NCBI GenBank assembly: GCA_030650425.1
Contig: JAUSED010000005.1
Location: 78,932-142,931 of the forward strand
Reading direction: 5' to 3'
Length of the DNA stretch: 64,000 nucleotides
DNA from: Candidatus Omnitrophota bacterium
Lineage (GTDB): Bacteria > Omnitrophota > Gorgyraeia > Gygaellales > Profunditerraquicolaceae
Part shown: positions 1 through 64,000 of the stretch, piece by piece
How the letters are laid out: the number at the start of each line of letters is the position of its first letter
Position numbering within the stretch: the first letter of the stretch is position 1
Notes under the pieces: model-generated
Seen by the model: only the letters and a program-made list of their open reading frames with translations
The model's database searches: none
Told to the model about the DNA's origin: nothing
Translations under genes and position numbers: made by a program

Positions 1-2
1 AG

Positions 3-290
3 GTAAAGGATGATGGCAAAGGGATTAACAAGGAGAAGATTATTAAGCGCGCGGAAGAGTTGGGATTCATCAAAAAAGGCCAAAGGCTTAGCGAGCAGCA
101 AATCCTTAACTTAATATTTCTGCCTGAGGTAAGCGAAGCAAAAGACAGCCGGGAAGGAACGGGAATAGGCTTGGCTACTATTAAGAAGAGCATTGAGGCT
201 GTATGCGGCCAGATAAACGTAAAGAGTAAGACAGGGCAAGGAACCCAATTTAGCTTTAGCCTGCCTTGCGGAGTAGAGCCAGATAAGCTG
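3..290 (+). other. C-terminal part of a histidine-kinase-type ATPase (HATPase_c/GHKL) domain
   Basis: The translation ...DDGKGI...EGTGIGLATIKKSIEAVCGQINVKSKTGQGTQFSFSLP matches the G1/G2 boxes and the C-terminal sheet of sensor kinase ATPase domains. Confidence 0.55.
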
Positions 291-3200
291 AAGTCCGGCC
301 TGATAAAATCATTAAAACATAAGCCGTTTGTTATCGAGGTAATCGGAGAAAGAGGGTCTTTTTATAAAGAGGCGGCTCTTTTCTTGACGTGCCTTTTGGG
401 AGCGCGGCCTTTTAACACAGGCTGGCATGCGCGCGCGGCAGTATCTTTATTGTTGAAAGCTATTATGGAAGGCGCGAAGGTAGACAAGAATGATACAAAA
501 GCTGTAGCCGAACTTATGGAAAAATTATTAGAATTAATAGACCGCCTCAGGGAGCCGGTAGTAATCGGCGGCATTGTTACAACCGCTAAGAATGGGAATG
601 CGGTATTGGCTTATCGCGATGAAATTAAATTAGTTACTGACGCCTTAGGCCTCCAGCTTCATAGATTGGTTAATAGCCTGGAAGTGAGCGCGGTAATTGA
701 TGAATTCATAAACAGCGTGGTTAATGGTACTATTGTTTCAGGCCGATACTCAGGCATAATTTTATATACCTCAAAACCGTCTAAACGAAAGGACTCGCTA
801 AAACTCGCGCTCTTGGCTCCTGCGGAAATACGCGCGCAGAGGTTGGGCTGTTCTGTAGAAGATATCAACAAGATAGACAAAAATACAGGTATGGGTGAGG
901 ATTTAAATTATTCCGATGGCATCCTATATATATCAACCGATGATCTTAGCCCGCGTCAGGCCTATCGCAAGGCGCTCGCTATTGTAAGAAAAGAGTTAGT
1001 TAAAGAGTCTTCGCCGCAATCTTCCACCAAACCTCTTTCATCCAGCCCTGCCAGTTCCCCGGTAGAATACGAAAGTAAGCCAGTGGTTTCAGGCGATATT
1101 TCCAGATTGCGCGGTTATTGGTTTATGGAAGCGCCGCGGGAGTATCGAAGGAACGCCCTTCTTTTCGCGGAGAATCACGATGAGCGTCCCGCGCTTGATG
1201 CCTTTAAGAGTATGGAAAAGGCAGAGGCCGCCGCTGTTATTATTCTATCAACAGAGGCGCATATGCTTATCCCGCTTGCCCAAATATACGGGATAAAAAT
1301 GCCTGTTGGCGCGCGCACGGAAATGATGAAATCCCCGGACGCGGGCATTTATCGTTTTAACTATCCACAGCGCCAAGAGGCTGACTTAAAAATAATGTCT
1401 TTCTTTGAACAGGTGCTTCCTATTTTTAGCCAGTCGGTTTTTAGTAAGGGCGATTTATACAGCGCTAAATTAGCTTATCCGGAGGTACATTCTTTAAGAG
1501 GGCTATTTCCGGTGGTGCGCCATTTGCAAGGAGCAGGCGACACAATAGCGGTGATTAATTATTCAGATGGCCGAGAGAAAGTCAGGATAGATTTAGCCAA
1601 AATTTTTGGTTATTATCCCAATCAGGGATTGGCAATTTTAACGCGTCAGCCCAAACTGCGCTATACCAAGAATGTCACTCTTGAATTTAAAGAACCGCGG
1701 ATAGAATTCTCTTTCGGCCCTTACGGCTATGCGATTTTAGGGTTTAGCTCCAGCTCGCCGTTGGAAGAGGAATTCGTATCTCCTACTTCTATGGAGCTTA
1801 ATCCTCACAACTCTTTCTACGGGCAAAAAACGATGATTGATGGCGTGCAGATAGATAAAGTTGTAGCAGCGGGCTTGAATAATTATATACAGGAAAAAGC
1901 ATTAAATACCGCTGACAAAGATAGATTGACTTTTTCTATTGATGGTGAGGCCTTGACGTATGAAATGGTTAAGCTCAAAGAGAGGGTTTTAGCCATAGAC
2001 ACAAGATTAAGCAGTTTGAACATAAAAGAAGCCTTAGCTGATTTATTAATCACAGGCTTAGAGGACGTAGCAGACTTTAATATAGAACAGCTGCCTTTTT
2101 GCTTACATTTTACACTACTTGAGAAATCCCGTTATCTTTTTGAATCTTTACCCGCGCATAATTTCGCAGGTATTAATAGGGGGATACTCGCGTTCACTAA
2201 CCCTCACGCCAGAGATGTTCTTTTGAGGCTGGGATTATGGCATATCTTGCATATTAAGGCAACAACCAAAGGCAGATTGCATGACGGCATTATGAGGCTT
2301 AGGGATGTCGGTGTTGCTAAGAGGTTGATCAAGGAAAGCCGGCTGGGAAGTATCAAAAGATTTATGGCCGCGGTTGAACGAGATGGAGTATTATCGGAGA
2401 ATGCGTTCTTGTTGAATATTCTAAAGGCTTTTTCGACGGAAGAGAAGAGCCCGCAGGATAAAGTGGCTGGTATAAGAGAAAGTATGCGTTGTGATCTCTT
2501 AAATGAACGTCTAAACGCGTTACAAGAAGCAGCTGATAATAATTTAGCAGTTTATCTTGTAGATGATTTATTAGTTTTGCTCCGCGAGAAAGAAGAGCCG
2601 GCCAGGTATAATTTACGCACGCAAGAGGGTAAAGATTGGTATCACGTTAAAATGAATGCTATTTGGCTGTTAGGTAAATTAGAAATATTTCAGGTTGGAA
2701 TAGAAAAAGCTAGGGAGGTCTTGGCCCTTATGCTTGCATTTGGCCTAAGGAGCCCCGCGCCCTGCGTTCATGTCTCAGCTATACTTTCTATTGAATCACT
2801 GGAAAAGAAGGCAAAGGCTTGGCTTAAGCAGGAAGAGGAGAAAGATACATTACTTCCGGGGGCATTACCCGAAGGTGGAGCGGTATCGAGCCCTGTTGAG
2901 GAGGAAGAGATTTTCTTAAGGGAAATTCTGGAAGAGTCTTGTCAAATGGGCTATACGCAGCGGGAGCGCGAGATTTTACAGAGCGCGGCAGAATTTATTT
3001 CTTCAGAATATCAAGGTAAAAGTTTTAAATCTGGGGAGACGTATTTCCATCATGCCTTGGCCGCGGCCAAGACGCTTTTAGGCTGGAGAGCCGATATAAA
3101 AATCGCCGTGGCGGCGTTTCTGCATAAATTAGACCCTGAATCAAGGAAAAGGCAGGAAGGCCGGCTGAAAATTAAGCATTTAGAAAGAGAAGAGGTTGAT

Positions 3201-6200
3201 CAAATTATCGGTATGGTTGAGCGTTTAGAAAACATTGAACAGCGCTGGCCGTATTTGGGCGGGACCATCGTTTACTTGAAAGGCAATAGAAGCGTGCGCC
3301 GTTACCAGAATGCCGTTATGCAATTATGCCGGGATTATGAAACGCTTCTTTTGGTTTACGCGGATAAATTACAAAGCCTGCCCAAGGCCGCGACCTTTAA
3401 GGAAAAAGAGTACCGTTTCCAGGAAATAGTGGATATTTATATGATGCTGCCAGCCCGCTATAACGATTATAGCATGTTTGAAAAACTTAGAAACAAGGCC
3501 TTTGCGATATATGTGCCAGAGGCGGTTTTAGCTATTGAAGGGGATGCCCAAAATAAAGGAATACGCCAAAAGACTTGGGGGCTTTCTTTCCAAGAAATGG
3601 AGCAAAAGCTGAGAGAACTTTCCGGAGAGATCGCTATTTTATTAGAGGCAGGCAACATTCAGGCGGAAATTAAATCGCGCGTAAAGAGCGCATACGGCAT
3701 GTTTGAAAAAATATCCAGCGGAAGAAGGGTAGAATATAATAATTTTGAGGCATTAAAAGATATTTTGGGAACACATATTATATCCGCAAGCGTGGATGTT
3801 ATTTATAATCCCATCATGGTTTGGCTGCGCAAGAAAGGATATAGTTTTAGCGTTGATCAAAAATCAAAATTCAAAAAAGGGTACGAAGCCATTCATATTG
3901 ATGTGGAAATAAACGGTATTGAGCAGGCGAAGGCCCCTCTGCCCTATGAAATCGTTATCTTTAGCCCGGATGATTATAAAAAATATATTTCCGGTAATAG
4001 AAAAGAAAAGTATCTGCCTTTAACTATCCCGCATTACGCTTGGAAATTCGCTGGCTTAGGCGAAAGAGGAGACGAGCAAATTATTGACGCGGATCAATTG
4101 GAATTAAATAGCTTGCCCGCTGAGAATTATCAACAATTGCTTCATTCGTTAAAAAAACTCATTTTTGTTAATTATTTAGAAAAAACACAACGCGGGCTTG
4201 AGGCGCGCTTTATAGAGCTTCCTTACCAAGCCTATCCGGCGGATCTGGCGGCGCATGAGGAGGTGAATAGGTTAGATTCTCAATACAATGGCTTTGTAAC
4301 AATCGCGCTTGAGAAGAGAGGAGAAGAAACCGTTAAAGAAATTTCTCGTCCCCAACCTTTGCAAGAAATCGCTCTTTTAGCAACAGGTATGATTGTCATG
4401 TTGAATCCTCCAGGGGAGGGTTTAGGCAAAGACGTGCTTGGGGTTCTTGAGACTAAAGTGAGCCAACCTCGCACAGTAATGCTTCTGAAGAGGTTGAGAA
4501 ATATGAAAAGTGCAGATTATTGGATTAGGGCGGGAAAGGCGTTAGTGAGCCATAATATAAAAGGCAGAGTTGATAAAGCATATTATGAAAACTTACGTCA
4601 GTTCGCGAGGAGCAAAGGATTTCTGGATATTGCTGAGCTTTTTGAGGCCTTTGGCCGCGGGATCGTTGAAGTTCCATTAGGCAAAAAAGGCGGCTCTTCA
4701 AGCCCCCTGGATTCATCCATTGACCTTGAATTCTTTAAGCATAAATTGCTTCATAGCGAAGGAAGCGTTTCCTTTAAGGGCCTAAATATTTACAGCGAAG
4801 AAGAAATCCGTTATTTTTGGAAGAAGCAAAAGAAATATGGCGGAGTTTTCCAGCAGTTGTCTTTCGCCGCCGATCAGCTAAGCAAGAAAGATAAGATTAA
4901 GGTTCTTTGCGCTGAGGGGGTTTCGCATTTTAAAGACGGCCCTAAATTTTTTACAGCCAGCCGCCTGGCTATTCTTCTGCGCGAGAAAGGCGTTCCTGCG
5001 GAGGCTTTTGACATTTATGTTGTGGATACGGATATGAGCGCGTTGGAACAAGCTGCTTACGGATTTTATGATGCCAGATGGTTCATTGCGCCTAAAGGTG
5101 AAGCGCAAGAGCAGGGTATATTTAAAAAATATTTTGTTGAGTCTAAAAAACCACAGGGGTATCAACTTAAAGAATCTCTACGCTCCCGCATTCATCCGGT
5201 ATATACGCCTTCCCTGATTGAGCTTGAGGAAATTAAAGAAATAGGCCAATTTGATTTGATTACATATTTTTTTAAGGAGTATGTTTTGGAAACAAATCCA
5301 AATGCTCACGGCCAGATCGTAACCAATATTGTAGCCGGACATTTGATCGCGTGCTTAAAGGAAGGCGGTTTTCTCTTAACAACAGCGAATAAATGGTTTG
5401 AAGAATCAAACCTGATGAAACGCCTATCCGTGACTGCGGTTTCCCGTATCCATCGTTCTAATGTGGGCACTTTTAGAACTAAGGTTCTCGCCTATAAGAA
5501 ATTATTCGCAAGCTATAATGATGAATTTTCTAATAAAAAACTCATTCAGCAGTCTAACCAGCTTCGCCATTTAGAAAAAGTTATGGGCCAAAATATCAGC
5601 GTTAAAAGATTCAGGGACGCGTATGAGCTTGCGCGTCAAATCCATCGGGGCAAGAAAAGAGATAACGGAGAACCGTATTTAATGCATCCTATAGCCGTCG
5701 TTGATATTTTTATTGATGTTTTAAAAAGATACCCTCAATATTGGAAGCAATTAGGCTTGGATAGGATTTCTCTGGATGATTCTTATGCCGCTTTGATTGA
5801 CCATGATGTGTTTGAGGAGTATGACTATGATCATGGCCCGTTGAAGAGAAAACAATTAGAGAGCCTGATTAAAATCGAATTAGGGGATGCGGCTTTTGAT
5901 TTTATCATCATATTGACAAATGATAAGGCAAGCGAAGAAGAATATCTTTTGCGCATTATTAGTGATACCCGTTTAATCCTTTCTCTTATGAAGATGGCTG
6001 ATAAACTGCATAGTTTAAAGACTCCCCGTTATTCCCGCGCTGCTGAGAGGCAGAAAGAGAGCCTTTTACAGGCTATTGATTTTATCCAGAAATCTCGGCT
6101 GCCCAAAGAGGTTCCGGGGATTGTCAAATATTTTATTGATGAAATTTGCCGTTTATATTTACCTGAAATTGTAAAAAGCCGCGAAGAGGGGACGCTTAAA

Positions 6201-9200
6201 GGAGGCTTGCCGCAACAATCTTCCCAGCTTGATCCGGAAAAATTTTTTAGCTCACCGGTGGGTCCCGAGGCCGACTGGCGGCGGGCCAATTTCTTACCCG
6301 AGACCTCACTGCTCTTTACTATCTTTTCACCTCAGGAGCAAAAGATGGCTCTTAAAAGATACAGAATCTTAACTCGGAATATGGCAGGGATTATCCCGGA
6401 GCATAACACGCCAGAAGCAGAAGAAACCATCAAGGCAATTTATCTCTACGGAGGGTATCTGTACCATGGTATCCCGACAGACATGGATATTGCGTTTATC
6501 AAATCGGCGAAGATTTCGGTTGAGAAGGACGCAGGGATTTCTATGCTTGCCCAGCGCCTCGCTGACACGGTAAGGTTCCGCGGAAAGGGGTCAGGTTCTG
6601 TTGAAGCGGAGAGGCGGTTGGGTATGACAGTGAATACCCGCCTTTATCTAACGGCAGCGGAATTATGGAATAGCGGCTATCAACTCAGGATGCCGTCTGG
6701 TCGGGAAATCTTTAATTTTGTCAGTCAATTGGTCTGGCCGACAGGGGGGAAGGGAAGTTATCTCGCGCAGGCGATCCTGGCTTTGAACCTATTGGATAAT
6801 ACGGTCTTGACCCGGCTAGGGCTGACTATGGCCGATGTCAGGTTAGTTTACTATGCCAGGGCCTTTTATCTTACTCAGAACCCGCCAATCGATATCCAAC
6901 AGGTTATGGATATCAATAAAAATGTTTGGTCACTGGTTAAAAAGATGAAATGCCAGTTTGCCAGTTCAGTCGTAAATAGAGGGGGTAGAAAGGATGCCTA
7001 TGGTTGTTTAATGCGAACTTTAGTTTCTCAACAACATAAACCTGGCTCCAGTTCACCGGTGGAGGTTTCATCTTCAATCGAAAGCTATGCCGTTGTGACG
7101 GATACTGAAAATAATTCTATAGTTTTTCTTCCCATAGTAAACGGCCCATATATTAGAAACTATCTTGGCACAAAAATAATTAGGGGATTGATTAAAAGTT
7201 TAGACCAATGGATAGGTTTTAAGATAGGCGGCAGGGAAGTACCCACTAATGAAGAAGAGGTTCTGCGTTGCCAGAAGATTTTAACACGATTCGTAATGCG
7301 TCGGTCAATGGGGGAAATTCCCATCGTGTCATTGCGAGCGAACGAAGTGAGCGAAGCAATCTCGACGAGATTGCTTCGTCGCTGCGCTCCTCGCAATGAC
7401 AAATTCCCTGGATCGCCCCCGTTCACTGACGCATTACCACGATTCATCTCCGAGGAAGGGGGAGAGGCAGTTGATTTGTCGACTAAGGGATTTGAAGTAC
7501 ATCTAGTCTTATCTTCGCAAGAAACTTCGAAAAAACCTAAACATCTATCCATAGAGGCATTTTTGGCAGTTAACCAGGAAGGCTATGTTGTGCTTGAGAT
7601 AGCCCCTTGGAATAAAGCAGGCCGTTATTTAGGCTTGGCCCATCAATTAAGGGTTTTCTTTTTTCAAAACATTTTATTGTGGAAATATGACCTTGGGCTT
7701 AAGGCTGTTTATAATATGATATTTACTGTGAGTTATAAGACTATTAACGGGTTAAAAAGAAGCGTATTTTTACCAAAAGACCTGCCAGACTTTATAGCTT
7801 ACGATCTTCCTCCTGTAAATATAGCGGTGATAGAGTCCTACCTTCTATCGTATCTTGTCAAGGAAACAGAGAGGGTGGCAGAGTTAGTGGTGAGAGACGA
7901 TTTAACGAAGAATAAAAAACGTTCTGGCTCGCCTATCGCGGCCTCATCGGTTGAGTCATCCGTTAACGGAACAGAGGAAACGGCAAGCGCGGAACTAAGA
8001 TCTATACTTCATAGCCTCAAGAATAAGTTTCTTTCGCTTGTATATTTTTCTGGCCTTTTGTTGCGTAAGGCTGGCCCCTTAAGAATCGAAGAGGATATAC
8101 CATTATTGAGACTGTTGCGAAATGTCATTTTTCGTCATCCTGAGCGAAGCGAAGGATCTCGTTATCGACGAGATTCTTCGGCCTTCGGCCTCAGAATGAC
8201 GCAAAGTCGGGCATTTCGCAACAGTCCCTTATTGCAAGCAAACAGCCCAATTTCATCCCCAATGGAGTTTCATATCGAATGGGCAGGGGCGCTTGACCAG
8301 AATCCGAAAGGGATTATCAGCGCGGCGGGCGAAAGATTTAAAATCTATTTTAATCTCGTATTTAGCGAATATTTCACCGCAGAAGAAGTACTGGCATTTT
8401 TTCCCGACCGGCTCAAAATAGAGATGAAGCCAAATTTTTACTACAAAGGAATAATCCTAGTGGATAAAATTCAGGTAGTAAATATTTATTCACCTGCCGG
8501 GGAATGGGCAAGGACTAACGACAGAGAGCAGCCAATCTATCCGGAGACCAAAAGCAAGGCCTTTAGGTTAGAGGTGCCATTTTATACCCATGATTCTTTA
8601 ATATTTGATAACGATATACACTGGGAAAAAAGGGAACTTTTGCTTTTTTCTCTGCTGATTAAATTTAAGCATCAGGGAGAAGAGAAGGTTATTGAACTTG
8701 AAGGGTATGGAAAAAGCGGGGCCGGCATAGTTGGCCTCCATTTACCTGCTGTAGGTTATTTTAGCGAAAGACTTAAGCAAAGGCTAGAGAATCTATACAG
8801 CGATTATTTAGGAGGCATTGAAAAAGATAACGCGATAACTCTCTTAGTGTATTATACGGAGGTATTAAAGATAGAATATGCTAAAGAATTACTGCTAAGG
8901 ATTGCCAAGGATAGCAACCATTTAATCAGAAAGGATTTGGCTGTAAGCTTAAGGCAGCTGTTAGCGCATGATATTCACGCAGAGATTTTAAATGAATTAA
9001 TCAATGACGCCGACAGAGAAGTCAGGGAAGAGGCGCTAGTTACCTATTGTGTATATGCTTTGCGCGGTAAATTTTCTAGTGATTTACAAGATCTAAATAA
9101 CTTACCAATGCGTATCTTTTTTTATGCGAAGAGCCTTTTTGTAAAAGAGGGAGAGAGAAAAGAATTAGTAACGATATTAAAACAACCAACAGATACCGTA

Positions 9201-12200
9201 AGCTTTCTTGCTGGTTTTTCCGGAGAAGACTTGCGCGGAGGAATTTACAGTAAGGAGCAAGCAGAAGGCTATATTCGTTTATTTAGAGAAGCGGTTGTTT
9301 CTGAAGTAAAGGGATTTTTAAGCACAATAGAAGCAAGAGTAAGAAGGGTAAGCCTTGATGGAAGCAAGGTTGAAGAGGATAAGAAAACAATTATCAGCCT
9401 GATATCGGAAATGAGACGGGAATTAGAAAGGCGGCAGGCTGGCAGCCCGATTTTCGTAGTTCGAGGCCTATCTTTGCGGCAGTATAACCCCGGTTTCAGA
9501 TTGCTGTATTTATCTGGGCATATTTCCAGTTCGCCGATAACCTCCAGAAGCAACAACATAGCAGGAGCGCCTTTTTCTAAGTCATTTTTACAATGGCTAA
9601 GTGACTCAGGTATAGGATTAAGGAGTCCTCCGTCCAAGCTGCTTGCGGCTTTTGTCTTCCTTGCATATCTAGCCGCATCTATTTTCTCGCCAATAGTAAG
9701 CAGAGCAGATTCAGTTCAAACGCCCTCAGGTGGAAAGGCGCCTCAGGAAATTCCGCAGGAAAAACCAAAGCAAGAAGGACAGGCGTCCTTGAAAGCTCCG
9801 GCAAAGGCCGCTAATGATTTAGCGCAAGTAAAATTAAGCGAGGCAATAACTGCTCTCAAGAATAAAAAGAGGCCAGAGGCCGAAGGATTCCTTAATTCTG
9901 CGAAAGAATATTTGTTCGAGGTTAAAGCCGGTAAAATTGTGGCTAAAATTGAAGATCATAAAACTTTGGTAGAATTTGCGGAGCTCTCAGAGCGCCTTCG
10001 CAGGTTCGATGATGCTATTTTGGCTTATAACGCGGCCGCGGGAGTTGTTGAAAAAAAGGATCCGGATTTAGCAGAATATTACAGGTCAATAGCTTCGTCT
10101 CTCGAACCGTTTAAAAAAGGAGAAACGTCCCGTCAGCCGCCTGCGCCTCTATCTCCTGAAGCTTCTAAGAAAGCGGTAACGTTAAGCCCGGAGGAGCAGG
10201 AAAAGCTAAAAAAGACCACCAGGGCCGCATTAGATAAAATCGAAAGATCTTTAGGGACACCTAAAGGTATCCCGATAACGGATGAGCAAAGAAAGGCGGC
10301 GAAGAAGAGTCTTGATGAGGCAAAGGAAAAGTTAGATAAATCACGGATAACTGACTTTGATCTTTATGCTGAAATCGGCAGAATATATAATTTATTAGAC
10401 TTCTATAAAGAGGCAGGAGAAGCAAACGCGAAAGCGCGGGAATCCGTCGCATCAGACGCAGAGAAAGGATTTATTAAAGACCAGATTCAGAAGAACGAGA
10501 TGGACGAGATGAACGCGCCAATAAAGCGCCCCGGCAGCTCGCCGTTAGGCAGTTCCAGCTCAAAAACCTCAAGCCCTATGGAAGATTATGGAAGATTTTT
10601 GGCTTTGGCGGAAGAAATTAGCAAAGTGATTAAAGCTGCACAGGCCGCCATCTTTGATAAGAATAGAGAACAAGGAGTTTTTGAGCTTTATGCGCAAATA
10701 GAGCACGCCGCGAACTTATTTGAAAGTTTTAAACGAATCTTTCATTCTTTTAGAATCACACCTGAGCTTAAAGAGCATTATACGGAGATAATAGTTGCTT
10801 TAGCAATGAATTTCCCGTCGCGAATTGAGCCAGAGTCAAATCTTATCCGAGGAATGGATACAGGCCTTACCGCAGCTGCCGAAAAAGAATTGAGGGCTAT
10901 TTTATCATATAAAGAGGCTAAGCAGGTACTATGGCAAAAACTGCAGCCGTATATTATAGGTTTAGATGAAATTCCTGAGCCTAAACTCAGCTTAGGCCTG
11001 CCCATGGTGATTAAATCGTTTCATAACCTTGATGAAATAAGATATCTCCAGGAAATGGCTGGTAATTTCGAGCTTCAATTCTGTGTGGTTTCGCCTAAAA
11101 GGACGCCTTATCCTTTACTTATTTTTTCAAAAGAGCTTGGGGGTTGGGCTGAAATAAGGTTTGTGCCTTTTGCCTCTGCGGTGGCCCATACCCAAGCTTA
11201 CTTGATTCCTTTGGAAGCAAGTCAAGAAGACGAAAGAAAGGCAGGATTAGTCAACAGAGTTTATCGAATTCCTTTCCTTGTTTTAGGTTTTGGTTCCGGA
11301 AAAGATACTCATTTGGAAATCTCCTGGTTTACAAAAAATGCGCCTTGGTTTCATTACGAGCGGGAAAATCAGGAAGAAATAGTCCGGTTTTTACGCAAGG
11401 TTAATTTCCTGGAGACATCTTCTCCCCTTATTGATAATACCGGTGAGGAATGGACAGATAGAGAACTGGAAATCTGGCGATTGTGGGCAAAAGGCGTAGA
11501 TCGGGAAGCTATAGGCAAGGCATTAAATGAAGGTGAACGTTTTATAAAAAGGGTCATTTCAAAGATTATAACAAAATTTAATATTTCAAAAAGAGGTCAA
11601 ATAGCGCACTTTATCTCTATTAAGGAGGCAAAAAAGTACGGCATAGATTTAGGTATTAGCTTAAAGGAGGCCTTAGATCAGGATTATCTTGCGGCAATTA
11701 AGCTTTATCTGAAAAATGAGCCTCCAATGGATATTGACAAAAAATTCAACAAAAAAGATTCGTGGTTTTTAAAGGCGGTCTTTCCTGTTATGCTTATTTT
11801 AACCAATATGGATATGGAACCTTTAGATGATAAATTCTCTGATAGTTTCCGCCAACGGATTACGGATGTTTTAATTGAGCAAGGAATTTTGGAAAAAGGA
11901 TTTACGATTAAGCCTAAGGAAGTTTTGAGTGAACGGGAGAAAAAGATTTTGTGGTTGTTTATAGCCGGTTACAATCCAAAAGCCATTGCTTTGACGCTTT
12001 CTCTACCCGAAGGCATCCTTCTTTCAGACATCCTCTTTGCTATGAAGCAAAAACTAAGGGTGCCTATAGATCAGCCTTATTATGCTTTGCCTAATCCCGG
12101 AGTTTTAGCCTTAGTTAAGAAAGCCATAGAGTTGAATGAATTACCGCAGTATATAAATTTAGATGATTTAACTTCCAGAGTTAAGCGAAATTCCTTGGCT

Positions 12201-15200
12201 CCAAGTGAGTTAAAATTGCTGCAGAAAATTTTGGAAGGTAAAAAAATGAAACAAATACCGCCAAGCGAGTTAGGTTTAAATTCTAGAAATGGAACAGAAG
12301 AAGCCCGCTACTATTTAAAGAATAAAATGGGGCTAAAAGGCTTAAGGCTCAGTAGTTTGGAGATGCGCTGGGAAGCTATGCGTCAGGGGTATTTCTTGAG
12401 GACAGAGTGGTTGGTTTTAACCAAAGAAGGCAGGATCCTTCATCAACCTTGGCCATTAGAGGACACCTTAGTCCTGGTTGTAAAAGCGAGAACCAGATCC
12501 GGGAAACCCGCAGGTTTTTATGTTTTTTATCCAGATGCCTCTCTAAGTCAAAGAAAAAATTTATTCATTAATATCAAACCCTATTCTCGCCAATTTTCCG
12601 AAGAATTTAAAGAGTCTCTTAAGGGAGCCGCGCAATATGTTAAGTCTCAAAGGGGTTCCCTGAAGAAAAGCAAGAATATGAAAACCAAGGCCTATAATCA
12701 GTCTCATGTCTACTTAGCCGGCTATTTTTATCCCAAATACCTGAAAGAAGGGTTTTTTGCTATAGAAGCCTTTAGCCTGACGTTTAAAGAAATTAATTAT
12801 TTTGGCCCGGTAAAAGCCTCTTACCTGAGATTTATTTTAGAGAATTTAGGCTATGACTGTGCCTTCTTAAATGTTATTTTTGAAACCAAAGAATATTATC
12901 AAAAGATAAATTTGGATATTCCGGAATTTTTTAGAGATGGCGAAGCAGCGGGTTTTAAAGGGCTAAAGGCTTTCGAATATTGTTTAGAAGCGATAAAGGA
13001 ACGCGATCGGAAAAGAGAGGTTAACCCGTATATAATTGAAGGGCTTCTTTCACACAGCGGTTTTCGAGTTGGGTATTACGGGACATTATTTACAATTTAT
13101 AAATTTTGGAATAAGCACGGAGTAGATGTTATTGAAGAGTATCAATATGATGCTTATGATCCTTCTGAATTCAAACGCCTCCTTCGCCTCCTGCCGTTTG
13201 AGCTCCCTTCATTAAAACAGCGACAGGATAGAGCTTATTATCTTGAACGTATATTGAAAGAGGCTGGCAGCATTGAGGATGTCATCTATTTGCGGGTTGC
13301 CAATGGAGTAAACGGCGATGAAGAATTTGGAGTTATAGATATACCTCATGAAGCCTCTCAGGAAAAAGCAGTATTTTTAAACGAGATAGCTGAAAAATTA
13401 GGCTCTAAAGCTCACATATTATTGCAAGCAAGGGATTTATTTGGTAGCGAAGAACTTTCTCCCGAAGAAGAAAGAGAGCGTGATTCCTTGATTGAACAGA
13501 TTCAACAATTAGCGGGTATTGATAAGAAAGAGACGAGTGAAAATGATACAAATGGCGCAATTACAAGAAAGACAGATGAGCAAATTGGGATGAAAACATC
13601 AGTATGGACTGAAATTTCCAGCTCGCCGGTGGAAGAGGAAGATGCAAGGCAGCGCGCGGTTCAAGTTACAAAGAGCCTTATTAATGACTTAAACAAAGAT
13701 ATCCTAGAAAAAAATAAAGTCACGAGAGAATCTGTTAGAGTGCAATTTGCCGATAAAACAAAAGACGAGAAAATCGAGCTCAATTTCGGTACAAAATTGT
13801 TAAATTTTGTTTCATTAATGGAGATAGTGAATATTTCCCCAGCTATCAAGGCAAAGGCTTTGATCAATATAGCTAGTAAAGACAGGAAATTCATGTTGAT
13901 TTTTTATGCTCATCTGAGGGTTTATTTCTATGATAGTTATGAAGAGAAATGGTCTTCGGTTGAATTAAACGCGAACAGGCAAAAATTTGGCCCCGAAGCG
14001 CTGTTGAAGGATGAGGCGGTAAAAAGTTTTATAAATAATGTCCTTAGAGAGCGTTTTGCTCAATTAAAGAACTTCAGAAAAATTATTAAAACATATCCTC
14101 TTCAGGATTATAGCTTAAACGGAGGCATAAAGATCAGCCTTGATAATACGATCTTTGACCTTCCCAATAGCAAAGAGACAGGGCTTGGCAGAATTGTGAG
14201 AGAGAAAATAGGGATAGTCAGGGATAAAGGGGCGCGGGGGACGATATTTACCGCCTTGGTTGAAAAGGATTCGTTTGAAAAATCCGTTCCGCGCTATCTT
14301 TTATTTTTGTCCCTTGTCGACACAGTTGAGCTTTATAACCAAGGCGGGCTTATTACTGTATACCCCAAAGACGGAAAGTATTACGGCTATAGCGATGACA
14401 TCTACATCAATACCTTTCTTTTTTATATTGTTTCTAAACAAGAGCCGGCATGGAAGCGTGTAGTTCTGAAAAGAGGGTCGAACAAAATAGTTATCGGAAG
14501 CGATGCTGATGGCGGTTTCATAACACCGCCTAATTCCAATATGCGCTTAGATTCATTGGAATTCCATAAATACGGCCCAACGTATGTGGATGTTAAGAAG
14601 CTGATGGATAGTAAAGGCAATTTTATCGCAGGATTTGCCGGCGTCGGTAAAGGCCAATATTTGGTTAACGGCATAGGATGGCCTTTGAAAGATAAGAAAT
14701 CTCCTGTAATTATTTTTGAGGGCAAATTTTACCTTACTACTGTGGTTAGATGGTTATTGCAAAAGTATGGAGAAATTCCGGTTGCAGAGCCCTTGGAAAA
14801 AGCCATTAAAGCGATACCGTTAAGGATGCTCCAGACTAAAAATACCTTCTATAGATTAGAAAAGACGGCAGCTAAACGTACGGTTTATGATATGGAAACA
14901 GATCGATGGTTGAAGAAAGATGTCTGGAAGGTTTTTCCATATGATCAAGAAGACGAAGGCTTGGGGACATATACACTTAATGAAATTGTTAGTATTCTCG
15001 TAGAGAATATAAGCAAGTCTAATCCCAAGCATAATCATCTCTTAGATTTACGTCCAGCTATTCTAAGATACCTTCCTTGTGTCAAGGATCAAAAACGGCT
15101 CGAAGCAATCAAAGCTAATCTTAAGTTAGGCATTGGTGAAGTAAAGCAAGAATTAACTGAAGATGAGCTCATGCGAAAATGGATAGGAACCGCTATCCGT

Positions 15201-18200
15201 CGTTTAACCGAAGAAAGAGAAATAACCCCGGTTTCTTCTTTTAAATTACATGCCTTATTGGGGATTGAATATCGAGTGGCTACAAAAGCTGCCCGGCGTG
15301 AAATAGAATACTTAGAAGAGATCGGTTATCTCATTAGAAAGAAGGAAGGGAGCAATGAGTATGAGCTAAATAACACCCATTTAATTTTAATTGTAAAATC
15401 GTCGGTCAATTCATCGCCGTTAGCCGAAGGAGTGTCCCTTTGGGGAGCGTCCCCAATTAGAGTGATGGCCGCGGGCATTGCCCTTATCACCTATCTCCAC
15501 CTTGTATTATTTACTCCTGTTTTTGCCGCGGAGCAAGCTTTAAAAGCTCAGCCTCTAACGATTGCTAACCCGGTAGTCTCGCTCCAAAAAGCTATAACGG
15601 AGAAAACAATACAGCAAACAGGACTCGATCAATTAAAAGTAAAGAAGGCCGCTGATGAGATAAATAAGTATATTGAGGAGCATATTAGGAAGCATAAAAA
15701 AATAGATGAGAAAGAAATTAGCTGGATATTAGGAAAGATGGGAGTTAGTTTCGCGATTATTGATAAGATTATTGCTAATAAGGAGATAAAAGAGATTAAA
15801 ATTCTTCCCAAGTCTCCGGGGGAAGAGATAATAACCATAAAAGTGCCCCCTGTTTTGCTTCCCCAACAAACGTATATCGAGCCTGCCAAGCAAACGCCTC
15901 GTGAAGCAAAGGTAAAAAAACCAACGCCGAAACCAGCAGTTTCTATTAAGGGGGAAGCCGCCATAGCTACCATTCCGCCCGGCACAAAACTTTCGTTGGA
16001 TGACAAGAAAATCACGATTAACCACCTCGTAACTTTGACCAGAGGGCCCGCCGGTATAATAATTACCATAGAAATTCCTCAGTGGGATAAAAATAAGCCT
16101 AGCCGCAGTAAGCTACTGAGTACTTTCAGCGGCGCGATGTTTACCTTATTGCCATTTTTAGGTATCGAGACGAGCCAGACGAATATCGATACTTTTGTGA
16201 AGGTGGTAGCAAGCTGGAACGGAAAAGATAATCCTAATAAACTAAGCCCAAGAGAAAAAATTTCCTATCCTATCGGAGAAGAAAGGGCGGCTGATTTACT
16301 TAAGGCCTTAAAGCCTGCCGCGCAAAGAGAAAAAATAATTGAACCTCCGGTTAAACAGGAAGAACCTAAAGAACCTTCGCAGGAGCAGCCTGCGTTAGAA
16401 AAAGAAGAGCAGATACTGCCGGCTGATGAGGTTAAGCAGCTTTTGGATGGGTTGACAAACGACAAGAACAGGGAAAACAAAGAGAAGATTAAAGAGCTGG
16501 TTACAAAAGTGGAGCGGCTTAGCAAAGAAAGCAGGTTTGCGGATGTTCCCCCCGAACTCGTGCAGAACCTTTGGATTGTGGTTGGTAATTATTATCAAAA
16601 CATAGGAGACGCAGAGAACGCTATTCGTGCTTATAAGGAAGCTGTTGAAGTTGGTAAGAAATTAGCCAAGCCATCTACCGGTCCCTATTCTCTTTTGGCA
16701 CAGCTCTATAAATCCCAAGGCCAGAGCTACCTTAAAGAGGAGCTGGAAGCCCTAATTTCATATATTGAACTGGCGAAGAGGCAAGGCATAGCAACGCCTA
16801 CCGAGGAAAAAAGGCGTAAGGAAATAGAAGATCTGCTGCACGGACAAAAAGTTCAGGCTGACGCAGAGCAAATTATGCAATTGCTGACAGGGGCTTCTCA
16901 GGATGTTGAAAGAAGAGATAAGCCGGCTGCTTTGGATAAAGTTAATCAGGCCATAGGAATTATAAAAACAAACAATATGGTTTTCCCCGGCGCATGGCAG
17001 CTTGCCGGGGAGATTTATTATAAGTTAGGCGATCTTAATCAAGCCCGGGATGCTTTCGCAATCTCCGGAGAAACGCCCGAGGCAAAATATGGTTTGTTTT
17101 TGATCGGGTTCAAGCAAGGCAAATTAGACGAGGCCCTGCCTACTTTGGGAGCCGCGATTGAAATGGCTTCAGGAGATAATAAAGACGCCTATCAAAAAGC
17201 ATTGTATGCTGCCGCGGAAGAATTAGAGAAAAGCGGTAAGCCTGAGGCGAAAAAATATTTCGAACAGATTATTACTTTGGATTCCGGAAGAGCGGGAGAT
17301 GCGCAGGTTAGATTAGGGGATATTTATTATCAACAAGGAGATTTTAAGCAGGCCGCTAAGTTTTATGCGGATGCCTTAAAGAGCGATTCTAGCGATGCCC
17401 GAAACACAGCCAAGAGCCAGCTTGCGCGGATTAGCTATAGGAATTTTATGAGGAGTACTCTTCCTATGCTTTTTGTTGGTTTGGTTTTATTCATTATCGC
17501 AGGAATCTCTGCGGGTAGAAAATTCAAAAATAAATTCAAACAAACATTAGAAAAAAGAGGGATACCTGTTAGCCAAGAGGACTTGGAAGATGAAAAATTC
17601 CAGTTAGAGCAAATAATAGCCAAGCCTGAAGCCCAATGGGTCCGTAAAGCCCTGTTTCCTTGGGGAATGATCACCAGCATAAAAAATTCTTTGAGGAGAG
17701 AGAGGATTAGGGAATTAAATAAATATAGATTTGCGCGTGACGCCGGTTGCGGGGAAGAGGAGGTAAAGAGATTCGAGAGATTGATGGTTGTTTACCGGGT
17801 TACAGGAGAAAAAGGATGGGCAAAGATAATCCCCTATCGCGTTATAGGCTTTATAGGAGGCCTGTCTTATGCCGGAAAAGTGATCTTGCCTCCCGGAAAT
17901 CAGCCAGCCGCGAAAATAGTTCAACTTTATCTTGAGATTGAAGGAGTAGGGATAATATGCAGGCCCGCGACCGACTTTTATGTCGATGAGGCTAAGGCAA
18001 TTGAAGAACTTAAAAGAAGGCAAAACGCATCCGCGATTAAGCCTAGTTTCAGCTCGCCGGTGATACCGCCAGATCGAGGGACACAATGCTTAATTCCGGA
18101 GGAATCCTCTTCTCCAGCTATATTGCCGCCTCTAGCTCCGCAAGAGCCTCTTGTTTATAGCTTTCAAGGCAGAATAGCGTCAAAGACAGAAGCAAATAGG

Positions 18201-21200
18201 GCTACGATAATTCGTGATATGACGATCAATGGTGTTTTCGGATTTAAGCTGATTATAGAGGAATATCAACGCGCCAAAAAATATGATCTGCATATCAATG
18301 ATTCCGACAGTTACCCTATTGGCTGGGTAGAATGGGAGTTTAGAGATGAAGTGCCTTATATTATTTTCATCAAGAGAAGGTTTAGCTATAAAGGTAAAGG
18401 ATTATCAGAATTGTTGATGAGGATAACGTTAAAACATATAGAAAAAATTTATGGCCAAAGAGTAGAAGATACAATAGTTGATTCATTTGTTATTTTTTCT
18501 GAATCTAGCATTGCGCGTATAACCGGATTATTACAGCGCCTATGGTTTAGGGCAGCCAAGGAAGATAAAGAAGCGATAAAGTTCCTGAAGTATCTAAAAG
18601 GCCTCCCAGACCCTTTCAGAGTATCTTCAAGTTCTCCTCTGCCCGGAATTCCCGTAACTTCTTCTCCCACAATTTATTCCGAAGATAATCTAAATAATCT
18701 AAGGACACAATCCTTAATTTCAAGTTTTGGAATTAAGTATTGTGTCCCTGGAATTCCTGGAATTCGGGACAATTTAGAAGACAGAATAATCATATATGAT
18801 GTTAACGGAAGAACAAAGATTATGAAAAAAGATATTAGGGCTAGCATAGTTGACATAGATCAGTTGCACCTTACTTCGTCTCAGAATAGATTGAGCGGAG
18901 GCAGATTTGTTGGTTGCACAGCTTGCCTTTTCTGGGATAACAATGCAGGTATCCATGGGTTTCTACATTTATTTCCTGTTCTTACGGCTGCCGAAGATTC
19001 GATCAAAGGCATTATTCCCGCAATAATCAATAATTTTAAGTTTTGGGGAGGGGAAATAAATGATATTGGTTCAGCGCTTATTCTCGCGCAATGTTCACAA
19101 AAAAATATTGCCCAAGTTTTGTTAGAGCAATTAGGAAGAAATACGAAAGTGGTTTTCGAAAATTTAACTGCCGATCCATTCGCAATAAGAAAACAGGAAT
19201 ATATTAATCGTATTAGCATCGAAAGAAATTTATTCTCTATAGACTTGCCTAAAATTCCTAAGCCTTTAATCTTTTCTATGGTTGACAATAAAAATCAATT
19301 CGTTAGTTCGCCTGTTGCTTATATGCCCATATCATCCCGAGGCGCGAGAAGGCACGCGAGATTTTGGCTGTTAATTAGTGTCGCGGAAATGGCGGGATTG
19401 ATGGTTGTGGGTATTTTAAGCCTGAGGGCCATCGGCACAATCGCCTTAATTACTTTGAGCGTATCAGCTATGCTCTATCTTCAGGCAGGTATTTTAAAGA
19501 AATGGGAAGAAATCATTCTGTCTAATCCTATAAGGGCCGGGCCCTTGAAAAAAGTTGCTTATTTCTACCGCTGGTTAGATCGCGTTGAAATTAATCCTGT
19601 CATTCTTGACCAGCAAAAAGGGCTGAAGTTATACTTTTTGTTCCTTCCTCATGAAGTATTCCATAAACTGAATTTAAAGGTCATTAAAACCTTCCGATCA
19701 ATCTTTCCGAGTTACGGGAAGAAGCTATCCGACTCTAAAACTATAGACGCCTTAGATGAATTTGGCGCTTATTTATTAGGCGCCTTTATTCCCGTGATGA
19801 TTTTAACCTTGCCGTTTACCACCTGTATTATCCATGAATCGTATATAAGAAGGGCAGCGCGCACAAATCGTATGCTTGAGGCGCTAAGGGCATTTGACAG
19901 AAAATACGAACAATTGGGCATAGAAGAACTTAATGAGGAAGAGTTTGGAGAATTAGAGCGGGGTATCATTGAAGAGGTTTTAGATGCAAATGTTGATATG
20001 TATTTATGGAATGAGAATGAACCGGTAAATAGCCAGAAAGGCATTGATCTAGACGAAGAGGCGTGGCTGCGCGGTAGTATAGAGCAATATTTTAGCGTCA
20101 ATGATCCTGCCGCAAGGCAGACGATCTTAAATCTTCTTTTAGCAGAAGAGTCAGAATATGAAAGGAAAGGCGGGTTAGGCTGGCGTTGGTTATTTAAATA
20201 TGATTCTTTAGGGAAGCCGGTAGGATTGCTGGGCCTGCATATATTCGATAGAAATAAGCTTCCTCAAGGGGTTATTGCCGGCAGCCTGATTCAGGAAGAG
20301 TCACTATATGGAAAGGGTTATGTAAACGAGATATTGTTCTGGATAACGGATAAGGGAGACAACGGCTTAAGTATATTTAAGATTACAAATTGGCTTAAAA
20401 ATAAGGAAAAGAGGCATCCCAACTACATTATGGATGGGGATACTAATTATTTACTCTTCGCGTTGTCTGAAATTATGCACCGCATAGATGACAAACGGCG
20501 TATTCTTAGGGAGAAGAGCGAATTAAGAGAAGCGGGGATAAAAGATTTGTTAACCGGCGCTTATAACAGAAGGTATTTAGATGAAAGTTTACCCAAGTGG
20601 ATAAGCGAAGCAGAAAAATTTAAGTATTTTTTCAGCCTGTTAATGCTGGACATAGATTTTTTTAAGGGCGTTAATGATACCTACGGCCATCCCGCGGGGG
20701 ATGCCATCTTAAAAGGCATAAGCGAGGAAATTCAACGCACTATGCGAACGGATATATTCAGGCCTTCTGATGTTTCGTTCCGTTACGGAGGGGAGGAGTT
20801 TTGTGTTATTGCAACATCTAATCTTGAAGGGGCAAAGAAGCTGGCTGAAAATATAAGAAAAAATGTAGAAGGGCTTTCTTTTGTGCTGCCGGGAGTTAAA
20901 AAGCCTGTCAAAGTTACGGTAAGCATTGGGGTAACTGAATATAGGCCGGGTGATGATACCCTGGGCGCTTTGATAAAAAGGGCAGACCAGGCCCTATATA
21001 AAGCAAAAGAAAATGGCAGAAACAGGGTAGAGGCCTTCGCGGCCTCTTTAGTTAGTTCGCCTATTGAAGGCTCGCGCGCGGATTTTTATCGCCCTAAGGC
21101 GGACAATCATTTGCCTTCTATCCCCAAGGAGAGGGAAGAGGCAATTAGGGGAGAGTTAAAGGGAAATCAGCCGATAACTAATATTCAAAGGCAATTTGTT

Positions 21201-24200
21201 ATTGATGTATTGAATGAGGCTCAAGGTTTAGCGAGAGAAGACGTAGAAATTGTACGTTCATTGCGGGGAATAGCTTCTATAGAAATACGCGCAGGGCCTA
21301 TGCCTAACCTTTACGGAGCTATTTATGATAATATCTTATATTTAGACACACTATTTTTCCAATCCCGCCAACGAATAGATTTTCTTCTTACCTTAATTTA
21401 TCTAGCCGGAGCCAGGCTTGGCAGAAAACGCAGGCATAATGAAGCATTTGCCAAGAAATACGCGGCAAATATTCCCAATAATAACCAAACTATAGTTAGC
21501 AGGCCGGAGTTATTCTTAAAACCCGAAGAAGTAATCGTATATTTTAAGCGCGAAGGAGAGAACATTGATAAAATCCAAAAGAACTCTATCTGGCTGCAGT
21601 TACCGGATGAATTTAAGGATTTTACAGTATTGACCCCGGCTCAAGCCCTAACTGAAGGGCTTATTATATTAACGAATAATCCGCACCTAAAGGAGCGCCT
21701 GCAAAATAATATAATATCGCAGCCAGAACGCTATAGAGTGTCAATAGAAGGAAAAGTCAGCGAGGAGGATTTACGTTCTATGTTATCAGGCCGGTATGTA
21801 AAAGCGGCAAGAGGAGAGAATAGCGGAGCTAATAATACTGTGCATATGTGGAAGGTAAAGCCGGATAGCCTAGAGGTAAAAGAACGAAATAAGGATAACA
21901 CAATTTTGGAGATTTATTTTTCCAGAAGAGGGGAACGGGAGATTTTGGTATTATTCAAGAATTTCGGTTATTCAGTGAAAAACATAACCCGGACACAAAT
22001 AGGCCTAATTAGCCCGCAGGATTTGAAACCCGGCAGTTATCGCAGGCTAAAATGGAATGAAATACCGGCCATAGCCGGGCTTTATTTCAAAGATACTTTG
22101 TATGAGCGAAACTTAGCGGTAAAAGAGCAAAAATATGCCCTTGAAGAAACGCAGGATTATGAGGTTATCGACTTCTTATTGAATGATAAAAATGTGATAA
22201 GTGATGTTTTCCAGAATATTTTTATGAGGTTTGATTTGGCCGCCGATAACGGAGAGAGAGAAGATCTTTATTACATCAGGGAGGGGGGGTTTAAAAGAGT
22301 TTACAAAATAGTCTTAAGGTCGAAAAATAACATAGAAAGATTCGCGTTTTTCGTTAAGGTTGTTAAGGCTGATGTTGAAATGACCGATTCTGGTTATCGT
22401 TATGACGCGGAGTATGCTAAAAGGCTTGTTGAGACCGCGCGCTTAGCGCGGCCATTAGCGCGGCAGAAGGAGCTTGATTCCTATCCTCCCGTAGGCGGTT
22501 ATTATTGCGTAAAGGGTAAAAACGGAGAAACAAGGATTATTTTTACAGAGGGCATTATCCCCGCGGCAAACGCGCATTTAACCCCGGATAAGAGAAACCA
22601 GATACTGATCAGGACGTATCTTTTATACTATTATATTTTTGGGAAACAAATATTTTTTGCGGATTCTAAACCGGAGAATGTTATTATCCATCATAAATCC
22701 CAGATAGGATATAGAGGCACGCTTATCGATATGGATAATATTATCTTTAGCGAAATATCCCCAGCCCATCTTGTCCATAACCTGCTTTTATACGGTTTCA
22801 AAGCAAGCGACATTATAGAAGCCTTGATTAAATTCTTGGGCAATCAAGAAGCCCACGATTTCTTAAGGTCAATTATGTTTTTAGCCGCGCAGCCGCACAG
22901 CCAGATTATGATTCCTATAGTAGAAGCGTTTAAAGGTTATAGAGATAGAGGGATATTCCAAAAGGAGGTCAGCGGAAGTTTTAAGATTAAGCAGCCTATA
23001 AAAATAGCTATCAATGATAAAGAAGTGTTAGTACCGGAACGGACAACCCTTCTTGAGATTTTAAATGATTGCTACGTGGATATTAATACGATGGATGTTG
23101 AATTAAATGGAAATCTGCTATCGCTGGGCCCCGGGGCCTTATTGACAAGCGAAAAAAGGTCAAAATATAAAAATACTATTCTAATGAGTAACGACAAAAT
23201 AAAATTCTACAGGGAATCAAGAGTTCACAAGGCTATGCCTAATGAGGTTCCTAAATTTTACACCCCTGCTTTAAAAATAAAATTAAAGCTGCTTAAGGAA
23301 ATGGGGTTTGATGGGCAATTAAAGGCCATGTCAAAAGAATTAATTAAGTTTAATTCCGCGGTTATAGATAAGGCCGTTGTAACGCCGGAGGTTAAGTCTT
23401 TTAGGCTCGTCAGCGGTTCATTATTAAATAACTTTATGAGGTATCTCAAAAAACACAGAAACCATCCTTTTGAAGGCTTTAAGCCGGATATAATGCTGAA
23501 GAGGTTTGACGATATAGATTTTGAAAGGCCGCAAGAAAGAGACAAAATGAGGCCGGTGCTTCAAAAATTACTGGCAGGCTTAAAGGATTCAAATAATACA
23601 TTTGATAGGATTTTTAAAATGTCAGCCGAGGAAGCGCGCGGCAGCAGCCCGGCCATCCAGGGCTCAAAACAACAGGTTAAGATTAAGAAGACAAAAGAAT
23701 TTGAGGAAATTTTGAAAGGAATTGTTTCAAGCCCGATTGCTAAAGAAGAGTATTTAGCTGTAGTGGTTGAGAGGGGATTTTTTGTGCCGGAAGGAATAGA
23801 AATGATAGAAAAAAGCCTTGATAAAGGCATATTGCACCCCGGAACGAAGGTGAGTCCGCAAGATTTCGCTGAATTTATGGAAAATTTTCATCTTAATTCA
23901 GGATTAACCGCGGGCTTGAATAAAATCTCTCGGCTAGCCTATTGGCCAATAAGCGAGAGTAAAAAGATATTTTATTTACCCAAAGAGTTATGGATGCGGA
24001 TTGATGGGGAAGGCCTGAAGAAGGACTTTAATCTTATAGACGACAGCTCGGCTTTAGATTTTGTAGCAAAGGCAATGGAGCTTAGCCGCCTAGCCCCGCG
24101 GATAAAAAATGAAAGCTATAAATTCATTTATGAAGAAGGCGATAGAGATAAGGCGCTTATCTTTGCAGCTAACAATGATAAGGTTATGTCAATAGAATTA

Positions 24201-27200
24201 TGGGATAGAAAAGAGGCCGCCATATATGAGCTGGCTATAATTTTTGGTTTAGGCCTTCAAGAAACAAAAGAACATCTGGAAGAGCGGTTTACTCTTGCAA
24301 AGGCTAAAGGTATTAAGCTTGGGGACCTGCCTTTATATGTCCGGCCGGGAAATACTGAATTATTTAAGATTGATAGTAAAAAAGAGGTGGAGGCATTAAG
24401 AGAATTTTATCCGTTGATAGAAATCAGCCCGTTTATCAAGAGAGTGGAGAAATTGTTGGAAGAAAATAAACCTGATCCCCTTATCCGCGGCTCTTCTCCG
24501 GTAAATGAAGGTTTTGGCGCGGTAGTGGCAGGGTTAAGCCGGAATTATTTATTTCCCTTCAACTCGCCTTTGGAGTTTTCCGGCCGCGCCCCTTATTTTA
24601 TTTTGCCGATTACGAAAGCGCTTTCTGTCGCCTCGCCGGTTAAGGGGCATAAGAGTAATTTTGATTTTTATGTAGCGCAGATAGAAAAAATATTGGGGGT
24701 GTCCTTAGATAGATTAACGCAAAAGCAGATAGGCGCAGGCCAGTTAGCCGAATCCTTAAGAAAAAAGTATCGGGCAGTTAACGAAATAAACGAAATAGCT
24801 AATCTTTTGAACGATTTTGGCGCAATTTGTTTAGATCAGGGAAGATATTCTCTTGCCAGAATTCTGTTTGAAGTAGGATTATTTTTAGAAAAGAGGCCGA
24901 AAGAGAGGATGGAATTGTTAGGGATGTTGGCTGCTGTAGATACCGACCAATCTCAAAAGGAAGCCGATGCTCAAAAAAAAGCAGTTTATTTACAAAGAGC
25001 AAAGCAGCGGTTGGAAGAAATATGCGAAACTCTTAATCCTCATCATCCGGAGATACATTTCCAATTAGGATATGTTTCCTATTTACTTGGTGAGTTTAAT
25101 TTAGCGTTCGCTTATTTTCAAACAGCCAAACGCCTTGGCCACCCGCTAGCCGGGTTTAATTTAGTCTCGATCTGCAAAGAACTTGGTGATTTTGACAACG
25201 CCCTTAAGGAGTTTCAAGAAATGATGCAAGCGGGCCTGGTTGATGGGGTTGTTTGTTCTGCTATGCTTGAAGACATAAAGGAACCCGGCGAGTTTAATAG
25301 ATTGCTCAAGGCAGTCTTAAGACAGAATAGCCAAACTGTGCTGTTTGATTTTACCATTGAATTTATCAAAATGGATTTTGATAGGGATAAGGCAAGGGCT
25401 ATCGCCAAGGAGTTTAGCTTAGAGAATGGTATTCAGAGCGCGGCGATCAAATTCCTTATTTTGGAAAGAATACTTGCTTTAAAGGATGTGGAGCTAAAAG
25501 GAAAAATGCTGGAGCAGTGGGAAACGGCGCAGATCCCGGAACGTAAGCCATTCATTGAGGCTTTAAAGGCCTCCTGCAGTGAAGAAAAAATAAATGCTAT
25601 TGCCAAAGCCTCAAGGAAGAAAAAAGATAAGGTTAGCATAAGAGCATTAAAAGAGCCCTGTTTTGCCCTGCTTGCGCTTGTCGCGGTAGGCGTTACGGAT
25701 GAGAAGATAAAGGAATTTGCCGGCTTTTTACTGAAATTCCTCAATGATCCGGTTGTTTCGTCAAACGCGCGCCTGGCGCTTATGCCTTTTACGCAAGCTA
25801 TCTTTGAAGAGGCCGCAGTGATTCTAGAAGAGCATAAAATGCAGGAGCAGGAAGAATCTGAGAAGCGTGACGCAAGAGAAAAGATAAAAGCTTTGTTGGA
25901 TCGGCATATGGCTCTGTATGATATTGTTTACGCGCCTAAGCGCGCGGGTAAAATTGATATAGAACAAGCGGACGAATTAATCTCTCTTACTGAAGAGATT
26001 CTCGCGCTTAATATTCGAGCAGAGTACCTTGATAATGGCGAAAAAGACGCGTTAAATGAGCAGGTGAGCGATATTCTAGAGGCCAAAAAGGCATTGGCAG
26101 AAACAGCGAGCCTTCAAAAAAATAAGGCGTTGGATTACGCCAGGCGTAATAGCCAAGCTTATGAAAAAGCTTATCAGGCCTTTATTGATGCCGGGATCAA
26201 GCCTGATGGTTGGTTTAAGCTAGTTTTGGTTGTGGAAAGGGAAGGTTTTGTTTTTACCTATTATTCCCTTAAGAGCGGAAAGTCTGTAAGAGTGGAGAAT
26301 GTTATAGTCATTTTCGAGGGGCGCGGTAAAGATGAATGCCGGGAGAGTCAAGAGCCTTTTGGCCGTAAGAATATTTACGATATTATTATCTTACAGGAAG
26401 ATAACGGAAAAAGCATATTTGGAGCAGAGATTAAAGAAGGTAAAATCAGTAATGAATTAGTTGGGGGAAATAATATCTATAGAACTTTAACCGAAGGCGC
26501 TGTTTATGCCGATCCCTCAGGAGTCAGGCACCTTATCTATATAGAGGAAGAGTCATCCAAAGCTTACATTTTAGTTGTTGGAAAATTTTCCGATCTCTTA
26601 AGGGTTTATGAAACAGAGAGCGAATATATACCCGCTTACCTTTTGCTACACGAAAGGGGGTTAAATAGAAAAGGCTGGGCGATGAATTTAATGAAAAAAC
26701 TCGTTGATATATTTCAGGGAGAAGGAAGCCTTAAAGTTAACCCGGGATGGCAGCGCGCAAAGCAGGCGCAGGGGATCGTTAAGGGTATGGTAGGTTCAAG
26801 ACAAATAGAAAGAAGGCTTTATTTTGAAGATAACGGCAAAGGAGCGATGTTCCATCTCCTTGATGTAAAAGGCGGGGATGTGGTAGGGATAAATAAATTT
26901 GGATATTTGATTAGTTTTAAGCCAGTGCGGTACTTGGAAAACGCGGAAGATGTTAGCGAATATGAATTATTAGAAAAAAAAGAGATAACCAATGAATGGC
27001 TTAAGGATAAAATTGAGGAGATTAAAGGAGGCGATTCCTTTAATGGCCGAAGCGCCTCGCCGGTTAACCGAACTAAAATCGAGGCCAAGATTCTAGAATG
27101 GTTTGATGGATTGATCAAGGGATTAAAAAGCCGCGGAGATATTCTGCCAGAAGAAAACTTAATTTTCCCCCAAGGTCATTTAGGTCGATGGGTTAAATTA

Positions 27201-30200
27201 TTAGAGTTTGGTTTCTTTGATAATCTTAATACGCTAACAAGAGAAAACATAGCCGGTATTGAGCACAGAATAATAAGAGAACGCGAATTGTATCAGAAAG
27301 TCATAGCGTTGACAGATATACAAAAATACTGTCTTAATCAAGCACAGGATAAGTTTACTTTATTCTTAAAACTGTATAAGAATTTAGTCCCATTTTCGCA
27401 TTGGCCAAAAACGGTGTTTGAGCTAGTAGATAAATATCCAACGATAGGTTTTTTTTATCTTTTATGTTCGGTTAGGGATATAAAAAATGATGTCGATATT
27501 GAAAATGTGGTAAGAATAATAATACATGAGTACGTACATTACTATTCGTTTTATTCGCCAATCATGCAATCTGAGTCATTTGCTGAGGTGTTCGCTGAAA
27601 CGATAGTCGAGATGATTTATCCGGATGCACCCACTCCGAACTATTATGAGGAGGCTAGACCATTGGGGAAGATGTTGTTTGAGATTGTAGGAAAAGAGGC
27701 TTTTCTTGAGGCTAATTTTAGAACCGGCTTATCGGGGCTTATACCTTATTTGGGGCCCAAGGTGGTTAGGATATATGAATTTCTGGAATTGGCCTTAGTT
27801 TGGTCTGGGCTAAACCCTGAGCTTGATTCTGAATTTGTGAGCTTTGTTGATTTCTCAAACTTGCTTAAGCACAGAAATAATGAACAGTTGTTAGACAAGA
27901 TTTGGACGATTTTGATGAGTAAAATGGAGCATATTAATAAATCTCTTCCGATAGGGCGTTTAGAGCGTTTTGATATTATACGAAGATTATTCGAAGTTAT
28001 GCGTTGGGAGTTGGCGGTGTTCAAACCTTCGGGCTCACCGTTAGCGCAGGCTAATCATGATATTCTGACTCTGGTTGTTGGTATCGGCACTGTCAACAAT
28101 ACAAGAGCCGGTTCGGGATTCCTTCCGGTTAATCCCAGCCCTGTATTGAAAAAAATAGAAACGGCCACTCATTCTTCCAGCCCGTTAGATAAAAAGAAAA
28201 AGGAGAGTTTGGATAAGCCGATACGGATAAGGGCATGGAATCCTGATATGGAAAATGTTTTGATAGATTGGATTAAGCGTAATCTGGCGATAGATTCCGC
28301 TCCTTCTGAAGAGGATGTAGGGGTGTTAGCTGCCAAGCTTAATTATAAAAAAAGCGCAGCGGAGCTCAAGGAAAGGCTGGATAAACTGGCTTTTATAAGG
28401 GACAGATATTTAGATTTTACCAATGAAAAATTAAGCGAAAAATTAGGCTGGAATCTAACCGCGGTTAAGAGGCGTTTGCGATGGTTTAAGTATGAGAGAT
28501 GGGCTCCGGAAAAGGAAAGAGAATTATGGGATTTGTTCAAGAGGGGTATAAACGACGCAGGCATTGCCGGCTTAGTAGTTTCTTTCGCCAAACCAAAGGA
28601 AAGATTATTAGAAATGCTAACCCTCTTTAGGGCAATTGACGCAATATATTTTTATCTGGGGCTGAATGCTTTATTGTCTTATCTAAAGATTACCCAATCC
28701 AGCCAGCGCAGGGCTATCCGCAGGTTAATCTCTGAATTAAAATTACACCAATGGACTTTAGAAGAGGAGGCAGAGCTTTTTAGAAGAAACAATGAAGACT
28801 TGTTAGCCTTAGCGGTTGATTTAGGCAAATCCCCATCCTCAATATCAGAGAAACTAAAGGAGCTTAATTTTATTAAGAAATACTACAAGGTATTATTATT
28901 TAAGGATTTAGGCATATTTTTGTGTTATCAGATAGGCGATTCATTAAAAGAGCGGGCTATCGCATGGAAGACGAGTTTTCTGGGTTTAACCGGAGGTGGT
29001 TACAAGTTAAAAAATGACCCCTTAAGAGAGAATGCAAGACGCATTGTGTCTTTATATAAAACCGGAATGCGCCATTTAGTAAAAGGTGAATTCCAGGAAG
29101 CAATAGATAAATGGAGCGAGGCGCTTAGTATCGATGAAGGCATTCCCTATTTGCATAAAAAAATAGACGCAGCCAAGCGCGCGCGCGATGACAGCCTTTA
29201 CCGGGACTTGCTTTTAGGCGAATGTATTAAGAGGGGATACGGAGAATCTATAGAGGCGATTATAAGGTTTAATATGGGGTTGATTAAAAAAATAATAGCG
29301 AGTTACAAAGTTACTAATGCCGCAAGAAAAAATTTGGAAGACGCCGCTATATTTGGCGCCAAGATAGCCGCTTTGAAATACCATCCAGAGCGAGGGGTAA
29401 AGTTTATGACCTTTGCCTGGAATGTGATTAAACATGAAATTAATAAAATATTGATGGAGGATTTCAAGGAAGGAGGAAGAATCGCAATTGAGAAAAAAGA
29501 TTATAAAAAATTATCAGAACTAAAGAAATGGATTAACGGGATAGGCAGATATCCTTCGCTGGAAGAAATAGTTAAGAAACTGAGCGTTTCCAAGGCAACC
29601 GCGGAATTATTTATTTCACTGCTGCGACATAATAACAATCATGTAATGTTAGACGAGAATATTGATGACAGCGATACCAGTTTCCATAATTTTATACCAA
29701 CCAAAGGTACAAACGGCCATGAAATAGGCCCTGAAGAAAAAACAGTTAATTCCGCATCCTTTGCTAAAGTATTAAATGCTCTGGATAACTTAGAGGGGGT
29801 TAACAGCAAGTATAAGGATTTATTTAGGGAGGTTGTTTGCCTTGAGTCGAAGGATACCGCGGATCAGTTCGGTTTTTCAATTGTCGCAAAACAGCGTGGG
29901 ATAAAAAGGCAGACTGTTACTAAGGCGTATTATTTAGTATTGGCAACACTACGTATTAAATTTAATACAGCGACGCATAAGCTTTATTATAGGACAATAG
30001 AGCAAGTCGCGCGAAAAATTCCGCAGAACGCGGTTTATGACGATTTTATTAAAGGGATTGCAGCAGAATTAGGCATTGAAACCCCGCTTGTCAGGCAGGA
30101 GATTGAATTGTTAAGGATAAAATCCGTGGTGCTTAGTTTTTGCGCGCAATCTTCATCCGCCTCGCCAATAAACGCGGATCTCTATGTTAAGGCAAGGCAG

Positions 30201-33200
30201 CGCGTTGAAGACACAAGAAACAGAGGCGGCGGTATAAAAGTAGTGTTTCTATGCAACGGAAACAGATGGCGCAGCGCGGCGATGTACCTTTGGACGGCGC
30301 ATTTAGCGGTAGAAAAATGGATTGCTGATTCTGCCGGGATTTATGCCTGGAGCGCAAAAAAGAACATTGCTTTGTTAGAAAAGGGATTAAGAGATCGATT
30401 TAGAGGCTTAGATGGGCGGCAAGTGAAGTTAATAAGGGCAATAGCCGCAAATGATGAGAGTTGGCTCACGAAAAAAGGATGGTTTAAGAGGGGGTTAAAA
30501 AGAAAAGAAATATATAAATTTTATCACCAGTCTGATTTAGAAGCTTGGAAAGAAAAAATTAACCAGAGCTGTCTGATTGATAAGCAAGAGTATCAAGAAG
30601 CTCTCCAAAAACTAAAGATTATACTCAAGGTTCTTGATGAATACCTGACATACGAGATTCAAGTAGAAGAAAACAGCGAGCTTAAAACTATCGCGCGGAA
30701 ATCCGAAATAAGAGCGGGTATTGTTAATGGATTTTCGTCAAAGGTGGGTACAGCAAGCTTAGTTTATGAAGCTACCCTTGTTGTTGTCTCCGACCGCAAG
30801 GTCAGGGATTTTATCCTAAAGTTTTTCCTCCAAGCCAAGGATAGGGTATTTTTATTTAGCGATTTAGTTCCTAAGAAGCATAAAGATTATGCCTCTAAGC
30901 TTTTTTCTGCTGACGGCGCGGATGTTTTAGACCCGGATAAGAAAGAGATTACAGGGGAATTGATGTTTCAATTGATAGGGGATTGTGTTGAAAAGAGTAT
31001 TATGCCTTTAATTACTCCTTCCGCCTCCAGCCCGATTTTTGATGAGCGCGGCTTCGAAGAGTTTTTGGGCCAGTTGAGAGAGCTCGTTAGTTTAGCTGAG
31101 CAAATCCTTCGGCTGCCATACCGGGACCAGGCAGAAGAGCTTCTTTACGCGCGAAGGGATGAAACATTTAAGCTTTTCGACCCTTCAAAAATTATACAGA
31201 TTCCGGATATTTTGCGTAAAACCAACCTTAACTTAAAAGAAGATTATTTGGATTCGCTGATTAAAATTATTATGGCCTTTCCATCGAACATTGATCCTTT
31301 TTGGAGGGATCAGGCCGCGGAAATCCAGAGGAAGTTAGTTGCCTCAAAACAACAAGACTCCGCATTGAGATTAAAAATAGAGGTTATCAATAACCTATTG
31401 AATGATTACGAGAAAGGCCTGGTTTTTGTAGCTGAGAAGGAGTTTTACAGAATGCTTTTAGGGCAAGGCAGGTTGTATCTTTGGAACAAACTGCTCTCTT
31501 ATGCGGCGCCATTAGGCCAATTGTCAAAAAGAAAATTGGAATTGGGATTATTAATGGCGACTAAACCATTTTTAAATCTTAGAGAAGTCCGAAATATACA
31601 GGAATTGGCAGGAGATTTTGAACTGCAATTCACAGTAATTTTTCCCAAAGGCGCGCGCCATCCTCTTGTCGTCTTCTCCAGAGAATTAATGGAGAGGGCC
31701 GAACAAAGGTTCGTTCCTTTCGCGTTTTCCGTAGGCCATACTCACGGATTAGCGGCGAGCCTTGAAGTAGGCCAAATAGACAAAGAGGCAGCTAGGATTA
31801 TTCAATCCTACGGGGTTTCTTATTTCATTTTAGCTTTTGGGCTCAGGCATATTGAGCTCGCGTGGTTTGAACCGAAGACTATGCAATTCGCCTATGAGCG
31901 TGAGGAGCAAAATAAGATTAGCCGCATCCTTGGCGTATATGGTTTATTAGCCAAGATTAGGCGTACTTCCTCACCCATACACACTCAACCGGCCCTCCTG
32001 AAGCAAACCAGGAGAGCGATGGATTTAACTCAAGAAGAATTAGCCGAAAGACTGGAGAGCTATTCGGAATACGATATTTTCAATTTTGAGCGGGGCGCTG
32101 ACTCAATCCCCATAGGTTTATTTACTAATATTAAAGAAGCAATGGGTTTATTATTGCAAGAACTTAGAGAATCCCTAGGCTATACACCCGCAAAGCTGGC
32201 TAAGGTTATAGGCTATACAGAGGTAGATATTCTGCATTGGGAGAATGCTGAGGCGTGGATCCCTAGCGGCGTATTGAGGGATATCAGAAAACGCGTAATG
32301 CCGGAGCGCCTGAGGCAAATAAGGGAAAAAATGGGGTTGTCGCAAAAAGAATTAGTTAACAGATTAGGATTTTTAAATCTGAGCGCTATTACTTTCTACG
32401 AGATCGGCACGGTAAAAATGCCCTTAGATTTCTTGAATAGGATTAATCAAGAAATGGTTATTTTCTTAAGTGATCTGCAAGAGCTAAGGAAAGATTTAGA
32501 TTATACCAAGGAATCATTAGGCCGAAAAGTTGGTTATAGCCGAACTTCTGTCGCGAAATGGGAAAAAGGCCTGCAAAATGTGCCCAGGGGTTTATTCGCG
32601 AATCTACAAAAAGAGGCCGCCCTATTATTGAAAGCGCTCAGAGAATTTTTGGGGTATAGGGCTGAAAAATTAGCTCGAGAATTAGGAAAGGGTTATACCG
32701 AAGAAGGTATTTTACGTTGGGAGGAAGGTAAGGAGTGGATACCCCGCGGCGTGTTAAAAGAAATTAGGGAGCGATTAATACCTTTACGCTTGAGGCAAAT
32801 AAGGAAAGAGGTGATGAATTTGTTGCAAAAAGAATTTGGGGAGAAAGTGGGGTATTCACAAAATATTAGTATCTACCTTCGAGAGAAAGGCAAAAAAAAG
32901 ATATCCCTACACTTATTAAATAAAACCACGGCATTATTTCCTAACCGTTTGGCCGAATTGCTTAAAGCCATCAACGAGGAGTTAGGATTAAATATTACAG
33001 ACTTGATTAGTTTGCTTCGATTGGAGTTTTCAGAGAATGATTTTAAAGAAATGCTTGTTGGCCTAAGGCAGGTACCCGAGTGGTTAATGGTTTCATTGAA
33101 TGACAAAAAAAATATCCGTCAACTTAAAAAATGGCGAACCTATCAAGAACAAGGTATCCCATTGGCGGCAAGGCCTGAAAGAATTGTGATCATCCCGGGG

Positions 33201-36200
33201 AAAAGCAAACATTCCAGCTTGGAGTGGCCGATCAAGGATAATTATGTTGAACTACCCGAAGAAATCTTAATAAATTATTCAGAAGATAGACTATCAGATC
33301 AGGATGTGTTTCCAGCAGAGGAAGAGCAATTTAGAAATTACCTGAAAGATATAGAAAATGAGATGACAAGAAAGGTCCTGTATTTGGCTTTAAATCACGA
33401 AGATATGGACAATATTATTAGATTAACGGGTTTGACGCAAGAAGAAATTGATAGGCACCTAATAGAAGGTGGAGAAAAGATCCAAAAGATAAGCGGTTTA
33501 AAGAGTTATATGGGCTATTTACAAGGAAAGAAGGCCGCGAGGGTTTCATCGCCGGTGACTTGCAGCTCTAGTTTAAACGAGGATCAGGCTAAAGAAAAAA
33601 TAACTTGGCAAGTCAGCCCTCTGCCGGCTTCGCAGTGGCCCTTAGAGCTGTTTTTGTCGCAATTAAAGACGGCCAGTAAAATATTAGGGACAAACTCGAG
33701 CACGGCATTTTTGCGGAAATATCGCAAAATACGCAGGGCCTTCCTGTTTCTCAGAGAAAAAGGGTTTCTCTCTGATTGGAATAGCGCTGTAAAGGCTACG
33801 GGAGGCCAACCAGCTTTTAGATGGACGAAAGAAATTTTTCTTAAACAACTAAAGAACGCCATAAAAGAGTCAGGCACGAGCGCAAGCTGGGTAATCAAAG
33901 ATAAATATCGTAAAATTTACAGGGCGTATTTACTCTACGGAATAGAATGGGGATTTCTAAATTGGGCTTCCGCGGTGAAGGCTTGTGGCGCAAAGCCACA
34001 TTTAAGAATAATTAAGACAAGGAAGATTTTTCTTTATAGGTTAAGACAGGTATTCGCGGATTTGGGCACAACTTCTAGTAGAGAGATTAAAAAAAGATAT
34101 CCTCAGCTTTTTATATCTTTTATCTTCTGTCAGGAAGAATGGGGCTATCTAGATTGGTCGAGCGCCGTGCGAAAAACTGGAAACCAGCCTATCTCCGGAG
34201 ATGAAATCAGATTGAACGTACATCTTCAGTTTTTAAAATCTAAATACCGAATTTATACGCTCCTTAAAGAAAATAAGAAAACCGATGCTAAAGAATTACT
34301 CAAAGGCCTGCTTGAAAATGGCGAAAGGGGCGTTATCACCCTGCATAAACTTATCCGGCCTCAATTTAAAGGCGGTTTGCCGCATATCTACCCGGAAATC
34401 AGAAAATATATTTGGAATTTGATCTTGGATTATTCCTTTACTCAAAAAGGGCGGATAAAGCTTGTCAGAAGGGATAAGCTGCCCGCTAGAGTCAGACACA
34501 GTTTTATTCAAGGTTTAGGGCATTGTTTGATTCAAGGGCGCCTGCCTTCCGGGGGTGAATTAATTCTGGGAGGGCGTTGGGGGGTTTTTGGAGAATATGG
34601 AGATTCTGAATATCTAGTAGAGATGAATAACGGTATACCGGTAAGGGTATTCTTCCTTAAAGACTACTCGGCATTTGAATTTTTTCCATATATTGACAAT
34701 ATAACGGGAGAGGTTATAGGTGTCCATTGGGGGGTTACAGAAAGGCAGAAACTCTCCGGCCTTAAAGACGTAACCACCTATGGTTATTTAGGCTCAAATG
34801 GTAATCTCTCTATCGGAGGAACGCGGCCGGGAGTTGATGGCCTTCTTCCTTCTGGAAAATATAAAGGCCTGCCTTGGGCGAGGTCATCCAATCATCCTGA
34901 TGAAAAGGTTAAGATTGTGATTAAAGACGGCCTTGTCCGCGAGTACTCCTCTTTGGAGTCTGAGCTTAAGGTGAGGCTTTCGCGTATTTATCATAAGCCA
35001 AGCGCAAAATACACTACGTCTTTCCAAAGAACCCTGAGTAAAGAAGAAACTAAGTTATTGGATGAGAGTTACGAAGTTTGCGATTATCGCTTGAATAAGA
35101 ATAGCGTGCTTAGCTTTTTAAGTTGTAAAATTAGTTTTAGCCTGCTTAAAGAGGCCAAGAACGCCTTGGTAAAATTAGAAGTAAGAAATGGCGGAATAGC
35201 GTTTGTAACATTTGTGGCGGATGAAAAGGGGAAGCCAATCTTAGATATCCACGACCAGGCCTTAAAAATAGACGTAAGAGAGAATATCGTCTATCAACTG
35301 CTTAAAAACTCAAAATCTCTCCGCCAAGAGAGATTAAAGAAAACACAAGGCCTTTTCGCGCAAGCAGAGCAATTATTGAATGATGGCCAATACGCAGAGG
35401 CAATAAAACTATTTAAGCAAGTCGTAAACATTGCTTCCAAAAGAAAGTTTAAGATTCAGGAAGAAAAAGATCTGGCGCGAAGGGCTTCTGAATATGCCGC
35501 GCTAGGCAAGCAGTATAGAACGGCCCTGGATGTATCTGGTTTGGCAGGGTTAGAATCCTTAGAGCCGCTTTGCCAGCGCGCTGTGGATTTATTTGAGCAA
35601 AGAAATTATGGCAAGGCTAAAGGCGTATGGAAAAAGGTGCTTAGTAGATTACGGGGCGCGCCTATCTTAGCTGACCAGAAAGATGCTTTAAGGGCGGCAG
35701 AAATCGCGATCCGCGGTTGTTTAGAAACTATAAATATTAAAATTGCCAAAGCATATTTTATTTCGGGTAAAGAGCATTATCTACGAGGGAATTACAGGAG
35801 GGCCATAAACTACTTTAGGAAGGTTTTGGATGTTCCTGTAGTCTTTAAGCATACGGCTGTGAAAGCCCAAGATTATATCAACCGTTGTAAGGATGCCGCG
35901 CTGGCAAGAAAATCCGAACTTTCTTCCCTTAATCTCTCTGGCCATTTCGATGAAAGTTCCCGCTTAGGTTCGCAGATTTTAAATAGCCTTTTTGAAAAAA
36001 TTCGGGCAGGTAAAGATGCTTACGATATAAAAACAATCAAGGAGGCGCGCAGAGCGGAGAAAGAAATCGTGGATACTCATCTCTGGCTGGTTAAGTTAGC
36101 GGCTATCCGGTATTTAAGAAATATTCAAGGGGTTAAAGAACCGGAGGTTAATCCGTATCTGGGCGATCTTATGCCTAAAGGGGTTTCAAAATTGCTCGAT

Positions 36201-39200
36201 ATTATCAGGATCTATGCTTATAAAGACAGGCAGTTTTCTGAAGATGAAATAATAGATGAGCTTGTGGCATTTTTCACGAAAGCGCTTTATGAAGACTCTA
36301 CGGTTTATAGAAAAATCACTTATGTGGAAGCCGCGCGCGATGATTCGGATGAGGCCGGCGATCTATCAGAAATAACAAGAAGTATGGCCGCGGTTGATCA
36401 TAATGCCCCTGATAAGATACTTGAAGACTTGGAAGCGCTGCCGTTAGACGAGGAGGACGCTTTGATCCAGCATAACCTATTGAGCCCTTACATAGATGCC
36501 ATAAAAGATTCTGCAGTAAGGCAGGTTGTCACTTTGGCTTTTCAGGGTTTAAGTATGGAATTTATTACGCGGCGAACCGAACTGAACGAGAAAGAGATCA
36601 ATCAGTATTTAAAACAAGGCGGCCAAGAGATCCAGAGCTTAGCCGGTTTAAAAGATTACGCGGCAGCGGCGAAGCGCAGTGCCTCGCCGGTTTCGGCGAA
36701 TAGGTCCATAGCCTCAAGCCCGGCTAATTCTCCTTCGACAATAGAAAAGATAACTAAAGAGATTGCCAACGCGCTTCAGCTAAGCGGTATTAAATCTCAA
36801 CTAGTTACTCTAGAAGGGCTATTTAATTATTTTAAAGAAGATTATCCCCAATTATTAGAGCCCGGCCGATCAAAAGAAGAGAAGTTCTGGTTATTGTGTT
36901 TGGGTTTTTTTAAGCTTGAAAATATCTTTATGCTGGAATGCGATTTAGGAGGGAAAATTCTTGAACTAAAAAATGAAATCCTGCTTAAGATGAAGAGCCT
37001 GGAAGAATCATTGCTCTCTAGCTATAGGGCCTTTGAGGTGGTTGAGTATTTTAAGCTGGGCTATGAAAATTATCCTTTTGATCTTAAGCGGTTAGAACAC
37101 GAGTCAGGAAAAGAATTCTTTGAGCTTCCTCAGAAACCAGAGAAAAGGGTTTTTGCGGGCGGGTGGGAAAGGCGGTATGCGCAGAAACTTTCTTGTATTT
37201 TCGCCAAGGAGCTACAAAGGGAATGGGAAAGGTTATCGCTTAAGAGAGATTACACCTTAGCGCCTCTTTATACACTCAGCGTAAATGAATTTATAGGAGA
37301 TACTAGGCAGTTTATACATCCTGCGAATTTTATTTACTACGATATGTCATTGTTAGATCCAAATAAAGGGATTACTGAAGCAAGGATTAAACAGGATATG
37401 ATCCTTAGTATTGCCTCTATGGATATTTATTTAGAATGGATAAGCCGGCATTGGGATTCCGACTTAATTAAACAAAAAGGATATACTTGGGAGAAAAATA
37501 GGATAAGCCTGAAATTCATAGAAAAAAACCAATCGCCTAACCTTTCTTTGTTTGGTAGAGCCCTTCCCCCTGTTAAGCTGAGGCCGTCTTACCGTATATT
37601 AAAAAATTTGACTGATGCAGAAGCGCTGGAGATTATATGTGGTACTCGGAGCGATGTTGGTTCTCCTCTAATTAGCCGGGAGCCAATGCGTACAGTTATT
37701 CCTGAAATACAATCTGTCGCTTCGCCGGTTTCAACGCTGGCCAAGGCTATTGGCAGTATTATATTTAATCTTTATTTAATATTTACTGCGCCTATTTATT
37801 CCACTCATCAATTAGTTTATGCGCGGATGCCTTCACAAGGTATTTTAAATATAGTTACAAGGCCAGTGGTTAGACGGTTTGAAGTTTTAAAACATCCGGA
37901 ATATAATGATTCCTTTTTGAATGCCGAAGACTGGCTTAAAGAAGGCAATAAGGATTTTGCGGTGCGGTTTTATTTACTCGGATTCCTTCAAAAGGCGGAA
38001 GTTATGGATTTACCTAATTTCTTAGAAGGCGCAGTAACCCTGGCTCAAGTTGAGGAGTTTATGGCTGGATACTTAGAATCCGTGTTGGAAGGCCTTGAGA
38101 ACTGCGTCGATCCGGTTAACATAGCCCCAATACAGGACTGGATCATTGAGCTTAAGATAGAGGCTTTGAATACTTCCAAGCGGCTATTGTCAAAAGAAGA
38201 TAAAACAAGGATTAGGATAGAATTCATTAAAAGATTGCATCAGCTTGAAGAAGGGCTAAACATAAAATCTCGTCCGCCACCGAAGGATAGAGACACTAAC
38301 CGCGCCCCCGGCATCTTCCCAAATATTGACTGTAGTTCATCCAGCCCTACTTCTTTCTTGCATCAGAATGATGCTAAGGATATCTATTTTAAAATTTGTA
38401 CCAATAATGATGTATTAGCTTATCGGGAACAGATTATCAGCCTTGCAAAGCCGGAGTTCAGTTCTACATATTGGGCTGAATTTATCGAAGACAGCTTTGA
38501 AAGCAAATCAGCGTTGTTTATCCTTATGTTTTCTAAAGAAGAGCTGATAGGTTTGGTTTTAACGCGTGACGGGCAAGATAGCGAGGAGGCATTCATTACG
38601 GCGTTTGTATTAGGCAGCCTCATCAGGCACAATGGTTATGGAATAAAAATATTCAGGACAGCCATCAAAGCGCTTAAAGACAGGAAATATACCTCTCTTT
38701 TTTTGATAACTGAGGAAGAGGAATGTATGAGAGGCCTGCTTGAAAGATTAAGGGCGTCGGCTGATATTATTAATTTAGAAGGCGGCAGGCCGGTTAGCGA
38801 TTACCAGTCATTCGCCAAGTGGTTTAGAGCCTATTTTCCTGGCAGCCCATTACCTAATGGCCCCGCCGCCTCGCCGGTTTTGGGAAAAATAGAGCCGTCC
38901 CCTATTTCGTCTTTGGCGATAGGGATCCTTAAAGAAGCCAAGGAACGGCTTAAGGAGTTTTTGGTGTTAAAAGTAGTTGTGGTTGGCATAATAGCAGCTG
39001 GAGTTATATTGGTAGCTATAGCTTATCTTTTTTCATTTATATATCGATTTTTCTATTTCTTTCTCAGAGATGCTCCAAGGCCGAATCTTGTTGAGCAGGC
39101 TAAGTCAAGAAGAAACAGCAAGAGACAAGATAAAGGAAAATTTTCAAGCTCTCTGGGAGCCATCGGAGCCTTTAGGGAACTTTTTAGCATAGATAATGAA

Positions 39201-42200
39201 GAGGTGCCTCTTGAGAAGATCCCAAGATTGATGAATAAGAAATGGGTAGATGAGATTGAAAAAGGCAACAGAATTATTGATGTGAAGACGAGGACTCTTG
39301 TTGTCCTAACAGTGCCATTTAATGAAATAGCCGACTTAAATATAGAGTTGAGTACTTTAGAGGTTGAAAGCTGCACAATGATTAGTTTCAGGGGTAGAGA
39401 TAGAGAAGGGAATATGGTTTTGGGGTTAGGCCATATTTTTGAGCCTGCGCGTAAACTGCAAGATTTTTCAGTTTTTGTTGTCCGGGCCCTATTGTCTATT
39501 CTCAAGGCTAGAGGCGTACATGAATTAGGCATGCTTATCCGTTATGACCCAATTTTCACCCAGCTCCCTAAAGAAATCATCAAAGGATGCAAGCATTTAT
39601 TCAAGAGGCCGGCTATAATTTTATCGAGAGAGAACAACTTAGTGGAAGATGTTATCGTTACTCCAAGAGGGGTAACGCGGGCCTTATACCAATATATAGT
39701 ATATGAAAGTGCCGGCCGTGGTTTTATTAGTCGAGAAAAAGTTGTAACTTTGTTTTACAATTGGGGTACCTTTAACACTGCCGCTTCGCCTATGCATACC
39801 CCGGATGAGGATAATAAACGAATATTTATTGAAGTAAATAACTTATTTAAGCAGGGCCGATTTAGAGAGGCCGTGGGCAAGTTGAGAGAGTTATTAAGTT
39901 ATCCTCTCGTTAATTTGGACAGGGCAAAGGCTTTGCATATGCTGGGAAGTGCCTTTATAGGATTGAAAAAGCCTTACACTGAAACAATGTTCTGTTTGGA
40001 TTCAGCCTTGCGCTTACTTAAAATTGATAACGTCCAGACACAAGAGTATTTGGATTTAGAGCTAGACATTAGTTTGGGGTTGGGACTTACGTATAATAAA
40101 TTAGGGCTTCCGGATAAAGCGCTTGGATGTTTCGAGAAGATAATAGAAGGATGTAACGACAAAGACATGCTTGATGCCGCGCGTCAAAGTATGCTGGAAG
40201 CTTATTTGATTAAGAAAGATTTTCCTGTTTTCTTTGATAAATTAGGCGATTATTTAAGCAGTAATTCAAATATAGATATAAGAGATATGACCTCCGTCTA
40301 TATCCTTGTGAATAGCTACCACCGTTATTTGGATGAGCATATCGATGAGGCAGGGATCCGGGGGGTTATTTTACTGGCAGAATTTTATTTCAGGCGCGCG
40401 GAAGAGTTATTAACCAAAGAAAAGATAAAGAACCATTCAGAATTTGACCTTTATCAGGCAGGAAGGGTTACCGCTGGTTTTGCTTTTATTTTCCTGCATC
40501 TTTACGCAAACAGCGATGTTCTGCGGGATAGGCACATCGCGTATTATTATAGCGGCAGATGCCTGCTGCATATAGCATGGTTTAAGGAATATTATTTAGC
40601 CAATGTGAATATAATTTTTTCCGCAGAAGGCCTAGAGTTAAATTTGGAGAATATGAAAGAAGTTTTGTCATTGGCAAGCGATTATCTGCTGGATGCCATA
40701 TTGATTGCGGAAAACGATGCTAAAGGCTCCGACGTAAGCTTTGTGAAAAAGGTAAAGGCTACCTTTTACGCGATATCTAATAAATTGAACTCTTTCGGGA
40801 TTTCATCTAGCCCCTTAGATGACGATAATCATAAATTTGAAATATTGCCTATGTTTTTATTAGTATCGCAAGGCGGTTCCGCCGCCTCGCTGGTTTCGGA
40901 AGAAGGGGGAGTATTTATTTCTTATCCTTCATCGGTTGAAGAGAAAAATCAATCCGTTAGTTCATCCATCACTGCGGCAGAGATAGCTGGCATATTCCTT
41001 GAAAGAAGCTGGCTTTCTATTTTTCCAGCAGCTCTTTTCTGGGCAGGTTATTATTTGTTTAAACTTCGCAAGAACATTGAATCTCAAAAAACAAGTTTTA
41101 ATTATTTATCCGTAAATAGCCAAAAGCTCTTCGATTTCAGGAGATTAATCCCTCAAGATAAAAAGGAGGTAATTATCTTGGCATCAATAGCCCTGATAGG
41201 GCTTACCACTATTGTTTTTCCAAGCCTATGCAGGGAGATTATACAGCTTGGCCAAGTAGTTAATCATCATCATATCTGGAAACTTCTTAATTATATTGTT
41301 GGAACGACAGCTGTAATGCGGGCTATTATGGTAGGAAGCAGAACGTTTTTATTTTCCGGAATATATTTCTTTTCAATGATAATATTTTCAGCTTTATGCT
41401 CGGTCTTTATCTTAAATAATATAACCTTATACGCTTATGAGTGCATTTTTGGCAACTTTAAGGCCTTTTTAGTCTTTATGGGAGCATTTTTCATAAGCGA
41501 TATTGTTGCTATGTTCAATAGGTTGATTTATAAAAAGGAGACAATAGGAAAGAAGAATGGTAAGCATTCATTAGGCGATAAAATTAACAGTAACGAAGCA
41601 AGTCCTACTAAGGAAATAAATTCCGGGACCGGCGCAGCTCATAATGTTAAGATAGCTCCGTCTTCTACCCGAACCAAGGCCAGCCAAGAGTTCCTATTGA
41701 GATATCTCCAAGAAACGAAAGAAAAGATAAACCGAAAGGGCCAAGATTCTAGTTCGCCTTTAGAAAATAAAGTTAATTCAGTAAATAAAATGGATGGCTC
41801 TATTTTGCCAAAAGACAACCCCGCCGCCTCGCCGCTGGCGGAAGAAATTGCGGATTGTAAAGTTACGATGGCCGGCTCATCCAGCCCTATTGACAATCCT
41901 GAAGCCTGTAACATTAATGCCGCTGAGATTATGCATAGCTCTATCCTTATGTTTTTAATTGAAAACCCTTATAAAGAGGTTAATCGGGTAAAGTTAAGCA
42001 GAAAATTTAAGAAAGAACTGAATTGTTCATTCAATGGGGTAATTGAGGCTTTGGAAAGAGAGAGCCTGATAACTGTAAATGGATTTAAGATTAGCATGGA
42101 TTTAGAAAATATAAGGCAGTTTATTCTTTATATCCTCTCCTACTACCAACAGCCTCAAAGTAAGGTTCAGTTGATGGAATTAAGCAGGATAGGTGAGAAA

Positions 42201-45200
42201 GAACTGGATAGATGTTTAAAGGAATTGCGAAGCGAAGAAGAAATCTTCTATCATCACCCAGAAGGCTATATTCCGGCAAAGATTGACAGGCTTTTGGCTA
42301 TGTATATAAGCGATAAAGATATGATTGGCGCGTTGGAAAGGAAAATAGTATTTTTGAAGAATAATGGTTATAAACTCAATGTTTTTGCGCACGCGGCTCT
42401 TTACCTTTATTATTTAGAAACCGGAAGATATTCTAAAGCAAATATACAAGCTAAGATAGTTGGCAATCCAAAAATCATTTCTGCGCTGTTTGTTGATATG
42501 GCAGACATTTTTTATCACGCGAAGAAATACCGGCAACAAAAGGAATGCCTGGAAGAGGCATTTAGATTGTGGCTTTTAGAGAAAAGGTTAATAGAAGAAC
42601 AAGATTATTCTTCGGTTGGTTTGCGCATGATAAAAGCAGAGCGGCTTTCCATGGAGCATAAAAAGCGTATATTATTTTTCTTGGAGGAATTAGCAGTTGT
42701 AAGCGGGCAATTGTTAAATGATAAAACAGCCTATGATTTATACTCTCCTTTAATCAGGCATTTTGAGTCCAGCAGTCCGTTGGGAGAAAATGACGAAAAA
42801 AAGTCCGGCAATAATTTAGCCAAAAACGGTCTCTCCGCCTCGCCACTGGCGCCACAGGAGCGCCTTGCCATCCTTTTCAATGCTAATACAGGGCTTAAAA
42901 ATATTCTGGAGATTTATTTCCGCCTTACAATTAATATCGATTTAGAGGCAATGGGAAAGATGATATATAACTTTATAGTTATTGACTATGAGCCTAAAAA
43001 TGAAGAGTTCGATAAGATTGATGCTTTAAGCGATGAAGAGAAGATAGAGTTGCTTAAGGAAAGACTAGTAGATAAAAATACTATGCGGGGGATAATCTAC
43101 GAAAATGAATCCATTCCAATCTTAGAGCAAATGCTATTTATTGATGAGCCTAGTAATGTAGCATTCCGCGCAACGCGGCATATATGCGATAAATTTATTG
43201 CAGAATTTATAGAATACCAAGAATTTGAAGATTTCGCTAAAGAGGTTTTAGATAAAATGCCAGATTTTCGCAAGGAGAGAGTCTTTGAATGGGGAGTTGT
43301 TTATCTATTGCTTTGGGCTGCGAAAATAATATATGAAAGACAGCATCTTCCGCAAAAAAACTCCTCTTCCGCTCAAGGCGCCGCTTCGCCGGTGGAAAGC
43401 ATAGCTACGTTAGAGAGGATTCTTAACGAAGGGTTTAAGGGCCCGGCAGCTCAGTTAGAGGCCTTTGGCCCGCAAAGCGATGATTTTGGATTTTTCCACG
43501 AACAAGGCAGGGCCGCGATATTATTAAGCTTGCTTAAAGCTGCCTTTCCCCGGATGAAACAAGATTTAAATTATATCATTACAAGCAAATGCAATTTGCA
43601 GTGCGCTCCTTGCATCGCGCAGTTGATTATGCAGAAAAACTCCAATGAGGATTTTTCTGAAGAGGTATTTAAAAAGAATATCTTAGAATTAAAAGGTTTT
43701 GAGAATATTTGGTTTGTAGGAGGGGAGCCATCTTTGTATGGCAAAAAGCCAGATGAAAAGGTTAGCGAACGCTTTATCAGGCTGGTAAATTTTGCCGCGA
43801 GCTTAGTCAAGAATGTTTTTATTGATACCAATGGCACTTTTATTATTGGGCTTAGCGATGAAGAATTAGAAGTATTATTTTTACGCTTTAGGAGAAATGT
43901 AACCTTTGTGCTGTCTGTGGATGAGTTTCATGAAGAGCAAATAAGGAGAAGATATGGGGTAGAGTTGAAGGAGATGATTGATAGGTTTAAGTCGTTTAAA
44001 GACAAAGGAATCATTAGCCTAGAATATAATATCAGGCTTGCCGGGAAAGAATTTAGGCATATAGAACAAGGGAAAATTTTGAGGCATTTTGGATTAGAAG
44101 AAGAATACAGGAATTCGAGAGAAGGCCTTTTTATTAACCAGCTGCAGGCGCAGGGAGGCGCTTTCACAACGTCTGATGTAAAAGCTATCCCAATTAAACT
44201 TGCTAATTTCATAAGGCACCAAGAAGAGCCAGAAGCCTTATTTTTGTTTATAGCTCTTGACGGCAGGTTAGTTGTCAGCGACCACGCAACATTTATCCCG
44301 TTCGATATAGAAGAGTCAGCTTTAGGCAATGTCTTTGAAAAAGAGCTTTCAGCTGTACTGTTTGAATACATTCGGCAATTATTGCGTTATAGGCCTAAAG
44401 AATATGAGCAAGGCCTGAAGTTGCTTAAGGCAATATGGGAATACCCTGAAGGAGAAAAAGAAATTAAGCAGTTTCGCCGGAAATTCTATGAACTTTCGCG
44501 GATTATTGTAGGATCCGTTTATGAAAAAATAAACGCAAGGCCTAAAAAAAGCTTGGCAGAAAAAATGATTGAGGTAGTAAAAAAATCCCGCGGGACAACG
44601 ATATGGTCTGTTAATGAGAAGGAGCAGATAAAGGAATTTATTGAAAAATATGATGAATCTCTTATTTTGGAGTCTATTCCTTCTTTGGCAAGGGAATTCC
44701 TGGATTTTATGCTTACTTATCAAAAAATTCCAGTATCCCAACCTTTACTGCTGATTAAGGCTAACGGATTATTGGGCTTTGGTTATGGGGTTTCGCGTGT
44801 CAATGATGTTAAGTATTTATTATTTGAGCGTTTAGACCGAGTGATTAAGACTTCGTTAAACTGGCTTCACGATACATTCCCCTATAAAAGATGGGATGAC
44901 CTAATCTGGTTATTTTATTATTATGCGTATTCATATCTTAAGAATACTGATTCTAACGAGGCATGGATTAAGTACTTGCGTCTCTGTTTGGGGGAAGAAT
45001 TAAAGGAGTTGCAAGATAAATGCTACAAGGGCGATACTGATTTTGATGTATTGGTAAGGCAGATTTTGTCCCCTGACAGCGTTATTAAATGTATCCACAG
45101 GCTGGATTTAAGAGATACAAATAATCCCCGCGGGGTTCTTATAGAAGAGTTTAAGGGAAAATATAAAGATGCGGGGATCGAAAAGTTACTGGGCATTTGT

Positions 45201-48200
45201 ATACAAATTATTCGCGGAGATCCTAATTGGAATCAGGTAGGTTATGCCGCAGAGAATGTTATCCTTTTACTTGAAAGCCCGTATGTTTTAGGACGTTTGT
45301 TTAAGGAGGCAGACTACTCTTCTTTAAGGGATGTTTTGTTTAAAATGAATATCCGTAAAGTAGCAGACAGGGCATTTGAGATATTAAGAGAATATAGAGA
45401 GCCTCCTGATTATCGTGATAATATAGCATTTATAATCCAACAAATTGGCGGCAAAAGAGCCGCGCGCAAATTAGCGAATATTTTTAATGAACGGGATATG
45501 TCTTGGCAGGTGAAAATATTGGATATGGTAGGGACAATGGTAAATATTTCAGAAGCAAAAGACAAGAGAGATGAAAGCAAAATAGCTTTGCAATTATTCA
45601 AAAAGGCCGTAAGAAATTTTAACCCCGAAATAGTAAATGAGGCGGTTTGCGGTTTAAGGAATTTAGTCAGCGAACGTCCTCTTCCTGCTAAAGATGTAAG
45701 AGACGCGGTTAAACTGCTTACAAATCTTAGAGAAGATATATTTAAGTTTTGGGATAAGGATACGCTAAAAAATGAACCTGTTAGTCTTGCCTTGCTGTTT
45801 ATTGAGAAGATGGTTGCCCTTGTTAAAGATATAGGGAGAGAGGCAACGATCAAGCGGTTAGAAGAATTAGAATTCAACAGGTTTGTTTTAGAGGATATCC
45901 AGAAACTTTTAGAAACCCACAAGGATGAAGATATTGTAGTTTATCTGCCTGATGGGCGCGATTTTATCTGGGAAAGGGAAACATTAGTTACAAAGGATGG
46001 AGAATTATTGCAGTCCTTTCGCGCCTCCTCGCCGCTGAGCAATGTTAATCAACCCGCAAATGGCGTGAATAATACCGAGGAGTTTTTGGCAAAATATAAA
46101 TATGCGGACGTTTTTGAAGGCCGGCGTATTCGGTTTAGGGCTAAATTTCTGCAGAGGCATGTAGTGCCGGACAGTATTTCGCTTCACATTGGTAATGTAA
46201 CAGTCGCCTCGCCGATTTCGGGAGAAATAGAAAGATTTAAAGAAATCCCTTTATCCAGGCTCTCTGATAAATCAGAGATTAGGGTATTAGTTATCCCGGA
46301 TATACATTGTCAATATGCTAAATTTGAGGACTTGCTCGAAGAGGCAGGTTTTATTGATCCGGATAAGAATTGGATCGCGGGTAATAGGCAATTAATTCAG
46401 ATTGGCGATGTGATCAGCCGCGGCCCGGAAGAAGGGGCCAGAAAATCTTGGGAGCTGTTGGATAAATTACAAGAAGAGGCGCCCCAACGCAGCGGAAGGG
46501 TTACAAGATTATTGGGCAGCCATGAATTATTGCATCTTCTTAGGGTAGGAATCGTTATAAGGAAAGACCCTGTGTGGATAAAAAAGATTAAAGGCGGTAT
46601 CGAGGAGAACAAAATTTGCGCTGCCTGCCGGGTTAACGGAAAGATAGTTGTTCATGCCGGAGTTGTTCCCGAATTATCATTGGGTAAGAAGGTTAATGAA
46701 TTAGAGGAGGAATTTAATAGTTTGTTATTGGAAGCGCTCAAACGCGATTCGTTTAAACATCCTATTTTCGGAATGGGAGAATATTCTTTTGGTTTTCAGC
46801 CGTATCCGGGTATATTTCAGGCGGATTTTGATTTAACGCTAAAATTCCATGCCGATAAAGTTATTCCGCAAATAGTGGGGCATAGCCCGGATTTAAAGAA
46901 TAAATCTATTCGAAGGGAAGGCGACATAATCAATATAGATGTCGCAATGTATAGAGGCGGAAAAGACGCGTTGGCTATTTTGTCTCTCGATTCGTCTTAT
47001 ATATCCTCTTCCGCGGTAACATTTATGCCTTATCCTATACCGTCTAATACCTCTATAGGCAGGCTGGAATTATTTGAGGATTGCCTTATTAAAGGTTGCC
47101 TTTCAGGTAAATCCTCCGAAATAATGAAGTTTATTGACTTGGGGATAGGAATGATGATCAATAAAGAAGGTATCCCTTCGCCAGCTACGACTTTAGAGTT
47201 AGCCGAGAGAATGCCTGAAGCTAAGGTCTATGGCATAGATAAAATAATACCAAAGATAGCCATTAAAACGGATAACTATTGGGCAATCTTCGATCAAAAA
47301 GGAAGGCTAAGGGTGATGGAGAAAGATGAAGAAGAATATAGCGGGGGTTATAACTTAATAGATATATCAAACCCGGATGAAGAGGTTATAAGCGAAATTC
47401 AAGGAATATACAATAAAGCAAGGCGGATAAATCCAAGTAATACGCCTAAACGCCTTAAGATATCCTTTAACGAGGTTATATACCGTCCGTTTGAACTCTT
47501 AGATAAAAACTCAAAGATTATATTCAAAGAGGCAGAATTTAACGAGCTTGAAAACATTTTTGCGGGAGTTAAATTTGATACTGGCAGGATATTTAATGTA
47601 AATCCGCATTATCCAGCGGATGAAGCTATGGAAAACCTGTTAAACATAACTAAGATTTTGAGAGAAAACAGTTGGCTTGTTGAGGGAAGTGTTTTTAGCG
47701 GCGCTTTCCTGAATTTTGCCGTTTATGATCTTAAAAAAGGTTATTTGGGCTTAAAGAGTATGTGCATATCTGAAAAATATCTTAATTTATCCAAAGAGCC
47801 ATCTTTTAATTCTACCCTGCCATCAGCCTTAAAGTTAGAACAGGCGCGGCCATTCCTTAATAACCTTACAGAAATTTACCAACAGGCTCCCCGTCGGCAA
47901 TTGATAATAGAGGAATTTAAAAGAAGGGGTTATTCGATGGTCAGGCCCTGCGGGCTTAGGGAAAATATTATTAAGTTTGATTTTGACCACGAATTTAAAA
48001 TAGGCGCCGCCTCGCCCATAACTGCCGCAGGGATAATTAACCTATTCCTTTCCTCATCTCCGGTTTCTGAATTGAGGCAGTATCTTGAAAATAATAAGAA
48101 TCCAATGGTAGGGAAATTTTTGAGTTGGATAGATAATCGGGGAGAATCACAAATTAATACAATATGGGAGAGCCAGCGCCGATTAGCTGAAGAAATAGGG

Positions 48201-51200
48201 ATATCAGAAATGACTATTTCTAATTACCTGCGCAGGATTCAGGCATTATTGCAGTTAGAAAAAAAGCCGCTCATTAAGATAGAACTAAAAATAAAGAGAA
48301 GGACAATAGCGGATCAGATAGAGGAATGGGCTTTAAATAGGGAGCCCAGCCAAAAACTCAAAGAATGGGGAATAAAAGAATTAGCTGCCTTGTTTGGAAA
48401 AACTCCCCACAGCATAAGGCAGGCGCTTCCCGCGATTAATAAAAGATTAACTGAACGAAACGAAGAGGAAGTAAGAGCAAATAAAAAAGAAGAGTCAGCT
48501 GAAGGCTATAAAAAAATAGCCCCAGCAGATGGCTTAGAGTTGTTTATACGAGAGGTTTTTAGGAAGATGGGTAAAGATGAGCAGCGGGTCTTTAATTACG
48601 ACTTTGAGGGTGGTAATGATATATTTAAGGGAACAGGATTAACCCTGAAGCGAGTTGAGTCATTAATAAGAAGCAGTGTTGTCAAGATTTGTAATGCGTT
48701 TGGAACGCAAGACGAAAAGGCAGCTTATGAAAGATATCTGGATTTCAAGAAGCAATTGAATGCAAGCCACAATAAAGAAAGCTTAATAGAAGAATTTAGG
48801 GTTGGTGAGAGCGTTGAGAAAGAGGCAGAGGAAAGAGATGTAGATGATTCTGAAGCATATTCTCAGGTTCAAGATAATTCCATTGATGTAGAGAACCAAG
48901 AGGCCGCCAAGCATATAAAACGCCCATCCTCCTCGCCGATTCATAACAGTGAGCAAAACCCAGAGGAAGGCTTAAGGCGGATCTCTGGAAAGGCAGAGTT
49001 TACAGAAAAGATAAAACCATATCTTGAGGTGGGGGCAATGTATATTTTGTTTATAGCGGCTTGGATAGTTTTTGGCATTATAGGAAAAGTGCTGGATATT
49101 ATTAAGCCGTTTCTATCTAAGTTAATAGGATTCTTACAGCAAAAAACTTCAAGCAGAAGGAAAGATTCTAAGATACATAAACATATGGGAAAAGGGGATA
49201 TTTCTAAGTTAGGGAAAGAAAATGGTGCCGCTTCGCCGCTGACGCGAAATATAGAAAGAGCCAACGCAATATTTAACAGAGTTCTTGAGGCAGCCAGTAG
49301 GAATTCAAAAAGAAAGTATGCTATTAAGCTCTTCATTAAAGAAATAGACGCATACGGTAGGGCTTCTTTAAGCGGCAATTATATTACAATAAATCCAAAC
49401 CAGTTAGGTAATCCAGATTTTGAATTAGCTAAATTAATGGGCCATGAGATTACCCATATAACCTTGGGGCATATTTGGATTGTACGCATTGGATTCAGGG
49501 TCACAACCGCATTATTTTCAATCCTGTTTGCCGCAATGATAAGCGGGATTATTACTGAATTTGACGCGCTTCTTATTGCCGTGGTATTTTTAGGTACGGT
49601 GTTGATGTGTTACTTGGTTACTCAAAGCGAAGCCGATAAGAAAGGTAAGCAATATGCGATATTAGCCGGATTTGGAAATGATACAAAACCTTCGGCTTCT
49701 AAAAAAGCCAGTCATTCCGGCTCGCCGGTAGAAATCATTAGATATGATGAAGTCGATAAGAATGGGGTATTATTTAACCGTTTTCGGTTAATCTATGGAA
49801 CTAATAACCAGCCGCAAAAGCGAATTGTAGAGGTAAGGCAAAAAGGTTTTGAGCCGGTATCTATGTTGAATTATACCTCGCGTAAGATTCACGATACATT
49901 CCCATATGCAGCTGAAGGGCTCTCTCAAGAATTTAGCTGGCATGGCGAAAAAATGCTGGGTGATATGCCGCATACTACCACTCAAAGCGCGCTGTTAGCT
50001 TTAGAGAGGATTAATATTACAGGGAAAACCGTGATTGACGCTGGAACCGGTGATGGAGTATTAGCTATTATGATGGCAAAGCAAAAAAGTGAAGTTAAAG
50101 CTGCGGATTTTCCTTGGATGTTAGAGTTAGCCAAGGAGAACGCAAGATTAAATGGCGTCTATGATTCTATAGAATTTATCGCAGCTACTTTTCAAGATTT
50201 TGGACGAAATTACACAGGGCCGGTAGATATTTTGGTAACTAACATTGGGCGCATGGGAAGTTATCAGAGATACGAGTCTCTATCTAATTTATTCAAGCGA
50301 GCGCAAATTATTATTTTGGCCGGCAGTGAAATGAGGCCTTATGCTCCGTATGCGGATGTTAATCATCCATTTCATCCCTACGACGGGTATCCCTTCTTTA
50401 AAGGAGATAAGTTTATTCCTCTACTCAAAGTAATAGTCAGAACAAAATATTCAAGCGCTGAATGGGCGGCATTGGTTCTTGCCGCCGCCTCGCCGGTCAG
50501 TCAGTTAAATCAGAAAGGCTTAAATTGGAAAGAATTTTTAGGCAGGGTAAAAGAAGCGCGGGTGATTTTGGTAAAAAATGATCTTCATTCTCCCTCAGGC
50601 GAAGCTCCTTGGATATTATCACCAACTGAGCAAGATAAAAAGGTATTCGCAGGAAATTACAACAAAGTTACAGAATTATTAAGGAACCTTCGTATCCTCG
50701 AAGCCCTTGAATTAGATACACCGGATCCGCACAACGATGTATTAGATGATGAAGGGTTTTTAAAGCTGATTGGGGCATTTATGGCTGGCGCCTCTAGCCC
50801 ATTGCGAAACAAACCCGCCGCCTCGGCCGCAGGTATTCCTAATAAAATAATAACCAGAAAGAGATTCGAAGATTGCCTAAGAATAAAGAATTGGGTTAAT
50901 CTTAAAGGCGGGTATAAGAAAGTTTGGTATCCGGGTTCCGGTTCTGATGTGGCGTTGGCCCTGTATGCTACTAATGGAGATGAATTTACCCTTACAAATT
51001 ATACACTCTTTGGAGAAGCGGATGATTTTAGCAACTTTGAGGGTTGGGAGAGGGAATATCATTATCATTTAAGATGCACCCACAGTTGGCTTAGCGTTAA
51101 TTACTATAGATGGAATAGTATAAGCGCGCAGATTTTCTCTGAATTAGAAGCGATAGGGGTAAATTTTGATGATGTATTAAAGACAAGGATTAATCCTGCG

Positions 51201-54200
51201 AGATTTAGACTGGAATTTGATTGGCAGCATCCTTCTGAGAAGATAGCCAAAACAAGGATTATTGACTATATAACTCCGGGCTGCGACTTTTATACTCCGG
51301 AAAACAAGGCAGATATCATAATTATCAAGGCGTTAGATCAATTTCACATTAACCCGCAGGACATGCTTTCTTTCTTAAATCAAAATGGATTTATAGTTAG
51401 CGATATTTATCTGGAGATCCTAGGAATCAGGCCCGTTGCCTTGAAGCTCAGCCATAAATTTGGATACGCCCATAACTTGCCATTCGGAGAATTAGTTGGA
51501 TTAACTACGGGTACGGATGTATTTTTATACAGGAAAATTTCCGCAGCCACTATTTTTAATGGCCCCTCGCGGATAAGTTCACCTATTAATCGCCAAGGGC
51601 AGGCCCCTCAAGATGAAGGCCTTAATAAACAGATTGAGGCGTTAATCAAGATAGTAGGGACAGGGGACGTCAGGGCATCTATTAAGTTATTCGAGATAGC
51701 AGAAGCAGGAAATTTAGGCCGTGGCTTTGTTACTGAGATTTTTGCCCTTCTGAAAGACGAACGTAGGTCTGCGCGAACCGATGCCGCGGTAGTGCTGCAG
51801 GTTGCAGCCTGCAAAGACATTGAAACAATGCTTGAACTTATTGAGCGGACAATAAATGACGAATCGTTAGCGGATGAACGCTACGATACGCATGGCCGTA
51901 TGACTTGGCCTCAGCGCCTTACCGTAAACATCATTAATGAAAGAAAAGGCCAATACATTTTGGAATCTTTAGAATCATTAAGAGGTAATTCTTTACAAAA
52001 GGATATGGTTATAGATTTTATCTTGGATTATGGCAAGTATATAAACGGCTTCTTTAACTTTGCGATCTTGCTCCTCGATAATAAATTATTAAATGATAAA
52101 CAAATCAACAAGATTATCTATGATGTATTTGGCGCGCCTGTTTCACTAAGTAGAATTCGTAAGGCAGCCATTTTTAGTCAACCTCAAGAAATTCTTCCGA
52201 AAGAATTAGGCCTAAAGATACAGACAGATTCTAAAGTAATTATCCTGTCCGGATGCAATTATCCGTTACTAAGGACAGAGGCTCTGATAGAGGATTTAAG
52301 ACACACATACCACTTCGACAGCCGGGTTTCATTTACGGAATGGCCCGTAGAGGAAACGCCCTTTGGCTACGCATTGGATGCCTATAACTTTTTGAAAGAG
52401 CGCTCTCAAGAAATACCTTCGCTTGGAAAGATGCTGAGAGCGATGGAAAGTCGCTCAGGAGAGATTATCGAGGCTTATAAAGAGGAGCTTTATAAGCCAT
52501 ATCCGAATTGGTATTATCTATTAAAAGAGCTCAATGAGATTATGCATCAGGTCCCTTATGACGCAAAATTACTTTTAGGCATCCTTGATTCTTATGCGAG
52601 AGAGATTTTCCATGAAGCTAATTGGATTAAAACATCGCAAGAGAGCATTCCCGGCACCTATATTATATCTTTATATGGAGGGTTATCTGCGCATGACACA
52701 CCTTGGATTTGCGCGGGAGAGGATTTATCAAGCCTTTTAGGCCGGATATTAAAGGAAAATCAGATTGATTGGCGCGCGGAAGAAGACAAGAGCTTAGCAG
52801 GCCTTAGAAACTATGCATACATTGTATTGCCGCTTTCATTAGTAGGCAGCGGTAACGAGGATTTACTGAAGGCCATAATCGGCATATACTTTTTACCAGA
52901 GATCGGTTCTCTTCGCAAGCCAATGCATTCGCTAAACTTAGAGTATGTGATTTCCCACACTGATTCCTCCAGAAGATTTAGCATCGATTTAAAGAAAATC
53001 ATAGATTCTTTACTAAGTACCTTTCCCAAGAACCTTTCTTCGCCGATTACTCTTGCCTGCGGTAAACCGTTGCAGCTAAATCCCGCCGCCTCGCCGCTGG
53101 CTGATAAAAAAAATCAAGATGAATTCAGGATGTTTGAATTTATGGATTTGTTAAGCCAGGATTTAAATCAACATTCCGCTGAGTTAGAGAAAAATAGCCC
53201 TAAGGTTGCGGTGTTTTGTTCTGCCAGGATTAATTCCGGAAAATATTGGGAACTGGCAAAGGCCTTAGGGGCTTCGCTAGAATCTTCCGGTTATACTATA
53301 ATTACCGGAGCTGGCCCGGGTTTGATGGAGGCGGTTGGCGAGGGCGCAGGCCAAACTATTGGGCTGAATATTAATATGCCGAATAAACAAATTCCTAATT
53401 TTTACGTAAAGGAGTGTTTAGAATTTCACAATTTCTCAATAAGAAAGGCTATATTTATCAAATACGCTGATGCCTTTGTAATCATTCCCGGAGGATTAGG
53501 AACTTTAGATGAGCTTCTTGAGGCCTTAACCTTAAAAGACAGGGGATATATCGATGCCCCAATCATTTTATTAGATAAAGGATTTTATTCAGGTTTATTT
53601 GAATTTCTAGAGGGAGTCGAACAGGCTGGTTTTTTGAGAAAGCCCCTTAAAGAATTATGCGTCCTTGTTGATTCTGTAGATGAAGTTTTGCGATATCTTA
53701 AACTAAATAAGGCGCCTCTCAAGCAGGGGAAAAATAATATAGATATTAAACAGGTTTTGGATAATCTCAAGGAGTCATTGGCCGAACTGCAAGGCATAGA
53801 ATCAGCGGTTGGTATTCTGGGCTCGCATTCGTTTGGGAAAGACTCTTCCTCTTATAGGCAGGCATATAATTTAGCCAGGGGTTTTTCCAGAGGTGGCAGA
53901 AAAATACTTTATAGGGGCTGTCAGGGGATTACCGAAGCAGTTGACAAGGCCATTGAAGCAGAAAAAGGCGTGGGTATATCTTTTTGGGTCCCGGATTATG
54001 AAAAAATTCAGCCGGTTATAGGTAAACGATTGGTTTCTCTGCACAGGTTCGCGCAGAAGATTCTTTTGATAACGCATAGCAGGCTTGGGCTTATTTTCTT
54101 TGCCGGAGGAATTGGCACGCTCGATATATTATCCGATGCTTTATGTTTGATTCAAAATAAAAAGATACAGGCAATGCCTATTGTATTAGTGAATAGAGAG

Positions 54201-57200
54201 TTTTGGCAGCCTTTGGTTAGCTGGCTGGAAACTATTTTGAAATCAGGGGCAATATCCAAGGAGGATATTGAATTAGTTAATCTTGTTAGTACAAATGAAG
54301 AGATAATGAAGATTATCGCCGCATCTTCGGTTTTAGGCGAGCAAGCGCGGGATTCGAGCGAATATCGTTTAAGTTCGCCTGTGAACGAATCCTGCGTAGG
54401 CCAACCCTTAGACAGACCCTCTCAAATTAGTAATGTAGACACTTTACACAACTCATCGCCTGTCAAGCAATTAGGAAAGAAAATGCTTCTGCGGTTAGAT
54501 ACCGATAAAAAGTATTCGAGCTCTCCGGCAATAATAGAAGAGATAGCCGCGGCAATTACAGATTCGCTCAAGCTGACTGATTACTCTGGTTCGCCGTTGT
54601 TCTCCTATACTTTCTGTTTCCCTGCCACAATACGTGGCGGAAGCTCGTCTATGTCCGTTTCACCTGTAACTTATGTAGCCTTGGTGGTTTTATATTCATC
54701 TACCTCGTTTTTGATAACAGAAGGAGCAGGATTATTAGTAAACCAGCTTTTTCTAATTCCGCAAATTATTTGCGCTCCGCCAATAGTAAAATATGCAACT
54801 AAGCCCGTTTCCTCGCCGGTAGGGGCTGTTGGCTTCAGCTCGCCGGTGGAAAAAACAGTTGGAGCGACGGTGGTGACGCGAGGCGCCGCCTCGCCGCTTG
54901 GTGAATGGTCAAGTGATAATCTTAGGCAGCAACTTAAGCAGATTGAAGGGAATGTTTTGAATTTGCTGAAGAAATATTCTTTGCCAGAGTTTACGGATAT
55001 TGTTTTACATCCTGTCGCGTATCGTTCTTTAATCACGTGGTTAAACGCAGTCATCAAAAGCCGTGAAGATATACAAGATTTCAAAAAAATGCTGCAGAGA
55101 ATGGAAAAAGACTTTCTGGGGAGTATTTCCGGATTTGTTGCTATAATTTCTCCTGAAGAAAGAAAATCTTTAGTAGAATCTTTAGAATCCTTTAAGCGGA
55201 AGGCAAACGATAAGTTAAATGGTTTTATTACTGAAGCAAGAGAGCTGTATGGAAGGTTTTTGAAGTTGACGCAGCGGGATTTAGAAAATCGTTTTCCGGG
55301 AGAAACTACTCTTATTCTCTTACGGATAATGAGGACAGAGCCTATTAACCGTGAGTGGAATAGGGTTAGGGAAAATGAACATTTCACTTTAGATCCGTAT
55401 CATGGCTATACAAAATTAGACTGGAGAGTGATTATTGTTGCGCAAGTGCCTTTCGGGAGAATCAAAACAACCCCATGGGTATTGGAATCAAGTAAGACTG
55501 AAGAAGAATTTATTGTTTCCGGAGGCCTTCTAAACGTTGTCCAAACCTTTGATAAAAAAGATAAATGGATTAAGTGGAGAGAAGCAAACAAGGATTATTT
55601 TTATGCCAAGCTAAACTCGGCTTCTTCGCCAATCCTAGAAAATAATCAAAGTCTTCTCGTAGCTGGACGAAGTCCTATCAAATTTATTGGCTTAAGCTTG
55701 CCTGTGGAGGGAAAGCTTAAAGAGGTTTTCCTCTATGATAAGCTAGAAGAGAAACTGGTGCCGGTAGAGGCCAAAATCCTTGATACTCAGGACCCTGAAT
55801 TCAACGGTTTTCAGGATGCTGTAAGGGAGTGGTTAGCCTATTCTAGGGATGGTTATGCTATTGATAAAGCTAAAGACCCTCTAACCGGAGAAATTATTAC
55901 TATTCCTCATATCCGTCCTCTTGCCAGCCAAATTATCCAGAATGGAATCACTACTAAAGAGCACTTTATCGTTTTTAAGACAGCCGAGCAGGGAATTATT
56001 GCCTTTGTTCGCCTAAAGTTAAGGCCGCGCAGTATCCTTGGTGCCGGGTTTATTGTTTCTCCGGTTATCCGGCAAGTTAAACGTTACGATACGGAAACTC
56101 TCTTAATGGCCGTGATTCAGTCAATCATCGAATTTAGCCTTCAACAATTGGGCAGGGTAAGGGTGTGGGCGGATCCAGCTAACCGAAAGATGCTGGATTA
56201 TATTTTGCTATTTGGGCCGATAAGAAGACAAGGAAAATTCCTGGTAACGGACGAGGCCGCGCGAAGAATTCTGTGGTACATCCGTAAAAAGATGGCAGAT
56301 TATACCGCAACTTTAGCTGAGCCGGAAGAGAAAAAGTTGGATGGTTCTATTTCCGGCGCCTCCTCGCCGCTGGATTTAACGGTTGGCTTAAGTATTATCA
56401 TCTCCTATGCCTTATTAGTTCCGGTATTTGATTTATACCTGCGTAGGACTATTCAGCGTAAGACCATAGAAGAATTTAAGAAATTCCCATATCCTGTTTG
56501 GATTATGACATTCGCTTTTCTATTATTAGCATGGAAATTCCCGCCGTTGCACAATATTATTTTTTACCTCACCGCATTTTGTCCCGGCATTTTCCTTTCT
56601 TTGATAACGACACTTTCTTTGGCGACTATTTTTAGCCACCGAAAGACCAAGAAAATCATTATACCTTATTATTTATTGCGGGAAGAAGTGAATTATATGT
56701 GGAGACTATATGTCGTTAATATGAAGATTATTGAAGCCGTTGATATCTTTTTCTCAGCTGTGGCAGTCGCCTTCTTTAGTTATTATACCCATGCAACAGC
56801 TTATTTCATACTAGTAATGCTTCTAAAAAGAGCCGGAGTTCTATATCTAGCCCGAGGGCTCACTAAGGAATTTTCTTTAGAGCTTGAAGAGAGATACGAT
56901 GGGGGCAGGGACTTTATAAAAAAGTTTATCACAACAGAGCAGTTATTAGGAACAGATATTGCGCTTAGAGCAAAGGGGGAGCATAAGATAAGCTATAATT
57001 GCCCGCGGCCAATAGCTTTTGCGTTTAGTTATAAAGGATTAGTTCTGTATTTAGAGGAACCGTATCTTGCTTATTATTTATACCCTTGGTTTATGCCTGT
57101 AGTCAGAGTGATTCAAGAGATCTCCGGCTGGAGAAAGGCAAGAGACCGCGCGAAAGATTCTCTTCCGCAAAGCGAAGCAGCTTGCGGCGGATTAATTCCG

Positions 57201-60200
57201 CAGCGTATTGAGTATAGAGATGGGGCCGCCTTGCCGCCGGGATCGCATATCGTCGTCTACGAGGAGAATGGGAATGTAGACGTTGTATATAGCCCATTGT
57301 TTAACAAAGGGTTACAAAACAAATCTTTAGGATATCAAGATGGCCCCGCCGCCGGCACTGAGCCTAATCGAAGCGCCTCGCCGGTTTCAGGAGAGACAGA
57401 ATTATCTTCGGCTTCCGCATGCCTTAGCCCCGCTAAATCCCGCGATAGCCCTAAGGGGAATAAATTCTTAACCTTAACTTCTGCTTTTCTTATTTTTCTT
57501 ACCTCCTTCCATCTTTACCTTAGTCCTTTGCGGGCCTATGCTAACCTTAAGGTTAATCTAAGCGTAATCACGCCCCAAGCGTCACAAGAGCGCCAAGAAA
57601 CCGAAGAGCTTTATAATCAGGCAAGCAGGCATCTAAAGAATCAAAAATACCAAGAAGCGCTGGATCTGTATATAAAGTTAATTAAGCTAGCGCCCAATTA
57701 TATAGATGCCTACATTGACAGGGCCTATCTTTATATCCACCTTGCTCAAGAAGCAAAACAAACAGGTAAAGATACAAAAGGCCTTAGGAAGAACAGAGAC
57801 AATGCAATGTTGGATTTAAAGAAGGCTGAGGCGCTTACTTTAAAGGCCATAAAAGAGAAATACTTTACTAAAGAAGAAGGCAATTTGGTATTTGCCTCAA
57901 TCTATAATCACTACGGATTATTTTATTATCACCTTGAAGGTGATTACAAGAAAGCAGTTAGTTATTTTGAGCAGGCCATAGGCTTAGAGCCGGATAACCC
58001 GATAAATCATAATGATTTAGGGGGAGCCTATTTTAAGTTAGGTAAATACGGCCTTGCCGAAGAGGCATATACTAAGGCAATTGATAAAGCAAAAGCCGCC
58101 AAAGACAATTACGCGGGTTCCCGCATTTACGCAAACCGCGCATTCTTAAGGTTTAAACTCGATAGATATAAGGCGGCAAAGCAAGACATACAGGAAGCCA
58201 CTAGTTTAAATCCCAATTTAAAGAATGATAATAATATCCAAAATTTATTAAAGGAGATTGAATTGAAACTTCAAGAGCGAGAAGGGGTTATTGATTTGTC
58301 TTATCTAAAACTCAATAACTCCAATATCCTTCAGCAGGCTTCCTCGCCGGTTTCGGAGAATAGAAGGGGACAGTTCTATCGTAACTGTTCATCGGCTATG
58401 GAGATAGACAGAGACGGTCTGGAGGATTCTAAGGAAGCGCTTATCGCGCCTTTGCAACATCCCTTAGGCAGGCATTTATATATAGGTACTGATGAGGAGC
58501 GAGACTTATCTAAATGCAGGCAATTGTTATTTGCAGCTTGTCTTGAACTTAGGATATGGAAGAAGCGATATTATTTTGAGCAAGTTGAAAACAGGATATG
58601 CAAGGATCCTTCGTTTCGGACAAAAATAGGCCTTATTGTCTTATTGCGCGATATCCTGCTTAATTATGACGCTTCTAACGTAACGGTTGCTTTTGTAGAC
58701 AGGCTTGAGGGTATTCCGGAAGAACTGATATCGTTCCTTTTAGATGACGAGATCTTATCAGCTTATTTGAATTATCAAGATGAACTTCGAAAATATAAAT
58801 ACATGGATGATAGGGCTATCGAAACTGGCTTTTTCCCATTTTATTATCTATGGTCAGCGTATAAACGCGGGGAAATGCGTGATGCCAAAGAACTCAAAGA
58901 GAGAGTTGTTAGCATCCTTAAGGGTTTTGGCTATGATAAAGCATTCTTCAAGCTCCTAAATGACTTAGCGCATAAGAAAAAGGCGGATTTTAGCCTTGAT
59001 AGCGGCGCAGACGAATTGCGGGTTTTCTTTAGGGCCTTATCCCGTAAAGATATCGTTGAGATTTTTAGACAGACCTTATCAACTCAGATTCTGCCTTCTG
59101 TTAAAAGGCATAGAGCTTCATCTGTAATACAAGGTACCGCCTCGCCGCTGAAGGAAATTGGATCAGAAACCCAAAGAGAAGCAGCCAGGGGAATGATGGT
59201 CATTGAATTGCCCGTGGATGCCGACTTGGGCGAGATCATAAATCACAAAATTGTATATGTTAAGAATGACGGGAATATTAGCACGATTAATGAAGGAAAT
59301 ACAATTAAACTACTACATCCTGATGGGCTAGAATGGAATCTTAGCTGCAAGGTAAGGGATTATCTAAGAGCTACATTTAGCTTAGATTACTCTCTCCTAG
59401 GATTAAAACCTCATCCCTCAACACTTGGAGCGATATGGGCAATGGAAAGGTATCCTACCAATAATCAGCAAGTCCTTGACGCGGGTTGCGGTGAAGGGGT
59501 TTTCACGATTTTGGCGGCTAATTTAGGAGCGAGTAAGGTTATAGGCGTTGATTTAAAAGATTTCATTATTGGACTCGCAAGAAGAAATGCTGAATTAAAT
59601 CGCTTAACTCATATTATTGAATATCACAAACAGGATTTCACAAAACCGTTACAACTATCTGTAAATAACATCAAGTTTGACAAGATCATAACTAATATAC
59701 CCTGTGGTTATACTTATATGGTTCCATCTTTATTGAGGCTTTATCCGGAAGTCAAAACCTTTATTTGGGCAGGTGATTACGTTCATCAAGAAGGCCGCGA
59801 GTATATCGTGGAGGGATCAGAAGAATATATTAGGGAGATTCAGGCATTAGGATTTCGATTCGTAGAAAAATTGATTATTCCTCAAAGAGGTTTGTTTTAT
59901 CCAGAAATTATTATTTGGAAGTGGGTGACATATATCTTAAAGCGGGAAATTAACGAAGCAGGCGCCGCCTCGCCGCTGGGGAAAAATGATCAAAATATCC
60001 TTATCCCTGAAATTATTTCTGAAGCTATTGCAGAAGAAGTTCAAAGAATGCCGGCTTGGGAACTTTTATCTGTTTTAGATCTCAAAAAGGCCAAGCTACT
60101 TTTTACTAAAAGCGGTCCTAGAGAGCTTACTGTCCACAAGATTAAAGTGCCAAAGCTTGTAAATAAGTATAAAGCGCCAGAGGGTTTAAGTATTCTGCCG

Positions 60201-63200
60201 TATGAACTTTTTGATACGACAGAATTTGAACTTTTATACAATAAAAAAGGATACCTTATCGCGATTTATCCGGTTCTCCCAAACGGATTCCTGATTAAAT
60301 CTGGCGAACGACTCCCTCACTATTTTGATTTTAGTGAATATTATTTTAAAATTCCGGAATTCGGTGATCCGAAAATGATTGAAAAATGGGATGCCTTCGT
60401 AAAGGATGTCGGCAGAGATCGGGAAGCAATACAGGCTTATGAGGATTTAATCGGGATAAAGGGTAAGCTTGAAAGGCGCCCGCGTTGGGTACCTTACATC
60501 TACGCAAATCTTGATTATCGGGATAATTTTCCATTTGCTCGGGCTTTTTACATTGAGATGTTTAGCCGTTTGATTAAAAAAGATGAAATCTCGAATAAAA
60601 TCTCTAGAGACATAATCCGGTCTATTCTTCCTGTTTTTCCGACTGTTTACCATCCGGGATCCCATTTATTGGATGATTGGAAATACATTTTAGCTGTTAC
60701 CAGGCGTCTTGATATCCAAAAAGACCATGATATTTTGGTTGTTGGCCCGGGGAATGGCCTTGACACTTGGTTTGTTTCTCGGCAAACAAGGCGGAAAATT
60801 TATGTTGCGGGAATTAATCCTTTGGAAGTTGCCAATACCAGGGCTGTCGCAAAAATTGCCGGGTTTAAGATAGAAGCCAGGATTTACGACAACATTATTT
60901 CTAAAGACGGCGTGACTGTCTTTAATAAGAGATTTGATCGGATTATCTGGAATATGCCCACATATTATCCGGTTGCCCCTAGAATCCGGGAAAGCCTTGA
61001 AGAATGGGAAGATAATGATTACGACGGTATGATCTTAAGGCGTTTTGCCGGAGGCCTTCCATTACTTCTTAAACCAAATGGAATTGCTTTGGTTTGGAAT
61101 TCCGCTGCCGGAAAACTTTTAGATGAGGTTGAAGAAATCTTAAAAGCAAGAGGAGCGCTAGATGTGGCAGTCGAAAAATACCCGGGTATGACGTATTTAG
61201 CCAATATCGAAATGGGCACGGAAACCATTCCTACCGCGCTTTACTTTATCCGCAAGGGAAAAAATCCGGATGCAGCAAGCGCCTATTGTGTCAGTTCGCC
61301 GCTGAAAGAAATAGTTGGAGCGACGGTGGTGACGCGAGGCGCCGCCTCGCCGGTTTCGGGGGGAATATTCCTAACTATATTATGGCCTAAAGACGGTAAT
61401 ATCTTTAATGCGCTCAAAATCTCTGTCATTAGTAGCGATATTCCTAATCTTGCGGATTCTCATAAGAGCAAGATTGAGGGCATCGTTTGTCAACAAGCCG
61501 GATTGCTTAATGATCAATTGGGCAGTATCAAAGACACTTTCATTCAGCGGCCATATCTTGATGTTCAGTTTAGGGATACTATTTATGGCTATATGACACT
61601 TACTGAGTTCTTTGGTTATTTGCGGATGGGATTTAAGGTAGGAGACAGCTTTATGGGAGGATATATTGTAGATTTCTATGGTTTCGGCAATCATAAGACG
61701 ATGCAGAAGCTCAGCGACTACAATAACAGAAGTATAAGCAATTATTTCTTTTTGCTCGCAGCGCTGAAGAAAATTGGTGGCGTTATCATTGATGCCCAGA
61801 AAGTGGTATATAAATATATTGGAGTCAACGAAGATTTTTTTACCGGATTTGACTTTGGCGAGCATCTAATTATTCAAAGGGCTAAAGTTAGGGGATTCAG
61901 CAAGTATCTTAGCAATGCCGCGTTTAATATGTATGATAGCGCGAGTAACTTCAGTGGTGGTTTTAGGCAACTCAAACCTTATTTCTATCCTCTGATGTTC
62001 GGCAAGGGGAACCTTGGAGAGCGGGCGAATGACCCCTCGTTCATAAATTCCCAGTATAGTCTTAGTCATATTTTTTCTCCTTCTAAAAAAGTATACCACG
62101 CTCTTAACGGGGTTGTCAAGAATATTAGTCTTGCCGCCTCGCCGATAAGGATCTCTCCATTTCTCAGTGACATATTTAGAATGTTTCATATGTTTGAGGT
62201 AAATGAATCTATTTTAAGCGAAGACGGGAAAGAGGCGCAGCAGTGGGTTAAGAAAATCATTGGCACAATGCAGAGGCCCCCTGTCGGCCTTATTACAAAT
62301 AATAATGCAGAAAAGCTCATAGCGCTTATGCCTAATCCACGGAAAATATCTCTCGGTGGTTGGTTTGATCTTAGCAGCCTCAATTTTGGAAGCGATGATG
62401 AATTTGGCTTTGGTTGTTTAAGGCCTTGCCCGCATTGTTCAGAAGGGAATACAAGAGCGCGGGTAACAAATCGCACGCTGCCGCCTGCAATAAAGCTTAT
62501 TGAAGAGATGCGCAAGGAAGGCCAGCAAGATACGTTAAGAGGCCTGAAAACTTATCCCGGAAGGTTTCTGATCCAAGGGTGGAATAACACCGACCTTTTC
62601 TATTGGTGTGATCCTTTCTTTAGAGTCTATTTAGACGGCCTTATTGAATTTATCGCGCGTCATTACAAAGATAGAAAATTCCGCCTGCGGATAGCCACAA
62701 TCGGCCCAAACATAGATGACTGGCGCGCATTTATCGTAGCAAAGAGTATTGACAATCTGGTGCTTCAATATCCTGAGTTAAGAAATAATATATTTAGTCT
62801 ATCCTTGCATTTGGCCTTATTTAGCACCAGAGGGTTTGATTATAATACTATCTCTGCTTTGTATGAGCGCAAGATAAATCCACAGCGGCTGGCTAAGGTT
62901 ATAGATAACTATGTGGCCCGCTACGCAGCTATTATTGGCGTTCTCAAGAATACGCTAAGAACGGTCAAAGTATTTCTGTCAAATGAAAGCAGTGAATTTG
63001 ACTCTCTTACGCTTACTGTATTAGATAGGGTCTTAGAGAGGGTCAATATCAGTGGTGGCTTAAAACAGAAGATTATTGATGGAGTAGCTGCAAGAGAACT
63101 AAACAGTGATGTAATGACCCCGTACGGCTTTACTGTAAAAAGCGCTAACATTACGCCATCCGGCCACCGGGGGTTTGATTTTGTAATTGGGTTATTCAAG

Positions 63201-63998
63201 CTTGCAGGCAGATGGAAAGAAGCTGAACGTTACAAGAGGGCTCAAGCAGTAATGAACTTCGCTCCATACCGCAGTAATTATGTCCCAGAAGATGGGTACC
63301 CTCAAACCATAATTTTACCGGGAGAAAGAATTATTGTTCAAAACGAGAAAAGAGAAATGTTTAAATTACCTCTGCAACAACTCGATCCTGATGCTGAATT
63401 TCTTGCCCGCTACGGACTACCTGACAAAAAATCTATAACTAAATATTTATCTTCAAGCCCATTGGCCGAAGTCGCCGCCTCGCCGGTGATAAACAGGCAA
63501 TCCATAACTTATGAAGAATTTGCCGATGATAAACTAGTCAGATTATTACAAAGCGCATCAGAAGAAGAAGTATGGGAGGGCATAATTCAATCCTTAGAAA
63601 AGCCAAGTCTCACTAAGAAAGAGGTGTCGGTAATTTTTGAGAATATTGTAAAGATATGTTATATGGAATATGGATATTACAGGTTCTCCGGTTTTTACTC
63701 TAAGGAGAAATTCCGCGAATTTTTTAAGAGGCTATTAGCATTTAAAGAGGAAATAACCGAAAGGATATTTGTAAATGAAGAAATTAAAATTCTATTCAGG
63801 AAAAGAATTGAAATTCTGAACAAAGTTTTAGATCTATCTGCGGCCGTTCCTTATGAGGTAATTCACTACCAAAGAGAGGATAGGATCATTCCTAAAGACA
63901 CCGATGGTTATTCTTTACCTTTAGCATTTTTAAGAATAATAGCTTTGACTATTTACGATACGTTGAAGGTTAATTTGACAAATAAGGTGGTTGCTATG
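3..63998 (+). CDS. Giant uninterrupted ORF, partial at both ends (21,332 codons in window), encoding a multi-module signalling/regulatory mega-protein
   Basis: The frame with codon starts divisible by 3 has no stop codon in the window. The ORF track lists ATG-to-stop ORFs in the other five frames but none in this one, as expected if it is never closed. Recognisable protein motifs occur in this frame from the first to the last kb, and the terminal 2 nt are left over as expected. The true gene is therefore longer than 64 kb. Confidence 0.85.
3030..3500 (+). other. Degenerate HD-like domain (RelA-type, HD dyad replaced by HK)
   Basis: ETYFHHALAAAKTL...AAFLHKL aligns to EPYIxHPLxVA...ALLHDV of RSH hydrolase domains but lacks the Asp of the HD dyad. 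It lies immediately upstream of the synthetase domain. Confidence 0.3.
3675..4060 (+). other. RelA/SpoT-type (p)ppGpp synthetase (nucleotidyltransferase) domain
   Basis: SRVKSAYGMFEKI...FEALKDILGTHIIS...KGYEAIHIDVEI...PYEIVIFS matches RPKHIYSIYRKM...FDVRAVRIV...GYQSIHTVV...VEVQIRT of RelA/SpoT synthetase domains. Confidence 0.55.
5607..6030 (+). other. HD domain of the SpoT/Mesh1 (p)ppGpp-hydrolase type with an intact HD dyad
   Basis: YELARQIHRGKKRDNGEPYLMHPIAVV...ALIDHDVFEE...LMKMADKLHSLKT matches AHxGQxRxSGEPYIxHPLxVA...LLHDVVED...KLADRLHNMRT. Confidence 0.65.
7311..7410 (+). mobile_element. MITE/REP-like nested palindromic element inserted in frame (copy 1)
   Basis: A perfect 11-bp inverted repeat gtcattgcgag (7329-7339) / ctcgcaatgac (7390-7400) encloses a perfect 27-nt palindrome, cgaagcaatctcg a cgagattgcttcg (7352-7378). 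The encoded peptide is R/C-rich (PIVSLRANEVSEAISTRLLRRCAPRND), unlike the flanking protein. A related copy lies 0.8 kb downstream. Confidence 0.55.
8114..8222 (+). mobile_element. MITE/REP-like nested palindromic element inserted in frame (copy 2, about 70% similar to copy 1)
   Basis: Outer perfect 11-bp terminal inverted repeat gttgcgaaatg (8114-8124) / catttcgcaac (8212-8222). Inner repeats cgtcatcctgag (8133-8144) / ctcagaatgacg (8190-8201) and cgaaggatctcg (8150-8161) / cgagattcttcg (8169-8180). Same architecture as copy 1: GTCAT..GAGCGAAGCGAAG.AATCTCG...CGAGATT.TTCG...CTCAGAATGAC. The encoded peptide is FRHPERSEGSRYRRDSSAFGLRMTQ. Confidence 0.55.
10970..11340 (+). other. Domain of unknown function, copy A of an internally duplicated module
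   Basis: PKLSLGLPMVIKSFHNLDEIRYLQEMAGNFELQFCVVSPKRTPYPLLIFSKEL...RFVPFA is clearly homologous to 31540-31870 (LELGLLMATKPFLNLREVRNIQELAGDFELQFTVIFPKGARHPLVVFSREL...RFVPFA). Both copies are followed by HTH domains. Confidence 0.5.
11440..11620 (+). other. LuxR/GerE-type HTH DNA-binding domain
   Basis: TDRELEIWRLWAKGVDREAIGKALNEGERFIKRVISKIITKFNISKRGQIAHF matches the LuxR C-terminal pattern LTxRExEVLxLxAxGxSNKEIAxxL.ISxxTVKxHxxNIxxKLxVxNRxxA. Confidence 0.5.
11925..12060 (+). other. Second LuxR-type HTH
   Basis: LSEREKKILWLFIAGYNPKAIALTLSLPEGILLSDILFAMKQKL. Confidence 0.4.
16560..17440 (+). other. TPR repeat tract followed by a TM helix (17455-17520)
   Basis: Repeated motifs such as W..LG..YY..GD...A...Y..A and A.Y.LG.I.F.QGK.DEA; then LPMLFVGLVLFIIAGISAG. 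Confidence 0.5.
18703..18747 (+). repeat. 17-bp near-perfect inverted repeat (hairpin) within coding sequence
   Basis: ggacacaatccttaatt (18703-18719) is complementary to aattaagtattgtgtcc (18731-18747) with one mismatch. It is followed by the tandem cctggaattc ctggaattc. Confidence 0.5.
18785..19150 (+). other. CheD-like (chemoreceptor glutamine deamidase family) domain
   Basis: GGRFVGCTACLFWDNNAGIHGFLHLFP resembles the CheD signature LGSCVAVCLYD...GGMNHFMLP. Confidence 0.3.
20100..20400 (+). other. Possible GNAT acetyltransferase fold
   Basis: IQEESLYGKGYVNEILFWI resembles the acetyl-CoA-binding motif A (Q/RxxGxG/A). Similar weak GNAT-like segments occur at 18200-18500 and 38390-38770 (RHNGYGIKIFRTAIKAL). 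Confidence 0.25.
20545..21040 (+). other. GGDEF diguanylate cyclase domain (GGEEF active-site motif)
   Basis: DLLTGAYNRRYLDE...[26 protein letters not shown]...FRYGGEEFCVI...VTVSIGV...ADQALYKAKENGRNRV contains all the GGDEF hallmarks. Confidence 0.8.
22290..22830 (+). other. Protein-kinase-like fold (atypical)
   Basis: FADSKPENVIIHH resembles the catalytic loop HRDLKPENILL, and the downstream IDMDN sits in the DFG position as in atypical or aminoglycoside-type kinases. Confidence 0.3.
24780..25240 (+). other. TPR repeat tract
   Basis: LNDFGAICLDQGRYSLARILFEVGL...HFQLGYVSYLLGEFNLAFAYFQTAKRLG...LGDFDNALKEFQEMMQAG. Confidence 0.5.
27500..27620 (+). other. HExxH zinc-metallopeptidase-like motif (HEYVH at 27526-27540)
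   Basis: VVRIIIHEYVHYYSFYSP...AEVFAETIVEMIY. This is a minimal gluzincin/ImmA-like signature, weak on its own. Confidence 0.25.
29220..29960 (+). other. Sigma-70 family module (region 2 and region 4-like)
   Basis: GLIKKIIASYKVT...LEDAAIFGAKIAALKYHPERGVKFMTFAWNVIKHEI matches region 2 (LVxSIAKRY...[37 protein letters not shown]). The C-terminal segment ...DQFGFSIVAKQRGIKRQTVTKAYYLVLATLR resembles region 4. Confidence 0.55.
30229..30480 (+). other. Low-molecular-weight phosphotyrosine phosphatase/ArsC-like domain (CxGNxxRS P-loop)
   Basis: GGIKVVFLCNGNRWRSAAMYLW matches the LMW-PTP P-loop V(L/C)FVCxGNxCRS. Confidence 0.4.
31540..31870 (+). other. Domain of unknown function, copy B of the duplicated module (see 10970-11340)
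   Basis: See copy A. It is followed immediately by the XRE HTH array. Confidence 0.5.
31995..33105 (+). repeat. Tandem array of about seven XRE/Cro-C1-type HTH units (about 160 nt each), two of them near-duplicate
   Basis: Units such as LRQIREKMGLSQKELVNRLGFLNLSAITFYEIGTVKMPLDFLNRI. LLQELRESLGYTPAKLAKVIGYTEVDILHWENAEAWIPSGVLRDIRKRVMPERLRQIREKM (32150-32340) is paralogous to LLKALREFLGYRAEKLARELGKGYTEEGILRWEEGKEWIPRGVLKEIRERLIPLRLRQIRKEV (32640-32810). Confidence 0.6.
33645..34200 (+). repeat. Three tandem repeats (about 60 aa / 185 nt each) of an uncharacterised W...GFL.W..AVKA.G..P motif
   Basis: WPLELFLSQLKTASKILGTNSSTAFLRKYRKIRRAFLFLREKGFLSDWNSAVKATGGQPAFR / WTKEIFLKQLKNAIKESGTSASWVIKDKYRKIYRAYLLYGIEWGFLNWASAVKACGAKPHLR / IIKTRKIFLYRLRQVFADLGTTSSREIKKRYPQLFISFIFCQEEWGYLDWSSAVRKTGNQPIS. 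Confidence 0.6.
35330..35900 (+). other. TPR repeat tract
   Basis: AEQLLNDGQYAEAIKLFKQVV...AKAYFISGKEHYLRGNYRRAINYFRKVLDV. Confidence 0.45.
36040..36700 (+). other. Second sigma-70-like module (region 2-like plus region 4-like HTH) ending at a junction motif
   Basis: HLWLVKLAAIRYL resembles LRLVVSIAKRYL, and FQGLSMEFITRRTELNEKEINQYLKQGGQEIQSL is an r4-like HTH. It is paralogous to 33370-33560 (LALNHEDMDNIIRLTGLTQEEIDRHLIEGGEKIQKISGL). Both end in xSSPV / SASPV. Confidence 0.35.
38865..38876 (+). repeat. Junction motif GCCGCCTCGCCG, exact copy, in phase (AASP)
   Basis: Exact 12-mer. Context PAASPVLGK. Confidence 0.9.
40960..41530 (+). other. Cluster of about 5-6 predicted transmembrane helices
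   Basis: Long hydrophobic runs such as WLSIFPAALFWAGYYLF, VIILASIALIGLTTIVF, IVGTTAVMRAIMVGSRTFLFSGIYFFSMIIFSALCSVFIL and FLVFMGAFFISDIVAMF. Further TM clusters lie at about 15440-15540, 19350-19500, 19770-19850, 38960-39070, 49020-49130, 49490-49620, 54640-54790, 56370-56860 and 57460-57540. Confidence 0.5.
41823..41834 (+). repeat. Junction motif GCCGCCTCGCCG, exact copy, in phase
   Basis: Context PAASPLAEE. Confidence 0.9.
43565..44400 (+). other. Radical SAM core domain (CX3CX2C plus GGEP)
   Basis: IITSKCNLQCAPCIAQ gives CNLQCAPC = CX3CX2C, and FVGGEPSLYG is the SAM-binding GGE motif downstream. Confidence 0.5.
46283..46980 (+). other. Calcineurin-like (PPP-family) metallophosphoesterase fold, partly degenerate metal ligands
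   Basis: VLVIPDIHCQY...IQIGDVISRGPE...RLLGSHELL...VVHAGV follows the DxH(x)nGDxxDRG(x)nGNHE pattern, with D to S in GDxxD and N to S in GNHE. Confidence 0.45.
48150..48440 (+). other. Two helix-turn-helix motifs
   Basis: WESQRRLAEEIGISEMTISNYLRRI and LKEWGIKELAALFGKTPHSIRQALPAINKRL. Confidence 0.4.
49310..49660 (+). other. M48/HtpX-like membrane zinc metallopeptidase module (HEITH at 49444-49458) with flanking TM helices
   Basis: GNYITINPNQLGNPDFELAKLMGHEITHITLGH resembles the M48 core (...ITvttGLL..L..dELegVlaHElgHi). Hydrophobic helices lie both upstream (49020-49130) and downstream (49490-49620). Confidence 0.45.
49990..50300 (+). other. Class I SAM-dependent methyltransferase fold
   Basis: GKTVIDAGTGDGVLAIMMAK (motif I, VLDxGxGxG), ...VDILVTNIG. 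Confidence 0.45.
50484..50495 (+). repeat. Junction motif GCCGCCTCGCCG, exact copy, in phase
   Basis: Context AAASPVSQ. Confidence 0.9.
53085..53096 (+). repeat. Junction motif GCCGCCTCGCCG, exact copy, in phase
   Basis: Context PAASPLAD. Confidence 0.9.
53205..53650 (+). other. LOG-family (lysine-decarboxylase-like / nucleotide phosphoribohydrolase) domain
   Basis: VAVFCSAR...YTIITGAGPGLMEAVGEGA...KADAFVIIPGGLGTLDELLEALTL...PIILLD matches the LOG signatures GGGxGLMGA and PGGxGTxEEL. Confidence 0.65.
53800..54290 (+). other. Second LOG/DprA-like Rossmann domain, more diverged
   Basis: AVGILGSHSF...ILYRGCQGITEAVDKA...LIFFAGGIGTLDILSDALCL...PIVLVN. Confidence 0.35.
54857..54896 (+). repeat. 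40-nt perfect direct repeat, copy 1 (contains a junction motif; encodes VGATVVTRGAASP)
   Basis: agttggagcgacggtggtgacgcgaggcgccgcctcgccg is identical to 61313-61352 and in the same codon phase. The flanks match for about 8 more nt with 2 mismatches. Confidence 0.9.
56370..56860 (+). other. Cluster of about 6 predicted transmembrane helices
   Basis: LSIIISYALLVPVF, VWIMTFAFLLLAW, IIFYLTAFCPGIFLSLITTLSLATIF, VDIFFSAVAVAFFSYY and AYFILVMLL. Confidence 0.45.
57580..58240 (+). other. TPR repeat tract (about 6 repeats)
   Basis: ELYNQASRHLKNQKYQEALDLYIKLIKLAPNYIDAYIDRAYLY...GLFYYHLEGDYKKAVSYFEQAIGLEPDNPINHNDLGGAYFKLGKYGLAEEAYTKAI...ANRAFLRFKLDRYKAAKQDIQEATSLNPN. Confidence 0.6.
59440..59730 (+). 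other. Class I SAM-dependent methyltransferase fold
   Basis: QVLDAGCGEGVFTILAANLGASKVIGVD (motif I) ...FDKIITNIP (motif IV-like). Confidence 0.45.
59963..59974 (+). repeat. Junction motif GCCGCCTCGCCG, exact copy but out of phase with the ORF (read as APPRR)
   Basis: 59963 is not divisible by 3. The ORF frame reads ...KQAPPRRWGKMIKISF..., whereas the +1 frame would read EAGAASPLGKNDQNIL before hitting TGA at 60008. Confidence 0.8.
60700..61130 (+). other. Class I SAM-dependent methyltransferase fold
   Basis: HDILVVGPGNGLDTWFVSRQTRRKIYVAGINP...FDRIIWNMPTYYP...LKPNGIALVW. Confidence 0.45.
61313..61352 (+). repeat. 40-nt perfect direct repeat, copy 2 (immediately upstream of the antisense toxin cassette)
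   Basis: Identical to 54857-54896. Confidence 0.9.
61380..61865 (-). CDS. vapC: PIN-domain ribonuclease toxin (VapC-like), encoded antisense within the giant ORF and in codon registry with it
   Basis: The 161-aa translation has the PIN hallmarks IFVDSNIFIYHF (N-terminal Asp), TSVIVVAELLHRL (Glu), LLTNDALNLALM (Asp) and C-terminal IATNDRDFERI (Asp). Its start ATG (61863-61865) abuts the TAG stop of the upstream small ORF. It ends at the TAA complementary to the plus-strand TTA at 61380-61382. Confidence 0.75.
   Translation of the reverse strand: MLAKVKSGKKIFVDSNIFIYHFLGINDNATNFLQRCEQKEIIAYTSVIVVAELLHRLMIAETIEIYNISSHKAVSYLKSHPQITKELSKCHIAINSIPKLNIKIWPLNESVFDTAQLIIKQSGLLTNDALNLALMRIRKIRNIATNDRDFERIKDITVFRP
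61866..62069 (-). CDS. vapB: Antitoxin of the DUF104 type that commonly pairs with PIN toxins; start taken at the internal Met preceded by a Shine-Dalgarno
   Basis: MTKTILGIYERGVIRPLSKVPLAEHQRIEIRFELP... matches the MxxxIxAIYENGVLKPLEPLDLPEGTEVRV antitoxin signature. AAGGAG lies 7 nt upstream of this ATG on the minus strand. The track ORF (61866-62189) extends further 5' but without an SD. Confidence 0.7.
   Translation of the reverse strand: MTKTILGIYERGVIRPLSKVPLAEHQRIEIRFELPKTTTEVTRAIIHIKRGIAKILAESPNFSPLNN
62077..62119 (-). promoter_or_regulatory. Sigma-70-type promoter plus Shine-Dalgarno for the antisense TA operon
   Basis: The minus strand reads TTGACA (62119-62114) - 18 nt - TATACT (62095-62090) - tttttag - AAGGAG (62082-62077) - aaaaaat - ATG (62069-62067). 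Confidence 0.6.
62133..62144 (+). repeat. Junction motif GCCGCCTCGCCG, exact copy, in phase (immediately beyond the antisense cassette promoter)
   Basis: Context LAASPIRI. Confidence 0.9.
62400..63200 (+). other. Second CX3CX2C motif (possible radical-SAM-like module)
   Basis: GFGCLRPCPHCSEG gives CLRPCPHC = CX3CX2C at 62415-62438. The domain extent is uncertain. Confidence 0.3.
63474..63485 (+). repeat. Junction motif GCCGCCTCGCCG, exact copy, in phase
   Basis: Context VAASPVIN. Confidence 0.9.
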
Positions 63999-64000
63999 CA

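Follow-up and report, generated by a model that had tools for sequence, protein, structure and literature searches.

A 64-kb section from within a giant bacterial gene encodes a chain of diverse protein-sized modules punctuated by a recurrent Ser-Pro junction

Introduction

Giant open reading frames (ORFs) of more than 20 kb are found in most Omnitrophota genomes (Seymour et al. 2023, PMC10066038), and giant genes of this group were also described by West-Roberts et al. 2023 (bioRxiv 10.1101/2023.11.21.568195). One corpus of proteins from 10,000 aa upwards has 3,650 entries, the longest of 147,155 aa, for which a 'class 1 multi-enzyme' category and a 'Module 1' signal-transduction content were defined (Nielsen & Lui 2026, 10.64898/2026.06.07.730766). 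The published typical domains of the class are HATPase_c, methyltransferase, GNAT, HD, GGDEF, radical-SAM and LOG. The so-called 'Archaeovorins' consistently contain glycosyl transferases, glycosyl hydrolases, NUDIX hydrolases, methyltransferases and peptidases, and divergent SecA_DEAD/SecA preprotein-binding domains occur in Archaeovorin and giant Omnitrophota genes (10.1101/2023.11.21.568195). An N-terminal C39 or S8 peptidase has also been described for these genes, with pilZ, T2SS/T4P and glycoside-hydrolase genes in their flanks. Velamenicoccus (Vampirococcus) archaeovorus LiM has a giant protein of 39,678 aa with 42 transmembrane (TM) helices; according to two reports, it is the only member with expression data, indicating that such ORFs are translated (PMC10066038, 10.1101/2023.11.21.568195).

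The gene type dealt with here is thus already known, its class being documented by the thousand in Omnitrophota at 10,000 to 147,000 aa. A first-pass annotation of the present DNA had called such genes extremely rare; they are rare across bacteria, but with ORFs of more than 20 kb in most Omnitrophota genomes they are no longer exceptional. We analysed a window of 64,000 nucleotides, by which we mean the whole stretch of DNA under study, and its architecture and domain repertoire suggest that the gene belongs to the giant, membrane-anchored multi-enzyme ORF class described in Omnitrophota. Its 21,332 stop-free codons exceed both published length limits (>20 kb; at least 10,000 aa), and its at least 17 distinct domain types (Pfam, NCBIfam), none dominant by copy number, correspond to a 'class 1 multi-enzyme' protein. 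From 'Module 1', two methyltransferases, HATPase_c, GNAT and two HD domains were found in the window, but not HAD; HATPase_c, Radical_SAM, TPR, Lysine_decarbox and GGDEF are shared with the published top-20 list. TM residues make up ~2% of long Omnitrophota proteins and, by crude hydropathy, 1.9% of this one, and a mostly 'dark' length as well as few nucleotide tandem repeats are common to both. The 'Archaeovorin' content is not matched within the visible 21,332 aa: methyltransferases and an M48 peptidase are present, but no glycosyl transferase, glycosyl hydrolase or NUDIX hydrolase was seen, although such domains may be encoded beyond the window. Pfam and NCBIfam detected no SecA_DEAD, C39/S8 peptidase or dockerin in this slice, which is incomplete at both ends. 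The V. archaeovorus giant likewise combines tens of TM helices with mixed enzyme domains, but no sequence similarity between the two was detected, and it has been interpreted as a 'coat' on the surface and a factor for degrading prey, in contrast to the typical cytoplasmic regulators encoded here. The accounts of the Omnitrophota giants (10.1101/2023.11.21.568195, PMC10066038, 10.64898/2026.06.07.730766) do not mention a frame-locked S-P junction with a nucleotide cassette, and the S-P punctuation reported below seems to be undescribed so far.

Results

A single reading frame is open across the window

The first-pass annotation had placed the whole window inside one giant gene with neither end in view, and had proposed a re-translation as a check. 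Indeed, frame +3 (from nt 3) contained not a single TAA, TAG or TGA across 21,332 codons of the 64-kb window, where ~1,453 stops are expected from base composition (probability of no stop, ~1e-653), while each of the other five frames contained 802-2,021 stops and longest open runs of 81-242 codons. Furthermore, the order GC1 > GC3 > GC2 and a purine content of ~63% at codon position 1 were observed in every 3-kb bin, and the GC skew was positive over the entire window. Given this uniform codon-position composition and skew, the frame looks coding over its full length and not merely open. The HATPase_c domain is truncated at aa 1, which shows that the gene continues upstream, and 21,332 codons is a lower bound because both gene ends lie outside the window. 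Neither tRNA genes nor Rfam families nor significant tandem repeats were detected in the window. Internal transcription units were considered and rejected, as promoter-like and terminator-like matches across the window occurred at chance level. As the annotation had claimed, all 64 kb come from the interior of a single real protein-coding gene, which has at least 21,332 codons.

The frame encodes a chain of diverse modules

The product is a chain of ~55 different protein-sized modules with a median length of ~316 aa, and it is no repeat protein (Table 1). Self-BLAST returned only five internal paralogous pairs, and TRF one trivial tandem repeat and no arrays; this agrees with the earlier description of a gene filled with cytoplasmic-type regulatory enzymes instead of adhesin or Ig-like repeats. 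Pfam gave no match to repeat-type adhesin families (Ig-like, cadherin, TSP3, dockerin, RTX), and no NRPS (condensation, adenylation, PCP) or PKS (KS, AT, ACP) domains were detected in the window. The HMM searches that had been suggested for the product yielded diverse domains with intact catalytic motifs from aa 1 to ~19,900. Domains are distributed between aa 1 and aa 19,924; the last ~1,400 aa hold no database domain, but junction motifs continue there to aa 21,160. Most of the frame length is 'dark', that is, without a database domain.

Catalytic motifs are intact in at least eight domain types, and many modules can be recognised as bacterial signalling or regulatory enzymes of the stand-alone type whose active-site motifs are preserved. 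The CheA-like HATPase_c domain has an intact G2 box (GTGIGL) and matches NCBIfam CheA models and PDB CheA chains (E 1.6e-12). A RelA_SpoT synthetase match adjoining the first HD region is weak (PF04607 E 2e-4, below the Pfam cutoff). In the diguanylate cyclase module, which is bracketed by junctions at aa 6436 and aa 7019, three TM-like helices (aa 6456-6610) are followed by a GGDEF domain (aa 6848-7008) that carries GGEEF and an RxxD I-site and matches PDB WspR/PleD at E 1e-30. The XRE cluster was identified through PF13560 (E 1e-26), PF01381 (E 6e-24) and PF08965 (E 5e-9). The CxxxCxxC motif of the radical SAM domain is intact (CNLQCAPC at aa 14530). In the M48 peptidase, the domain with the HEITH motif precedes two TM-like helices, and a G-S-P-V junction at aa 16574 (PWM 19.2 bits) parts it from the next module. 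The second methyltransferase is 37% identical to the first by self-BLAST, and the first LOG domain has an intact PGGLGTLDE, while the second is degenerate (AGGIGTLDI).

Simple hydropathy, as opposed to a trained predictor, gave 21 candidate TM helices of 19 aa each, corresponding to 1.9% of residues or ~1 per 1,000 aa. With ~21 such TM-like helices scattered along the chain, the predicted product is not purely cytoplasmic.

Table 1. Positions of the reading frame, modules and junctions within the 64-kb window
Feature	Position (nt)	Strand	Evidence
Stop-free reading frame, 21,332 codons	3..63998	+	0 stops; uniform codon-position composition
CheA-like HATPase_c, C-terminal part, cut by window start	3..275	+	PF02518 E 4.6e-9
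HD_4/RelA-SpoT-like (p)ppGpp hydrolase-type region 1	3006..3953	+	PF13328 E 5.9e-13; TIGR00691 E 5.6e-24
RelA/SpoT-type HD region 2	5589..6083	+	NCBIfam PRK11092; PDB 6s2t E 6.4e-8; phrog_990 E 7e-11
Paralogous 'dark' module A (aa 3514-3807), junctions at both ends	10542..11423	+	self-BLAST, alignment
GerE/LuxR-type helix-turn-helix, 5 aa past junction	11436..11612	+	PF00196 E 1e-10
TPR block	16905..17402	+	Pfam; PDB consensus-TPR chains
Further TPR blocks	35364-35831, 57603-58205	+	Pfam
Membrane-anchored diguanylate cyclase module (predicted)	19368..21026	+	PF00990 E 6.9e-42; TIGR00254 E 6e-47
Pseudouridine-synthase-like region, below family cutoff	21651..22052	+	TIGR00093 E 1.2e-12, 47.9 bits
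Sigma-70 family (SigB/F/G-like) region, below family cutoffs	29226..29912	+	NCBIfam E 6e-8; phrog_351 E 3.7e-11
Paralogous 'dark' module B (aa 10343-10657), junctions at both ends	31029..31973	+	self-BLAST, alignment
Four/five XRE-type HTH domains and Aca2/YdiL-like region, 8 aa past junction	31995..32882	+	Pfam, NCBIfam, PHROGs
GNAT acetyltransferase, alone in 176-aa inter-junction module	38457..38717	+	PF00583 E 5e-5
Radical SAM domain	43572..44018	+	PF04055 E 8e-11; NCBIfam radical-SAM families
Calcineurin-like metallophosphoesterase	46278..46664	+	PF00149 E 6.5e-5; DIH, GDVISRG, GSHE motifs
M48 (HtpX-like) zinc peptidase, HEITH, 10 aa past junction	49263..49655	+	PF01435 E 6e-6
PrmA-like SAM methyltransferase 1, motif I DAGTGDG	49953..50324	+	PF06325 E 1.4e-12
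Tandem LOG/SLOG (TIGR00730) domains, one module	53202..54311	+	PF03641 E 1.4e-50; TIGR00730 E 1e-52
PrmA-like SAM methyltransferase 2, DAGCGEG, 276-aa module	59409..59774	+	PF06325 E 8e-17; TIGR00406
Double-junction mini-element copy 1, SSPVEKTVGATVVTRGAASPL	54835..54899	+	65-nt repeat family, 91% identity
Double-junction mini-element copy 2, SSPLKEIVGATVVTRGAASPV	61291..61355	+	same 65-nt repeat family
Span of all 80 junction sites [S/A/G]-S-P-[V/L/I/M/A/T], 69 with V/L/I	1050..63488	+	
Starts of the V/L/I five-codon cores (69 in all)	1050, 1749, 2883, 4695, 6246, 7047, 7923, 9438, 9525, 10533, 11415, 13617, 15408, 15444, 18048, 18627, 19302, 21051, 23724, 24489, 24627, 27051, 28029, 28173, 30156, 31023, 31965, 33543, 36678, 37656, 37716, 38838, 38865, 40803, 41748, 41823, 41877, 42768, 42834, 43380, 46023, 46203, 48006, 48051, 48927, 49227, 49716, 50484, 50790, 51573, 53034, 53085, 54369, 54450, 54585, 54807, 54834, 54885, 55620, 56358, 57372, 58338, 59136, 59964, 61290, 61341, 62133, 63450, 63474	+	

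A Ser-Pro junction lies between the modules

The modules are punctuated by a short motif, [S/A/G]-S-P-[V/L/I], which occurs 69 times as compared to 4.35 times in 10-aa-window shuffles (maximum 11 in 500). Likewise, SSP was found 50 times (3.7 expected) and SSSP 18 times (0.24 expected), and the swapped controls [SAG]PS[VLI], [SAG]TP[VLI] and [SAG]SP[DEKR] were all absent from the whole frame. In the fuller form, [small]-[S/A/G]-S-P-[V/L/I], S and P never vary; 62 of 74 sites have an aliphatic residue at position +1, and neither Thr in place of Ser nor a charged residue after S-P occurs. The 80 sites group into 55 clusters, and the inter-junction length has the median of ~316 aa given above for the modules. 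None of 74 sites fell within the envelope of a recognised domain, where 11 were expected (P 6.6e-6); domain edges are 5-90 aa away from the sites, which sit in short hydrophilic stretches with many G, S, P, N, T and Q residues. The paralogous 'dark' modules A and B, which share 33% identity in self-BLAST (E 1.6e-41), both start and end at junctions; structure prediction for this duplicated module gave a pLDDT of 45. Within this one gene, from which alone the punctuation is known here, a short conserved motif is thus found between, and never within, recognised units of ordinary protein size, as in a polyprotein. Translation starting internally past the junctions was rejected as an explanation, since only 3 of 74 sites have a Met after the motif. 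Other punctuation motifs are hinted at in P0142 (PGS) and P0012 (R[AS]ELR), with five sites each.

Conceivably, the junction could be a structural hinge or a modification site, for instance for Ser phosphorylation or O-glycosylation at S-P, in an uncleaved, membrane-tethered multi-enzyme scaffold. The linker-like nature of the junction stretches would fit this idea, as would the published view of such proteins as membrane-anchored single polypeptides, and the window shows no recognisable protease dedicated to processing. Ordinary linkers, however, vary in sequence and length, whereas S-P is invariant here; together with the aliphatic +1 residue and the exclusion of Thr and charge, this points to recognition by a specific factor. 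The 22 double junctions, spaced 8-30 aa apart, are also hard to explain as hinges. Moreover, with known rates of ribosome drop-off, making a full-length molecule from more than 21,000 codons is a very inefficient process. We consider this explanation unlikely, though it deserves to be kept in mind.

The junction is also conserved at the nucleotide level

The junctions share a nucleotide consensus, GGC GCC GCC TCG CCG GTN. TCG is used in 44 of 74 sites against a background of 9.4% (P 1e-26), CCG in 46 of 74 against 27.7% (P 7e-10), and GCC in 37 of 45 against 25.7% (P 3e-15), while the codon usage of the other 59 SP dipeptides equals background. TCG, the rarest Ser codon in the gene, is coupled with CCG at the junctions (odds ratio 4.3). 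All 44 plus-strand PWM matches of at least 14 bits were in frame, compared with 1.35 matches in codon shuffles. Among the direct repeats of the window, the junction forms the dominant family; it occurs on the plus strand only, all its spacings are multiples of 3, and synonymous-codon conservation is confined to ~5 codons. Two double-junction mini-elements located 6.4 kb apart share an identical 39-nt stretch (nt 54858-54896 and from nt 61314). Nucleotide identity to the consensus climbs from 5′ to 3′ (rho 0.42, P 1e-4), and junctions of the AASP type are confined to the part beyond aa 12,900. At position -1, TCC is enriched, which is one step from GCC, and some copies have kept the nucleotide motif and lost S or P. 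Alternatively, selection acting directly on the mRNA or DNA may underlie this nucleotide bias.

These features raise the question of whether the junction acts mainly on DNA, as a short, direct, in-frame recombination or microhomology repeat for the gain, loss, duplication or exchange of modules that leaves the frame intact, with the peptide largely as a by-product. Several observations argue in its favour: the strong synonymous conservation over ~5 codons, the restriction to the plus strand with spacings in multiples of 3, the 39-nt identity between two junctions, the regional subtypes and 5′-to-3′ gradient, the module-sized duplication bounded by junctions, and the tyrosine recombinases, integrases and transposases reported beside giant genes. 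However, S-P-[V/L/I] is kept where the codons have drifted to background (AGC, TCT, CCT), which indicates that the peptide itself is under selection. In addition, with 12-18 nt the core is short for a substrate of homologous recombination, and neither a recombinase nor inverted copies are visible in the window. A mainly DNA-level role therefore appears improbable to us.

The favoured codons would also be compatible with a signal to the ribosome, either a programmed pause or a 'StopGo'-like skip with Pro-tRNA in the A site, by which each module could fold, enter the membrane or be released while translation proceeds. The would-be A-site position always holds Pro, as it does in the SecM (RAG/P) and viral 2A (NPG/P) elements, the rarest Ser codon of the gene is among those preferred, and the sites are placed exactly at module boundaries. 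Yet only 3-4 upstream residues are conserved, in contrast to the 10-20 that the known peptides for arrest or skipping need; neither GCC nor CCG is a rare codon, and one third to one half of the sites use other codons. An RNA hairpin at the junctions was not supported either (z -0.30 vs -0.07, P 0.05). 2A-type skipping is not known from bacterial ribosomes. Taken together, a ribosome-level signal seems very unlikely.

Relatives of the gene in sequence collections

A word-indexed protein search gave no match for a dark 1,000-aa stretch and one weak match for the LOG region, exact-peptide seeding with aa 14,401-19,400 found nothing in GTDB genomes, and an alignment of the paralogue domain (modules A and B) had no relatives in viral or metagenome contigs. 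An exhaustive HMMER search of aa 16,300-17,499 against 1.84 billion representatives yielded 388 homologues of the first methyltransferase (best, 84 bits). These matches cover only the methyltransferase core, apart from one 3,196-aa protein that touches a dark stretch; the best homologues belong to Balneolaceae and Chitinophaga and are ordinary PrmA proteins, and no protein of more than 10,000 aa is among the best 150 matches. A 2,400-aa Omnitrophota protein ranks 142nd and is the sole pointer to that phylum among the matches, which are uninformative on taxonomy; the window itself contains no marker gene. A profile of three concatenated junctions let 520 candidates through the word filter, none of which scored in this low-power search, and in viral contigs the 15-nt cassette had only single chance matches, in GC-rich contigs.

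The lack of homologues for the 'dark' sequence in these collections, and the large share of the frame without a database domain, could be taken to mean that the ORF is no functional giant gene but a chimera of the assembly, a pseudogene in decay, a synthetic sequence, or a polyvalent protein or adhesin of phage or plasmid origin. Such origins are hard to reconcile with zero stops where ~1,450 are expected, with uniform codon statistics and with catalytic motifs preserved in at least eight domain types. From end to end of the 64 kb, the junction grammar keeps to the frame, and a chimeric join would have had to preserve both frame and grammar. A phage or conjugative polyvalent protein was rejected, as PHROGs gave only generic domains (GGDEF, HTH, HD, LOG, sigma) and no phage hallmark, and the locus is absent from IMG/VR; an adhesin or repeat protein is contradicted by the absence of adhesin, Ig, RTX, NRPS and PKS domains and of tandem repeats in the window. 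We regard all these possibilities as extremely unlikely. With its stop-free frame, uniform coding statistics, intact catalytic motifs and frame-locked junction, one giant gene is the only consistent reading of the window.

Discussion

The explanation that we favour combines a real giant gene, a chain of fused modules, and a junction that was copied and is held by selection on the protein as a boundary or processing site; we assign it, as a whole, a probability of roughly 0.6. Formerly independent genes or domains would have been fused end to end into the giant gene. The junction would be a stereotyped cassette that spread at the DNA level through module insertion, duplication or exchange, for which it may serve as in-frame microhomology. 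After copying, synonymous sites would drift while selection on the protein would hold S-P-[V/L/I]. The junction may then mark the module boundaries for separation, through proteolytic or co-translational polyprotein processing, so that modules could be released or act autonomously even if few ribosomes reach the end of tens of thousands of codons.

At the protein level, a processing or boundary mark is the most likely role of the junction. Putative cleavage at this site is a tentative proposal to which we give somewhat less than an even chance; the rest of the weight is divided between a hinge or modified site that stays uncleaved, a pause of the ribosome, and an action mainly on DNA. Apart from the M48 enzyme, no peptidase was seen in the window, and no known protease specificity fits [S/A]-S-P-[V/L/I]. 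Site models for signal peptidase I, prepilin peptidase, sortase-type enzymes and double-glycine (C39) peptidases were considered, and none fits all sites; G is found at -2 or -3 in only ~16 sites, so that a C39-like reading of GA/GS keeps a small chance.

Several systems in which large proteins are divided offer a frame for this proposal. In viral polyproteins, such as those of picorna-, poty-, flavi- and nidoviruses, a single ORF carries a short conserved motif between mature products of ordinary size, and the site consensus differs from lineage to lineage. In contrast, the present gene is a cellular bacterial one that is 10-100 times longer, its junction is also conserved in nucleotides, and no cognate protease was identified. 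A site consensus of each lineage's own would fit the differing candidate motifs in P0142 and P0012. Polyvalent proteins of phages and conjugative elements, in which unrelated enzymatic domains are fused and from which embedded metallopeptidases were proposed to release them, are reported by Iyer, Burroughs, Anand, de Souza and Aravind (2017, J Bacteriol); reportedly, they are usually shorter than 8,000 aa, with ParB, SNF2, DNA methylases and ADP-ribosyltransferases as DNA-related hallmarks, for which PHROGs gave no match in the window. MARTX and other autoprocessing multi-effector toxins likewise hold unrelated enzyme modules in one long chain that is split at short inter-module sites (PMC6315884, PMC2900308), and could serve as a working analogy for junction-directed release, with cleavage being putative here. 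They differ in having 3,500-5,300 aa, RTX-type repeats and an InsP6-activated C80 cysteine protease that cuts after Leu (PMC6315884, PMC2900308); neither RTX-type repeat regions nor a C80 cysteine protease were found in the window.

It is a more doubtful step, and on balance an unlikely one, to suppose that giants of this type in general are true polyproteins, in which a lineage-specific junction would both mark where modules of ~300 aa are separated, during or after translation, and provide a DNA handle for adding and exchanging modules, with the youngest junctions at the 3′ side. Should the motif be peculiar to this one gene, the finding would amount to no more than a further member, orphan in sequence, of a class already known.

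If giants of this type were indeed true polyproteins, much of the regulatory proteome of a small cell, including a sigma factor, a kinase, (p)ppGpp and c-di-GMP enzymes and repressors, would be expressed from one stop-free 'gene', and the missing 'cleavage points' of the Omnitrophota giants could be readable directly from sequence. The junction sites name the exact residues at which neo-termini could be sought in proteomics, and they would provide natural cut boundaries for predicting the structures of giants in pieces. The cassette gradient and subtypes may record how such genes grew. It is thus possible that these 'genes' are operon-like sets of ordinary cytoplasmic regulators fused without stops, a picture that differs from their reading as adhesins or prey-degrading factors.

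A single coding frame spans the window

Re-translation of all six frames of the window, with TAA, TAG and TGA counted, showed that frame +3 (read from nt 3) contains no stop in 21,332 codons; each of the remaining five frames carried 802–2,021 stops, with longest open runs of 81–242 codons. Since base composition predicts ∼1,453 stops, with a probability of ∼1e-653 of meeting none, the stop-free plus-strand frame proposed in the first-pass annotation is confirmed for the whole window. Moreover, in every 3-kb bin of this frame the GC content followed the order GC1 > GC3 > GC2 and codon position 1 was ∼63% purine. Frame +3 is thus coding, beyond merely stop-free. All 2-kb bins showed positive GC skew (mean ∼+0.15), with a monotonic rise of its cumulative value; this is consistent with a single direction of transcription and probably reflects leading-strand placement. 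The window contained no tRNA or tmRNA genes, no Rfam families and no meaningful tandem repeats, and its promoter-like and terminator-like matches did not exceed the shuffle level. The longest alternative-frame ORF (238 aa, GTG start; window 54671–55387, minus strand) is antisense to the giant one, is recorded nowhere as a called gene and is probably spurious.

The window opens partway through a CheA-like HATPase_c, of which it includes the C-terminal half, and ends 172 aa past the last copy of a short Ser-Pro motif, referred to here as the junction. The gene therefore extends beyond the window in both directions. Together with the uniform coding statistics, the domain cut at the start upheld the earlier view that the window lies inside one giant gene with neither end visible.

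Domain content of the window protein

Pfam and NCBIfam scans were run on overlapping 1,000-aa and 5,000-aa pieces, and PDB sequence searches covered the first 10,000 aa of the window protein. The recognised domains, listed in the table, account for only ∼15% of the residues.

Domains of the window protein, the junctions that bracket them and degenerate junction copies
Feature	Residues (aa)	Window (nt)	Strand	Bracketing junctions (aa)	Remarks
CheA-like HATPase_c	1–91		+		G2 box GTGIGL intact
RelA/SpoT-type HD region 1	1002–1317		+
RelA/SpoT-type HD region 2	1863–2027		+
CheR-like	1655–1734		+		Weak match
GerE HTH	3812–3870		+
TPR blocks	near 5635–5800, 11788–11943, 19201–19401		+
GGDEF	6848–7008		+	6436, 7019 (transmembrane-plus-GGDEF module)	E 7e-42; preceded by three transmembrane-like helices
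Pseudouridine-synthase-like region	7217–7350	21651–22052	+		Score below family cutoff
Sigma-70-like region	9742–9970	29226–29912	+		Score below family cutoffs
Four or five XRE-type HTHs and Aca2-like region	10665–10960	31995–32882	+
GNAT	12819–12905		+	12781, 12957
Radical SAM	14524–14672		+		CNLQCAPC intact
Metallophosphoesterase	15426–15554		+
M48 peptidase	16421–16551		+	16411, 16574	HEITH intact
PrmA-like methyltransferase 1	16651–16774		+	16574, 16830	DAGTGDG intact
Tandem LOG/SLOG	17734–17899 and 18011–18103		+	17697, 18125	PGGLGTLDE intact in first copy
PrmA-like methyltransferase 2	19803–19924		+	19714, 19990	DAGCGEG intact
Degenerate junction copies	13629, 16941, 19077	40887, 50823, 57231

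In the GGDEF domain, GGEEF is intact and an RxxD I-site lies five residues upstream. In the second LOG domain (window 54033–54311) the nucleotide-binding motif is degenerate, reading AGGIGTLDI where PGGxGTxxE would be regular; this domain is likely to be a non-catalytic partner. The sigma-70-like and pseudouridine-synthase-like regions are divergent, as both score below the family cutoffs, and their housekeeping-type functions are unusual as fusions within a giant membrane protein. The tandem XRE-type HTHs show MqsA-, HipB-, RstR- and DicA-like affinities and share one module with the Aca2/YdiL-like region, which thereby strings together repressors of antitoxin or anti-CRISPR-associated type.

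Self-comparison yielded just five paralogous pairs, and the window protein is therefore not a repeat protein. Simple hydropathy indicated ∼21 transmembrane-like helices, or ∼1.9% of residues. The presence of a sigma-like factor, HTH repressors, a kinase, (p)ppGpp, c-di-GMP and nucleotide-processing enzymes and a radical SAM domain bore out the claim that cytoplasmic-type regulatory enzymes fill the gene, and it points to module activity on the cytoplasmic face, with some modules tethered via their own helices. Such content agrees with the ‘TM-only, membrane-anchored cytoplasmic’ class of topology, to which 46% of the Omnitrophota long proteins belong (Nielsen & Lui 2026, 10.64898/2026.06.07.730766). 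It does not agree with an adhesin.

A gene of a documented type

In several Omnitrophota classes, most genomes carry ORFs of >20 kb that are poorly conserved and have few annotated domains, and one in V. archaeovorus encodes 39,678 aa with 42 transmembrane helices (Seymour et al. 2023, PMC10066038). Omnitrophota giant proteins of up to 85,804 aa with many transmembrane helices have been reported, whose commonest domains include HATPase_c, Radical_SAM, TPR, Lysine_decarbox and GGDEF (West-Roberts et al. 2023, 10.1101/2023.11.21.568195). In one corpus, 3,650 proteins reach 10,000 aa or more (maximum 147,155 aa); its authors defined a ‘multi-enzyme’ class and a ‘Module 1’ of co-occurring methyltransferase, HATPase_c, GNAT, HAD and HD domains, and found in long proteins a transmembrane density of ∼2% of residues and 80% sequence singletons (Nielsen & Lui 2026). 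The window protein resembles the Omnitrophota giants in length, architecture, domain repertoire, transmembrane density and orphan sequence. The SecA_DEAD, C39/S8, glycosyl-transferase, glycosyl-hydrolase and NUDIX domains that characterise the Archaeovorins, the giant-protein type of West-Roberts et al., are absent from the 21,332-aa slice but may lie beyond it. As a gene type, it adds one more sequence orphan to a class already documented, and its assignment to Omnitrophota is tentative. The earlier giant-gene reading stood, although such genes, rare across bacteria, are no longer exceptional.

The first 40 nt of the window had no match in the viral, GTDB-representative and JGI metagenome collections. 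Word-indexed protein searches gave no useful relatives of the window protein, and peptide-seeded locus searches gave none. An exhaustive HMMER search with 1,200 aa against 1.84 billion cluster representatives returned 388 proteins that match a ∼200-aa methyltransferase core (best 84 bits). Match 142, the sole taxonomic pointer and a weak one, was a 2,400-aa protein (P0142; NCBI MFH1479290.1) from a MAG annotated as Candidatus Omnitrophota, and the better-ranking ones were ordinary PrmA proteins of other phyla. Beyond this core, the only match was a 3,196-aa NCBI protein (P0012), over a stretch without a recognised domain.

A Ser-Pro junction separates protein-sized modules

A protein k-mer scan found SSP 50 times (3.7 expected), SSSP 18 times (0.24) and AASP 13 times (0.29). 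The junction motif reads [G/R/P]-[S/A/V]-[S/A/G]-S-P-[V/L/I], often followed by S/E/G and then E. Its core, [SAG]SP[VLI], occurred 69 times, against 2.6 expected from a global shuffle and 4.35 under 10-aa-window shuffles (maximum 11 in 500), while the swapped patterns [SAG]PS[VLI], [SAG]TP[VLI] and [SAG]SP[DEKR] were absent from the window protein. None of 74 junctions fell inside the 21 domain envelopes, where 11 were expected (P 6.6e-6); the sites usually lie 5–90 aa beyond a domain edge, and small and polar residues are enriched within 10 aa on either side. Counting the G-S-P variants raised the total to 80 sites, which form 55 clusters. Inter-cluster segments, with a median of 316 aa (interquartile range 248–503, range 60–1056), have the size of ordinary bacterial proteins, and the sole module-sized internal duplication (aa 3514–3807 and 10343–10657) has both ends at junctions.

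In 22 cases, two sites are only 4–29 aa apart. These double junctions (e.g. window 15408–15458, 38838–38879, 53034–53099 and 63450–63488) often combine an SSP-type with a following AASP-type site. They might be empty slots or what is left of modules since lost, and cleavage at both sites would set free short spacer peptides. Three junctions are directly followed by a transmembrane-like helix (window 15444–15510, 37716–37782 and 56358–56424), with the sequences GASP-IRVMAAGIALITYLHLVLF, VASP-VSTLAKAIGSIIFNLYLIF and ASSP-LDLTVGLSIIISYALLVPVF; if the modules were released, these helices would lie at new N-termini, like signal anchors.

The junction is also a nucleotide signal

The most over-represented oligonucleotide of the window is itself the junction: CGCCTCGCC occurred 17 times (0.03 expected) and CCTCGCCG 20 times, both in a single codon register throughout and never on the reverse strand. 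Independent repeat finding returned the junction as the dominant direct-repeat family, with every spacing a multiple of three. The Ser of S-P was encoded by TCG at 44 of 74 sites (9.4% elsewhere, P 1e-26), the Pro by CCG at 46 of 74 (27.7%, P 7e-10) and a preceding Ala by GCC at 37 of 45 (25.7%, P 3e-15), while the remaining 59 S-P dipeptides showed background codon usage. TCG and CCG were coupled (odds ratio 4.3, P 0.003), and GC3 was raised only at codons −3 to +1. When the window was scanned with an 18-nt weight matrix, 44 plus-strand positions scored 14 bits or more, every one of them in frame with the ORF; codon shuffles yielded 1.35. Within the window the junction is thus statistically overwhelming, and the giant ORF is a chain of ∼55 dissimilar protein-sized modules parted by a conserved, frame-locked junction with both a peptide and a nucleotide signal.

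A ribosomal pause or skip signal is a less likely role for the junction. The RNA of the flanking windows is not unusually structured (z −0.30 vs −0.07 in controls, P 0.05).

Probable copying and decay of junctions

Identity to GGCGCCGCCTCGCCGGT rose from 8.9/17 in the first quartile to 11.9/17 in the last (Spearman 0.42, P 1e-4), with third-position matches increasing from 2.0/5 to 3.4/5 (background 0.96). Junction density also increased towards the 3′ end (17, 16, 19 and 28 sites per quartile), and the junction subtypes differ by region: all 13 AASP junctions (GCC GCC TCG CCG) lie beyond aa 12,900 (window 38,800–63,500), while the SSSP type occurs throughout. This gradient suggests that the 3′ junctions are younger or more strongly maintained. 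A 39-nt stretch, GTTGGAGCGACGGTGGTGACGCGAGGCGCCGCCTCGCCG, encoding VGATVVTRGAASP, is identical at nt 54858–54896 and 61314–61352, 6.4 kb apart, and both copies lie within a double junction (SSP-x13-AASP) in protein that is otherwise only ∼41% identical, which suggests that this DNA was recently copied or converted. At three sites (AASLV, AASAA and AALPP) S or P is gone although the nucleotide motif persists at 12–16 bits; these look like decaying junctions. At position −1, Ser is encoded by TCC, one mutation from GCC, at 11 of 27 sites (14% background).

Copying followed by decay is the most economical history. A stereotyped cassette, G-A-A-S-P-V (GGC GCC GCC TCG CCG GTN), would enter at each module joining or duplication and afterwards accumulate synonymous changes and Ala-to-Ser replacements, with S-P-[aliphatic] remaining fixed. 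The junction might instead be mainly a DNA-level handle for in-frame recombination, to which the copied 39-nt stretch and the duplication ending at junctions could be related. However, S-P-[aliphatic] is still kept where the codons have reverted to background usage, and this argues that the peptide itself is selected.

A possible boundary or processing signal

The selected role of the peptide is most likely that of a boundary or processing signal in a polyprotein-like organisation. A non-cleaved hinge or modification site is a less likely role; processing is favoured because the motif is as sharp as a recognition site, unlike a linker, and because the modules resemble complete stand-alone proteins, such as a 176-aa GNAT, a 276-aa PrmA-like methyltransferase and a 583-aa membrane diguanylate cyclase. 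In addition, the known rates of ribosome drop-off imply that an ORF of tens of thousands of codons would rarely be translated to its end, so that module release would rescue the investment in synthesis. We put the probability that the junctions are actually cleaved at roughly 0.35–0.4. That the protein is a true bacterial polyprotein, with the cassette serving both as processing site and as DNA handle for module exchange, is less likely than not.

A junction profile run against a word-indexed protein database, a search of low power, revealed no similarly punctuated protein among the 520 candidates passing the filter. Two long multi-module proteins among the weak homologues, P0142 and P0012, may have punctuation of their own. 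P0142 contains PGS[E/G/K] five times (0.38 expected for PGS), and each of its two methyltransferase domains lies between consecutive copies. In P0012, R[AS]ELR recurs as five copies spaced 322–844 aa apart, and the part of this protein that is homologous to the window begins just past one of them. With five sites each, these motifs are hints only, and they may represent lineage-specific punctuation.

Neither a recurring motif nor a linker or junction is mentioned in PMC10066038, 10.1101/2023.11.21.568195 or 10.64898/2026.06.07.730766, and a regular frame-locked junction has apparently not been described before. The novelty lies in this junction, since the giant gene type was already known in Omnitrophota. 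West-Roberts et al. called the cleavage points of giant proteins unknown, and the junction bears directly on whether and where such proteins are divided.

Follow-up and report, generated by a model that had tools for sequence, protein, structure and literature searches.

Among the defining traits of Omnitrophota are giant genes of 20,000–150,000 codons, for which there is no explanation so far, and a 2022 report by Kizina is said to be among those describing them. The locus analysed here, a 64-kb stretch of such DNA (hereafter the window), carries a short GC-rich motif that recurs along a giant reading frame, and raises the question of whether this motif acts as DNA, as RNA, or as a peptide at which the protein is joined or cut. 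Omnitrophota giant genes have been treated in the literature (Seymour, 2023, PMC10066038; West-Roberts, 2023, bioRxiv 10.1101/2023.11.21.568195; Nielsen and Lui, 2026, bioRxiv 10.64898/2026.06.07.730766). Therein, it is an open question whether the giant proteins persist as one chain or are cut, and where; information on cleavage points is lacking (West-Roberts, 2023), which stands in the way of both structure prediction and interpretation, and peptidase domains are common in these proteins. A word search of 10.1101/2023.11.21.568195 and 10.64898/2026.06.07.730766 turned up no account of a recurring junction motif.

The giant reading frame

Frame +3 of the window is open over nt 3–63998, comprising 21,332 codons with 0 stops in a six-frame ORF scan; the remaining frames contain 802–2021 stops each. 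The frame is open at both window ends, hence 21,332 codons are a minimum length. The longest open stretch on the minus strand measures 242 aa, and in all frames scanned no ORF of at least 300 aa terminates inside the 64-kb window. The Pfam repertoire of the ORF includes HATPase_c, radical SAM, TPR (arrays at no fewer than 5 places), Lysine_decarbox/LOG, GGDEF, methyltransferase, GNAT, HD_4, GerE, HTH_3/Aca2 and M48 peptidase domains. A hydropathy scan, which is not a topology prediction, displays 22 TM-like segments (19-residue Kyte-Doolittle mean of at least 1.6). Internal comparison of the ORF finds the modules mostly without similarity to one another.

Close homologues of the ORF are Omnitrophota proteins only; P0001 and P0002 (69% and 63% identity) appear in NCBI as Candidatus Omnitrophica/Omnitrophota, and L003 and L004 derive from Omnitrophota MAGs. 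The 64 kb of the window come from the interior of a multi-enzyme/regulatory ("archaeovorin"-like) giant gene of Omnitrophota, in which gene-sized and mostly unrelated modules follow one another. It is like other Omnitrophota giant genes in its homologues, in the stop-free ORF spanning the whole window, whose length suits a class with proteins of at least 10,000–30,000 aa, in matching published domain lists, in its many TM-like segments and in the very poor sequence conservation between genomes. The SecA_DEAD domain and the N-terminal C39/S8 peptidase of that class are not found by Pfam inside the window, which is an internal fragment holding neither gene end.

Recurrence of the motif in DNA and protein

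The exact 12-mer GCCGCCTCGCCG occurs in 9 copies, at 38865, 41823, 50484, 53085, 54885, 59964, 61341, 62133 and 63474, all on the plus strand and in frame, with 0 copies across 100 shuffles. An earlier note on this DNA had regarded nine identical copies as beyond chance, and all nine are found where it had placed them. Allowing up to 2 mismatches gives 32 matches against 2.8 expected, 30 of them on the plus strand and 29 in the coding frame; the two on the minus strand are weak and at chance level. The core TCGCCG is found 41 times on the plus strand (36 in frame) versus 11 times on the minus strand, and in 35 of the 36 in-frame cores the next residue is V, L or I, so that the estimate of about 38 copies in the earlier note was right. 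That the 3′ part is denser and more exact holds as well, with 4.8 copies per 1000 aa beyond aa 12,500 versus 2.4 before, and the nine exact 12-mers confined to nt 38,865 and beyond.

The DNA motif is real, but it is not the unit: it covers the GC-rich members of a peptide family that is larger. The peptide unit reads [G/P/R]-[S/A/V]-[S/A]-S-P-[V/L/I], and its short signature, small-small-Ser-Pro-Val/Leu/Ile, recurs some 70–80 times at module joints. In 1000 protein shuffles, [AS]SP[VLI] reached a mean of 2.0 and a maximum of 8, compared to 62 copies observed; for SP[VLI] the corresponding figures are a mean of 14, a maximum of 24, and 84 copies. SP followed by any other residue is found 49 times, which is background level, and the patterns TP[VLI] and [VLI]PS give 3 and 12 copies. 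Among the 3- and 4-mers of the ORF, none comes near SSP, SPV, SSSP, SSPV and AASP in over-representation. Conserved positions run from −3 to +2 only, and sites are often grouped as 2–3 copies, 8–30 residues apart.

All six Ser codons from both the TCN and the AGY box (TCG, AGC, TCA, TCT, TCC, AGT) and all four Pro codons (CCG, CCT, CCA, CCC) are in use at the motif, therefore selection acts on the peptide. The assertion of one fixed codon set was overstated in this respect, since even of the 13 AASP copies nine share the 12-mer. Matching junctions in old internal paralogues (34–38% identity) encode their Ser by TCG versus AGC, or TCT versus TCA. On the other hand, codon usage at the motif is biased: TCG, among the rarest codons of the gene, accounts for 62% of motif serines versus 9–12% in the background, and CCG for 65% of motif prolines versus 28%. 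At −2 and −1, C-ending codons are preferred and G-ending ones never occur. This bias is confined to five codons and includes synonymous positions at −3 to +1, and most copies lack flank identity. Copying by descent alone is not a full account of it. Some constraint on the nucleotides themselves may be hinted at, because the Ala that replaces Pro in the related protein L003 is encoded by GCG in 8 of 10 copies.

Junctions and module boundaries

The reading frame, the junction sites and associated features are listed below (coordinates within the window, strand in brackets).

3–63998 (+): stop-free ORF, internal piece of an Omnitrophota giant gene, by frame scan, Pfam content and Omnitrophota relatives
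1050–1064 (+): ASSPV
1749–1763 (+): SSSPL, TCC AGC TCG CCG form (D14)
2883–2897 (+): VSSPV, 32 aa before HD_4 domain
4695–4709 (+): SSSPL
6246–6260 (+): FSSPV
7047–7061 (+): SSSPV
7923–7937 (+): SGSPI
9438–9452 (+): AGSPI
9525–9539 (+): SSSPI
10533–10547 (+): GSSPL, starts LuxR/GerE-type paralogous module
11415–11429 (+): TSSPL, 11 aa before GerE domain
13617–13631 (+): SSSPV, TCC AGC TCG CCG form, 23/24 nt as in the copy at 1749 (D14)
15408–15422 (+): NSSPL
15444–15458 (+): GASPI, TM-like segment directly after
18048–18062 (+): FSSPV
18627–18641 (+): SSSPL
19302–19316 (+): VSSPV, starts TM + GGDEF module
21051–21065 (+): VSSPI, 11 aa past GGDEF domain
23724–23738 (+): VSSPI
24489–24503 (+): GSSPV
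24627–24641 (+): VASPV
27051–27065 (+): SASPV
28029–28043 (+): SGSPL
28173–28187 (+): SSSPL
30156–30170 (+): SASPI
31023–31037 (+): ASSPI, starts second LuxR-type paralogous module; Ser is AGC, TCG in the paralogue
31965–31979 (+): TSSPI, before HTH_3/Aca2 ("TA-like") module
33543–33557 (+): VSSPV, after HTH_3/Aca2 module
33609–33623 (+): QVSPL
36678–36692 (+): SASPV, CCTCGCCGGTTTCGG form (D4)
37656–37670 (+): VGSPL
37716–37730 (+): VASPV, then TM-like segment
38838–38852 (+): PGSPL, first site of compound junction, 43 aa past GNAT domain (D11)
38865–38879 (+): AASPV, exact 12-mer
40803–40817 (+): SSSPL
40881–40892 (+): decayed copy AASL, GCCGCCTCGCTG
41748–41762 (+): SSSPL
41823–41837 (+): AASPL, exact 12-mer
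41877–41891 (+): SSSPI
42768–42782 (+): SSSPL
42834–42848 (+): SASPL
43380–43394 (+): AASPV, 62 aa before radical SAM domain
46023–46037 (+): ASSPL
46203–46217 (+): VASPI
48006–48020 (+): AASPI
48051–48065 (+): SSSPV
48927–48941 (+): SSSPI
49227–49241 (+): AASPL, 10 aa before M48 peptidase domain
49443–49457 (+): HEITH zinc-binding motif of M48-type metallopeptidase module (aa 16411–16574)
49716–49730 (+): SGSPV, 23 aa past M48 domain; methyltransferase homology begins 3 aa on
50484–50498 (+): AASPV, exact 12-mer, ends methyltransferase module
50790–50804 (+): ASSPL, first site of compound junction (D11)
50817–50828 (+): decayed copy AASA, GCCGCCTCGGCC
51573–51587 (+): ISSPI
53034–53048 (+): LSSPI
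53085–53099 (+): AASPL, exact 12-mer, starts double LOG module
54369–54383 (+): LSSPV, ends double LOG module
54450–54464 (+): NSSPV
54585–54599 (+): SGSPL
54654–54668 (+): SVSPV
54807–54821 (+): VSSPV, in triple cluster
54835–54899 (+): 65-nt compound junction FSSPV-EKTVGATVVTRG-AASPL, exact 12-mer at 54885 (D10)
55620–55634 (+): ASSPI
56052–56066 (+): IVSPV
56358–56372 (+): ASSPL, then TM-like segment
57225–57236 (+): decayed copy AALP, GCCGCCTTGCCG
57372–57386 (+): SASPV
58338–58352 (+): ASSPV, 48 aa past TPR array, 21/22 nt as in the copy at 36682 (D4)
59136–59150 (+): TASPL
59964–59978 (+): AASPL, exact 12-mer; exact start of L001-shared module (SSSPV in L001)
61291–61355 (+): second 65-nt compound junction VSSPL-KEIVGATVVTRG-AASPV, ends L001-shared module, 12-mer at 61341
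62133–62147 (+): AASPI, exact 12-mer
63450–63464 (+): SSSPL, first site of compound junction (D11)
63474–63488 (+): AASPV, exact 12-mer

Pfam best-stretch envelopes take up 9.45% of the protein, so that 7.9 of the 84 sites would be expected inside them; none is found there (P ~2e-4). The distance from site to domain edge is 10–62 aa for GerE, GGDEF, M48, GNAT, LOG, radical SAM and the TPR array at aa 19201–19400. For the methyltransferase module, the HMMER alignments among the matches listed lie within query residues 278–503, with sites at 275 and 531. Internal paralogous blocks begin at sites, homology blocks end at them, and sites flank the HTH_3/Aca2 module, in agreement with the proposal that the copies lie between domains; the triple cluster is likewise real, at 54807–54899. 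There is no site between the two LOG domains, thus some domain boundaries lack the motif. Of the 22 TM-like segments, 8 start within 35 aa past a site as compared to about 3 expected by our own arithmetic, therefore many modules open with an anchor at the joint. The M48-type module with its HEITH motif sits between two sites and may be regarded as a candidate processing enzyme. Taken as a selected peptide junction at module boundaries, the motif is very probably read correctly.

Conservation in related proteins

L001, from an Omnitrophota contig, has one block of 441 aa (69% identity) in common with the window. This block starts at AASPL/SSSPV and stops a few residues before GSPV/SSPL, and on either side of it there is no similarity between window and L001, the neighbours being unrelated. 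At one joint L001 has one site but the window has two, with an additional mini-cassette of 17 codons between them. L001 displays 6 SPV in 1595 aa versus 1.0 SP[VLI] expected, and L004 displays SPV 4 aa upstream of the same shared block. The more distant relative L003 (5562 aa) uses SS[A/P][VLI], with 10 [AS]SA[VLI] and 5 [AS]SP[VLI] compared to 1.1 and 0.6 expected, and breaks the L001-shared module mid-way. L005, an ORF of 3770 aa whose version of this module is 35% identical, contains zero SP[VLI]. The motif was not found in the ordinary genes flanking the related loci L004, L005 and L007. Few relatives were found, hence the cross-genome evidence on boundaries comes from one module.

Other multi-module proteins, with methyltransferase domains matched by a module of the window, show recurrent motifs of their own, namely R[AS]ELR[SAK], PGS[EGK] and P-hydrophobic3-G. 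It seems that other long modular proteins, too, have junction motifs peculiar to them (SSAV, RxELRS, PGSE), which suggests that such motifs are a general rule and not a one-gene curiosity.

Duplicated junction DNA

A few junction stretches of 24–65 nt are duplicated between unrelated modules. The 65-nt compound junctions at 54835–54899 and 61291–61355 are 91% identical with unrelated flanks, and there are near-identical pairs of junctions over 24 and 22 nt as well (D14, D4, D11). No inverted-repeat families involve the motif except for one chance-like pair (I6).

The earlier note had considered a DNA-level cassette boundary. In the evolutionary sense this stands, as modules are exchanged, breakpoints fall at the motif and junction DNA is duplicated. 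A shufflon- or attC-like site lacks support, given the same orientation and frame throughout and the lack of palindromic or inverted arms at the motif (30 of 32 matches share the plus orientation). The co-encoded recombinase that the note had in mind is likewise missing within the 64-kb window, where Pfam finds no integrase, invertase or transposase families in the 21,332-aa ORF (E up to 1e-3).

Possible function of the junctions

The explanation that we consider best as a whole, at a probability of roughly 0.45, is that of a peptide junction which a protease may well cut, with the sameness of its DNA resulting from copying and recombination. Among the roles named in the earlier note, a peptide linker or processing site has the best support, the peptide being kept across Ser codon boxes, paralogues and related genomes, and located outside domains. 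Five consecutive positions are specified in unconserved linkers and shift lineage-wide (SSPV, AASP, SSAV), which suggests that the motif, lying in short polar inter-module linkers, may be a linear motif recognised by a factor acting in trans. Its likeliest function would then be to mark where a protease cuts the giant precursor into module-sized products, as in a polyprotein. Judged from sequence, a function as cleavage site is plausible, with the odds somewhat short of even. Pro right after the scissile bond is disfavoured by most proteases, hence the exact cut position is less certain. The GC-rich 12-mers may represent a young DNA "haplotype" (GCC GCC TCG CCG) beside an older TCC AGC TCG CCG, and their codon sameness may have arisen when recombination at the joints copied or homogenised junction DNA. 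The same recombination would let giant genes swap modules in frame.

Alternatively, the motif could equally be an uncut linker, modification site or binding site, leaving the chain whole: a linker or cap (Ser-Pro helix N-cap, insulator), a site of Ser modification (O-glycosylation, phosphorylation), or a ligand of the TPR arrays present in the ORF. Taken as a whole, we consider this alternative possible, though rather doubtful. Location and conservation speak for it just as for a cut junction, and so do a mild enrichment of Glu 3–4 residues past the motif Ser, as in S-P-x-E capping boxes, linker flanks with a small and polar residue fraction of 0.34–0.35 versus 0.28, and the TM-like segments that follow sites. 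A generic linker or cap would need neither the strict V/L/I after Pro nor the small residue before Ser, and SP with other residues stays at background; helix caps make little sense of clusters of 2–3 sites. Lineage-wide shifts, of P to A in L003 and of SS to AA in the 3′ part, speak for a specific reader. Such a reader may still be a modifying or binding protein.

A role of the DNA itself as recombination joint (12–15 nt, by microhomology or site-specific), with the peptide incidental, appears improbable. It would fit the nine identical 12-mers and the 30 plus-strand copies within 2 mismatches in one orientation and one frame, therefore recombination between copies would keep the frame; it would also fit the inter-genome module exchange with breaks at the motif, the extra mini-cassette, the codon bias at synonymous positions and the duplicated junction stretches. 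However, roughly one peptide copy in two has a quite different coding sequence (AGC CCT, TCT CCC and others), and DNA is therefore not the conserved level; L003 retains the peptide with no TCG-CCG preference. A DNA joint would be due in the other two frames as well, and neither inverted copies, palindromic arms nor a Pfam recombinase in the 64 kb accompany it.

Still less credit is due to an mRNA or ribosome signal, be it a programmed pause at the rare UCG-CCG codon pair closing each module, which would aid membrane insertion or folding during translation, a 2A-like skip before Pro that frees modules with no protease involved, an internal start or an RNase site, and we regard it as very unlikely. 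The preference for the rare TCG and the sharp limitation of the bias to five codons would be in line with it. The motif bond is of the x-Pro type, which ribosomes form most slowly and which is skipped at 2A sites. Against this, GC-corrected folding at the motif shows no excess structure (MFE residual +0.31 ± 0.46 kcal/mol), with no preference for pairing in the core (0.59 versus 0.56 in random windows), so that the suggestion of an RNA signal in the earlier note finds no support. Neither Met or start-codon enrichment nor a Shine-Dalgarno-like sequence was found near the sites, and CCG and GCC are not rare in this gene. L003 has Ala for Pro in most copies, which argues against any Pro-dependent mechanism, and a 2A skip needs some 18 conserved upstream residues, of which there are 3 here. 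Finally, chance, base composition or a simple repeat of the genome (of REP, uptake-signal or Chi type) can hardly be credited as the source of the motif. Strand specificity would resemble that of Chi or KOPS; the observed counts, though, are reached in no shuffle, 36 of 41 core copies share one frame, and the peptide is kept by different DNA. In addition, the motif is C-rich on a strand that is steadily G-rich (GC skew of +0.08 to +0.22), and it is missing from the ordinary genes beside related loci. A repeat in all frames and orientations, which the earlier note had allowed for, is not what the window shows.

Returning to the protease-cut peptide junction, we hypothesize, as a speculative extension that we would not rate as likely, that these giant ORFs of Omnitrophota encode bacterial polyproteins. 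Sixty or more gene-like modules, as many as an operon would hold, would be made as a single chain and come apart at joint motifs particular to the lineage (here [AS]S-P-[VLI]), either through a dedicated protease or during translation. Joints alike in DNA would double as in-frame recombination points for module trading between giant genes. The kinds of modules in such a polyprotein would be membrane-anchored cyclases, HTH regulators, methyltransferases, LOG enzymes and peptidases.

The motif provides the first concrete candidates for where Omnitrophota giant proteins are joined, cut or recombined. It makes the question of one chain or several testable, as it tells where protein termini should be sought in proteomic data, both existing and new, and it offers a rational splitting of giant proteins for structure prediction as well as a marker for tracing the gain and exchange of modules. 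If cleavage holds true, it would constitute a cellular polyprotein strategy on a scale unknown before.

Relation to known systems

Viral polyproteins are cut at short sites such as Q|G (picornavirus 3C), LQ|S/A/G (coronavirus Mpro) and G-A|A (alphavirus nsP2). The window resembles them in its one ORF of unrelated units, in a motif of 4–6 residues at unit boundaries that varies by lineage, as do cleavage sites co-evolving with their protease, and in a peptidase unit between two sites. It differs in belonging to a cellular DNA genome, in an ORF 10–100 times larger, in the Pro following Ser, which is an unusual P1′ residue, and in the DNA likeness of many copies, which viral sites do not show. 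Polyvalent proteins of phages and conjugative elements, reportedly described by Iyer, Burroughs, Anand, de Souza and Aravind in 2017, likewise fuse many domains of unrelated enzymes and regulators (methylases, peptidases, HTH and others) in one huge polypeptide, and their embedded metallopeptidases are said to have been proposed as processors; scale and the chromosomal Omnitrophota context set the window apart, and we know of no conserved junction motif in polyvalent proteins.

Sites of the attC type are imperfect palindromes of 55–140 nt, and shufflon sites (sfx) are inverted repeats with a dedicated recombinase. Both place short conserved DNA at the borders of exchangeable units, as is the case here, whereas the present copies are direct, in frame, 12–15 nt long and conserved as peptide, with neither palindrome nor recombinase. 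2A peptides require D[VI]ExNPG|P plus a long nascent chain and act on eukaryotic ribosomes; arrest peptides such as SecM (...RAGP) and ApdA/ApdP (RAPP) span 17 or more residues. They share with the motif a bond between a small residue and Pro, and the possibility of several products from a single ORF; in contrast, conservation here is limited to −3 to +2 and Pro is replaceable by Ala (L003). The modules of PKS/NRPS are homologous repeats, unlike the unrelated modules of the window with their 5-residue signature; the likeness lies in the modular giant itself and in the in-frame shuffling of modules by recombination at conserved linkers, which would have its counterpart at the junctions listed here.

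Organisation of the giant ORF

The GC-rich motif that recurs throughout the giant ORF is, with a probability of about 0.85, a selected peptide junction at the boundaries of its modules. Frame +3 of the window is open over nt 3-63998 (21,332 codons, 0 stops in a frame scan of the whole window), and the remaining five frames hold 802-2021 stops. The open frame runs past both window ends, hence the gene exceeds the window in length. GC content is ~41%, and the GC skew of the window's coding strand is steadily positive (+0.08 to +0.22, an excess of G over C). Self-BLAST of the 21,332 aa returned 7 internal similarities, all weak; this near-absence of repetition indicates a chain of mutually unrelated modules, and it rules out that the motif was inherited together with long repeated modules. 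The Pfam domains comprise HATPase_c, an HD domain (HD_4), GerE, GGDEF, several TPR arrays, tandem HTH_3 with an Aca2/YdiL-like domain, GNAT, radical SAM, an M48 peptidase (HEITH), two PrmA-like methyltransferases and a double LOG.

Modules and segments of the ORF (+ strand, frame +3)
nt 10542-11516 and 31005-32117 (aa 3514-3838, 10335-10705): paralogous LuxR-type modules, 34-38% identity, both ending in a GerE/LuxR-type HTH
nt 31998-32877 (aa 10666-10959): HTH_3 (XRE) tandem pair, then Aca2/YdiL-like domain, between junctions 31965 and 33543; the two HTH_3 copies share 45% identity
nt 49227-49730 (aa 16411-16574): M48-type metallopeptidase module with intact HEITH, TM-like segments and a junction site on each side
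nt 53085-54383 (aa 17697-18125): tandem LOG/Lysine_decarbox (SLOG) pair, 26% identical, no motif between
aa 5152-5170, 12576-12594, 18790-18808: examples of TM-like segments

By database search, the modules are largely orphan sequences. A stretch of ~2500 aa with a radical SAM start and TPRs (nt 37500-44999) has no match at E <=1e-5 in a word-indexed search of 5.8 billion proteins, and most of the length of a 1621-aa 3′ query (nt 59136-63998) is without a match in the same number of proteins. The query nt 52800-57599 gave one match, an unrelated LOG protein without the motif.

The conserved unit

The earlier note had reported nine identical copies of the 12-mer GCCGCCTCGCCG (GCC GCC TCG CCG, encoding AASP), and this count is confirmed: the word is present nine times in the window, on the + strand and in frame only, and zero times in 100 dinucleotide-preserving shuffles. 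Allowing <=2 mismatches raises the count to 32 (2.8 expected), with 30 on the + strand. Counts so far above the shuffles indicate that the observation is real. TCGCCG, the hexamer for Ser-Pro, has 41 copies on the + strand (36 in frame) and 11 on the - strand; among the in-frame copies, the next residue is Val, Leu or Ile in 35/36 and the preceding one is Ala or Ser in 34/36.

The real unit is the peptide, and protein search recovers many more copies than DNA search. SP[VLI] is found 84 times (shuffle mean 14, maximum 24) and [AS]SP[VLI] 62 times (shuffle mean 2.0, maximum 8), and Ser-Pro followed by any other residue stays at background level with 49 occurrences; TP[VLI] and [VLI]PS occur 3 and 12 times. 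Among the 3-/4-residue words of the ORF, SSP, SPV, SSSP, SSPV and AASP far exceed all others in over-representation, and k-mer enrichment showed no other prominent word of these lengths. The positional profile of the copies is [G/P/R]-[S/A/V]-[S/A]-S-P-[V/L/I], with weak preferences elsewhere and somewhat more small and polar residues in the flanks. Six Ser codons (TCN and AGY boxes) and four Pro codons are used across copies. The matching junctions of the LuxR-type paralogues keep Ser-Pro with differing codons (TCG versus AGC, TCT versus TCA), the mark of selection on the peptide rather than on the DNA.

Position of the sites relative to domains

Pfam domain stretches make up 9.45% of the protein, so that 7.9 of the 84 sites would be expected within them; the number found is 0 (P ~2e-4). 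Many domains have a site 10-62 residues from an edge, among them the M48 domain (10 aa before and 23 aa after), GGDEF (11 aa after), GerE (11 aa before) and the TPR array at aa 19201-19400 (27 aa before, 48 aa after). The proposal that copies lie between recognisable domains is thus borne out. What had been called sigma-like modules are the paralogous modules ending in a GerE/LuxR-type HTH, each with a junction site at its start and a second one at the matching internal position; the supposed TA cassette is the HTH_3/Aca2-like module, and it does lie between copies, at 31965 and 33543. In a HMMER search with aa 16300-17499 against 1.84 billion representatives, nearly all matches listed fall on one methyltransferase module (query residues 278-503), which is flanked by sites at 275 and 531. 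The double LOG lacks an internal site, hence some domain boundaries carry none.

Spacing between sites is bimodal (overall median gap 266 aa): some gaps are module-sized (100-1000 aa), and others of 8-60 aa belong to single joints with two or three copies. Several units resemble complete proteins, e.g. a site followed by TM helices, GGDEF and the next site. TM-like segments, 22 of which were called by hydropathy scan only, start 0-35 aa after a site in 8/22 cases against ~3 expected by our own arithmetic; modules thus seem to have retained a membrane anchor at their N-terminus, after the joint. For the shared methyltransferase module together with its two junctions, an AlphaFold2 model built from the 3 sequences of alignment A1 had a mean pLDDT of 33.5, too low for use.

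Related giant genes

The motif is kept in related giant genes, and modules have been exchanged with breakpoints at the motif; few relatives were found, and the cross-genome evidence on boundaries comes from one module. Only two close homologues are present among 5.8 billion proteins, both partial Omnitrophota proteins; genome and metagenome scans with A1 gave only 5 loci, and a viral scan gave zero.

Locus L001 (protein P0001, GC 37%) has one 441-aa block in common with the window at 69% identity. The start of the block coincides exactly with AASPL (window) and SSSPV (L001), and it stops a few residues short of the next site in both genomes. Similarity beyond it was found neither upstream nor downstream, so that the neighbours of this module differ between the two genomes, with breakpoints at the motif. 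L001 contains six SPV in 1595 aa (1.0 SP[VLI] expected), with Ser encoded by TCA, TCG or TCC and Pro by CCG in all.

In locus L003 (JACQXK010000004.1, a 225-kb Omnitrophota MAG contig, region 6800-16000), a giant ORF carries [V/S/A]-S-S-[A/P]-[V/L/I], with [AS]SA[VLI] 10 times (1.1 expected) and [AS]SP[VLI] 5 times (0.6 expected). It reads GASSAV where the window has AASPL. The Ala in place of Pro is encoded by GCG in 8/10 copies; the L003 copies show no TCG-CCG preference, and the first 2280 residues of the sequence examined contain none. Hence, Pro is dispensable, and the joints of a lineage can all change in concert. The 5562-aa open stretch of L003 runs to 16687. A second open stretch of at least 1334 aa, in a different frame, starts at 16609 with ~80 nt of overlap; 16609-16687 marks the passage from one giant ORF to the next, or else a frameshift or an error of assembly.

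Loci L004, L006 and L007 have SPV four residues upstream of the shared block. The module of L002 (protein P0002) lies between the hydrophobic joints LSSFPLFLG and LSFVPFLFG, and L005, whose 3770-aa ORF contains the module at 35% identity, lacks SP[VLI] altogether.

Codon usage and copied junction DNA

The codon set of the motif, earlier described as fixed, is strongly biased: TCG accounts for 62% of Ser codons in the copies (9-12% in the background) and CCG for 65% of Pro codons (28% in the background). It is not fixed, given the range of synonymous codons in use. In the three codons before Ser-Pro, the third base is C in 40-56% of cases, against a background of 17%, and hardly ever G. The bias is confined to codons -3 to +1, with flanking third positions at background, which rules out regional GC-biased conversion at the junctions; where residues are identical, the excess of matching codons between copies is likewise restricted to offsets -5 to +1.

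Joints have partly been copied at the DNA level. The form TCC AGC TCG CCG (SSSP) occurs mainly in the 5′ part of the window and is common to L001, where three copies read TCC AGC TCN CCG GTN; the form GCC GCC TCG CCG (AASP) occurs only from nt 38,865 onward. AGC CCA TTR ... GCC GCC TCG is common to three compound joints. The earlier claim of conservation at the DNA level therefore holds for such shared forms and stretches, but the primary conserved unit is the peptide.

Junction DNA pairs
54835-54899 and 61291-61355 (+): compound junction pair, 65 nt, 91% identical, unrelated flanks
1749 and 13617 (+): 23/24 nt identical
36682 and 58342 (+): 21/22 nt identical

The 65-nt compound junction is laid out as SSP[VL]-x3-VGATVVTRG-AASP, i.e. 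the spacer (E/K)(K/E)(T/I)VGATVVTRG with a motif copy on either side. On the 3′ side of the shared module, where the second compound copy lies, L001 has one site and the window has two, with a 17-codon insert between them. This insert and the duplicated stretches indicate that junction DNA is sometimes copied independently of modules, which fits recombination or conversion at joints. Such copying does not fully explain the sharp confinement of the bias or the GCG of L003.

Possible function of the motif

Five consecutive specified positions in otherwise free linkers, together with the lineage-wide shifts, lead us to infer that the motif is read by a trans-acting protein. This reader would most likely be a processing protease, and the giant ORF would then be a polyprotein cut at its joints. 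Gene-like modules, enzymes and regulators of cytoplasmic type, would fit poorly into a single membrane-threaded chain of >21,000 residues, and peptidase domains are regular in such genes; the compact M48-type module here, placed between two sites, is a candidate processing enzyme. That the motif is a cleavage site is a tentative reading, which we rate somewhat below an even chance. Its main rival, a non-cleaved linker, modification site or binding site (e.g. a TPR ligand), is only a little less likely. Among known cleavage signals, a double-glycine (C39) site of the form G-[AGS]| was rejected, with Gly at -3 in 13/72 copies only; a signal-peptidase-type A-x-A site was set aside because Pro at +1 blocks signal peptidase, and the motif lacks the defining features of 2A peptides.

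DNA recombination is plausible as an evolutionary by-product; as the primary function of the motif it is improbable, since many copies are encoded by dissimilar DNA, all share a single orientation and no recombinase was found by Pfam in the 64-kb window. The shufflon- or attC-like role suggested earlier is rejected on the same grounds of orientation and recombinase, and by the lack of palindromes. A ribosome or mRNA signal has still less to commend it, given the change from Pro to Ala in L003 and the failure to detect RNA structure: in 96-nt windows with the motif at the centre, folding energy after GC correction is like that of random windows (residual +0.31 +/- 0.46 kcal/mol), nor is the motif core paired more frequently than there. 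A hairpin or other structure is rejected on these results, and the RNA signal earlier considered finds no support. A rare-codon pause is weak as a full explanation, as TCG alone is rare and CCG and GCC are common. A simple genomic repeat is scarcely credible, for the copies are frame-specific.

Known systems and other long modular proteins

Phylum, length, domain repertoire and TM-rich character place the gene among the Omnitrophota giant genes, a class already described (Seymour 2023; West-Roberts 2023; Nielsen & Lui 2026). SecA_DEAD and the C39 and S8 peptidases were not detected by Pfam in the window, which is an internal piece without either gene end. Word searches of West-Roberts 2023 and Nielsen & Lui 2026 found no account of the junction motif, and a literature search gave no paper connecting Omnitrophota with polyproteins. 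The cleavage-site pattern of viral polyproteins is the closest functional analogy, as an analogy and not as class membership. The defining features of attC/shufflon sites, dispersed genomic repeats and structured RNA elements are absent from the motif.

Two other long multi-module proteins, P0013 and P0143, were found via the methyltransferase module at aa 16574-16830. In a cursory analysis, P0013 contains R[AS]ELR[SAK] five times and P0143 contains PGS[EGK] five times, both at module-sized spacing; P0002 has three hydrophobic joints of the form P-[LF][LF][FLG]-G. This suggests that lineage-specific junction motifs are a general feature of long modular proteins.

Follow-up and report, generated by a model that had tools for sequence, protein, structure and literature searches.

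The window, i.e. the whole stretch of 64,000 nucleotides that was analysed, is occupied by a single reading frame: frame +3 contains no stop codon over 63,996 nt, which corresponds to one giant multi-module gene (Table 1). At least 12 distinct Pfam families tile this frame and none of them dominates; they include HATPase_c, HD_4, GGDEF, TPR, HTH_31, GNAT, radical SAM, Metallophos and LOG, as well as a PrmA-like methyltransferase that is found twice. Relatives of the giant frame were recovered solely among large proteins from Omnitrophota MAGs. Two of these (P0001 and P0046, from Omnitrophica/Omnitrophota MAGs) show 36-45% identity to sense modules, in each case over the length of one module, and P0001 is a clear homolog of a window module by both BLASTP and phmmer; a further relative is P0049. 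The module that P0001 and P0046 have in common has other neighbours in each genome and, judged by these alignments, the modules are shuffled between genomes. Within the giant gene itself, paralogous modules (detected by a tiled search) share 25-48% protein identity, in agreement with the earlier note, which had described the modules as otherwise diverged.

Giant multi-enzyme genes ('Archaeovorin'-type) have been described for the Omnitrophota (West-Roberts et al. 2023, bioRxiv 10.1101/2023.11.21.568195; 2026 preprint, 10.64898/2026.06.07.730766). The ORF in the window resembles them in its length (>64 kb), in its many unrelated Pfam domains and in having large Omnitrophota MAG proteins as homologs, and the shared domains comprise methyltransferases, TPR, radical SAM, metallophosphoesterase and histidine-kinase ATPase. 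In the accessible text of the two papers the giant genes are described with an N-terminal C39/S8 peptidase and with SecA-DEAD-like domains; C39/S8 peptidase and SecA-like domains gave no match in the window, which holds neither end of the gene. The same accessible text states the cleavage points of the giant proteins to be unknown, and it makes no mention of a recurring junction motif, of dispersed linker repeats or of antisense toxin-antitoxin cassettes.

Between the modules of the window lies a recurring junction motif in frame, [A/S][A/S]-S-P-[V/L/I], that keeps a constant codon phase, with 47 strict sites ([A/S/G][A/S]SP[VLIAM]) and 98 matches to the looser SP[VLIAM]. The A-type core (GCC GCC TCG CCG) is near-identical as DNA at about 15-20 boundaries; as GCCTCGCCG it occurs 15 times on the forward strand, always in frame, and never on the reverse strand (0.40 expected). 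The codons TCG, CCG and GCC are used at 60-90% at junctions versus 12-31% across the ORF. The core is also present in two other Omnitrophota giant ORFs, and in the relative L019 it is restricted to the giant gene, with 19 occurrences in 15.3 kb versus not one in the next 10 kb. Recency alone can hardly explain that the core codons are identical in three distant genomes, and the conservation suggests a role of the core itself at the level of DNA, RNA or codons.

Table 1. Positions of the repeat copies, their junctions and the neighbouring features in the window
Feature	Position	Strand	Remarks
Giant multi-module gene (stop-free frame)	3..63998	+	21,332 codons, open at both window ends
Third junction core, TCGCCGGTA	54813..54821	+	27 nt upstream of the S-type junction of copy 1
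65-nt unit, copy 1	54835..54899	+	S-type junction, 3 codons, 40-mer, A-type junction; 91% identical to that of copy 2
S-type junction, copy 1	54837..54848	+	AGC TCG CCG GTG
40-nt repeat, copy 1	54857..54896	+	codes VGATVVTRGAASP
A-type junction, copy 1	54885..54899	+	GCC GCC TCG CCG CTT
Block between the copies	54897..61312	+	seven sense modules
65-nt unit, copy 2	61291..61355	+	S-type junction, 3 codons, 40-mer, A-type junction
S-type junction, copy 2	61293..61304	+	AGT TCG CCG CTG
40-nt repeat, copy 2	61313..61352	+	codes VGATVVTRGAASP, codon phase as copy 1
A-type junction, copy 2	61341..61355	+	GCC GCC TCG CCG GTT
PIN-domain toxin gene	61380..61865	-	161 aa; Pfam PIN, E=3.2e-15; codon-aligned with the giant frame
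AF2212-like antitoxin gene	61866..62069	-	67 aa; immediately precedes the toxin gene; Pfam AF2212-like, E=4.4e-8
Predicted sigma-70-like promoter	62090..62119	-	TTGACA, 18 nt, TG-TATACT; prediction from 11/12 consensus matches only
A-type junction core, GCCGCCTCGCCG	62133..62144	+	closes the cassette; 792 nt (264 codons) past the identical core in copy 2

Two of the boundaries carry the same extended sequence. The 40-mer AGTTGGAGCGACGGTGGTGACGCGAGGCGCCGCCTCGCCG is found twice, identical at 40 of 40 positions and with a start-to-start spacing of 6,456 nt (2,152 codons), and both copies are in phase with the single open frame of the giant gene. The alignment can be extended to 48 nt with 2 mismatches, or to 65 nt at 91% (repeat family D9). 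Each copy lies at a two-part junction, an S-type followed by an A-type, and the core-to-core distance between these is 51 nt in both 65-nt units. The earlier note, which had reported a perfect direct repeat of 40 nt at a distance of some 6.5 kb, extendable to about 48 nt, in one codon phase and at an extended junction, was therefore correct in its description of the pair. The sequence around copy 1, from 54375 to 54899, forms a run of short segments, each with an SP[VLA] end, that is closed by the third junction core.

The pair is the sole exact repeat of at least 40 nt in the window, and thus the longest; the next longest exact run through a junction core measures 20 nt (2,926 junction-site pairs compared). 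It is highly improbable that the pair arose by coincidence from low-complexity sequence at GC-rich junctions, or through a mis-join during metagenome assembly: about 12-15 of the 40 nt do belong to the motif that is repeated at many junctions, but the other 25-28 nt are unique and perfectly matched, the two copies have distinct in-frame flanks within a frame that is open over 64 kb, and a mis-join would yield one copy, not two. With both strands searched and up to 3 mismatches allowed, we found no further match in the window for the 28 nt outside the common core, and no match arose in 100 shuffles. As far as sequence comparison can tell, the match is one of homology and not of chance.

The tract of identity has a sharp edge, with agreement at 40 of 40 positions inside it versus 17 of 22 just upstream and unrelated sequence beyond. 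The five mismatches of the 65-nt unit all fall within the 22 nt that precede the 40-mer, and four of the five change the amino acid; by our own calculation the probability that all five would fall outside the 40-mer under uniform substitution is ~(25/65)^5 = 0.008. The 40-mer has a GC content of 70% versus 41% for the gene, and it contains a perfect 17-nt palindrome, GCGAGGCGcCGCCTCGC (54878-54894 and 61334-61350), features that a binding site would also explain.

Comparable linker repeats are present in relatives. In L019 a 193-nt linker repeat occurs in four copies, of which a 97% pair flanks one module of ~230 aa, and an additional 73-nt pair is found at 93%, 7.2 kb apart; in L020 a 60-nt pair at 92% flanks an antisense PIN cassette. 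Overall, the linkers are represented by 4-5 copies at 72-97% in L019 and by 3 copies at 72-92% in L020. They are homogeneous within each of the three genomes and different between them (VGATVVTRGA in the window, AFGSPISQFASS..EVPANRPTNN in L019 and GDTTLNSPNGSS.GSSP in L020). Two L019 copies of the same length differ evenly over the three codon positions (10/13/15), which argues against selection on the linkers at the peptide level.

These observations bear on the question whether the 40-mer could be an element selected at two boundaries, i.e. whether selection maintains the identity of a peptide of 13-17 residues, or of a stretch of DNA or RNA, that is needed at both places. The peptide could, for example, be a signal for processing or recognition that is set free by cleavage on either side, and the DNA or RNA could be a protein-binding palindrome or an RNA processing site. 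Such selection would be in line with the lack of any synonymous difference over the 13 codons of the 40-mer beside diverged flanks, with the palindrome, with the apparent nucleotide-level constraint on the junction core across genomes, and with P0001, where one spacer flanked by two junctions (SSATVRGG) is weakly similar. We nevertheless consider it quite unlikely, given that there are two copies only, that the linker sequences of the relatives are entirely different, and that the L019 copies show the even distribution over codon positions. Moreover, at some ten further places in the window an S-type junction is followed by an A-type one across an unrelated spacer of about 3-60 aa, so that no function of the spacer is apparent. 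The degenerate peptide-coding pattern GTNGGNGCNACNGTNGTNACNMGNGGNGC was searched in GTDB species representatives, JGI metagenomes and IMG/VR (collections without the source genome) and yielded 3, 7 and 0 matches, respectively, which we attribute to chance because all are in organisms of 58-75% GC and in unrelated contexts. Folding of the 40-mer and the 65-mers as RNA, on both strands, gave z-scores of +0.28 to -1.35, i.e. within the range of the shuffles, and the whole window had no match to Rfam at gathering thresholds.

The block enclosed by the two copies contains, among others, a module with homology to P0047, a stand-alone protein (the homology begins directly after an A-type junction), the module shared by P0001 and P0046, TPR repeats and a PrmA-like methyltransferase, and it does not differ from its flanks in GC or skew. 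Just beyond copy 2, whose end is 27 nt from the stop codon of the PIN toxin gene, lies the antisense toxin-antitoxin cassette that the earlier note had rightly placed at this border. The toxin, for which 44 homologs were found, is encoded without TTA, CTA and TCA codons; an exact look-up of the protein sequence returned no record. The AF2212-like match of the antitoxin starts at residue 41 of a 107-aa ORF, and the homologs of 67 aa begin with MTKTI.. or MIKPL... The arrangement has the features of a type II VapBC-like cassette, namely a small antitoxin gene whose stop codon abuts the start codon of the PIN toxin gene and a predicted promoter of its own, and homologous cassettes are located antisense in comparable long open frames in five other contig sequences. 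The cassette itself is genuine. As no terminator-like site was found around it, the idea that copy 2 serves as its terminator was dropped. The 40-mer was also rejected as a part of the cassette, since in L012, L016 and L020 the junction motifs ahead of the homologous cassettes have spacers unrelated to it.

A rather unlikely explanation is that the pair is the footprint of an insertion, in which the 6.4-kb block of seven modules (or the adjoining cassette) entered as a unit and the junction was duplicated in the manner of attL/attR; in a variant of this explanation, dedicated cassette-capture machinery could perform the crossover at the junction core. An insertion would fit direct repeats that share one phase and enclose a whole number of modules, and it has parallels in the single cassettes of relatives that are flanked by near-identical extended junctions (the 97% pair in L019 and the 92% pair around the antisense PIN cassette in L020), in the identical 12-nt cores that bound the toxin-antitoxin cassette of the window, and in the junction motifs flanking homologous cassettes of other organisms. 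However, no recombinase or integrase Pfam domain was detected in the 21,332 codons or the scanned antisense ORFs of the window and no recombinase or integrase domain beside the L019 giant gene, the composition of the block is that of its flanks, the 40-mer and 65-mer, despite the 17-nt palindrome in the repeat, have no significant secondary structure, and the two copies do not enclose the toxin-antitoxin cassette. Of the two mechanisms put forward in the earlier note, recent gene conversion, or more generally recent recombination between junctions, is in accordance with the homology of the copies, their position at an extended junction, the low identity of paralogous modules, the sharp tract edges and the genome-specific linker repeats that flank modules in relatives, but site-specific recombination at a dedicated site is not supported by recombinase domains, folding or Rfam.

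The reading that we consider moderately probable is that the 40-mers are one linker mini-cassette in two copies, produced by a recent duplication or gene conversion between junctions, with no sign of a dedicated recombination site. We infer the origin by recombination or conversion, its recency and the ability to recombine again; on the basis of one sequence with two copies, a recent exchange and strong selection on the nucleotides of the 40-mer are inseparable. The 12-20-nt identities among the cores would act as short homologies and, because these all share one phase, an exchange between non-allelic junctions would keep the reading frame. Via gene conversion, unequal crossing-over or the reinsertion of an excised block, a single recent event may then have copied the spacer of 25-28 nt, together with the core, into a second junction; the spacer itself would have no separate function as peptide or RNA. 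Through the resulting 40 nt of perfect direct homology the block of 2,152 codons could, in frame, be lost, duplicated or excised as a circle.

Concerted evolution by gene conversion between modules is a feature of PKS/NRPS megasynthase genes. The likeness consists of dispersed direct repeats in one very long modular ORF, at or near the inter-module linkers, that allow modules to be recombined and swapped in frame; the difference is that there the modules are paralogous and kilobase domains are homogenised, whereas here the common sequence is no more than a linker of 40-65 nt and its flanking modules bear no relation to one another. Chromosomal integrons provide another comparison, being arrays of cassettes with species-specific attC repeats, among them toxin-antitoxin cassettes; attC is an imperfect palindrome of 57-141 nt that folds as a hairpin at the 3' end of the cassette. 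As in integrons, a short conserved core delimits unrelated cassettes, the array includes toxin-antitoxin cassettes with promoters of their own (here predicted), and the extended boundary repeats are homogeneous within and different between genomes. In contrast to integrons, the sense modules in the window are fused in one frame instead of forming separate ORFs, the core measures 12-17 nt and lacks attC-like folding (the 65-nt units behave as shuffles), the window yielded no IntI-like integrase, and the toxin-antitoxin cassettes run antisense and have been cleared of codons that would read as stops in the host frame.

An unlikely but more far-reaching proposal would place crossover at the junction core (GCC GCC TCG CCG and variants), where cassettes would be captured and shuffled in frame to build the giant genes of the Omnitrophota. 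The logic would be integron-like, but with translationally fused cassettes: the genome-specific extended linkers would be the counterpart of species-specific attC, the stop-purged antisense toxin-antitoxin cassettes would protect the array from being deleted, and the 40-mer pair would mark the latest capture or transposition, still live for in-frame excision.

The pair bears on the origin of bacterial genes of 100-400 kb, on how they change and on how they remain free of stops. The 40-mer is the clearest trace in the window of in-frame DNA exchange between module boundaries; it hints that giant genes of the Omnitrophota type are rebuilt by in-frame shuffling. Together with the gene-specific core conserved as DNA, the genome-specific linker repeats and the antisense cassettes, it provides coordinates for the study of giant-gene recombination and of a possible cutting of the product. 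With regard to the latter, viral polyproteins have cleavage-site motifs, and nucleotide-level (synonymous) conservation is not required of a cleavage site. The junctions are alike in that a short peptide motif recurs at module borders every 250-300 residues, but the A-type motif is conserved as DNA, synonymous positions included, and the likeness is one of motif recurrence alone. Should the pair be the fossil of a single conversion event, it would still serve, on a modest scale, to mark concerted evolution in giant genes.

An antisense ORF at 54671-55387, which overlaps copy 1, was rejected as a gene (no Pfam match, not codon-aligned, junk-like composition), and the sense module in this region has a stand-alone homolog.

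The two copies of the repeat agree at 40 of 40 positions, start 6,456 nt apart (i.e. exactly 2,152 codons) and are read in one codon phase as VGATVVTRGAASP, which bears out the earlier note with respect to the perfect direct repeat, its spacing of 6.5 kb and the common phase. A repeat search of the window showed that the similarity extends over 65 nt, of which 91% are identical. The 40-mer is the only exact repeat of at least 40 nt in the window; when 2,926 pairs of junction sites (the short in-frame motifs between consecutive modules) were compared, the second-longest exact match across the common core measured 20 nt, and the 28 nt of the 40-mer outside that core recur at no other site with up to 3 mismatches, nor in any of 100 shuffles. 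These three properties make the match, judged at the sequence level, a real and homologous one; chance or an assembly artefact is a highly improbable source. We consider it rather likely that the pair is the recent product of a non-allelic exchange between junctions and that it has no function of its own.

Coordinates of the features and sizes of the related proteins (nt, window nucleotides; aa, residues of the giant frame)
Feature	Position	Strand	Remark
40-nt repeat, copy 1	nt 54857-54896	+	65-nt unit 54835-54899
40-nt repeat, copy 2	nt 61313-61352	+	65-nt unit 61291-61355
Palindrome in copy 1	nt 54878-54894		17 nt, perfect
Palindrome in copy 2	nt 61334-61350		17 nt, perfect
Predicted PIN toxin gene	nt 61380-61865	-	Pfam PIN, 3.2e-15
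Predicted AF2212-like antitoxin gene	nt 61866-62069	-	Pfam, 4.4e-8
Candidate promoter	nt 62119-62090	-	near-consensus match, upstream of antitoxin gene
Paralogous pair	aa 3555-3838 vs 10374-10705		giant frame
Paralogous pair	aa 10666-10789 vs 10825-10950		giant frame
Paralogous pair	aa 16651-16774 vs 19798-19924		giant frame
Paralogous pair	aa 17690-17912 vs 17899-18118		giant frame
Direct repeat in HTH_31 pair	nt 32211-32327 vs 32691-32807		117 nt, 71%
Runs of short segments	nt 54375-54899; 24495-24641		
Relative P0001			3,883 aa, partial; "Candidatus Omnitrophica bacterium"
Relative P0046			5,115 aa; "Candidatus Omnitrophota bacterium"
Relative P0049			6,713 aa

Both copies are part of a single stop-free frame (nt 3-63998, + strand; 21,332 codons) that is open at both ends in a window of 41% GC. 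Its Pfam domains comprise HATPase_c, HD_4, GGDEF, several TPR blocks, a tandem HTH_31, GNAT, radical SAM, Metallophos, two PrmA-like methyltransferases and a tandem LOG/Lysine_decarbox; they are unrelated to one another and of a cytoplasmic enzyme and signalling type. Some modules are paralogous at a protein identity of only 25-48%, in line with the earlier claim that the modules are otherwise diverged. Some of the paralogous pairs are tandem, while in others the members are separated by about 20 kb; the block bounded by the 40-mers contains one member of the PrmA-like pair, and the tandem XRE-type HTH_31 pair carries a direct repeat at 71% identity. Database relatives are very few: the three proteins listed in the table each have one module in common with the window, at 25-45% identity. 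The long frame, the unrelated domains and these relatives fit the class of the Omnitrophota multi-enzyme or "Archaeovorin" giant genes (10.1101/2023.11.21.568195, 10.64898/2026.06.07.730766). According to the searched portions of these two papers the cleavage points of the giant proteins are unknown, and junction motifs, linker repeats and antisense cassettes are not mentioned in those portions.

The modules are separated about every 250-300 residues by the motif [A/S][A/S]-S-P-[V/L/I], of which the window holds about 47 strict in-frame sites at module borders. Two forms can be distinguished: the S-type, SSSP[VL], after which E or D is frequent and whose codons vary, and the A-type, [G/P]AASP[VL], which is conserved at the DNA level. 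The sequence GCCTCGCCG occurs 15 times on the + strand of the window, always in frame 0 (expected 0.40 +/- 0.64), and 0 times on the - strand. Codon choice is correspondingly skewed at the junctions, with TCG for Ser at 60% vs 12% in the ORF, CCG for Pro at 68% vs 31% and GCC for Ala at about 80-90% vs 27%. The A-type cores are confined to 24630-63485, the first 24.6 kb having codon-degenerate S-type motifs only. The nucleotide core was also found in both other Omnitrophota ORFs whose DNA was compared (L011 and L019). The giant gene of L019 (15.3 kb), which encodes an Omnitrophota protein of 5,115 aa, contains 19 copies of it, vs 0 in the ordinary genes of the neighbouring 10 kb, so that the core is gene-specific rather than a genome-wide repeat. 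An 8-nt variant of the core, TTCGCCAG, stands there in tandem and is translated in all three frames (SPVRQFASS), a pattern that a DNA-level event would explain more readily than a peptide requirement.

Both units show the same order, i.e. an S-type core, three codons, VGATVVTRGA and an A-type core, with exactly 51 nt from core to core. About 10 other S-then-A double junctions in the window have unrelated spacers of about 3 to 60 residues, and their comparison gave no evidence of a conserved role for the spacer. That a selected peptide or DNA/RNA element maintains the pair seems quite unlikely to us, even though the repeat contains a perfect 17-nt palindrome (GCGAGGCGcCGCCTCGC) and the core is conserved across genomes; the folding energy of the palindrome did not go beyond that of shuffled controls. 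All 5 differences within the 65-nt unit are confined to its first part, the 22 nt ahead of the 40-mer; 4 of the 5 alter an amino acid (EKT vs KEI, V vs L). As the similarity of this upstream part ranks among the best 1.3% of junction pairs, the whole unit is probably homologous, with the perfect tract sharply bounded inside it. Directly past the A-type junction of copy 1 starts the homology to P0047, a stand-alone protein of 572 aa (E=1.5e-13), and the module that follows is a genuine sense module. In two places junction motifs cluster without an intervening module and delimit runs of very short segments, 9-51 aa in length (several measure 22-23 aa), each terminated by SP[V/L/A]; copy 1 itself forms the end of one of these runs.

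Repeated linkers were also found in the relatives. L019 carries a 193-nt linker in 4 copies between 7866 and 12969 (72-97% identity), the 97% pair enclosing one module of about 230 aa, besides 62-83-nt families with 5 copies and a 73-nt pair (93%) 7.2 kb apart. In L020, a giant ORF fragment, a 60-nt extended junction occurs in 3 copies, of which the 92% pair (261-320 and 1076-1135) forms direct repeats around an antisense PIN (PIN_3) cassette. From these comparisons, dispersed genome-specific linker repeats are a trait of these giant genes. The linkers are wholly different among genomes (VGATVVTRGA in the window, AFGSPISQFASS...EVPANRPTNN in L019, GDTTLNSPNGSS in L020), and the differences between two L019 copies of the same length are spread evenly over the codon positions (10/13/15). 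Being alike within a genome and unlike between genomes, with no sign of selection at the peptide level, the linkers suggest a pattern of concerted evolution.

In an exchange between junctions, the shared in-frame core would probably prime gene conversion or crossover, and through the 40 perfectly matching nt that the pair now offers as direct homology, the 2,152-codon block could be lost, duplicated or excised with the frame left intact. A closely related reading, which we regard as unlikely, takes the pair as the footprint left when the seven-module block between the copies was inserted, perhaps through a dedicated system of capture; a Pfam search of the window revealed no recombinase and a folding test of the repeat no structured site. 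The same two results lend no support to the site-specific recombination that had been proposed as one of two origins, while the other, recent gene conversion, is retained in view of the sharp tract and the genome-specific linkers.

Copy 2 had further been described as the border of an antisense toxin-antitoxin cassette, and the predicted PIN/AF2212 pair indeed adjoins it on the minus strand; the two boundaries of the cassette are 12-nt A-type cores of identical sequence at a distance of 792 nt. The codons of the cassette are in exact register with those of the giant frame, and none of its 22 Leu and 14 Ser codons is TTA, CTA or TCA, the opposite-strand stops (P ~7.6e-7 under the codon usage of the ORF itself). 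The same arrangement recurs in five homologous cassettes of other samples, read on six contig records (L012, L013, the near-identical L015/L016, L017 and L020; PIN identity about 52-75%); these contain 0 of the forbidden codons and have an antisense frame without a stop to the ends of the contig or to a scaffold gap. In L012, L013, L016 and L020 the cassette is flanked by junction motifs; the corresponding site reads GSSLA in L015 and gives only a weak SPL match in L017. In two more distant, stand-alone relatives, L014 and L018, an antisense frame is absent and 16-17 of the forbidden codons occur. The spacers ahead of the homologous cassettes are unrelated to the 40-mer, which was therefore rejected as a component of the cassette and placed outside it. 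The PIN_3 cassette of L020 is a second antisense PIN cassette and has its own promoter-like sequence as well as a ribosome-binding site (AAGGAGG). One Omnitrophota species has been reported as a predator of archaea, and it is curious in this respect that P0020 and P0023, two more distant relatives of the embedded PIN toxin, are assigned by their annotation to archaeal MAGs (Halobacteriota, Njordarchaeum).

Follow-up and report, generated by a model that had tools for sequence, protein, structure and literature searches.

The 64-kb stretch of DNA analysed here (the window) probably carries a type II toxin-antitoxin (TA) operon of the VapBC kind that is nested antisense in an Omnitrophota-type giant gene and that, as comparison with related sequences suggests, may serve as an addiction cassette adapted to giant open reading frames (ORFs). 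Both DNA strands of the nested segment appear to be kept readable by selection.

A predicted VapBC-like operon on the minus strand

An earlier note on this DNA had described a complete operon of a PIN-domain toxin and a DUF104 antitoxin lying antisense in a giant ORF, and every element that it listed is present and in place (Table 1). In a Pfam search, one of the checks that the note had suggested, the toxin matched PF01850 (E 3.2e-15, profile positions 1-118 of 120) and the antitoxin matched PF01954 (E 1.3e-08, profile positions 1-46, starting from residue 1). Relatives of the toxin reach 75% identity, and its acidic residues D14, E52, D128 and D149 are invariant in a family alignment of 23 sequences. 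A sequence search of the toxin against the PDB gave no match; the informative search was that of the fold, in which the AlphaFold model (pLDDT 95.9) found VapC toxins of VapBC complexes as its best Foldseek matches among solved structures. The antitoxin matched PDB entry 2nwt (AF_2212) with an E-value of 6.6e-05. NCBIfam returned nothing for the antitoxin, and an exact-sequence look-up of the window PIN protein and of P0001 found no record.

Table 1 Predicted features of the nested operon and of the giant frame that surrounds it (window coordinates).
Feature	Position	Strand	Details
Giant ORF	3..63998	+	open at either end of the window; no stop in 21,332 codons
57-nt 'double linker' SSPLKEIVGATVVTRGAASP	61296..61352	+	motif copy 1 forms its end
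Junction/linker motif copy 1, GCCGCCTCGCCG	61341..61352	+	in-frame AASP; left direct repeat, upstream in the giant-gene direction
Read-through segment	61353..62132	+	260 codons between the motif copies; reverse complement of the operon
PIN-domain (VapC-like) toxin gene	61380-61865	-	161 aa; TAA stop 61382-61380
AF2212-like (DUF104/COG2880) antitoxin gene	61866-62069	-	67 aa; TAG stop 61868-61866
Shine-Dalgarno AAGGAG	62077..62082	-	7 nt before the antitoxin ATG
Sigma-70-like promoter	62090..62119	-	-35 TTGACA 62119-62114; 18-nt spacer; TG-extended -10 TATACT 62095-62090
Junction/linker motif copy 2, GCCGCCTCGCCG	62133..62144	+	AASP; right direct repeat

The putative promoter scores 11 of 12 consensus matches, although a consensus match alone is not proof of function, and the minus-strand transcript is predicted to start near 62083. 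No intrinsic terminator-like site was found in 61000-62600, and an Rfam search of 60500-63000 returned nothing above chance. The pair makes up the entire gene content of the cassette in the window. Taken at the level of sequence, this operon is intact, equipped with predicted expression signals and under purifying selection.

The combination of PIN and COG2880 (DUF104/AF2212-like) is a predicted TA pair of archaea (Makarova et al. 2009, PMC2701414). Like this pair and like VapBC, the window operon has a small antitoxin gene of the paired family directly 5' of the PIN gene, and the antitoxin stop abuts the toxin start (ATG 61865-61863), an adjacency that had been pointed out before. It further resembles VapBC in its predicted own promoter and Shine-Dalgarno site, its conserved acidic PIN residues and a predicted fold that matches VapC. 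Unlike classical VapC proteins (~130 aa), the window-type toxin has ~160 aa, and the NCBIfam VapC models match it only below their cut-offs. A second difference from VapBC is that the window operon lies wholly inside, and antisense to, an open protein-coding frame and is purged of TTA, CTA and TCA codons.

The host frame is an Omnitrophota-type giant ORF

The claim that the giant ORF reads straight through the operon was borne out, as its plus-strand frame is free of stop codons over the whole window; none of the other frames is open for 250 codons or more. Pfam matches on the plus strand describe a multi-enzyme protein (LOG/Lysine_decarbox, PrmA-like methyltransferase, radical SAM, GNAT, M48 peptidase and TPR), one module of which is 69% identical to its closest protein, a partial Omnitrophica MAG protein. 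With more than 10,000 codons and many unrelated enzyme domains, the ORF corresponds to the 'multi-enzyme metabolic cluster' class of Omnitrophota giant genes (bioRxiv 10.64898/2026.06.07.730766; for giant genes see also West-Roberts et al., bioRxiv 10.1101/2023.11.21.568195), and like the members of that class it combines great length, here more than 21,000 codons, with methyltransferase, GNAT, radical SAM and peptidase domains. In neither preprint did a term search bring up antisense genes, nested genes or TA modules in giant ORFs, and no prior description of nested or antisense TA modules in giant genes was found in the searchable literature.

The read-through segment and its translation match no Pfam family. 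A Pfam search was also run on the window's 20 longest open stretches in antisense and gave no matches, and only four antisense ORFs of at least 55 aa in the window have a Shine-Dalgarno-like motif, the antitoxin being one of them. The pair is therefore the sole recognisable antisense gene content of the 64 kb.

Codon register and the junction motifs

The triplet boundaries of the TA genes and of the giant frame coincide, because position 61380 is the first base of a plus-strand codon; the shared boundaries reported in the earlier note are thus real. The two copies of GCCGCCTCGCCG are exact and 792 nt apart from start to start (3 x 264), again as reported. The operon fills the entire module between them, the gaps to the motif copies being 27 nt on the side of the PIN stop and 13 nt on that of the -35 box. 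A predicted giant-frame junction peptide contains VTRGAASPVSGGIFLTILWPK, and predicted giant-frame peptides across the cassette borders include GAASPVSGGIFLTILWPK and NISLAASPIR.

These motif copies had been taken to delimit the operon. They do bracket it, but the motif occurs far more widely: with at most one mismatch it is present 19 times in the window, against 0.17 expected, always on the plus strand and always encoding an in-frame 'AASP'-type peptide. The double linker likewise has a 93% identical copy at 54840-54896 (4 differences in 57 nt; the motif copies start at 54885 and 61341). Since in-frame copies are frequent, a position between two of them is not special by itself. These data indicate that the 12-nt motif is a general in-frame linker, [AS][ASG]SP[VLI], of the giant protein and not a cassette-specific attachment site.

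The nested architecture recurs in other assemblies

The same nested architecture was found in six further independent assemblies (L083-L086, L001 and L164), and no sign was seen of the assembly artefact that the earlier note had considered. The seven assemblies, window included, stem from different studies, and one of them is a single-cell genome. Four Omnitrophota-type genomes have PIN relatives that are 52-66% identical, antisense and in register, with ORFs open over loci of 13.7-20.5 kb; the in-register antisense frame is open across the entire locus in L083 (15.9 kb), L084 (13.7 kb), L085 and L086 (20.5 kb each), and also over all of the short contigs L001 and L164 (1.1 kb each). For about 150 other relatives, the median open run is 49 codons. 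Seven of the eight clade members with DNA (window included) are antisense and in register, and their ORFs are open to the sequence ends. In the eighth member, L163 (1.26x coverage), the giant frame meets stops 178 nt past the PIN stop codon, next to a fragment of a pcm gene that lies on the TA strand, so that not every clade copy is demonstrably within a giant ORF.

The operon organisation is shared as well. The antitoxin-PIN pair was found in L001, L164, L165 and L083-L086, and an antitoxin-type gene of 66-68 aa precedes the PIN gene in all relatives. All six copies have GGAG or GAGG at the Shine-Dalgarno position and a putative promoter with 9-11 of 12 matches located 20-41 nt upstream of the ATG. 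The promoters were located by a rule-based scan, for which the background is about one match of at least 10/12 per 5 kb, because the spacing varies and a MAFFT alignment of the six regions was uninformative. In a neighbour-joining tree, which carries no support values, the embedded copies form one group that is sister to free-standing, mainly archaeal pairs.

The host ORFs carry Pfam domains on the giant strand, which shows that they are real giant genes. Apart from the cassette, nothing detectable is common to the host giant ORFs and the giant protein of the window. Within +/-10 kb, the cassette is the one region over which the window's giant protein matches its counterparts in L083-L086 and L001 (E<1e-5); these loci have among themselves a single further stretch in common, which lies opposite a second cassette. 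This second cassette is a DUF433/DUF5615 pair that both L083 and L084 carry antisense. Strain variants nearly identical to L084 are present in two further samples, on contigs of less than 1x coverage. A profile of the giant-frame peptides retrieved just two short proteins; at 96-97% identity to L084 and with frames broken by errors, they do not count as independent examples.

The conserved unit extends from the -35 box to the PIN stop. The direct repeats that flank it are host-specific and consist of host-derived coding sequence of 12, 16, 42 or 117 nt, and their spacings are multiples of 3 in every case. The cassettes of L084-L086 have no flanking [AS][ASG]SP[VLI] motifs, and the repeats flanking L085 and L086 have no copies beyond the two at the cassette edges.

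Neither mobility machinery nor terminal repeats were found for the cassette, and several known kinds of insertion were considered and rejected. An integron gene cassette does not fit, because the flanks are direct repeats (12 to 117 nt) of host coding sequence and the ends have no attC-like inverted repeat. A transposable element of the IS or MITE type does not fit either, given the variable repeat length, the absence of terminal inverted repeats and the lack of a third gene. Finally, an intein or another self-removing in-frame insertion is at odds with a plus-strand translation that belongs to no Pfam family and with an unconstrained giant-frame sequence.

Stop-codon avoidance and selection on the two strands

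On the TA strand, the codons TTA, CTA and TCA correspond to stops in the giant frame, and all six analysed cassettes contain none of them; the giant frame therefore reads through these cassettes. The window pair has 22 Leu and 14 Ser codons, and if these followed the codon usage of the giant ORF, the probability of finding zero forbidden codons among them would be ~7e-07. The per-copy probabilities range from 2e-05 to 2e-07 under host codon usage (summed log10 ~ -29.5 for five copies), and these values are not fully independent, since the embedded copies share ancestry. Saturation of the synonymous sites mitigates this effect. Among free-standing relatives with a GC3 of 0.35-0.65, not one of 91 is without forbidden codons, even when the PIN gene alone is counted. 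Where the cassette genes themselves end, the giant frame has a Leu or Ser codon. In the giant frame of the window, TTA, CTA and TCA make up 5.6% of the codons, and the next longest in-register antisense open run has 127 codons. The open frames on both strands thus exceed the length expected by chance.

The earlier note had called the segment dual-coding, and this description holds for one strand in full and for the other in part. The TA frame is under purifying selection, with pN 0.20-0.33, saturated pS of 0.71-0.87 and pN/pS of 0.26-0.43, whereas the giant frame across the cassette is merely stop-free, with pN/pS of 0.80-1.18. Purifying selection at the amino-acid level was accordingly seen for the TA products and not for the giant-frame product. 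These data indicate that the giant-frame peptide is without amino-acid constraint and is selected only to stay free of stops.

Discussion

In the explanation that we favour, ribosomes translating the giant gene would have to traverse the cassette, and their passage would explain why the stops have been purged. Judging by the families to which the two proteins belong, the PIN protein would be toxic, and the antitoxin would neutralise it and probably autorepress the operon. If the cassette were lost, whether because its flanking direct repeats recombined or because a larger deletion arose within the gene, the PIN toxin would be released. By this route the cassette would stabilise its own presence and also, whether incidentally or to some use, the part of the giant gene around it. 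The cassette lineage would be pre-adapted to the nested position and capable of moving from one giant gene to another, since the cassette is the only shared sequence and its flanks are host-specific direct repeats.

The stabilising role is suggested by analogy. TA cassettes lend stability to large dispensable arrays, among them chromosomal superintegrons and integrative elements, a role that Szekeres and colleagues reportedly put forward in 2007. As in a superintegron, the pair described here sits within a long, repeat-punctuated, deletion-prone unit, where direct repeats could remove the cassette and loss would presumably be punished. Unlike a superintegron, the giant-gene array is a single translated ORF with no attC sites or integrase, and the strand opposite the cassette must stay free of stops.

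Antisense overlapping (nested) protein-coding genes exist in bacteria and viruses, and the window pair shares with them the use of the same DNA by opposite-strand frames in a codon-registered relation. Unlike young overprinted ORFs, the nested genes here belong to an old, widely distributed domain family and form a complete operon. The case also differs from other nested genes in its coding overlap of ~690 nt for two genes and in its asymmetric constraint, and from other overlaps in the evidence for the host frame, which comes from an avoidance of stops that even deeply diverged copies have conserved.

Could the cassette instead be a domesticated regulator of its host gene? Convergent transcription of the giant gene might cut the supply of antitoxin through promoter occlusion, polymerase collision or sense-antisense RNA pairing, thereby coupling the PIN RNase to giant-gene expression, or transcription of the cassette might throttle the full-length giant mRNA. 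Such a role would suit a near-consensus promoter that faces head-on into a very long transcription unit and is conserved in all copies, as well as a second TA family in the same orientation, and transcriptional interference of the collision type is documented for other bacteria. However, no sequence feature requires regulation, the antisense orientation is already explained by keeping the cassette's stops out of the giant frame, and a selfish or mobile element would account better for the unrelated giant-gene hosts than a regulator dedicated to one gene would. We therefore regard this reading as unlikely.

A somewhat less probable alternative is that the giant frame is kept open for reasons other than the production of one continuous protein, either because ribosomes thereby avoid Rho-type polarity or because cleavage at the linkers discards the read-through peptide. 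The read-through peptide is indeed unconstrained and lies exactly between two linker motifs, and an earlier proposal has Omnitrophota giant proteins cleaved after translation. Still, there is no evidence for [AS][ASG]SP[VLI] as a cleavage site, and the motif-free flanks in L084-L086 speak against such a scheme. Either variant would also need translation through the cassette, and would thus refine the addiction-cassette explanation without replacing it.

That the giant-frame segment is itself a functional domain, or that it reflects a third antisense gene in the cassette, seems very improbable. Giant-frame peptides of different hosts do align, at 24-39% identity and with E-values down to 1e-51, but this similarity arises because the opposite strand is constrained. 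The alignment has only 8 invariant columns in 233, the segment belongs to no Pfam family, and pN/pS is close to 1 in the giant frame whereas pN lies well below pS in the TA frame. Finally, codon-registered antisense frames can run long in some genomes, but a decaying relic with an accidentally open antisense frame, or a chimeric assembly, can practically be dismissed given the intact catalytic residues, the extreme stop-avoidance statistics, the scarcity of comparable antisense runs in a giant frame so rich in forbidden codons, the seven independent assemblies with a single-cell genome among them, and the L084 variants in two further samples.

If the addiction-cassette explanation is correct, the locus would be an unusually clean case of long bacterial antisense dual coding, in which one strand is backed by homology to a known operon type and the other by stop avoidance across deeply diverged lineages. 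It would also bear on whether giant genes are read as one unit, since selection that keeps stops out of a segment with no constraint on its amino acids implies an obligatory passage of ribosomes. Furthermore, it would give TA systems a new niche and a possible role, as stabilisers of giant genes or as parasites nested in them, an idea open to testing in the complete Omnitrophota genomes that exist today. On long contigs, such nested operons will escape any gene caller that does not allow genes on opposite strands to overlap at length.

A broader and more tentative possibility, which we would put at somewhat below even chances, is that Omnitrophota giant genes harbour a guild of recoded antisense TA operons from at least two families (AF2212-like/PIN and DUF433/DUF5615), which would be mobile between unrelated giant genes and would guard these repeat-rich genes from deletion. 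The purged codons would then be the first evolutionary evidence of continuous translation through functionless segments.

The case for the in-register phase as the only one open to such antisense genes is weakened by the alternative phases. One of them is barred by the conserved Phe-Ile of the PIN motif, but the third is mostly feasible, and it is actually used by the DUF5615 gene.

A toxin-antitoxin operon lies antisense within the giant ORF

The promoter, Shine-Dalgarno site, 67-aa antitoxin and 161-aa PIN toxin that an earlier note had read on the minus strand were all found where it placed them, and profile searches with the PIN and DUF104 families identified both products. As the note had also claimed, the toxin ATG directly adjoins the antitoxin stop codon TAG, and the codon boundaries of both nested genes coincide with those of the giant plus-strand frame, which runs through the cassette and, from nt 3, contains 0 stops over 21,332 codons. 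No open stretch of at least 250 codons was found in any other frame of the window.

Coordinates of the nested operons and of the direct repeats flanking the cassettes (L001 and L083-L086, related loci; positions without a prefix refer to the window)
Feature	Position	Strand	Details
Sigma-70-like promoter, TTGACA-18 nt-TG-n-TATACT	62119..62090	minus	11/12 consensus matches
Shine-Dalgarno site, AAGGAG	62082..62077	minus	7 nt 5' of the antitoxin start codon
AF2212-like/DUF104 antitoxin, 67 aa	62069..61866	minus	PF01954, E 1.3e-08
PIN toxin, 161 aa	61865..61380	minus	PF01850, E 3.2e-15
Flanking direct repeat, window			12 nt
Flanking direct repeat, L001			16 nt
Flanking direct repeat, L086	9599-9640 and 10964-11005		42 nt exact, with diverged flanks
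Flanking direct repeat, L085	9611-9727 and 10514-10630		117 nt, 91% identity
Second toxin-antitoxin pair, DUF433 + DUF5615	L083:4257-4848; L084:11426-12017	locus plus, antisense to giant ORF	Pfam

Full-length relatives of the PIN protein exist as standalone proteins of 160-170 aa (at most 75% identity), and D14, E52, D128 and D149 were invariant in an alignment of 23 sequences. Its AlphaFold model (mean pLDDT 95.9) best matched VapC toxins of VapBC complexes (3zvk, 5ecw and 5wzf) among solved structures, while the antitoxin matched AF_2212 (PDB 2nwt). PIN genes paired with COG2880 (DUF104) have been predicted to form toxin-antitoxin systems (Makarova et al. 2009, PMC2701414).

The giant product carries a LOG/Lysine_decarbox domain (E 5e-49) together with PrmA-like and other methyltransferases, radical SAM, GNAT, peptidase M48 and TPR domains; these are ordinary enzyme domains, and the protein fits the 'multi-enzyme' class that a 2026 preprint defined among Omnitrophota giant proteins (bioRxiv 10.64898/2026.06.07.730766). 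Its nearest database protein, a partial 1,595-aa sequence from an Omnitrophica MAG, shares with it a single module (59964-61283, 69% identity), which is bounded by SSP-type motifs in both proteins. This module, together with the hosts of related cassettes, suggests an Omnitrophota origin for the window. One out-of-register minus-strand frame of the window contains many long open stretches, 30 of them of at least 100 codons (e.g., 54674-55399, 242 codons; 45413-45940; 25436-25927). None of those tested had a Pfam match or a Shine-Dalgarno-led start, and they are probably a by-product of the codon composition of the giant gene.

The nested cassette recurs in other giant genes

The same nested cassette was found in other giant genes. 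When genomes, one for each species, were scanned with the PIN alignment, the four best matches were L083-L086, two labelled Omnitrophica/Omnitrophota and two 'Planctomycetales' MAGs. All four carry the PIN gene (53-59% identity) antisense to, and sharing codon boundaries with, a frame that has no stop anywhere in the retrieved locus (15.9, 13.7, 20.5 and 20.5 kb, respectively). Together, these frames encode GT2, GNAT, UDPGP, AceK, sigma-70 region 4, ELFV dehydrogenase, methyltransferase and peptidase M50 domains. Two short metagenomic contigs, L001 and L164, showed the same nesting and were open throughout (369 and 354 codons), against a median open run of 49 codons in about 150 other archaeal and bacterial relatives. 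All six analysed cassettes have a 66-68-aa antitoxin gene immediately 5' of the PIN gene in the same frame, a Shine-Dalgarno site, and a promoter matching 9-11/12 consensus positions 20-41 nt 5' of the ATG, where the background is about one match of at least 10/12 per 5 kb.

Two ENA contigs from two other samples (L166 and L167, 0.8-0.97x coverage) are 96-97% identical strain variants of L084, in which both of its nested cassettes occupy the same position. Low-coverage errors probably account for the breakage of their giant frame into many short ORFs, and gene callers there recorded the read-through segment as a protein of 213-226 aa.

The second cassette, absent from the window, is a DUF433/DUF5615 pair nested in the same giant ORFs of L083 and L084, with its own promoter-like and Shine-Dalgarno sequences; it adjoins the AF2212-like/PIN pair in L083 and lies about 940 nt away in L084. 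Both the DUF433 antitoxin (E 3e-18 and 4e-20) and the DUF5615 PIN-like toxin (E 2e-17 and 2e-13) were identified, and the PIN-COG2442 (DUF433) combination has likewise been predicted to be such a pair (Makarova et al. 2009, PMC2701414). DUF433 shares the codon boundaries of the giant frame, and DUF5615 lies one base off, in a feasible phase; therefore, nesting is neither limited to one family nor strictly exact in register.

Nested genes are constrained and the giant frame is kept open

A sense-oriented operon would end the giant protein at the operon's own stop codons. When the cassette is antisense and in codon register, its stops are read as Leu or Ser, and a giant-frame stop arises only from TTA, CTA or TCA in the nested genes. 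Avoiding these three codons is all that this phase demands, and because each has synonyms, it puts no amino-acid constraint on toxin or antitoxin. Of the two alternative phases, one is closed off by a conserved Phe-Ile in the PIN motif, and the other could largely be used.

In the giant ORF itself, 5.6% of all codons are one of these three, and TTA alone accounts for 34% of Leu codons. None occurs among the 22 Leu and 14 Ser codons of the window's nested genes (P ~7e-07, presuming that nested genes would otherwise follow host codon usage), nor in any of the six analysed cassettes (P per copy 2e-05 to 2e-07). The summed log10 P was about -29.5 over the five cassettes with enough host codons, which are related by descent. 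Independently of the host-usage assumption, none of 91 free-standing relatives with GC3 of 0.35-0.65 lacked the forbidden codons, nor did any when the PIN gene was considered by itself (median 3-6).

Simple Nei-Gojobori counts on the codon alignment gave pS of 0.71-0.87 (saturated) and pN of 0.20-0.33 in the toxin-antitoxin frame, versus pN/pS of 0.80-1.18 and 24-39% amino-acid identity in the giant frame across the cassette. Given these ratios, the nested genes are the constrained products, and the giant frame is merely kept open. The dual coding claimed in the note thus holds for an open plus-strand frame, with amino-acid constraint confined to the minus strand. Because synonymous sites are saturated, forbidden codons must have repeatedly arisen and been purged, from which we infer that translation of the giant gene has to traverse the cassette.

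Possible role of the cassette

As judged from sequence comparison, the operon is intact with its expression signals, both small proteins are under purifying selection and host read-through is conserved. Term searches of two papers on Omnitrophota giant genes (bioRxiv 10.64898/2026.06.07.730766 and 10.1101/2023.11.21.568195) gave no passage on nested or antisense genes or on toxin-antitoxin modules within the ORFs, and full-text literature searches of incomplete coverage returned nothing relevant on a nested antisense toxin-antitoxin arrangement, which we provisionally regard as previously undescribed.

A regulatory role acting by head-on transcription is a possible but unsupported alternative. 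Going by what is known of the families, the antitoxin would neutralise the PIN RNase and probably repress the promoter, and loss of the cassette would free the toxin. The cassette may thereby preserve itself and the adjacent part of the repeat-rich giant gene, either to the benefit of the host or as a parasite. Toxin-antitoxin cassettes are thought to play such a maintaining role in superintegrons.

Flanks, mobility and junction motifs

Within 10 kb on either side, the window's giant protein resembled those of the other hosts over the cassette only; among the other host loci, the sole further shared stretch was the L083/L084 segment antisense to the second cassette. Conservation of the unit begins at the -35 box and ends at the PIN stop. 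In a neighbour-joining tree (without support values), embedded copies formed one clade, sister to mainly archaeal free-standing pairs. Direct repeats of host sequence, different in each host and always spaced in frame, flank the cassette. The L085 and L086 repeats occur only as the two flanking copies within 20 kb, and these long duplications of host coding sequence suggest insertion with target duplication or single-crossover integration. Searches for mobility genes and terminal inverted repeats of the cassette found none. Together, the pattern fits a cassette that would have moved between sites while retaining its stop-free recoding.

The L085 repeat encodes a hydrophobic helix followed by KKILRQEGA. 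In L163, a further clade member (contig of 1.26x coverage), a C-terminal fragment of a protein-L-isoaspartate methyltransferase gene (PCMT, pcm) directly follows the PIN stop on the cassette strand (601-898), and three giant-frame stops fall in this region; the cassette either lies outside a giant ORF or near the start of one, or the contig is misassembled.

Exact copies of the junction motif, GCCGCCTCGCCG, start at 61341 and 62133 as the note had reported, with a spacing of 792 nt; 27 nt separate the first from the PIN stop, and 13 nt the second from the -35 box. The motif is not cassette-specific: with at most one mismatch it occurs 19 times in the window (24627-63485) versus 0.17 expected, always on the plus strand and in frame. 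It is the best-conserved form of a recurring peptide linker, [AS][ASG]SP[VLI], and the cassette exactly fills one inter-linker slot. TCG-CCG encodes 36 of 133 Ser-Pro dipeptides, although the share of TCG among Ser codons is 12% and that of CCG among Pro codons 31%. The linkers, conserved at the DNA level, may be sites where modules are shuffled or the giant protein is cleaved. Two copies of a 57-nt 'double linker' (54840-54896 and 61296-61352) share 93% identity. A perfect GC-rich palindrome, GCGAGGCG-C-CGCCTCGC, made of the junction motif and the preceding codons, lies at 61334-61350 and is confined to the two double-linker copies, the other being at about 54878-54894.

Follow-up and report, generated by a model that had tools for sequence, protein, structure and literature searches.

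A toxin-antitoxin operon nested antisense within a giant bacterial gene of more than 64 kb

Introduction

Type II VapBC-like toxin-antitoxin (TA) operons, in which a PIN-domain toxin is paired with an AF2212-like (PF01954) antitoxin, are common in archaea and many bacteria. Genes embedded antisense within other genes have been catalogued as candidates in E. coli (10.1101/2020.11.18.388249), and in-register antisense frames often form long "shadow ORFs". Small TA cassettes occur in sedentary chromosomal integrons, such as the Vibrio superintegrons, where they play a stabilising role; promoter-bearing integron cassettes are discussed in 10.1101/2023.11.21.568050. In turn, giant genes have been described in Omnitrophota (West-Roberts et al., 2023, 10.1101/2023.11.21.568195), including a "multi-enzyme metabolic cluster" class (10.64898/2026.06.07.730766). 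The latter study comprises 5,761 Omnitrophota ORFs of at least 10,000 codons.

Here we analyzed a 64-kb stretch of DNA (the window), in which a TA operon lies backwards inside such a giant ORF. In at least ten related cases the codons of this cassette avoid creating stop codons in the giant frame, so that both strands stay readable. Our literature searches retrieved no description of TA cassettes nested in giant genes.

Results

Anatomy of the locus

We found that the plus frame, whose codons start at position 3, has no stop over all 21,332 codons of the window. On the minus strand, in exact codon register with it, lie two abutting ORFs of 161 aa (61380-61865) and 107 aa (61866-62189). The features of the locus are listed in Table 1.

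Table 1. Features of the nested TA operon and of the surrounding giant ORF (positions within the window).
Position	Strand	Feature	Observations
3..64000	+	Giant ORF of the multi-enzyme type, running off both ends of the window (at least 21,332 codons)	Radical SAM, TPR, two LOG/Lysine_decarbox-like domains and PrmA-like methyltransferases; nearest homologues are named Omnitrophota/Omnitrophica
61380..61865	-	PIN-domain (VapC-like) toxin gene, 161 aa plus TAA stop at 61380-61382	In exact register with the giant frame; Pfam PF01850, E=3.2e-15, 57.2 bits (cut-off 23.6); full-length homologues at 49-75% identity; all invariant family residues kept (D14, E52, T126-N127-D128, D149); no TTA/CTA/TCA codons
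61866..62069	-	AF2212-like antitoxin gene, 67 aa from the ATG at 62069-62067	TAG stop at 61866-61868 directly abuts the toxin ATG; Pfam PF01954, E=4.4e-8, 33.9 bits (cut-off 21.6), model positions 1-46 of 59, residues 41-86 of the 107-aa ORF; the same 66-67-aa gene lies upstream of the toxin in L001, L003-L006, L166 and L167
62077..62082	-	Ribosome-binding site AAGGAG, 7 nt upstream of the antitoxin ATG	Read from the sequence; part of Phe-Ser-Pro in the giant frame; GGAG-type sites at the same place in L001 and L003-L006
62090..62119	-	Sigma-70-type promoter of the TA operon: TTGACA (62119-62114), 18-nt spacer with TG, TATACT (62095-62090)	Best promoter-like site in 60800-62800, 11 of 12 positions matched; TTGAC[AT]-N17/18-TAnAnT conserved upstream of the antitoxin in L001 and L003-L006
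61341..61352	+	Left copy of the 12-nt direct repeat GCCGCCTCGCCG (Ala-Ala-Ser-Pro)	A copy of the punctuation motif of the giant ORF, just beyond the toxin stop
62133..62144	+	Right copy of the 12-nt direct repeat GCCGCCTCGCCG	792 nt (264 codons) from the left copy, just beyond the TA promoter
61353..62132	+	Passenger segment of the giant ORF: 260 codons, the in-register antisense reading of the TA cassette	No Pfam match; the only part of the giant ORF shared with the giant ORFs of L001 and L003-L006 (27-35% identity)
L001 to L006 and L163 to L167 denote loci carrying homologous cassettes.

D14, E52, D128 and D149, together with T126-N127, are invariant columns in a 24-sequence family alignment; a catalytic role of the acidic residues is inferred from PIN domains in general. 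The toxin falls well below the NCBIfam VapC equivalog cut-off (NF047959, 20.4 bits against 80), a profile of the family matches solved VapC structures (9z7o, 7by2) only weakly, and a PADLOC search gave no match. It is a divergent PIN toxin, for which "VapC-like" is the safer label. An exact-sequence look-up of the toxin found no called gene, which is consistent with gene callers keeping only the giant ORF. No intrinsic terminator was detected after the toxin; the palindrome CGAGGCG-C-CGCCTCG at 61335-61349 has a loop too small to count. No Rfam family is present in the window. Ten other long minus-strand open stretches of the window (up to 242 codons) have no Pfam match, so the TA cassette is the only recognizable antisense gene here.

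As for the giant ORF, its best protein hit (70% identity) and several others are named Omnitrophica/Omnitrophota, while the closest cassette loci come from Omnitrophota or "Planctomycetales"-labelled MAGs; no marker gene lies in the window. The domains listed in Table 1 were found in the last 30 kb, where no integrase domain was detected. A homologue search with the giant-frame protein spanning the cassette returned only matches to the upstream methyltransferase module. The 618 codons downstream of the cassette have no detectable homologue or Pfam domain, and their coding status rests on openness and codon usage. A full HMMER scan of 1.8 billion representative proteins with the passenger peptide gave only four short fragments, too few to estimate prevalence.

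Codon usage of the two strands

The earlier note had claimed that, within 61383-62066, the plus frame avoids TTA, CTA and TCA, and this observation is confirmed. In the plus frame these codons make up 1194 of 21,332 (0.056 per codon), and TTA is the commonest Leu codon (812 of 2375). The interval contains only one of them, the CTA at 61866. In contrast, all 228-codon windows have a mean of 12.8 (sd 4.1), and the minimum among 20,219 windows that do not touch the cassette is 3, a comparison the note had set as a possible refutation. The 161-codon free run is the longest in the window (the next is 127) and adjoins a 115-codon run. In a codon-shuffle permutation, a run of at least 161 occurs with P=0.10, and such a run next to one of at least 66 with P=0.005. 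As the note stated, TTA at 61380 and CTA at 61866 are the complements of the toxin and antitoxin stops. It had restricted Leu to CTT/CTC/TTG/CTG and Ser to TCT/AGT/AGC; yet, we found that one TCC and one TCG are also used for Ser.

However, plus-frame avoidance of TTA/CTA/TCA is the same statement as the openness of the minus-strand ORFs and, taken alone, is explained by the TA genes being real and under protein-level selection. The independent evidence is the converse: in their own frame, the TA genes (40% GC) have no TTA/CTA/TCA among 22 Leu and 14 Ser codons (P about 8e-7 under the codon usage of the giant gene), and the giant frame therefore has no stop.

Conservation in the toxin clade

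In a neighbour-joining tree of 154 homologues, the embedded toxins plus L002 form one exclusive clade of 11 cassettes. Ten of these, from independent assemblies that include a single-cell genome (L005) and contigs of 189-268 kb, are stop-free in the antisense in-register frame over every base fetched (0.6-20.5 kb). In L001, L003-L006, L163/164 and L165-L167 the other antisense frames carry 10-32 stops. In the other loci openness extends 13-20 kb around the cassette, although five of the ten cassettes sit on contigs of 0.6-1.1 kb, where embedding in a giant ORF means only that the whole contig is open. The exception, L002, has three antisense stops 177 nt beyond the toxin, on a contig with 1.3x coverage.

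None of 97 more distant, non-embedded homologues with toxin GC below 0.52 is stop-free, and their mean is 4-8 such codons (Fisher p=3e-14 against 10 of 10). Among free-standing homologues of higher GC, 4 of 42 (GC 0.52-0.60) and 5 of 9 (GC 0.60-0.75) are stop-free. The ten cassettes share ancestry, and the tests are not fully independent, although synonymous sites are nearly saturated. In six cassettes, 131 Leu and 100 Ser codons include no TTA/CTA/TCA; the per-locus P under host codon usage is 1e-4.5 to 1e-6.3 for five of them and 1e-2.6 for L001, whose host usage rests on its own 1.1-kb contig. Codons one step from an antisense stop are depleted as well: GTA, ACA, GCA and CCA make up 6% of their codon boxes, against 22% in GC-matched free-standing homologues (p=2e-14) and 18-28% in the host. 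Only the in-register phase can always be cleared of stops synonymously.

Substitutions follow the TA frame, with divergence of 0.33/0.23/0.59 at TA codon positions 1/2/3. Amino acid identity for the same DNA is 58% in the TA frame and 33% in the giant frame, the ranges being 51-66% and 27-39%, respectively. Synonymous divergence is close to that of free-standing homologues (0.59 vs 0.64). The toxin and antitoxin are full length in every clade member for which the respective gene lies on the fetched DNA, and the arrangement of antitoxin stop and toxin ATG recurs in at least seven relatives.

The giant-ORF flanks are unrelated between loci. Direct repeats flank the cassette in the window (12 nt), L001 (16 nt), L005 (117 nt) and L006 (42 nt). 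We also observed that the giant ORF of L004 carries a second, unrelated antisense TA pair (DUF433/DUF5615) without a stop.

Discussion

Interpretation and alternative explanations

We interpret the interval, with good confidence, as a complete type II TA operon with its own promoter that is fully nested, in codon register, inside a giant ORF of the Omnitrophota multi-enzyme type. The TA frame is under ordinary protein-level purifying selection, while the giant frame through the cassette is under selection only to contain no stop. In this view, ribosomes would translate about 260 codons of passenger peptide and go on to the downstream modules. As giant-frame stops correspond exactly to the TA codons TTA, CTA and TCA, openness is bought entirely by synonymous choice in the TA genes, and, in this view, long-term evolution under that filter has also removed most x[T/C]A codons, which a single common amino acid replacement would turn into a giant-frame stop. 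The cassette behaves as a movable module of about 0.8 kb, in several cases bounded by direct repeats. The note's conclusion that both strands are kept open by selection, and that translation of the giant ORF across the cassette matters, is supported and much strengthened by the comparative data, although the plus-frame codon choice on which it rested is only the trivial half of the evidence and the two strands are constrained differently.

Our analysis demonstrates the anatomy, the dual openness and its conservation, the frame that carries amino acid constraint, and the codon signatures. It is inferred, on the other hand, that the openness reflects a need for uninterrupted ribosome transit, translation through the cassette being deduced from the absence of stops only. 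Expression of both strands and a growth-arresting RNase activity neutralized by the antitoxin are likewise inferred from sequence. The founder cassette is inferred to have been already stop-free on its antisense strand, for example by coming from a high-GC donor, which the free-standing homologues with GC 0.60-0.75 make plausible. By analogy only, the cassette may persist as a selfish or addictive module that may also stabilize the giant gene against deletion.

A by-product of composition or chance can be regarded as refuted. High-GC homologues are indeed often stop-free, and a single 161-codon run is not exceptional in the permutation, but the low GC of this TA, its codon usage, the contrast with the 97 homologues and the extended openness in the other loci exclude it. 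It is very unlikely that the cassette is a decaying relic persisting by inertia: no expression data exist and the toxin scores poorly against the VapC equivalog, yet the full-length genes, the invariant PIN residues, the substitution pattern, and the conserved promoter, ribosome-binding site and stop-ATG junction all speak against it.

True dual coding, with the passenger peptide as a functional domain under amino acid selection, also seems unlikely. The plus-frame codon-usage score in the cassette (0.16-0.19 bits per codon) is within the normal range of the gene (0.26, sd 0.07), synonymous sites of the TA frame are slightly more conserved than in free-standing homologues (identical codons 0.34 vs 0.29), and Tyr, Cys and Trp are depleted in the peptide. 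However, there is no Pfam match, giant-frame identity is low, the most variable nucleotide position is giant-frame position 1, and the Tyr and Trp depletion goes below host composition, which fits stop-neighbour purging better than a domain constraint. Finally, the giant ORF might not be translated as one unit across the cassette, its stop-free state being maintained for another reason, or might be an assembly or annotation artefact, since end-to-end translation of such ORFs has not been shown and the literature leaves open whether their products are cleaved (10.1101/2023.11.21.568195). We consider this improbable, as the same architecture appears in independent assemblies, 21,332 codons without a stop cannot be neutral, and the purging of stop-neighbour codons is expected only if stops in this frame are selected against.

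A more speculative and rather doubtful possibility is that multi-enzyme giant ORFs of Omnitrophota are chains of gene-sized cassettes joined at a short punctuation motif, [AS]-S-P-[VLI], mostly encoded as ...CTCGCCG, which would serve as the recombination junction for module shuffling, as a processing site separating the products, or both. TA operons would then be mobile modules that enter these chains in reverse orientation, are tolerated because they are stop-free on the antisense strand, and act as addiction modules protecting the very costly giant gene from deletion. The antisense TA transcript might also feed back on giant-gene expression.

The locus may be among the clearest natural cases of a long antisense gene overlap maintained over evolutionary time in bacteria, with an obvious selective reason and a measurable codon-level footprint. 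It also bears on whether giant genes are really read end to end: the frame is kept stop-free, and codons one mutation away from a stop are purged, even across a segment whose amino acid sequence is not conserved. Both argue that uninterrupted ribosome passage through the whole ORF is itself under selection. In practical terms, gene callers that keep the giant ORF discard the nested genes, so such cassettes are invisible in current annotations. The recurring boundary motif, in turn, offers a concrete way to cut giant proteins into modules for structure prediction and to test for processing sites.

Comparison with known systems

Like the described Omnitrophota giant genes, the ORF exceeds 21,000 codons, is tiled with unrelated enzyme domains and has a mosaic architecture that is unique at the sequence level. 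It fits the multi-enzyme class, defined by an ORF of at least 10,000 codons tiled by many different enzyme domains, none dominant. Neither of the two studies (10.1101/2023.11.21.568195; 10.64898/2026.06.07.730766) mentions antisense or embedded genes, TA cassettes inside giant ORFs, or a recurrent boundary motif.

The locus resembles the TA cassettes of sedentary integrons in that a small, promoter-bearing and plausibly addictive or stabilizing cassette, found in varying contexts, sits within a long array of gene-sized units separated by a short recurring sequence. An integron-like interpretation was nevertheless dropped, as no attC-like structured site and, in the 30 kb scanned, no integrase domain was seen; only the 12-nt direct repeat flanks the cassette, and the inverted repeats found are 13-14 nt with arms 226-421 nt apart. 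Moreover, the array is one continuous reading frame, so the cassette must be stop-free on its antisense strand.

With VapBC-like operons the locus shares the domain pair, the order of antitoxin then toxin, the abutting stop and start, a sigma-70-type promoter of its own and the conserved acidic PIN residues. It differs in being fully nested antisense, in codon register, inside another ORF, in a codon usage that lacks TTA/CTA/TCA and is depleted in x[T/C]A, and in its score below the VapC equivalog cut-off and lack of a PADLOC match.

Compared with embedded antisense genes and shadow ORFs, two ORFs likewise occupy opposite strands of the same DNA in the phase where stops map to TTA/CTA/TCA. Here, however, the embedded genes are the old, domain-bearing and conserved ones while the host frame is the passenger, and the overlap covers a whole two-gene operon plus its promoter (about 780 nt), conserved across a clade at 50-66% protein identity, with an evident selective reason for openness in the continuity of a giant ORF.

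The toxin-antitoxin operon and its host frame

We found that the whole 64,000-base window constitutes one open reading frame on the plus strand, which comprises 21,332 codons without a stop. Its last 30 kb carries Radical SAM, TPR, two LOG/Lysine_decarbox-like and PrmA-like methyltransferase domains, and its nearest protein matches are named Omnitrophica/Omnitrophota. This fits the "multi-enzyme metabolic cluster" class of Omnitrophota giant proteins (bioRxiv 10.64898/2026.06.07.730766), following West-Roberts et al. 2023 (10.1101/2023.11.21.568195). On the minus strand, in exact codon register with this frame, lie a gene for a PIN-domain protein and, immediately upstream, a gene for an AF2212-like antitoxin whose TAG stop abuts the toxin ATG. 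They are preceded by a ribosome-binding site and by the best sigma-70-like promoter of the region. The toxin is full length relative to homologues at 49-75% identity and retains every invariant residue of the family alignment, while a family profile weakly matches solved VapC structures. The locus is therefore, as judged from its sequence, a complete TA operon nested antisense within the giant ORF.

Features of the window and of related loci, with their coordinates (L001, L002 and L004-L006 are loci encoding relatives of the toxin; P0001 is an Omnitrophica partial protein)
Locus	Coordinates	Strand	Feature	Details
Window	from 3	+	Giant ORF	Codons start at position 3
Window	61380-61865	-	PIN-domain toxin gene	161 aa; PF01850, E=3e-15
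Window	ATG at 62069	-	AF2212-like antitoxin gene	Most likely start, which gives 67 aa; PF01954, E=4e-8
Window	62077-62082	-	Ribosome-binding site	AAGGAG
Window	62090-62119	-	Sigma-70-like promoter	TTGACA, 18 nt, TATACT; 11 of 12 positions matched
Window	1053-63477 (for example 38865, 41823, 48006, 50484, 53085, 54885, 59964, 61341, 62133, 63474)	+	Peptide motif [AS]-S-P-[VLI]	62 occurrences, about every 1 kb
Window and P0001	59964-61283; P0001 residues 1054-1493		Shared module	70% identity
Window	54846-54895 and 61302-61351		Repeated stretch before the motif	About 40 nt, gttggagcgacggtggtgacgcgaggcGCCGCCTCGCC, peptide VGATVVTRGAASP; copies 6.5 kb apart
Window	54671-55399, 45410-45940, 25433-25927, 19769-20263, 39053-39541	-	Long stop-free stretches, not in register	162-242 codons
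Window	62145-63998	+	Giant ORF downstream of the cassette	618 codons
L001	1-16 and 904-919		Flanking direct repeats	16 nt, perfect; spacing 903
L005	9611-9727 and 10514-10630		Flanking direct repeats	117 nt, 91% identical; spacing 903
L006	9599-9640 and 10964-11005		Flanking direct repeats	42 nt, perfect; spacing about 1365, plus imperfect 24-36-nt repeats
L004 (contig CAYHTV010000033.1)	11426-12017 (toxin-strand orientation)		Second antisense TA pair	DUF433 antitoxin (80 aa, PF04255, E=4e-20) and DUF5615 PIN-like toxin (115 aa, PF18480, E=2e-13)
L002 (ERZ5996431 contig, 957 nt)	1-843; stops at 844, 916 and 952		Antisense in-register frame	Open through the TA and 177 nt beyond
L002	641-898	toxin strand	PCMT-like methyltransferase fragment

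Codon choice on the two strands

The earlier note observed that the plus frame avoids TTA, CTA and TCA across 228 codons of the cassette, and this observation held. Together these codons make up 5.6% of plus-frame codons in the window, and TTA is the commonest Leu codon, as the note had claimed. The 228 codons contain only one of them, the CTA at 61866, which is the complement of the antitoxin stop, whereas the mean per 228-codon window is 12.8 (sd 4.1) and no window away from the cassette has fewer than 3. The depletion thus falls outside the variation seen in the rest of the gene, and the test that the note had proposed for its own refutation does not refute it. The list of Ser codons in the note needs a small correction, as one TCC and one TCG are also used. 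Yet, in this register plus-frame TTA/CTA/TCA are the complements of minus-frame stops, and their absence merely restates that two minus-strand genes are open, which is already explained by protein-level selection on the TA genes. The non-trivial fact is the mirror image: the TA genes themselves use no TTA, CTA or TCA among 22 Leu and 14 Ser codons, and this is what leaves the giant frame without a stop. Under the codon usage of the giant gene itself (42% of Leu as TTA/CTA, 14% of Ser as TCA) the probability is about 8e-7. The interpretation offered in the note, i.e., selection for openness on both strands, with translation of the giant ORF across the cassette being of importance, is supported, although such translation is inferred from sequence alone.

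Codon-usage scoring showed that both strands look coding-like in the cassette, with 0.16-0.19 bits per codon for the plus frame and 0.18-0.27 for the minus frame, while elsewhere in the gene the values are 0.26 and -0.42. The downstream 1.85 kb again scores as plus-strand coding and is open, but we detected in it neither a Pfam domain nor a homologue among 5.8 billion proteins; it represents dark-matter sequence. In turn, several long stop-free stretches exist in another minus-strand frame of the window; their translations are Ser-rich, of low complexity and without a Pfam match, and they are probably compositional shadow ORFs.

Conservation of dual openness among toxin relatives

We retrieved 160 loci encoding relatives of the toxin from genome and metagenome collections, and several more by exact protein look-up. 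The closest relatives are L001 (66% identity), L003 (Omnitrophica GWA2_41_15), L004 and L006 (MAGs labelled Planctomycetales), L005 (an Omnitrophota single-cell genome), L163/164, L165, L166 and L167. All of them have zero stops in the antisense in-register frame, not only within the toxin but across every base retrieved, which is 13.7-20.5 kb for L003-L006 and the whole contig (0.6-1.1 kb) for the others. Their other antisense frames carry 10-32 stops. Among 149 more distant homologues, none of the 97 with toxin GC below 0.52 is stop-free, their mean being 4-8 such codons; ten of ten against zero of 97 gives p=3e-14. In a neighbour-joining tree of 154 toxins, the embedded ones plus L002 form one exclusive clade. 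L002, known from a contig of 1.3x coverage, is the one member of this clade that is not open throughout, and it could represent the start of the host ORF, a free-standing copy or sequencing error.

Wherever the upstream region lies on the retrieved DNA (the window, L001, L003-L006, L166 and L167), the 66-67-aa antitoxin is present with the stop-ATG junction. A TTGAC[AT]-N17/18-TAnAnT promoter and a GGAG site are seen in the window, L001 and L003-L006. Across six cassettes, 131 Leu and 100 Ser codons include no TTA/CTA/TCA. The per-locus probability under the usage of each host is 1e-4.5 to 1e-6.3 for five loci and 1e-2.6 for L001, whose host usage comes from its own short contig.

Constraint on the two frames

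In codon alignments of the six long loci, differences at TA-frame positions 1/2/3 are 0.33/0.23/0.59 for the toxin and 0.36/0.23/0.59 for the antitoxin. The same DNA gives 58% and 55% amino-acid identity, respectively, in the TA frame but 33% and 31% in the giant frame. The most variable nucleotide is giant-frame position 1, so the giant frame is not conserved as protein and is only kept open. Synonymous divergence is near saturation and close to that of free-standing homologue pairs of the same protein identity (0.59 vs 0.64). The ten cassettes have therefore explored synonymous space extensively without ever fixing one of the three forbidden codons.

We also observed a second-order footprint, as all x[T/C]A codons are depleted in the embedded clade. 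GTA, ACA, GCA and CCA are 21 of 352 codons of their boxes (6%), against 379 of 1718 (22%) in 49 GC-matched free-standing homologues (p=2e-14) and 18-28% in the host ORF; in the window alone the count is 3 of 49. AAA and GAA, in turn, are enriched. In the giant frame the depleted codons are the TAY, TGY and TGG codons, the box-mates of the stops; Tyr, Cys and Trp are correspondingly low in the passenger peptide, and Tyr and Trp fall below host composition. We infer that, since Val/Ile-to-Leu and Ala/Thr/Pro-to-Ser replacements are common in the TA proteins and would create a giant-frame stop at a site carrying A in third position, A3 has been filtered out over time. Either way, this marks a long history under the constraint. 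A simple enumeration showed that the in-register antisense phase is the only one in which every stop can be removed by synonymous changes, while one of the other phases has an unavoidable stop at the invariant Phe-Ile of the NIFIYHF motif.

Genetic context and mobility of the cassette

The giant-frame translations of L001 and L003-L006 share only the roughly 230-250-aa antisense-of-TA block with the window and with each other, and up to 10 kb of flank on each side is otherwise unrelated. The one exception is another module shared by L003 and L004 at different relative positions. In the window the cassette sits exactly between two perfect copies of GCCGCCTCGCCG, 792 nt apart. Direct repeats also flank the cassette in L001, L005 and L006, whereas none was found in L003 or L004. 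In L005 the repeat encodes a transmembrane-like segment of the giant protein. These repeats suggest duplicative insertion or recombination at repeated sequence. The cassette thus behaves as a discrete module of about 0.8 kb that has been placed in different giant ORFs. A plausible, inferred origin is a donor with high GC, where the antisense frame is often open by chance (5 of 9 free-standing homologues at GC 0.60-0.75), followed by amelioration to host GC under the no-stop filter.

The giant ORF is punctuated by the peptide motif [AS]-S-P-[VLI], of which only 2.0 occurrences (sd 1.3) are expected from residue shuffles. Ser-Pro is mostly encoded by TCG-CCG although TCG is the rarest Ser codon, and the 11-mer GCCGCCTCGCC occurs 24 times (up to 1 mismatch) against 0.68 expected, always on the plus strand. 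It looks like a module-boundary signal, a candidate for a recombination junction or a processing site. The only block of homology between the giant protein of the window and its closest relative, P0001, runs exactly from one copy of the SSPV/AASP motif to the next in both proteins. P0001 possesses the motif at residues 22, 412, 668, 901, 1055 and 1494, with unrelated modules on both sides of the block, and continues with a different module instead of the cassette. It seems that modules are exchanged as units between motif copies. In addition, a longer stretch preceding the motif is repeated at two module boundaries of the window. Its second copy contains the palindrome CGAGGCG-C-CGCCTCG just downstream of the toxin stop, but no T-run follows and a terminator scan called none.

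In L004 the same giant ORF also runs without a stop through a second, unrelated antisense TA pair about 1 kb away from the VapBC-like cassette. The DUF433 gene is in register with the giant frame, while the DUF5615 gene lies in a different antisense phase, and a GAGGAGG site is located upstream. The phenomenon is therefore not tied to one TA family or one phase.

Interpretation and relation to known systems

Our analysis demonstrates the anatomy of the locus, the dual openness and its conservation, the asymmetry of constraint and the codon signatures, whereas the mechanism behind them is inferred. In this view, stops in the giant frame are deleterious because ribosomes must pass through the cassette to express the downstream modules, or to protect the long transcript. 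The roughly 260-aa passenger peptide would be tolerated, possibly because it lies between two copies of the boundary motif. The TA operon would be transcribed from its own promoter against the direction of the giant gene and persist as a selfish or addictive element, which might also penalise deletions in a very costly gene, by analogy with TA cassettes in chromosomal integrons.

Chance or composition is excluded as an explanation by the GC-matched controls, and a decaying relic by conservation in the TA frame. Without expression data it cannot be excluded that translation does not actually cross the cassette, yet an artefact is excluded by recurrence in independent assemblies. True dual protein coding is unlikely given the low giant-frame identity, although a slight excess of synonymous conservation remains unexplained.

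Neither of the two Omnitrophota giant-gene papers (10.64898/2026.06.07.730766; 10.1101/2023.11.21.568195) mentions nested or antisense genes, TA cassettes inside giant ORFs or a boundary motif, and further full-text searches found nothing similar. The conserved combination and its codon footprint appear to be undescribed, while the components, i.e., VapBC-like TA systems, antisense overlapping genes and giant genes, are each known.
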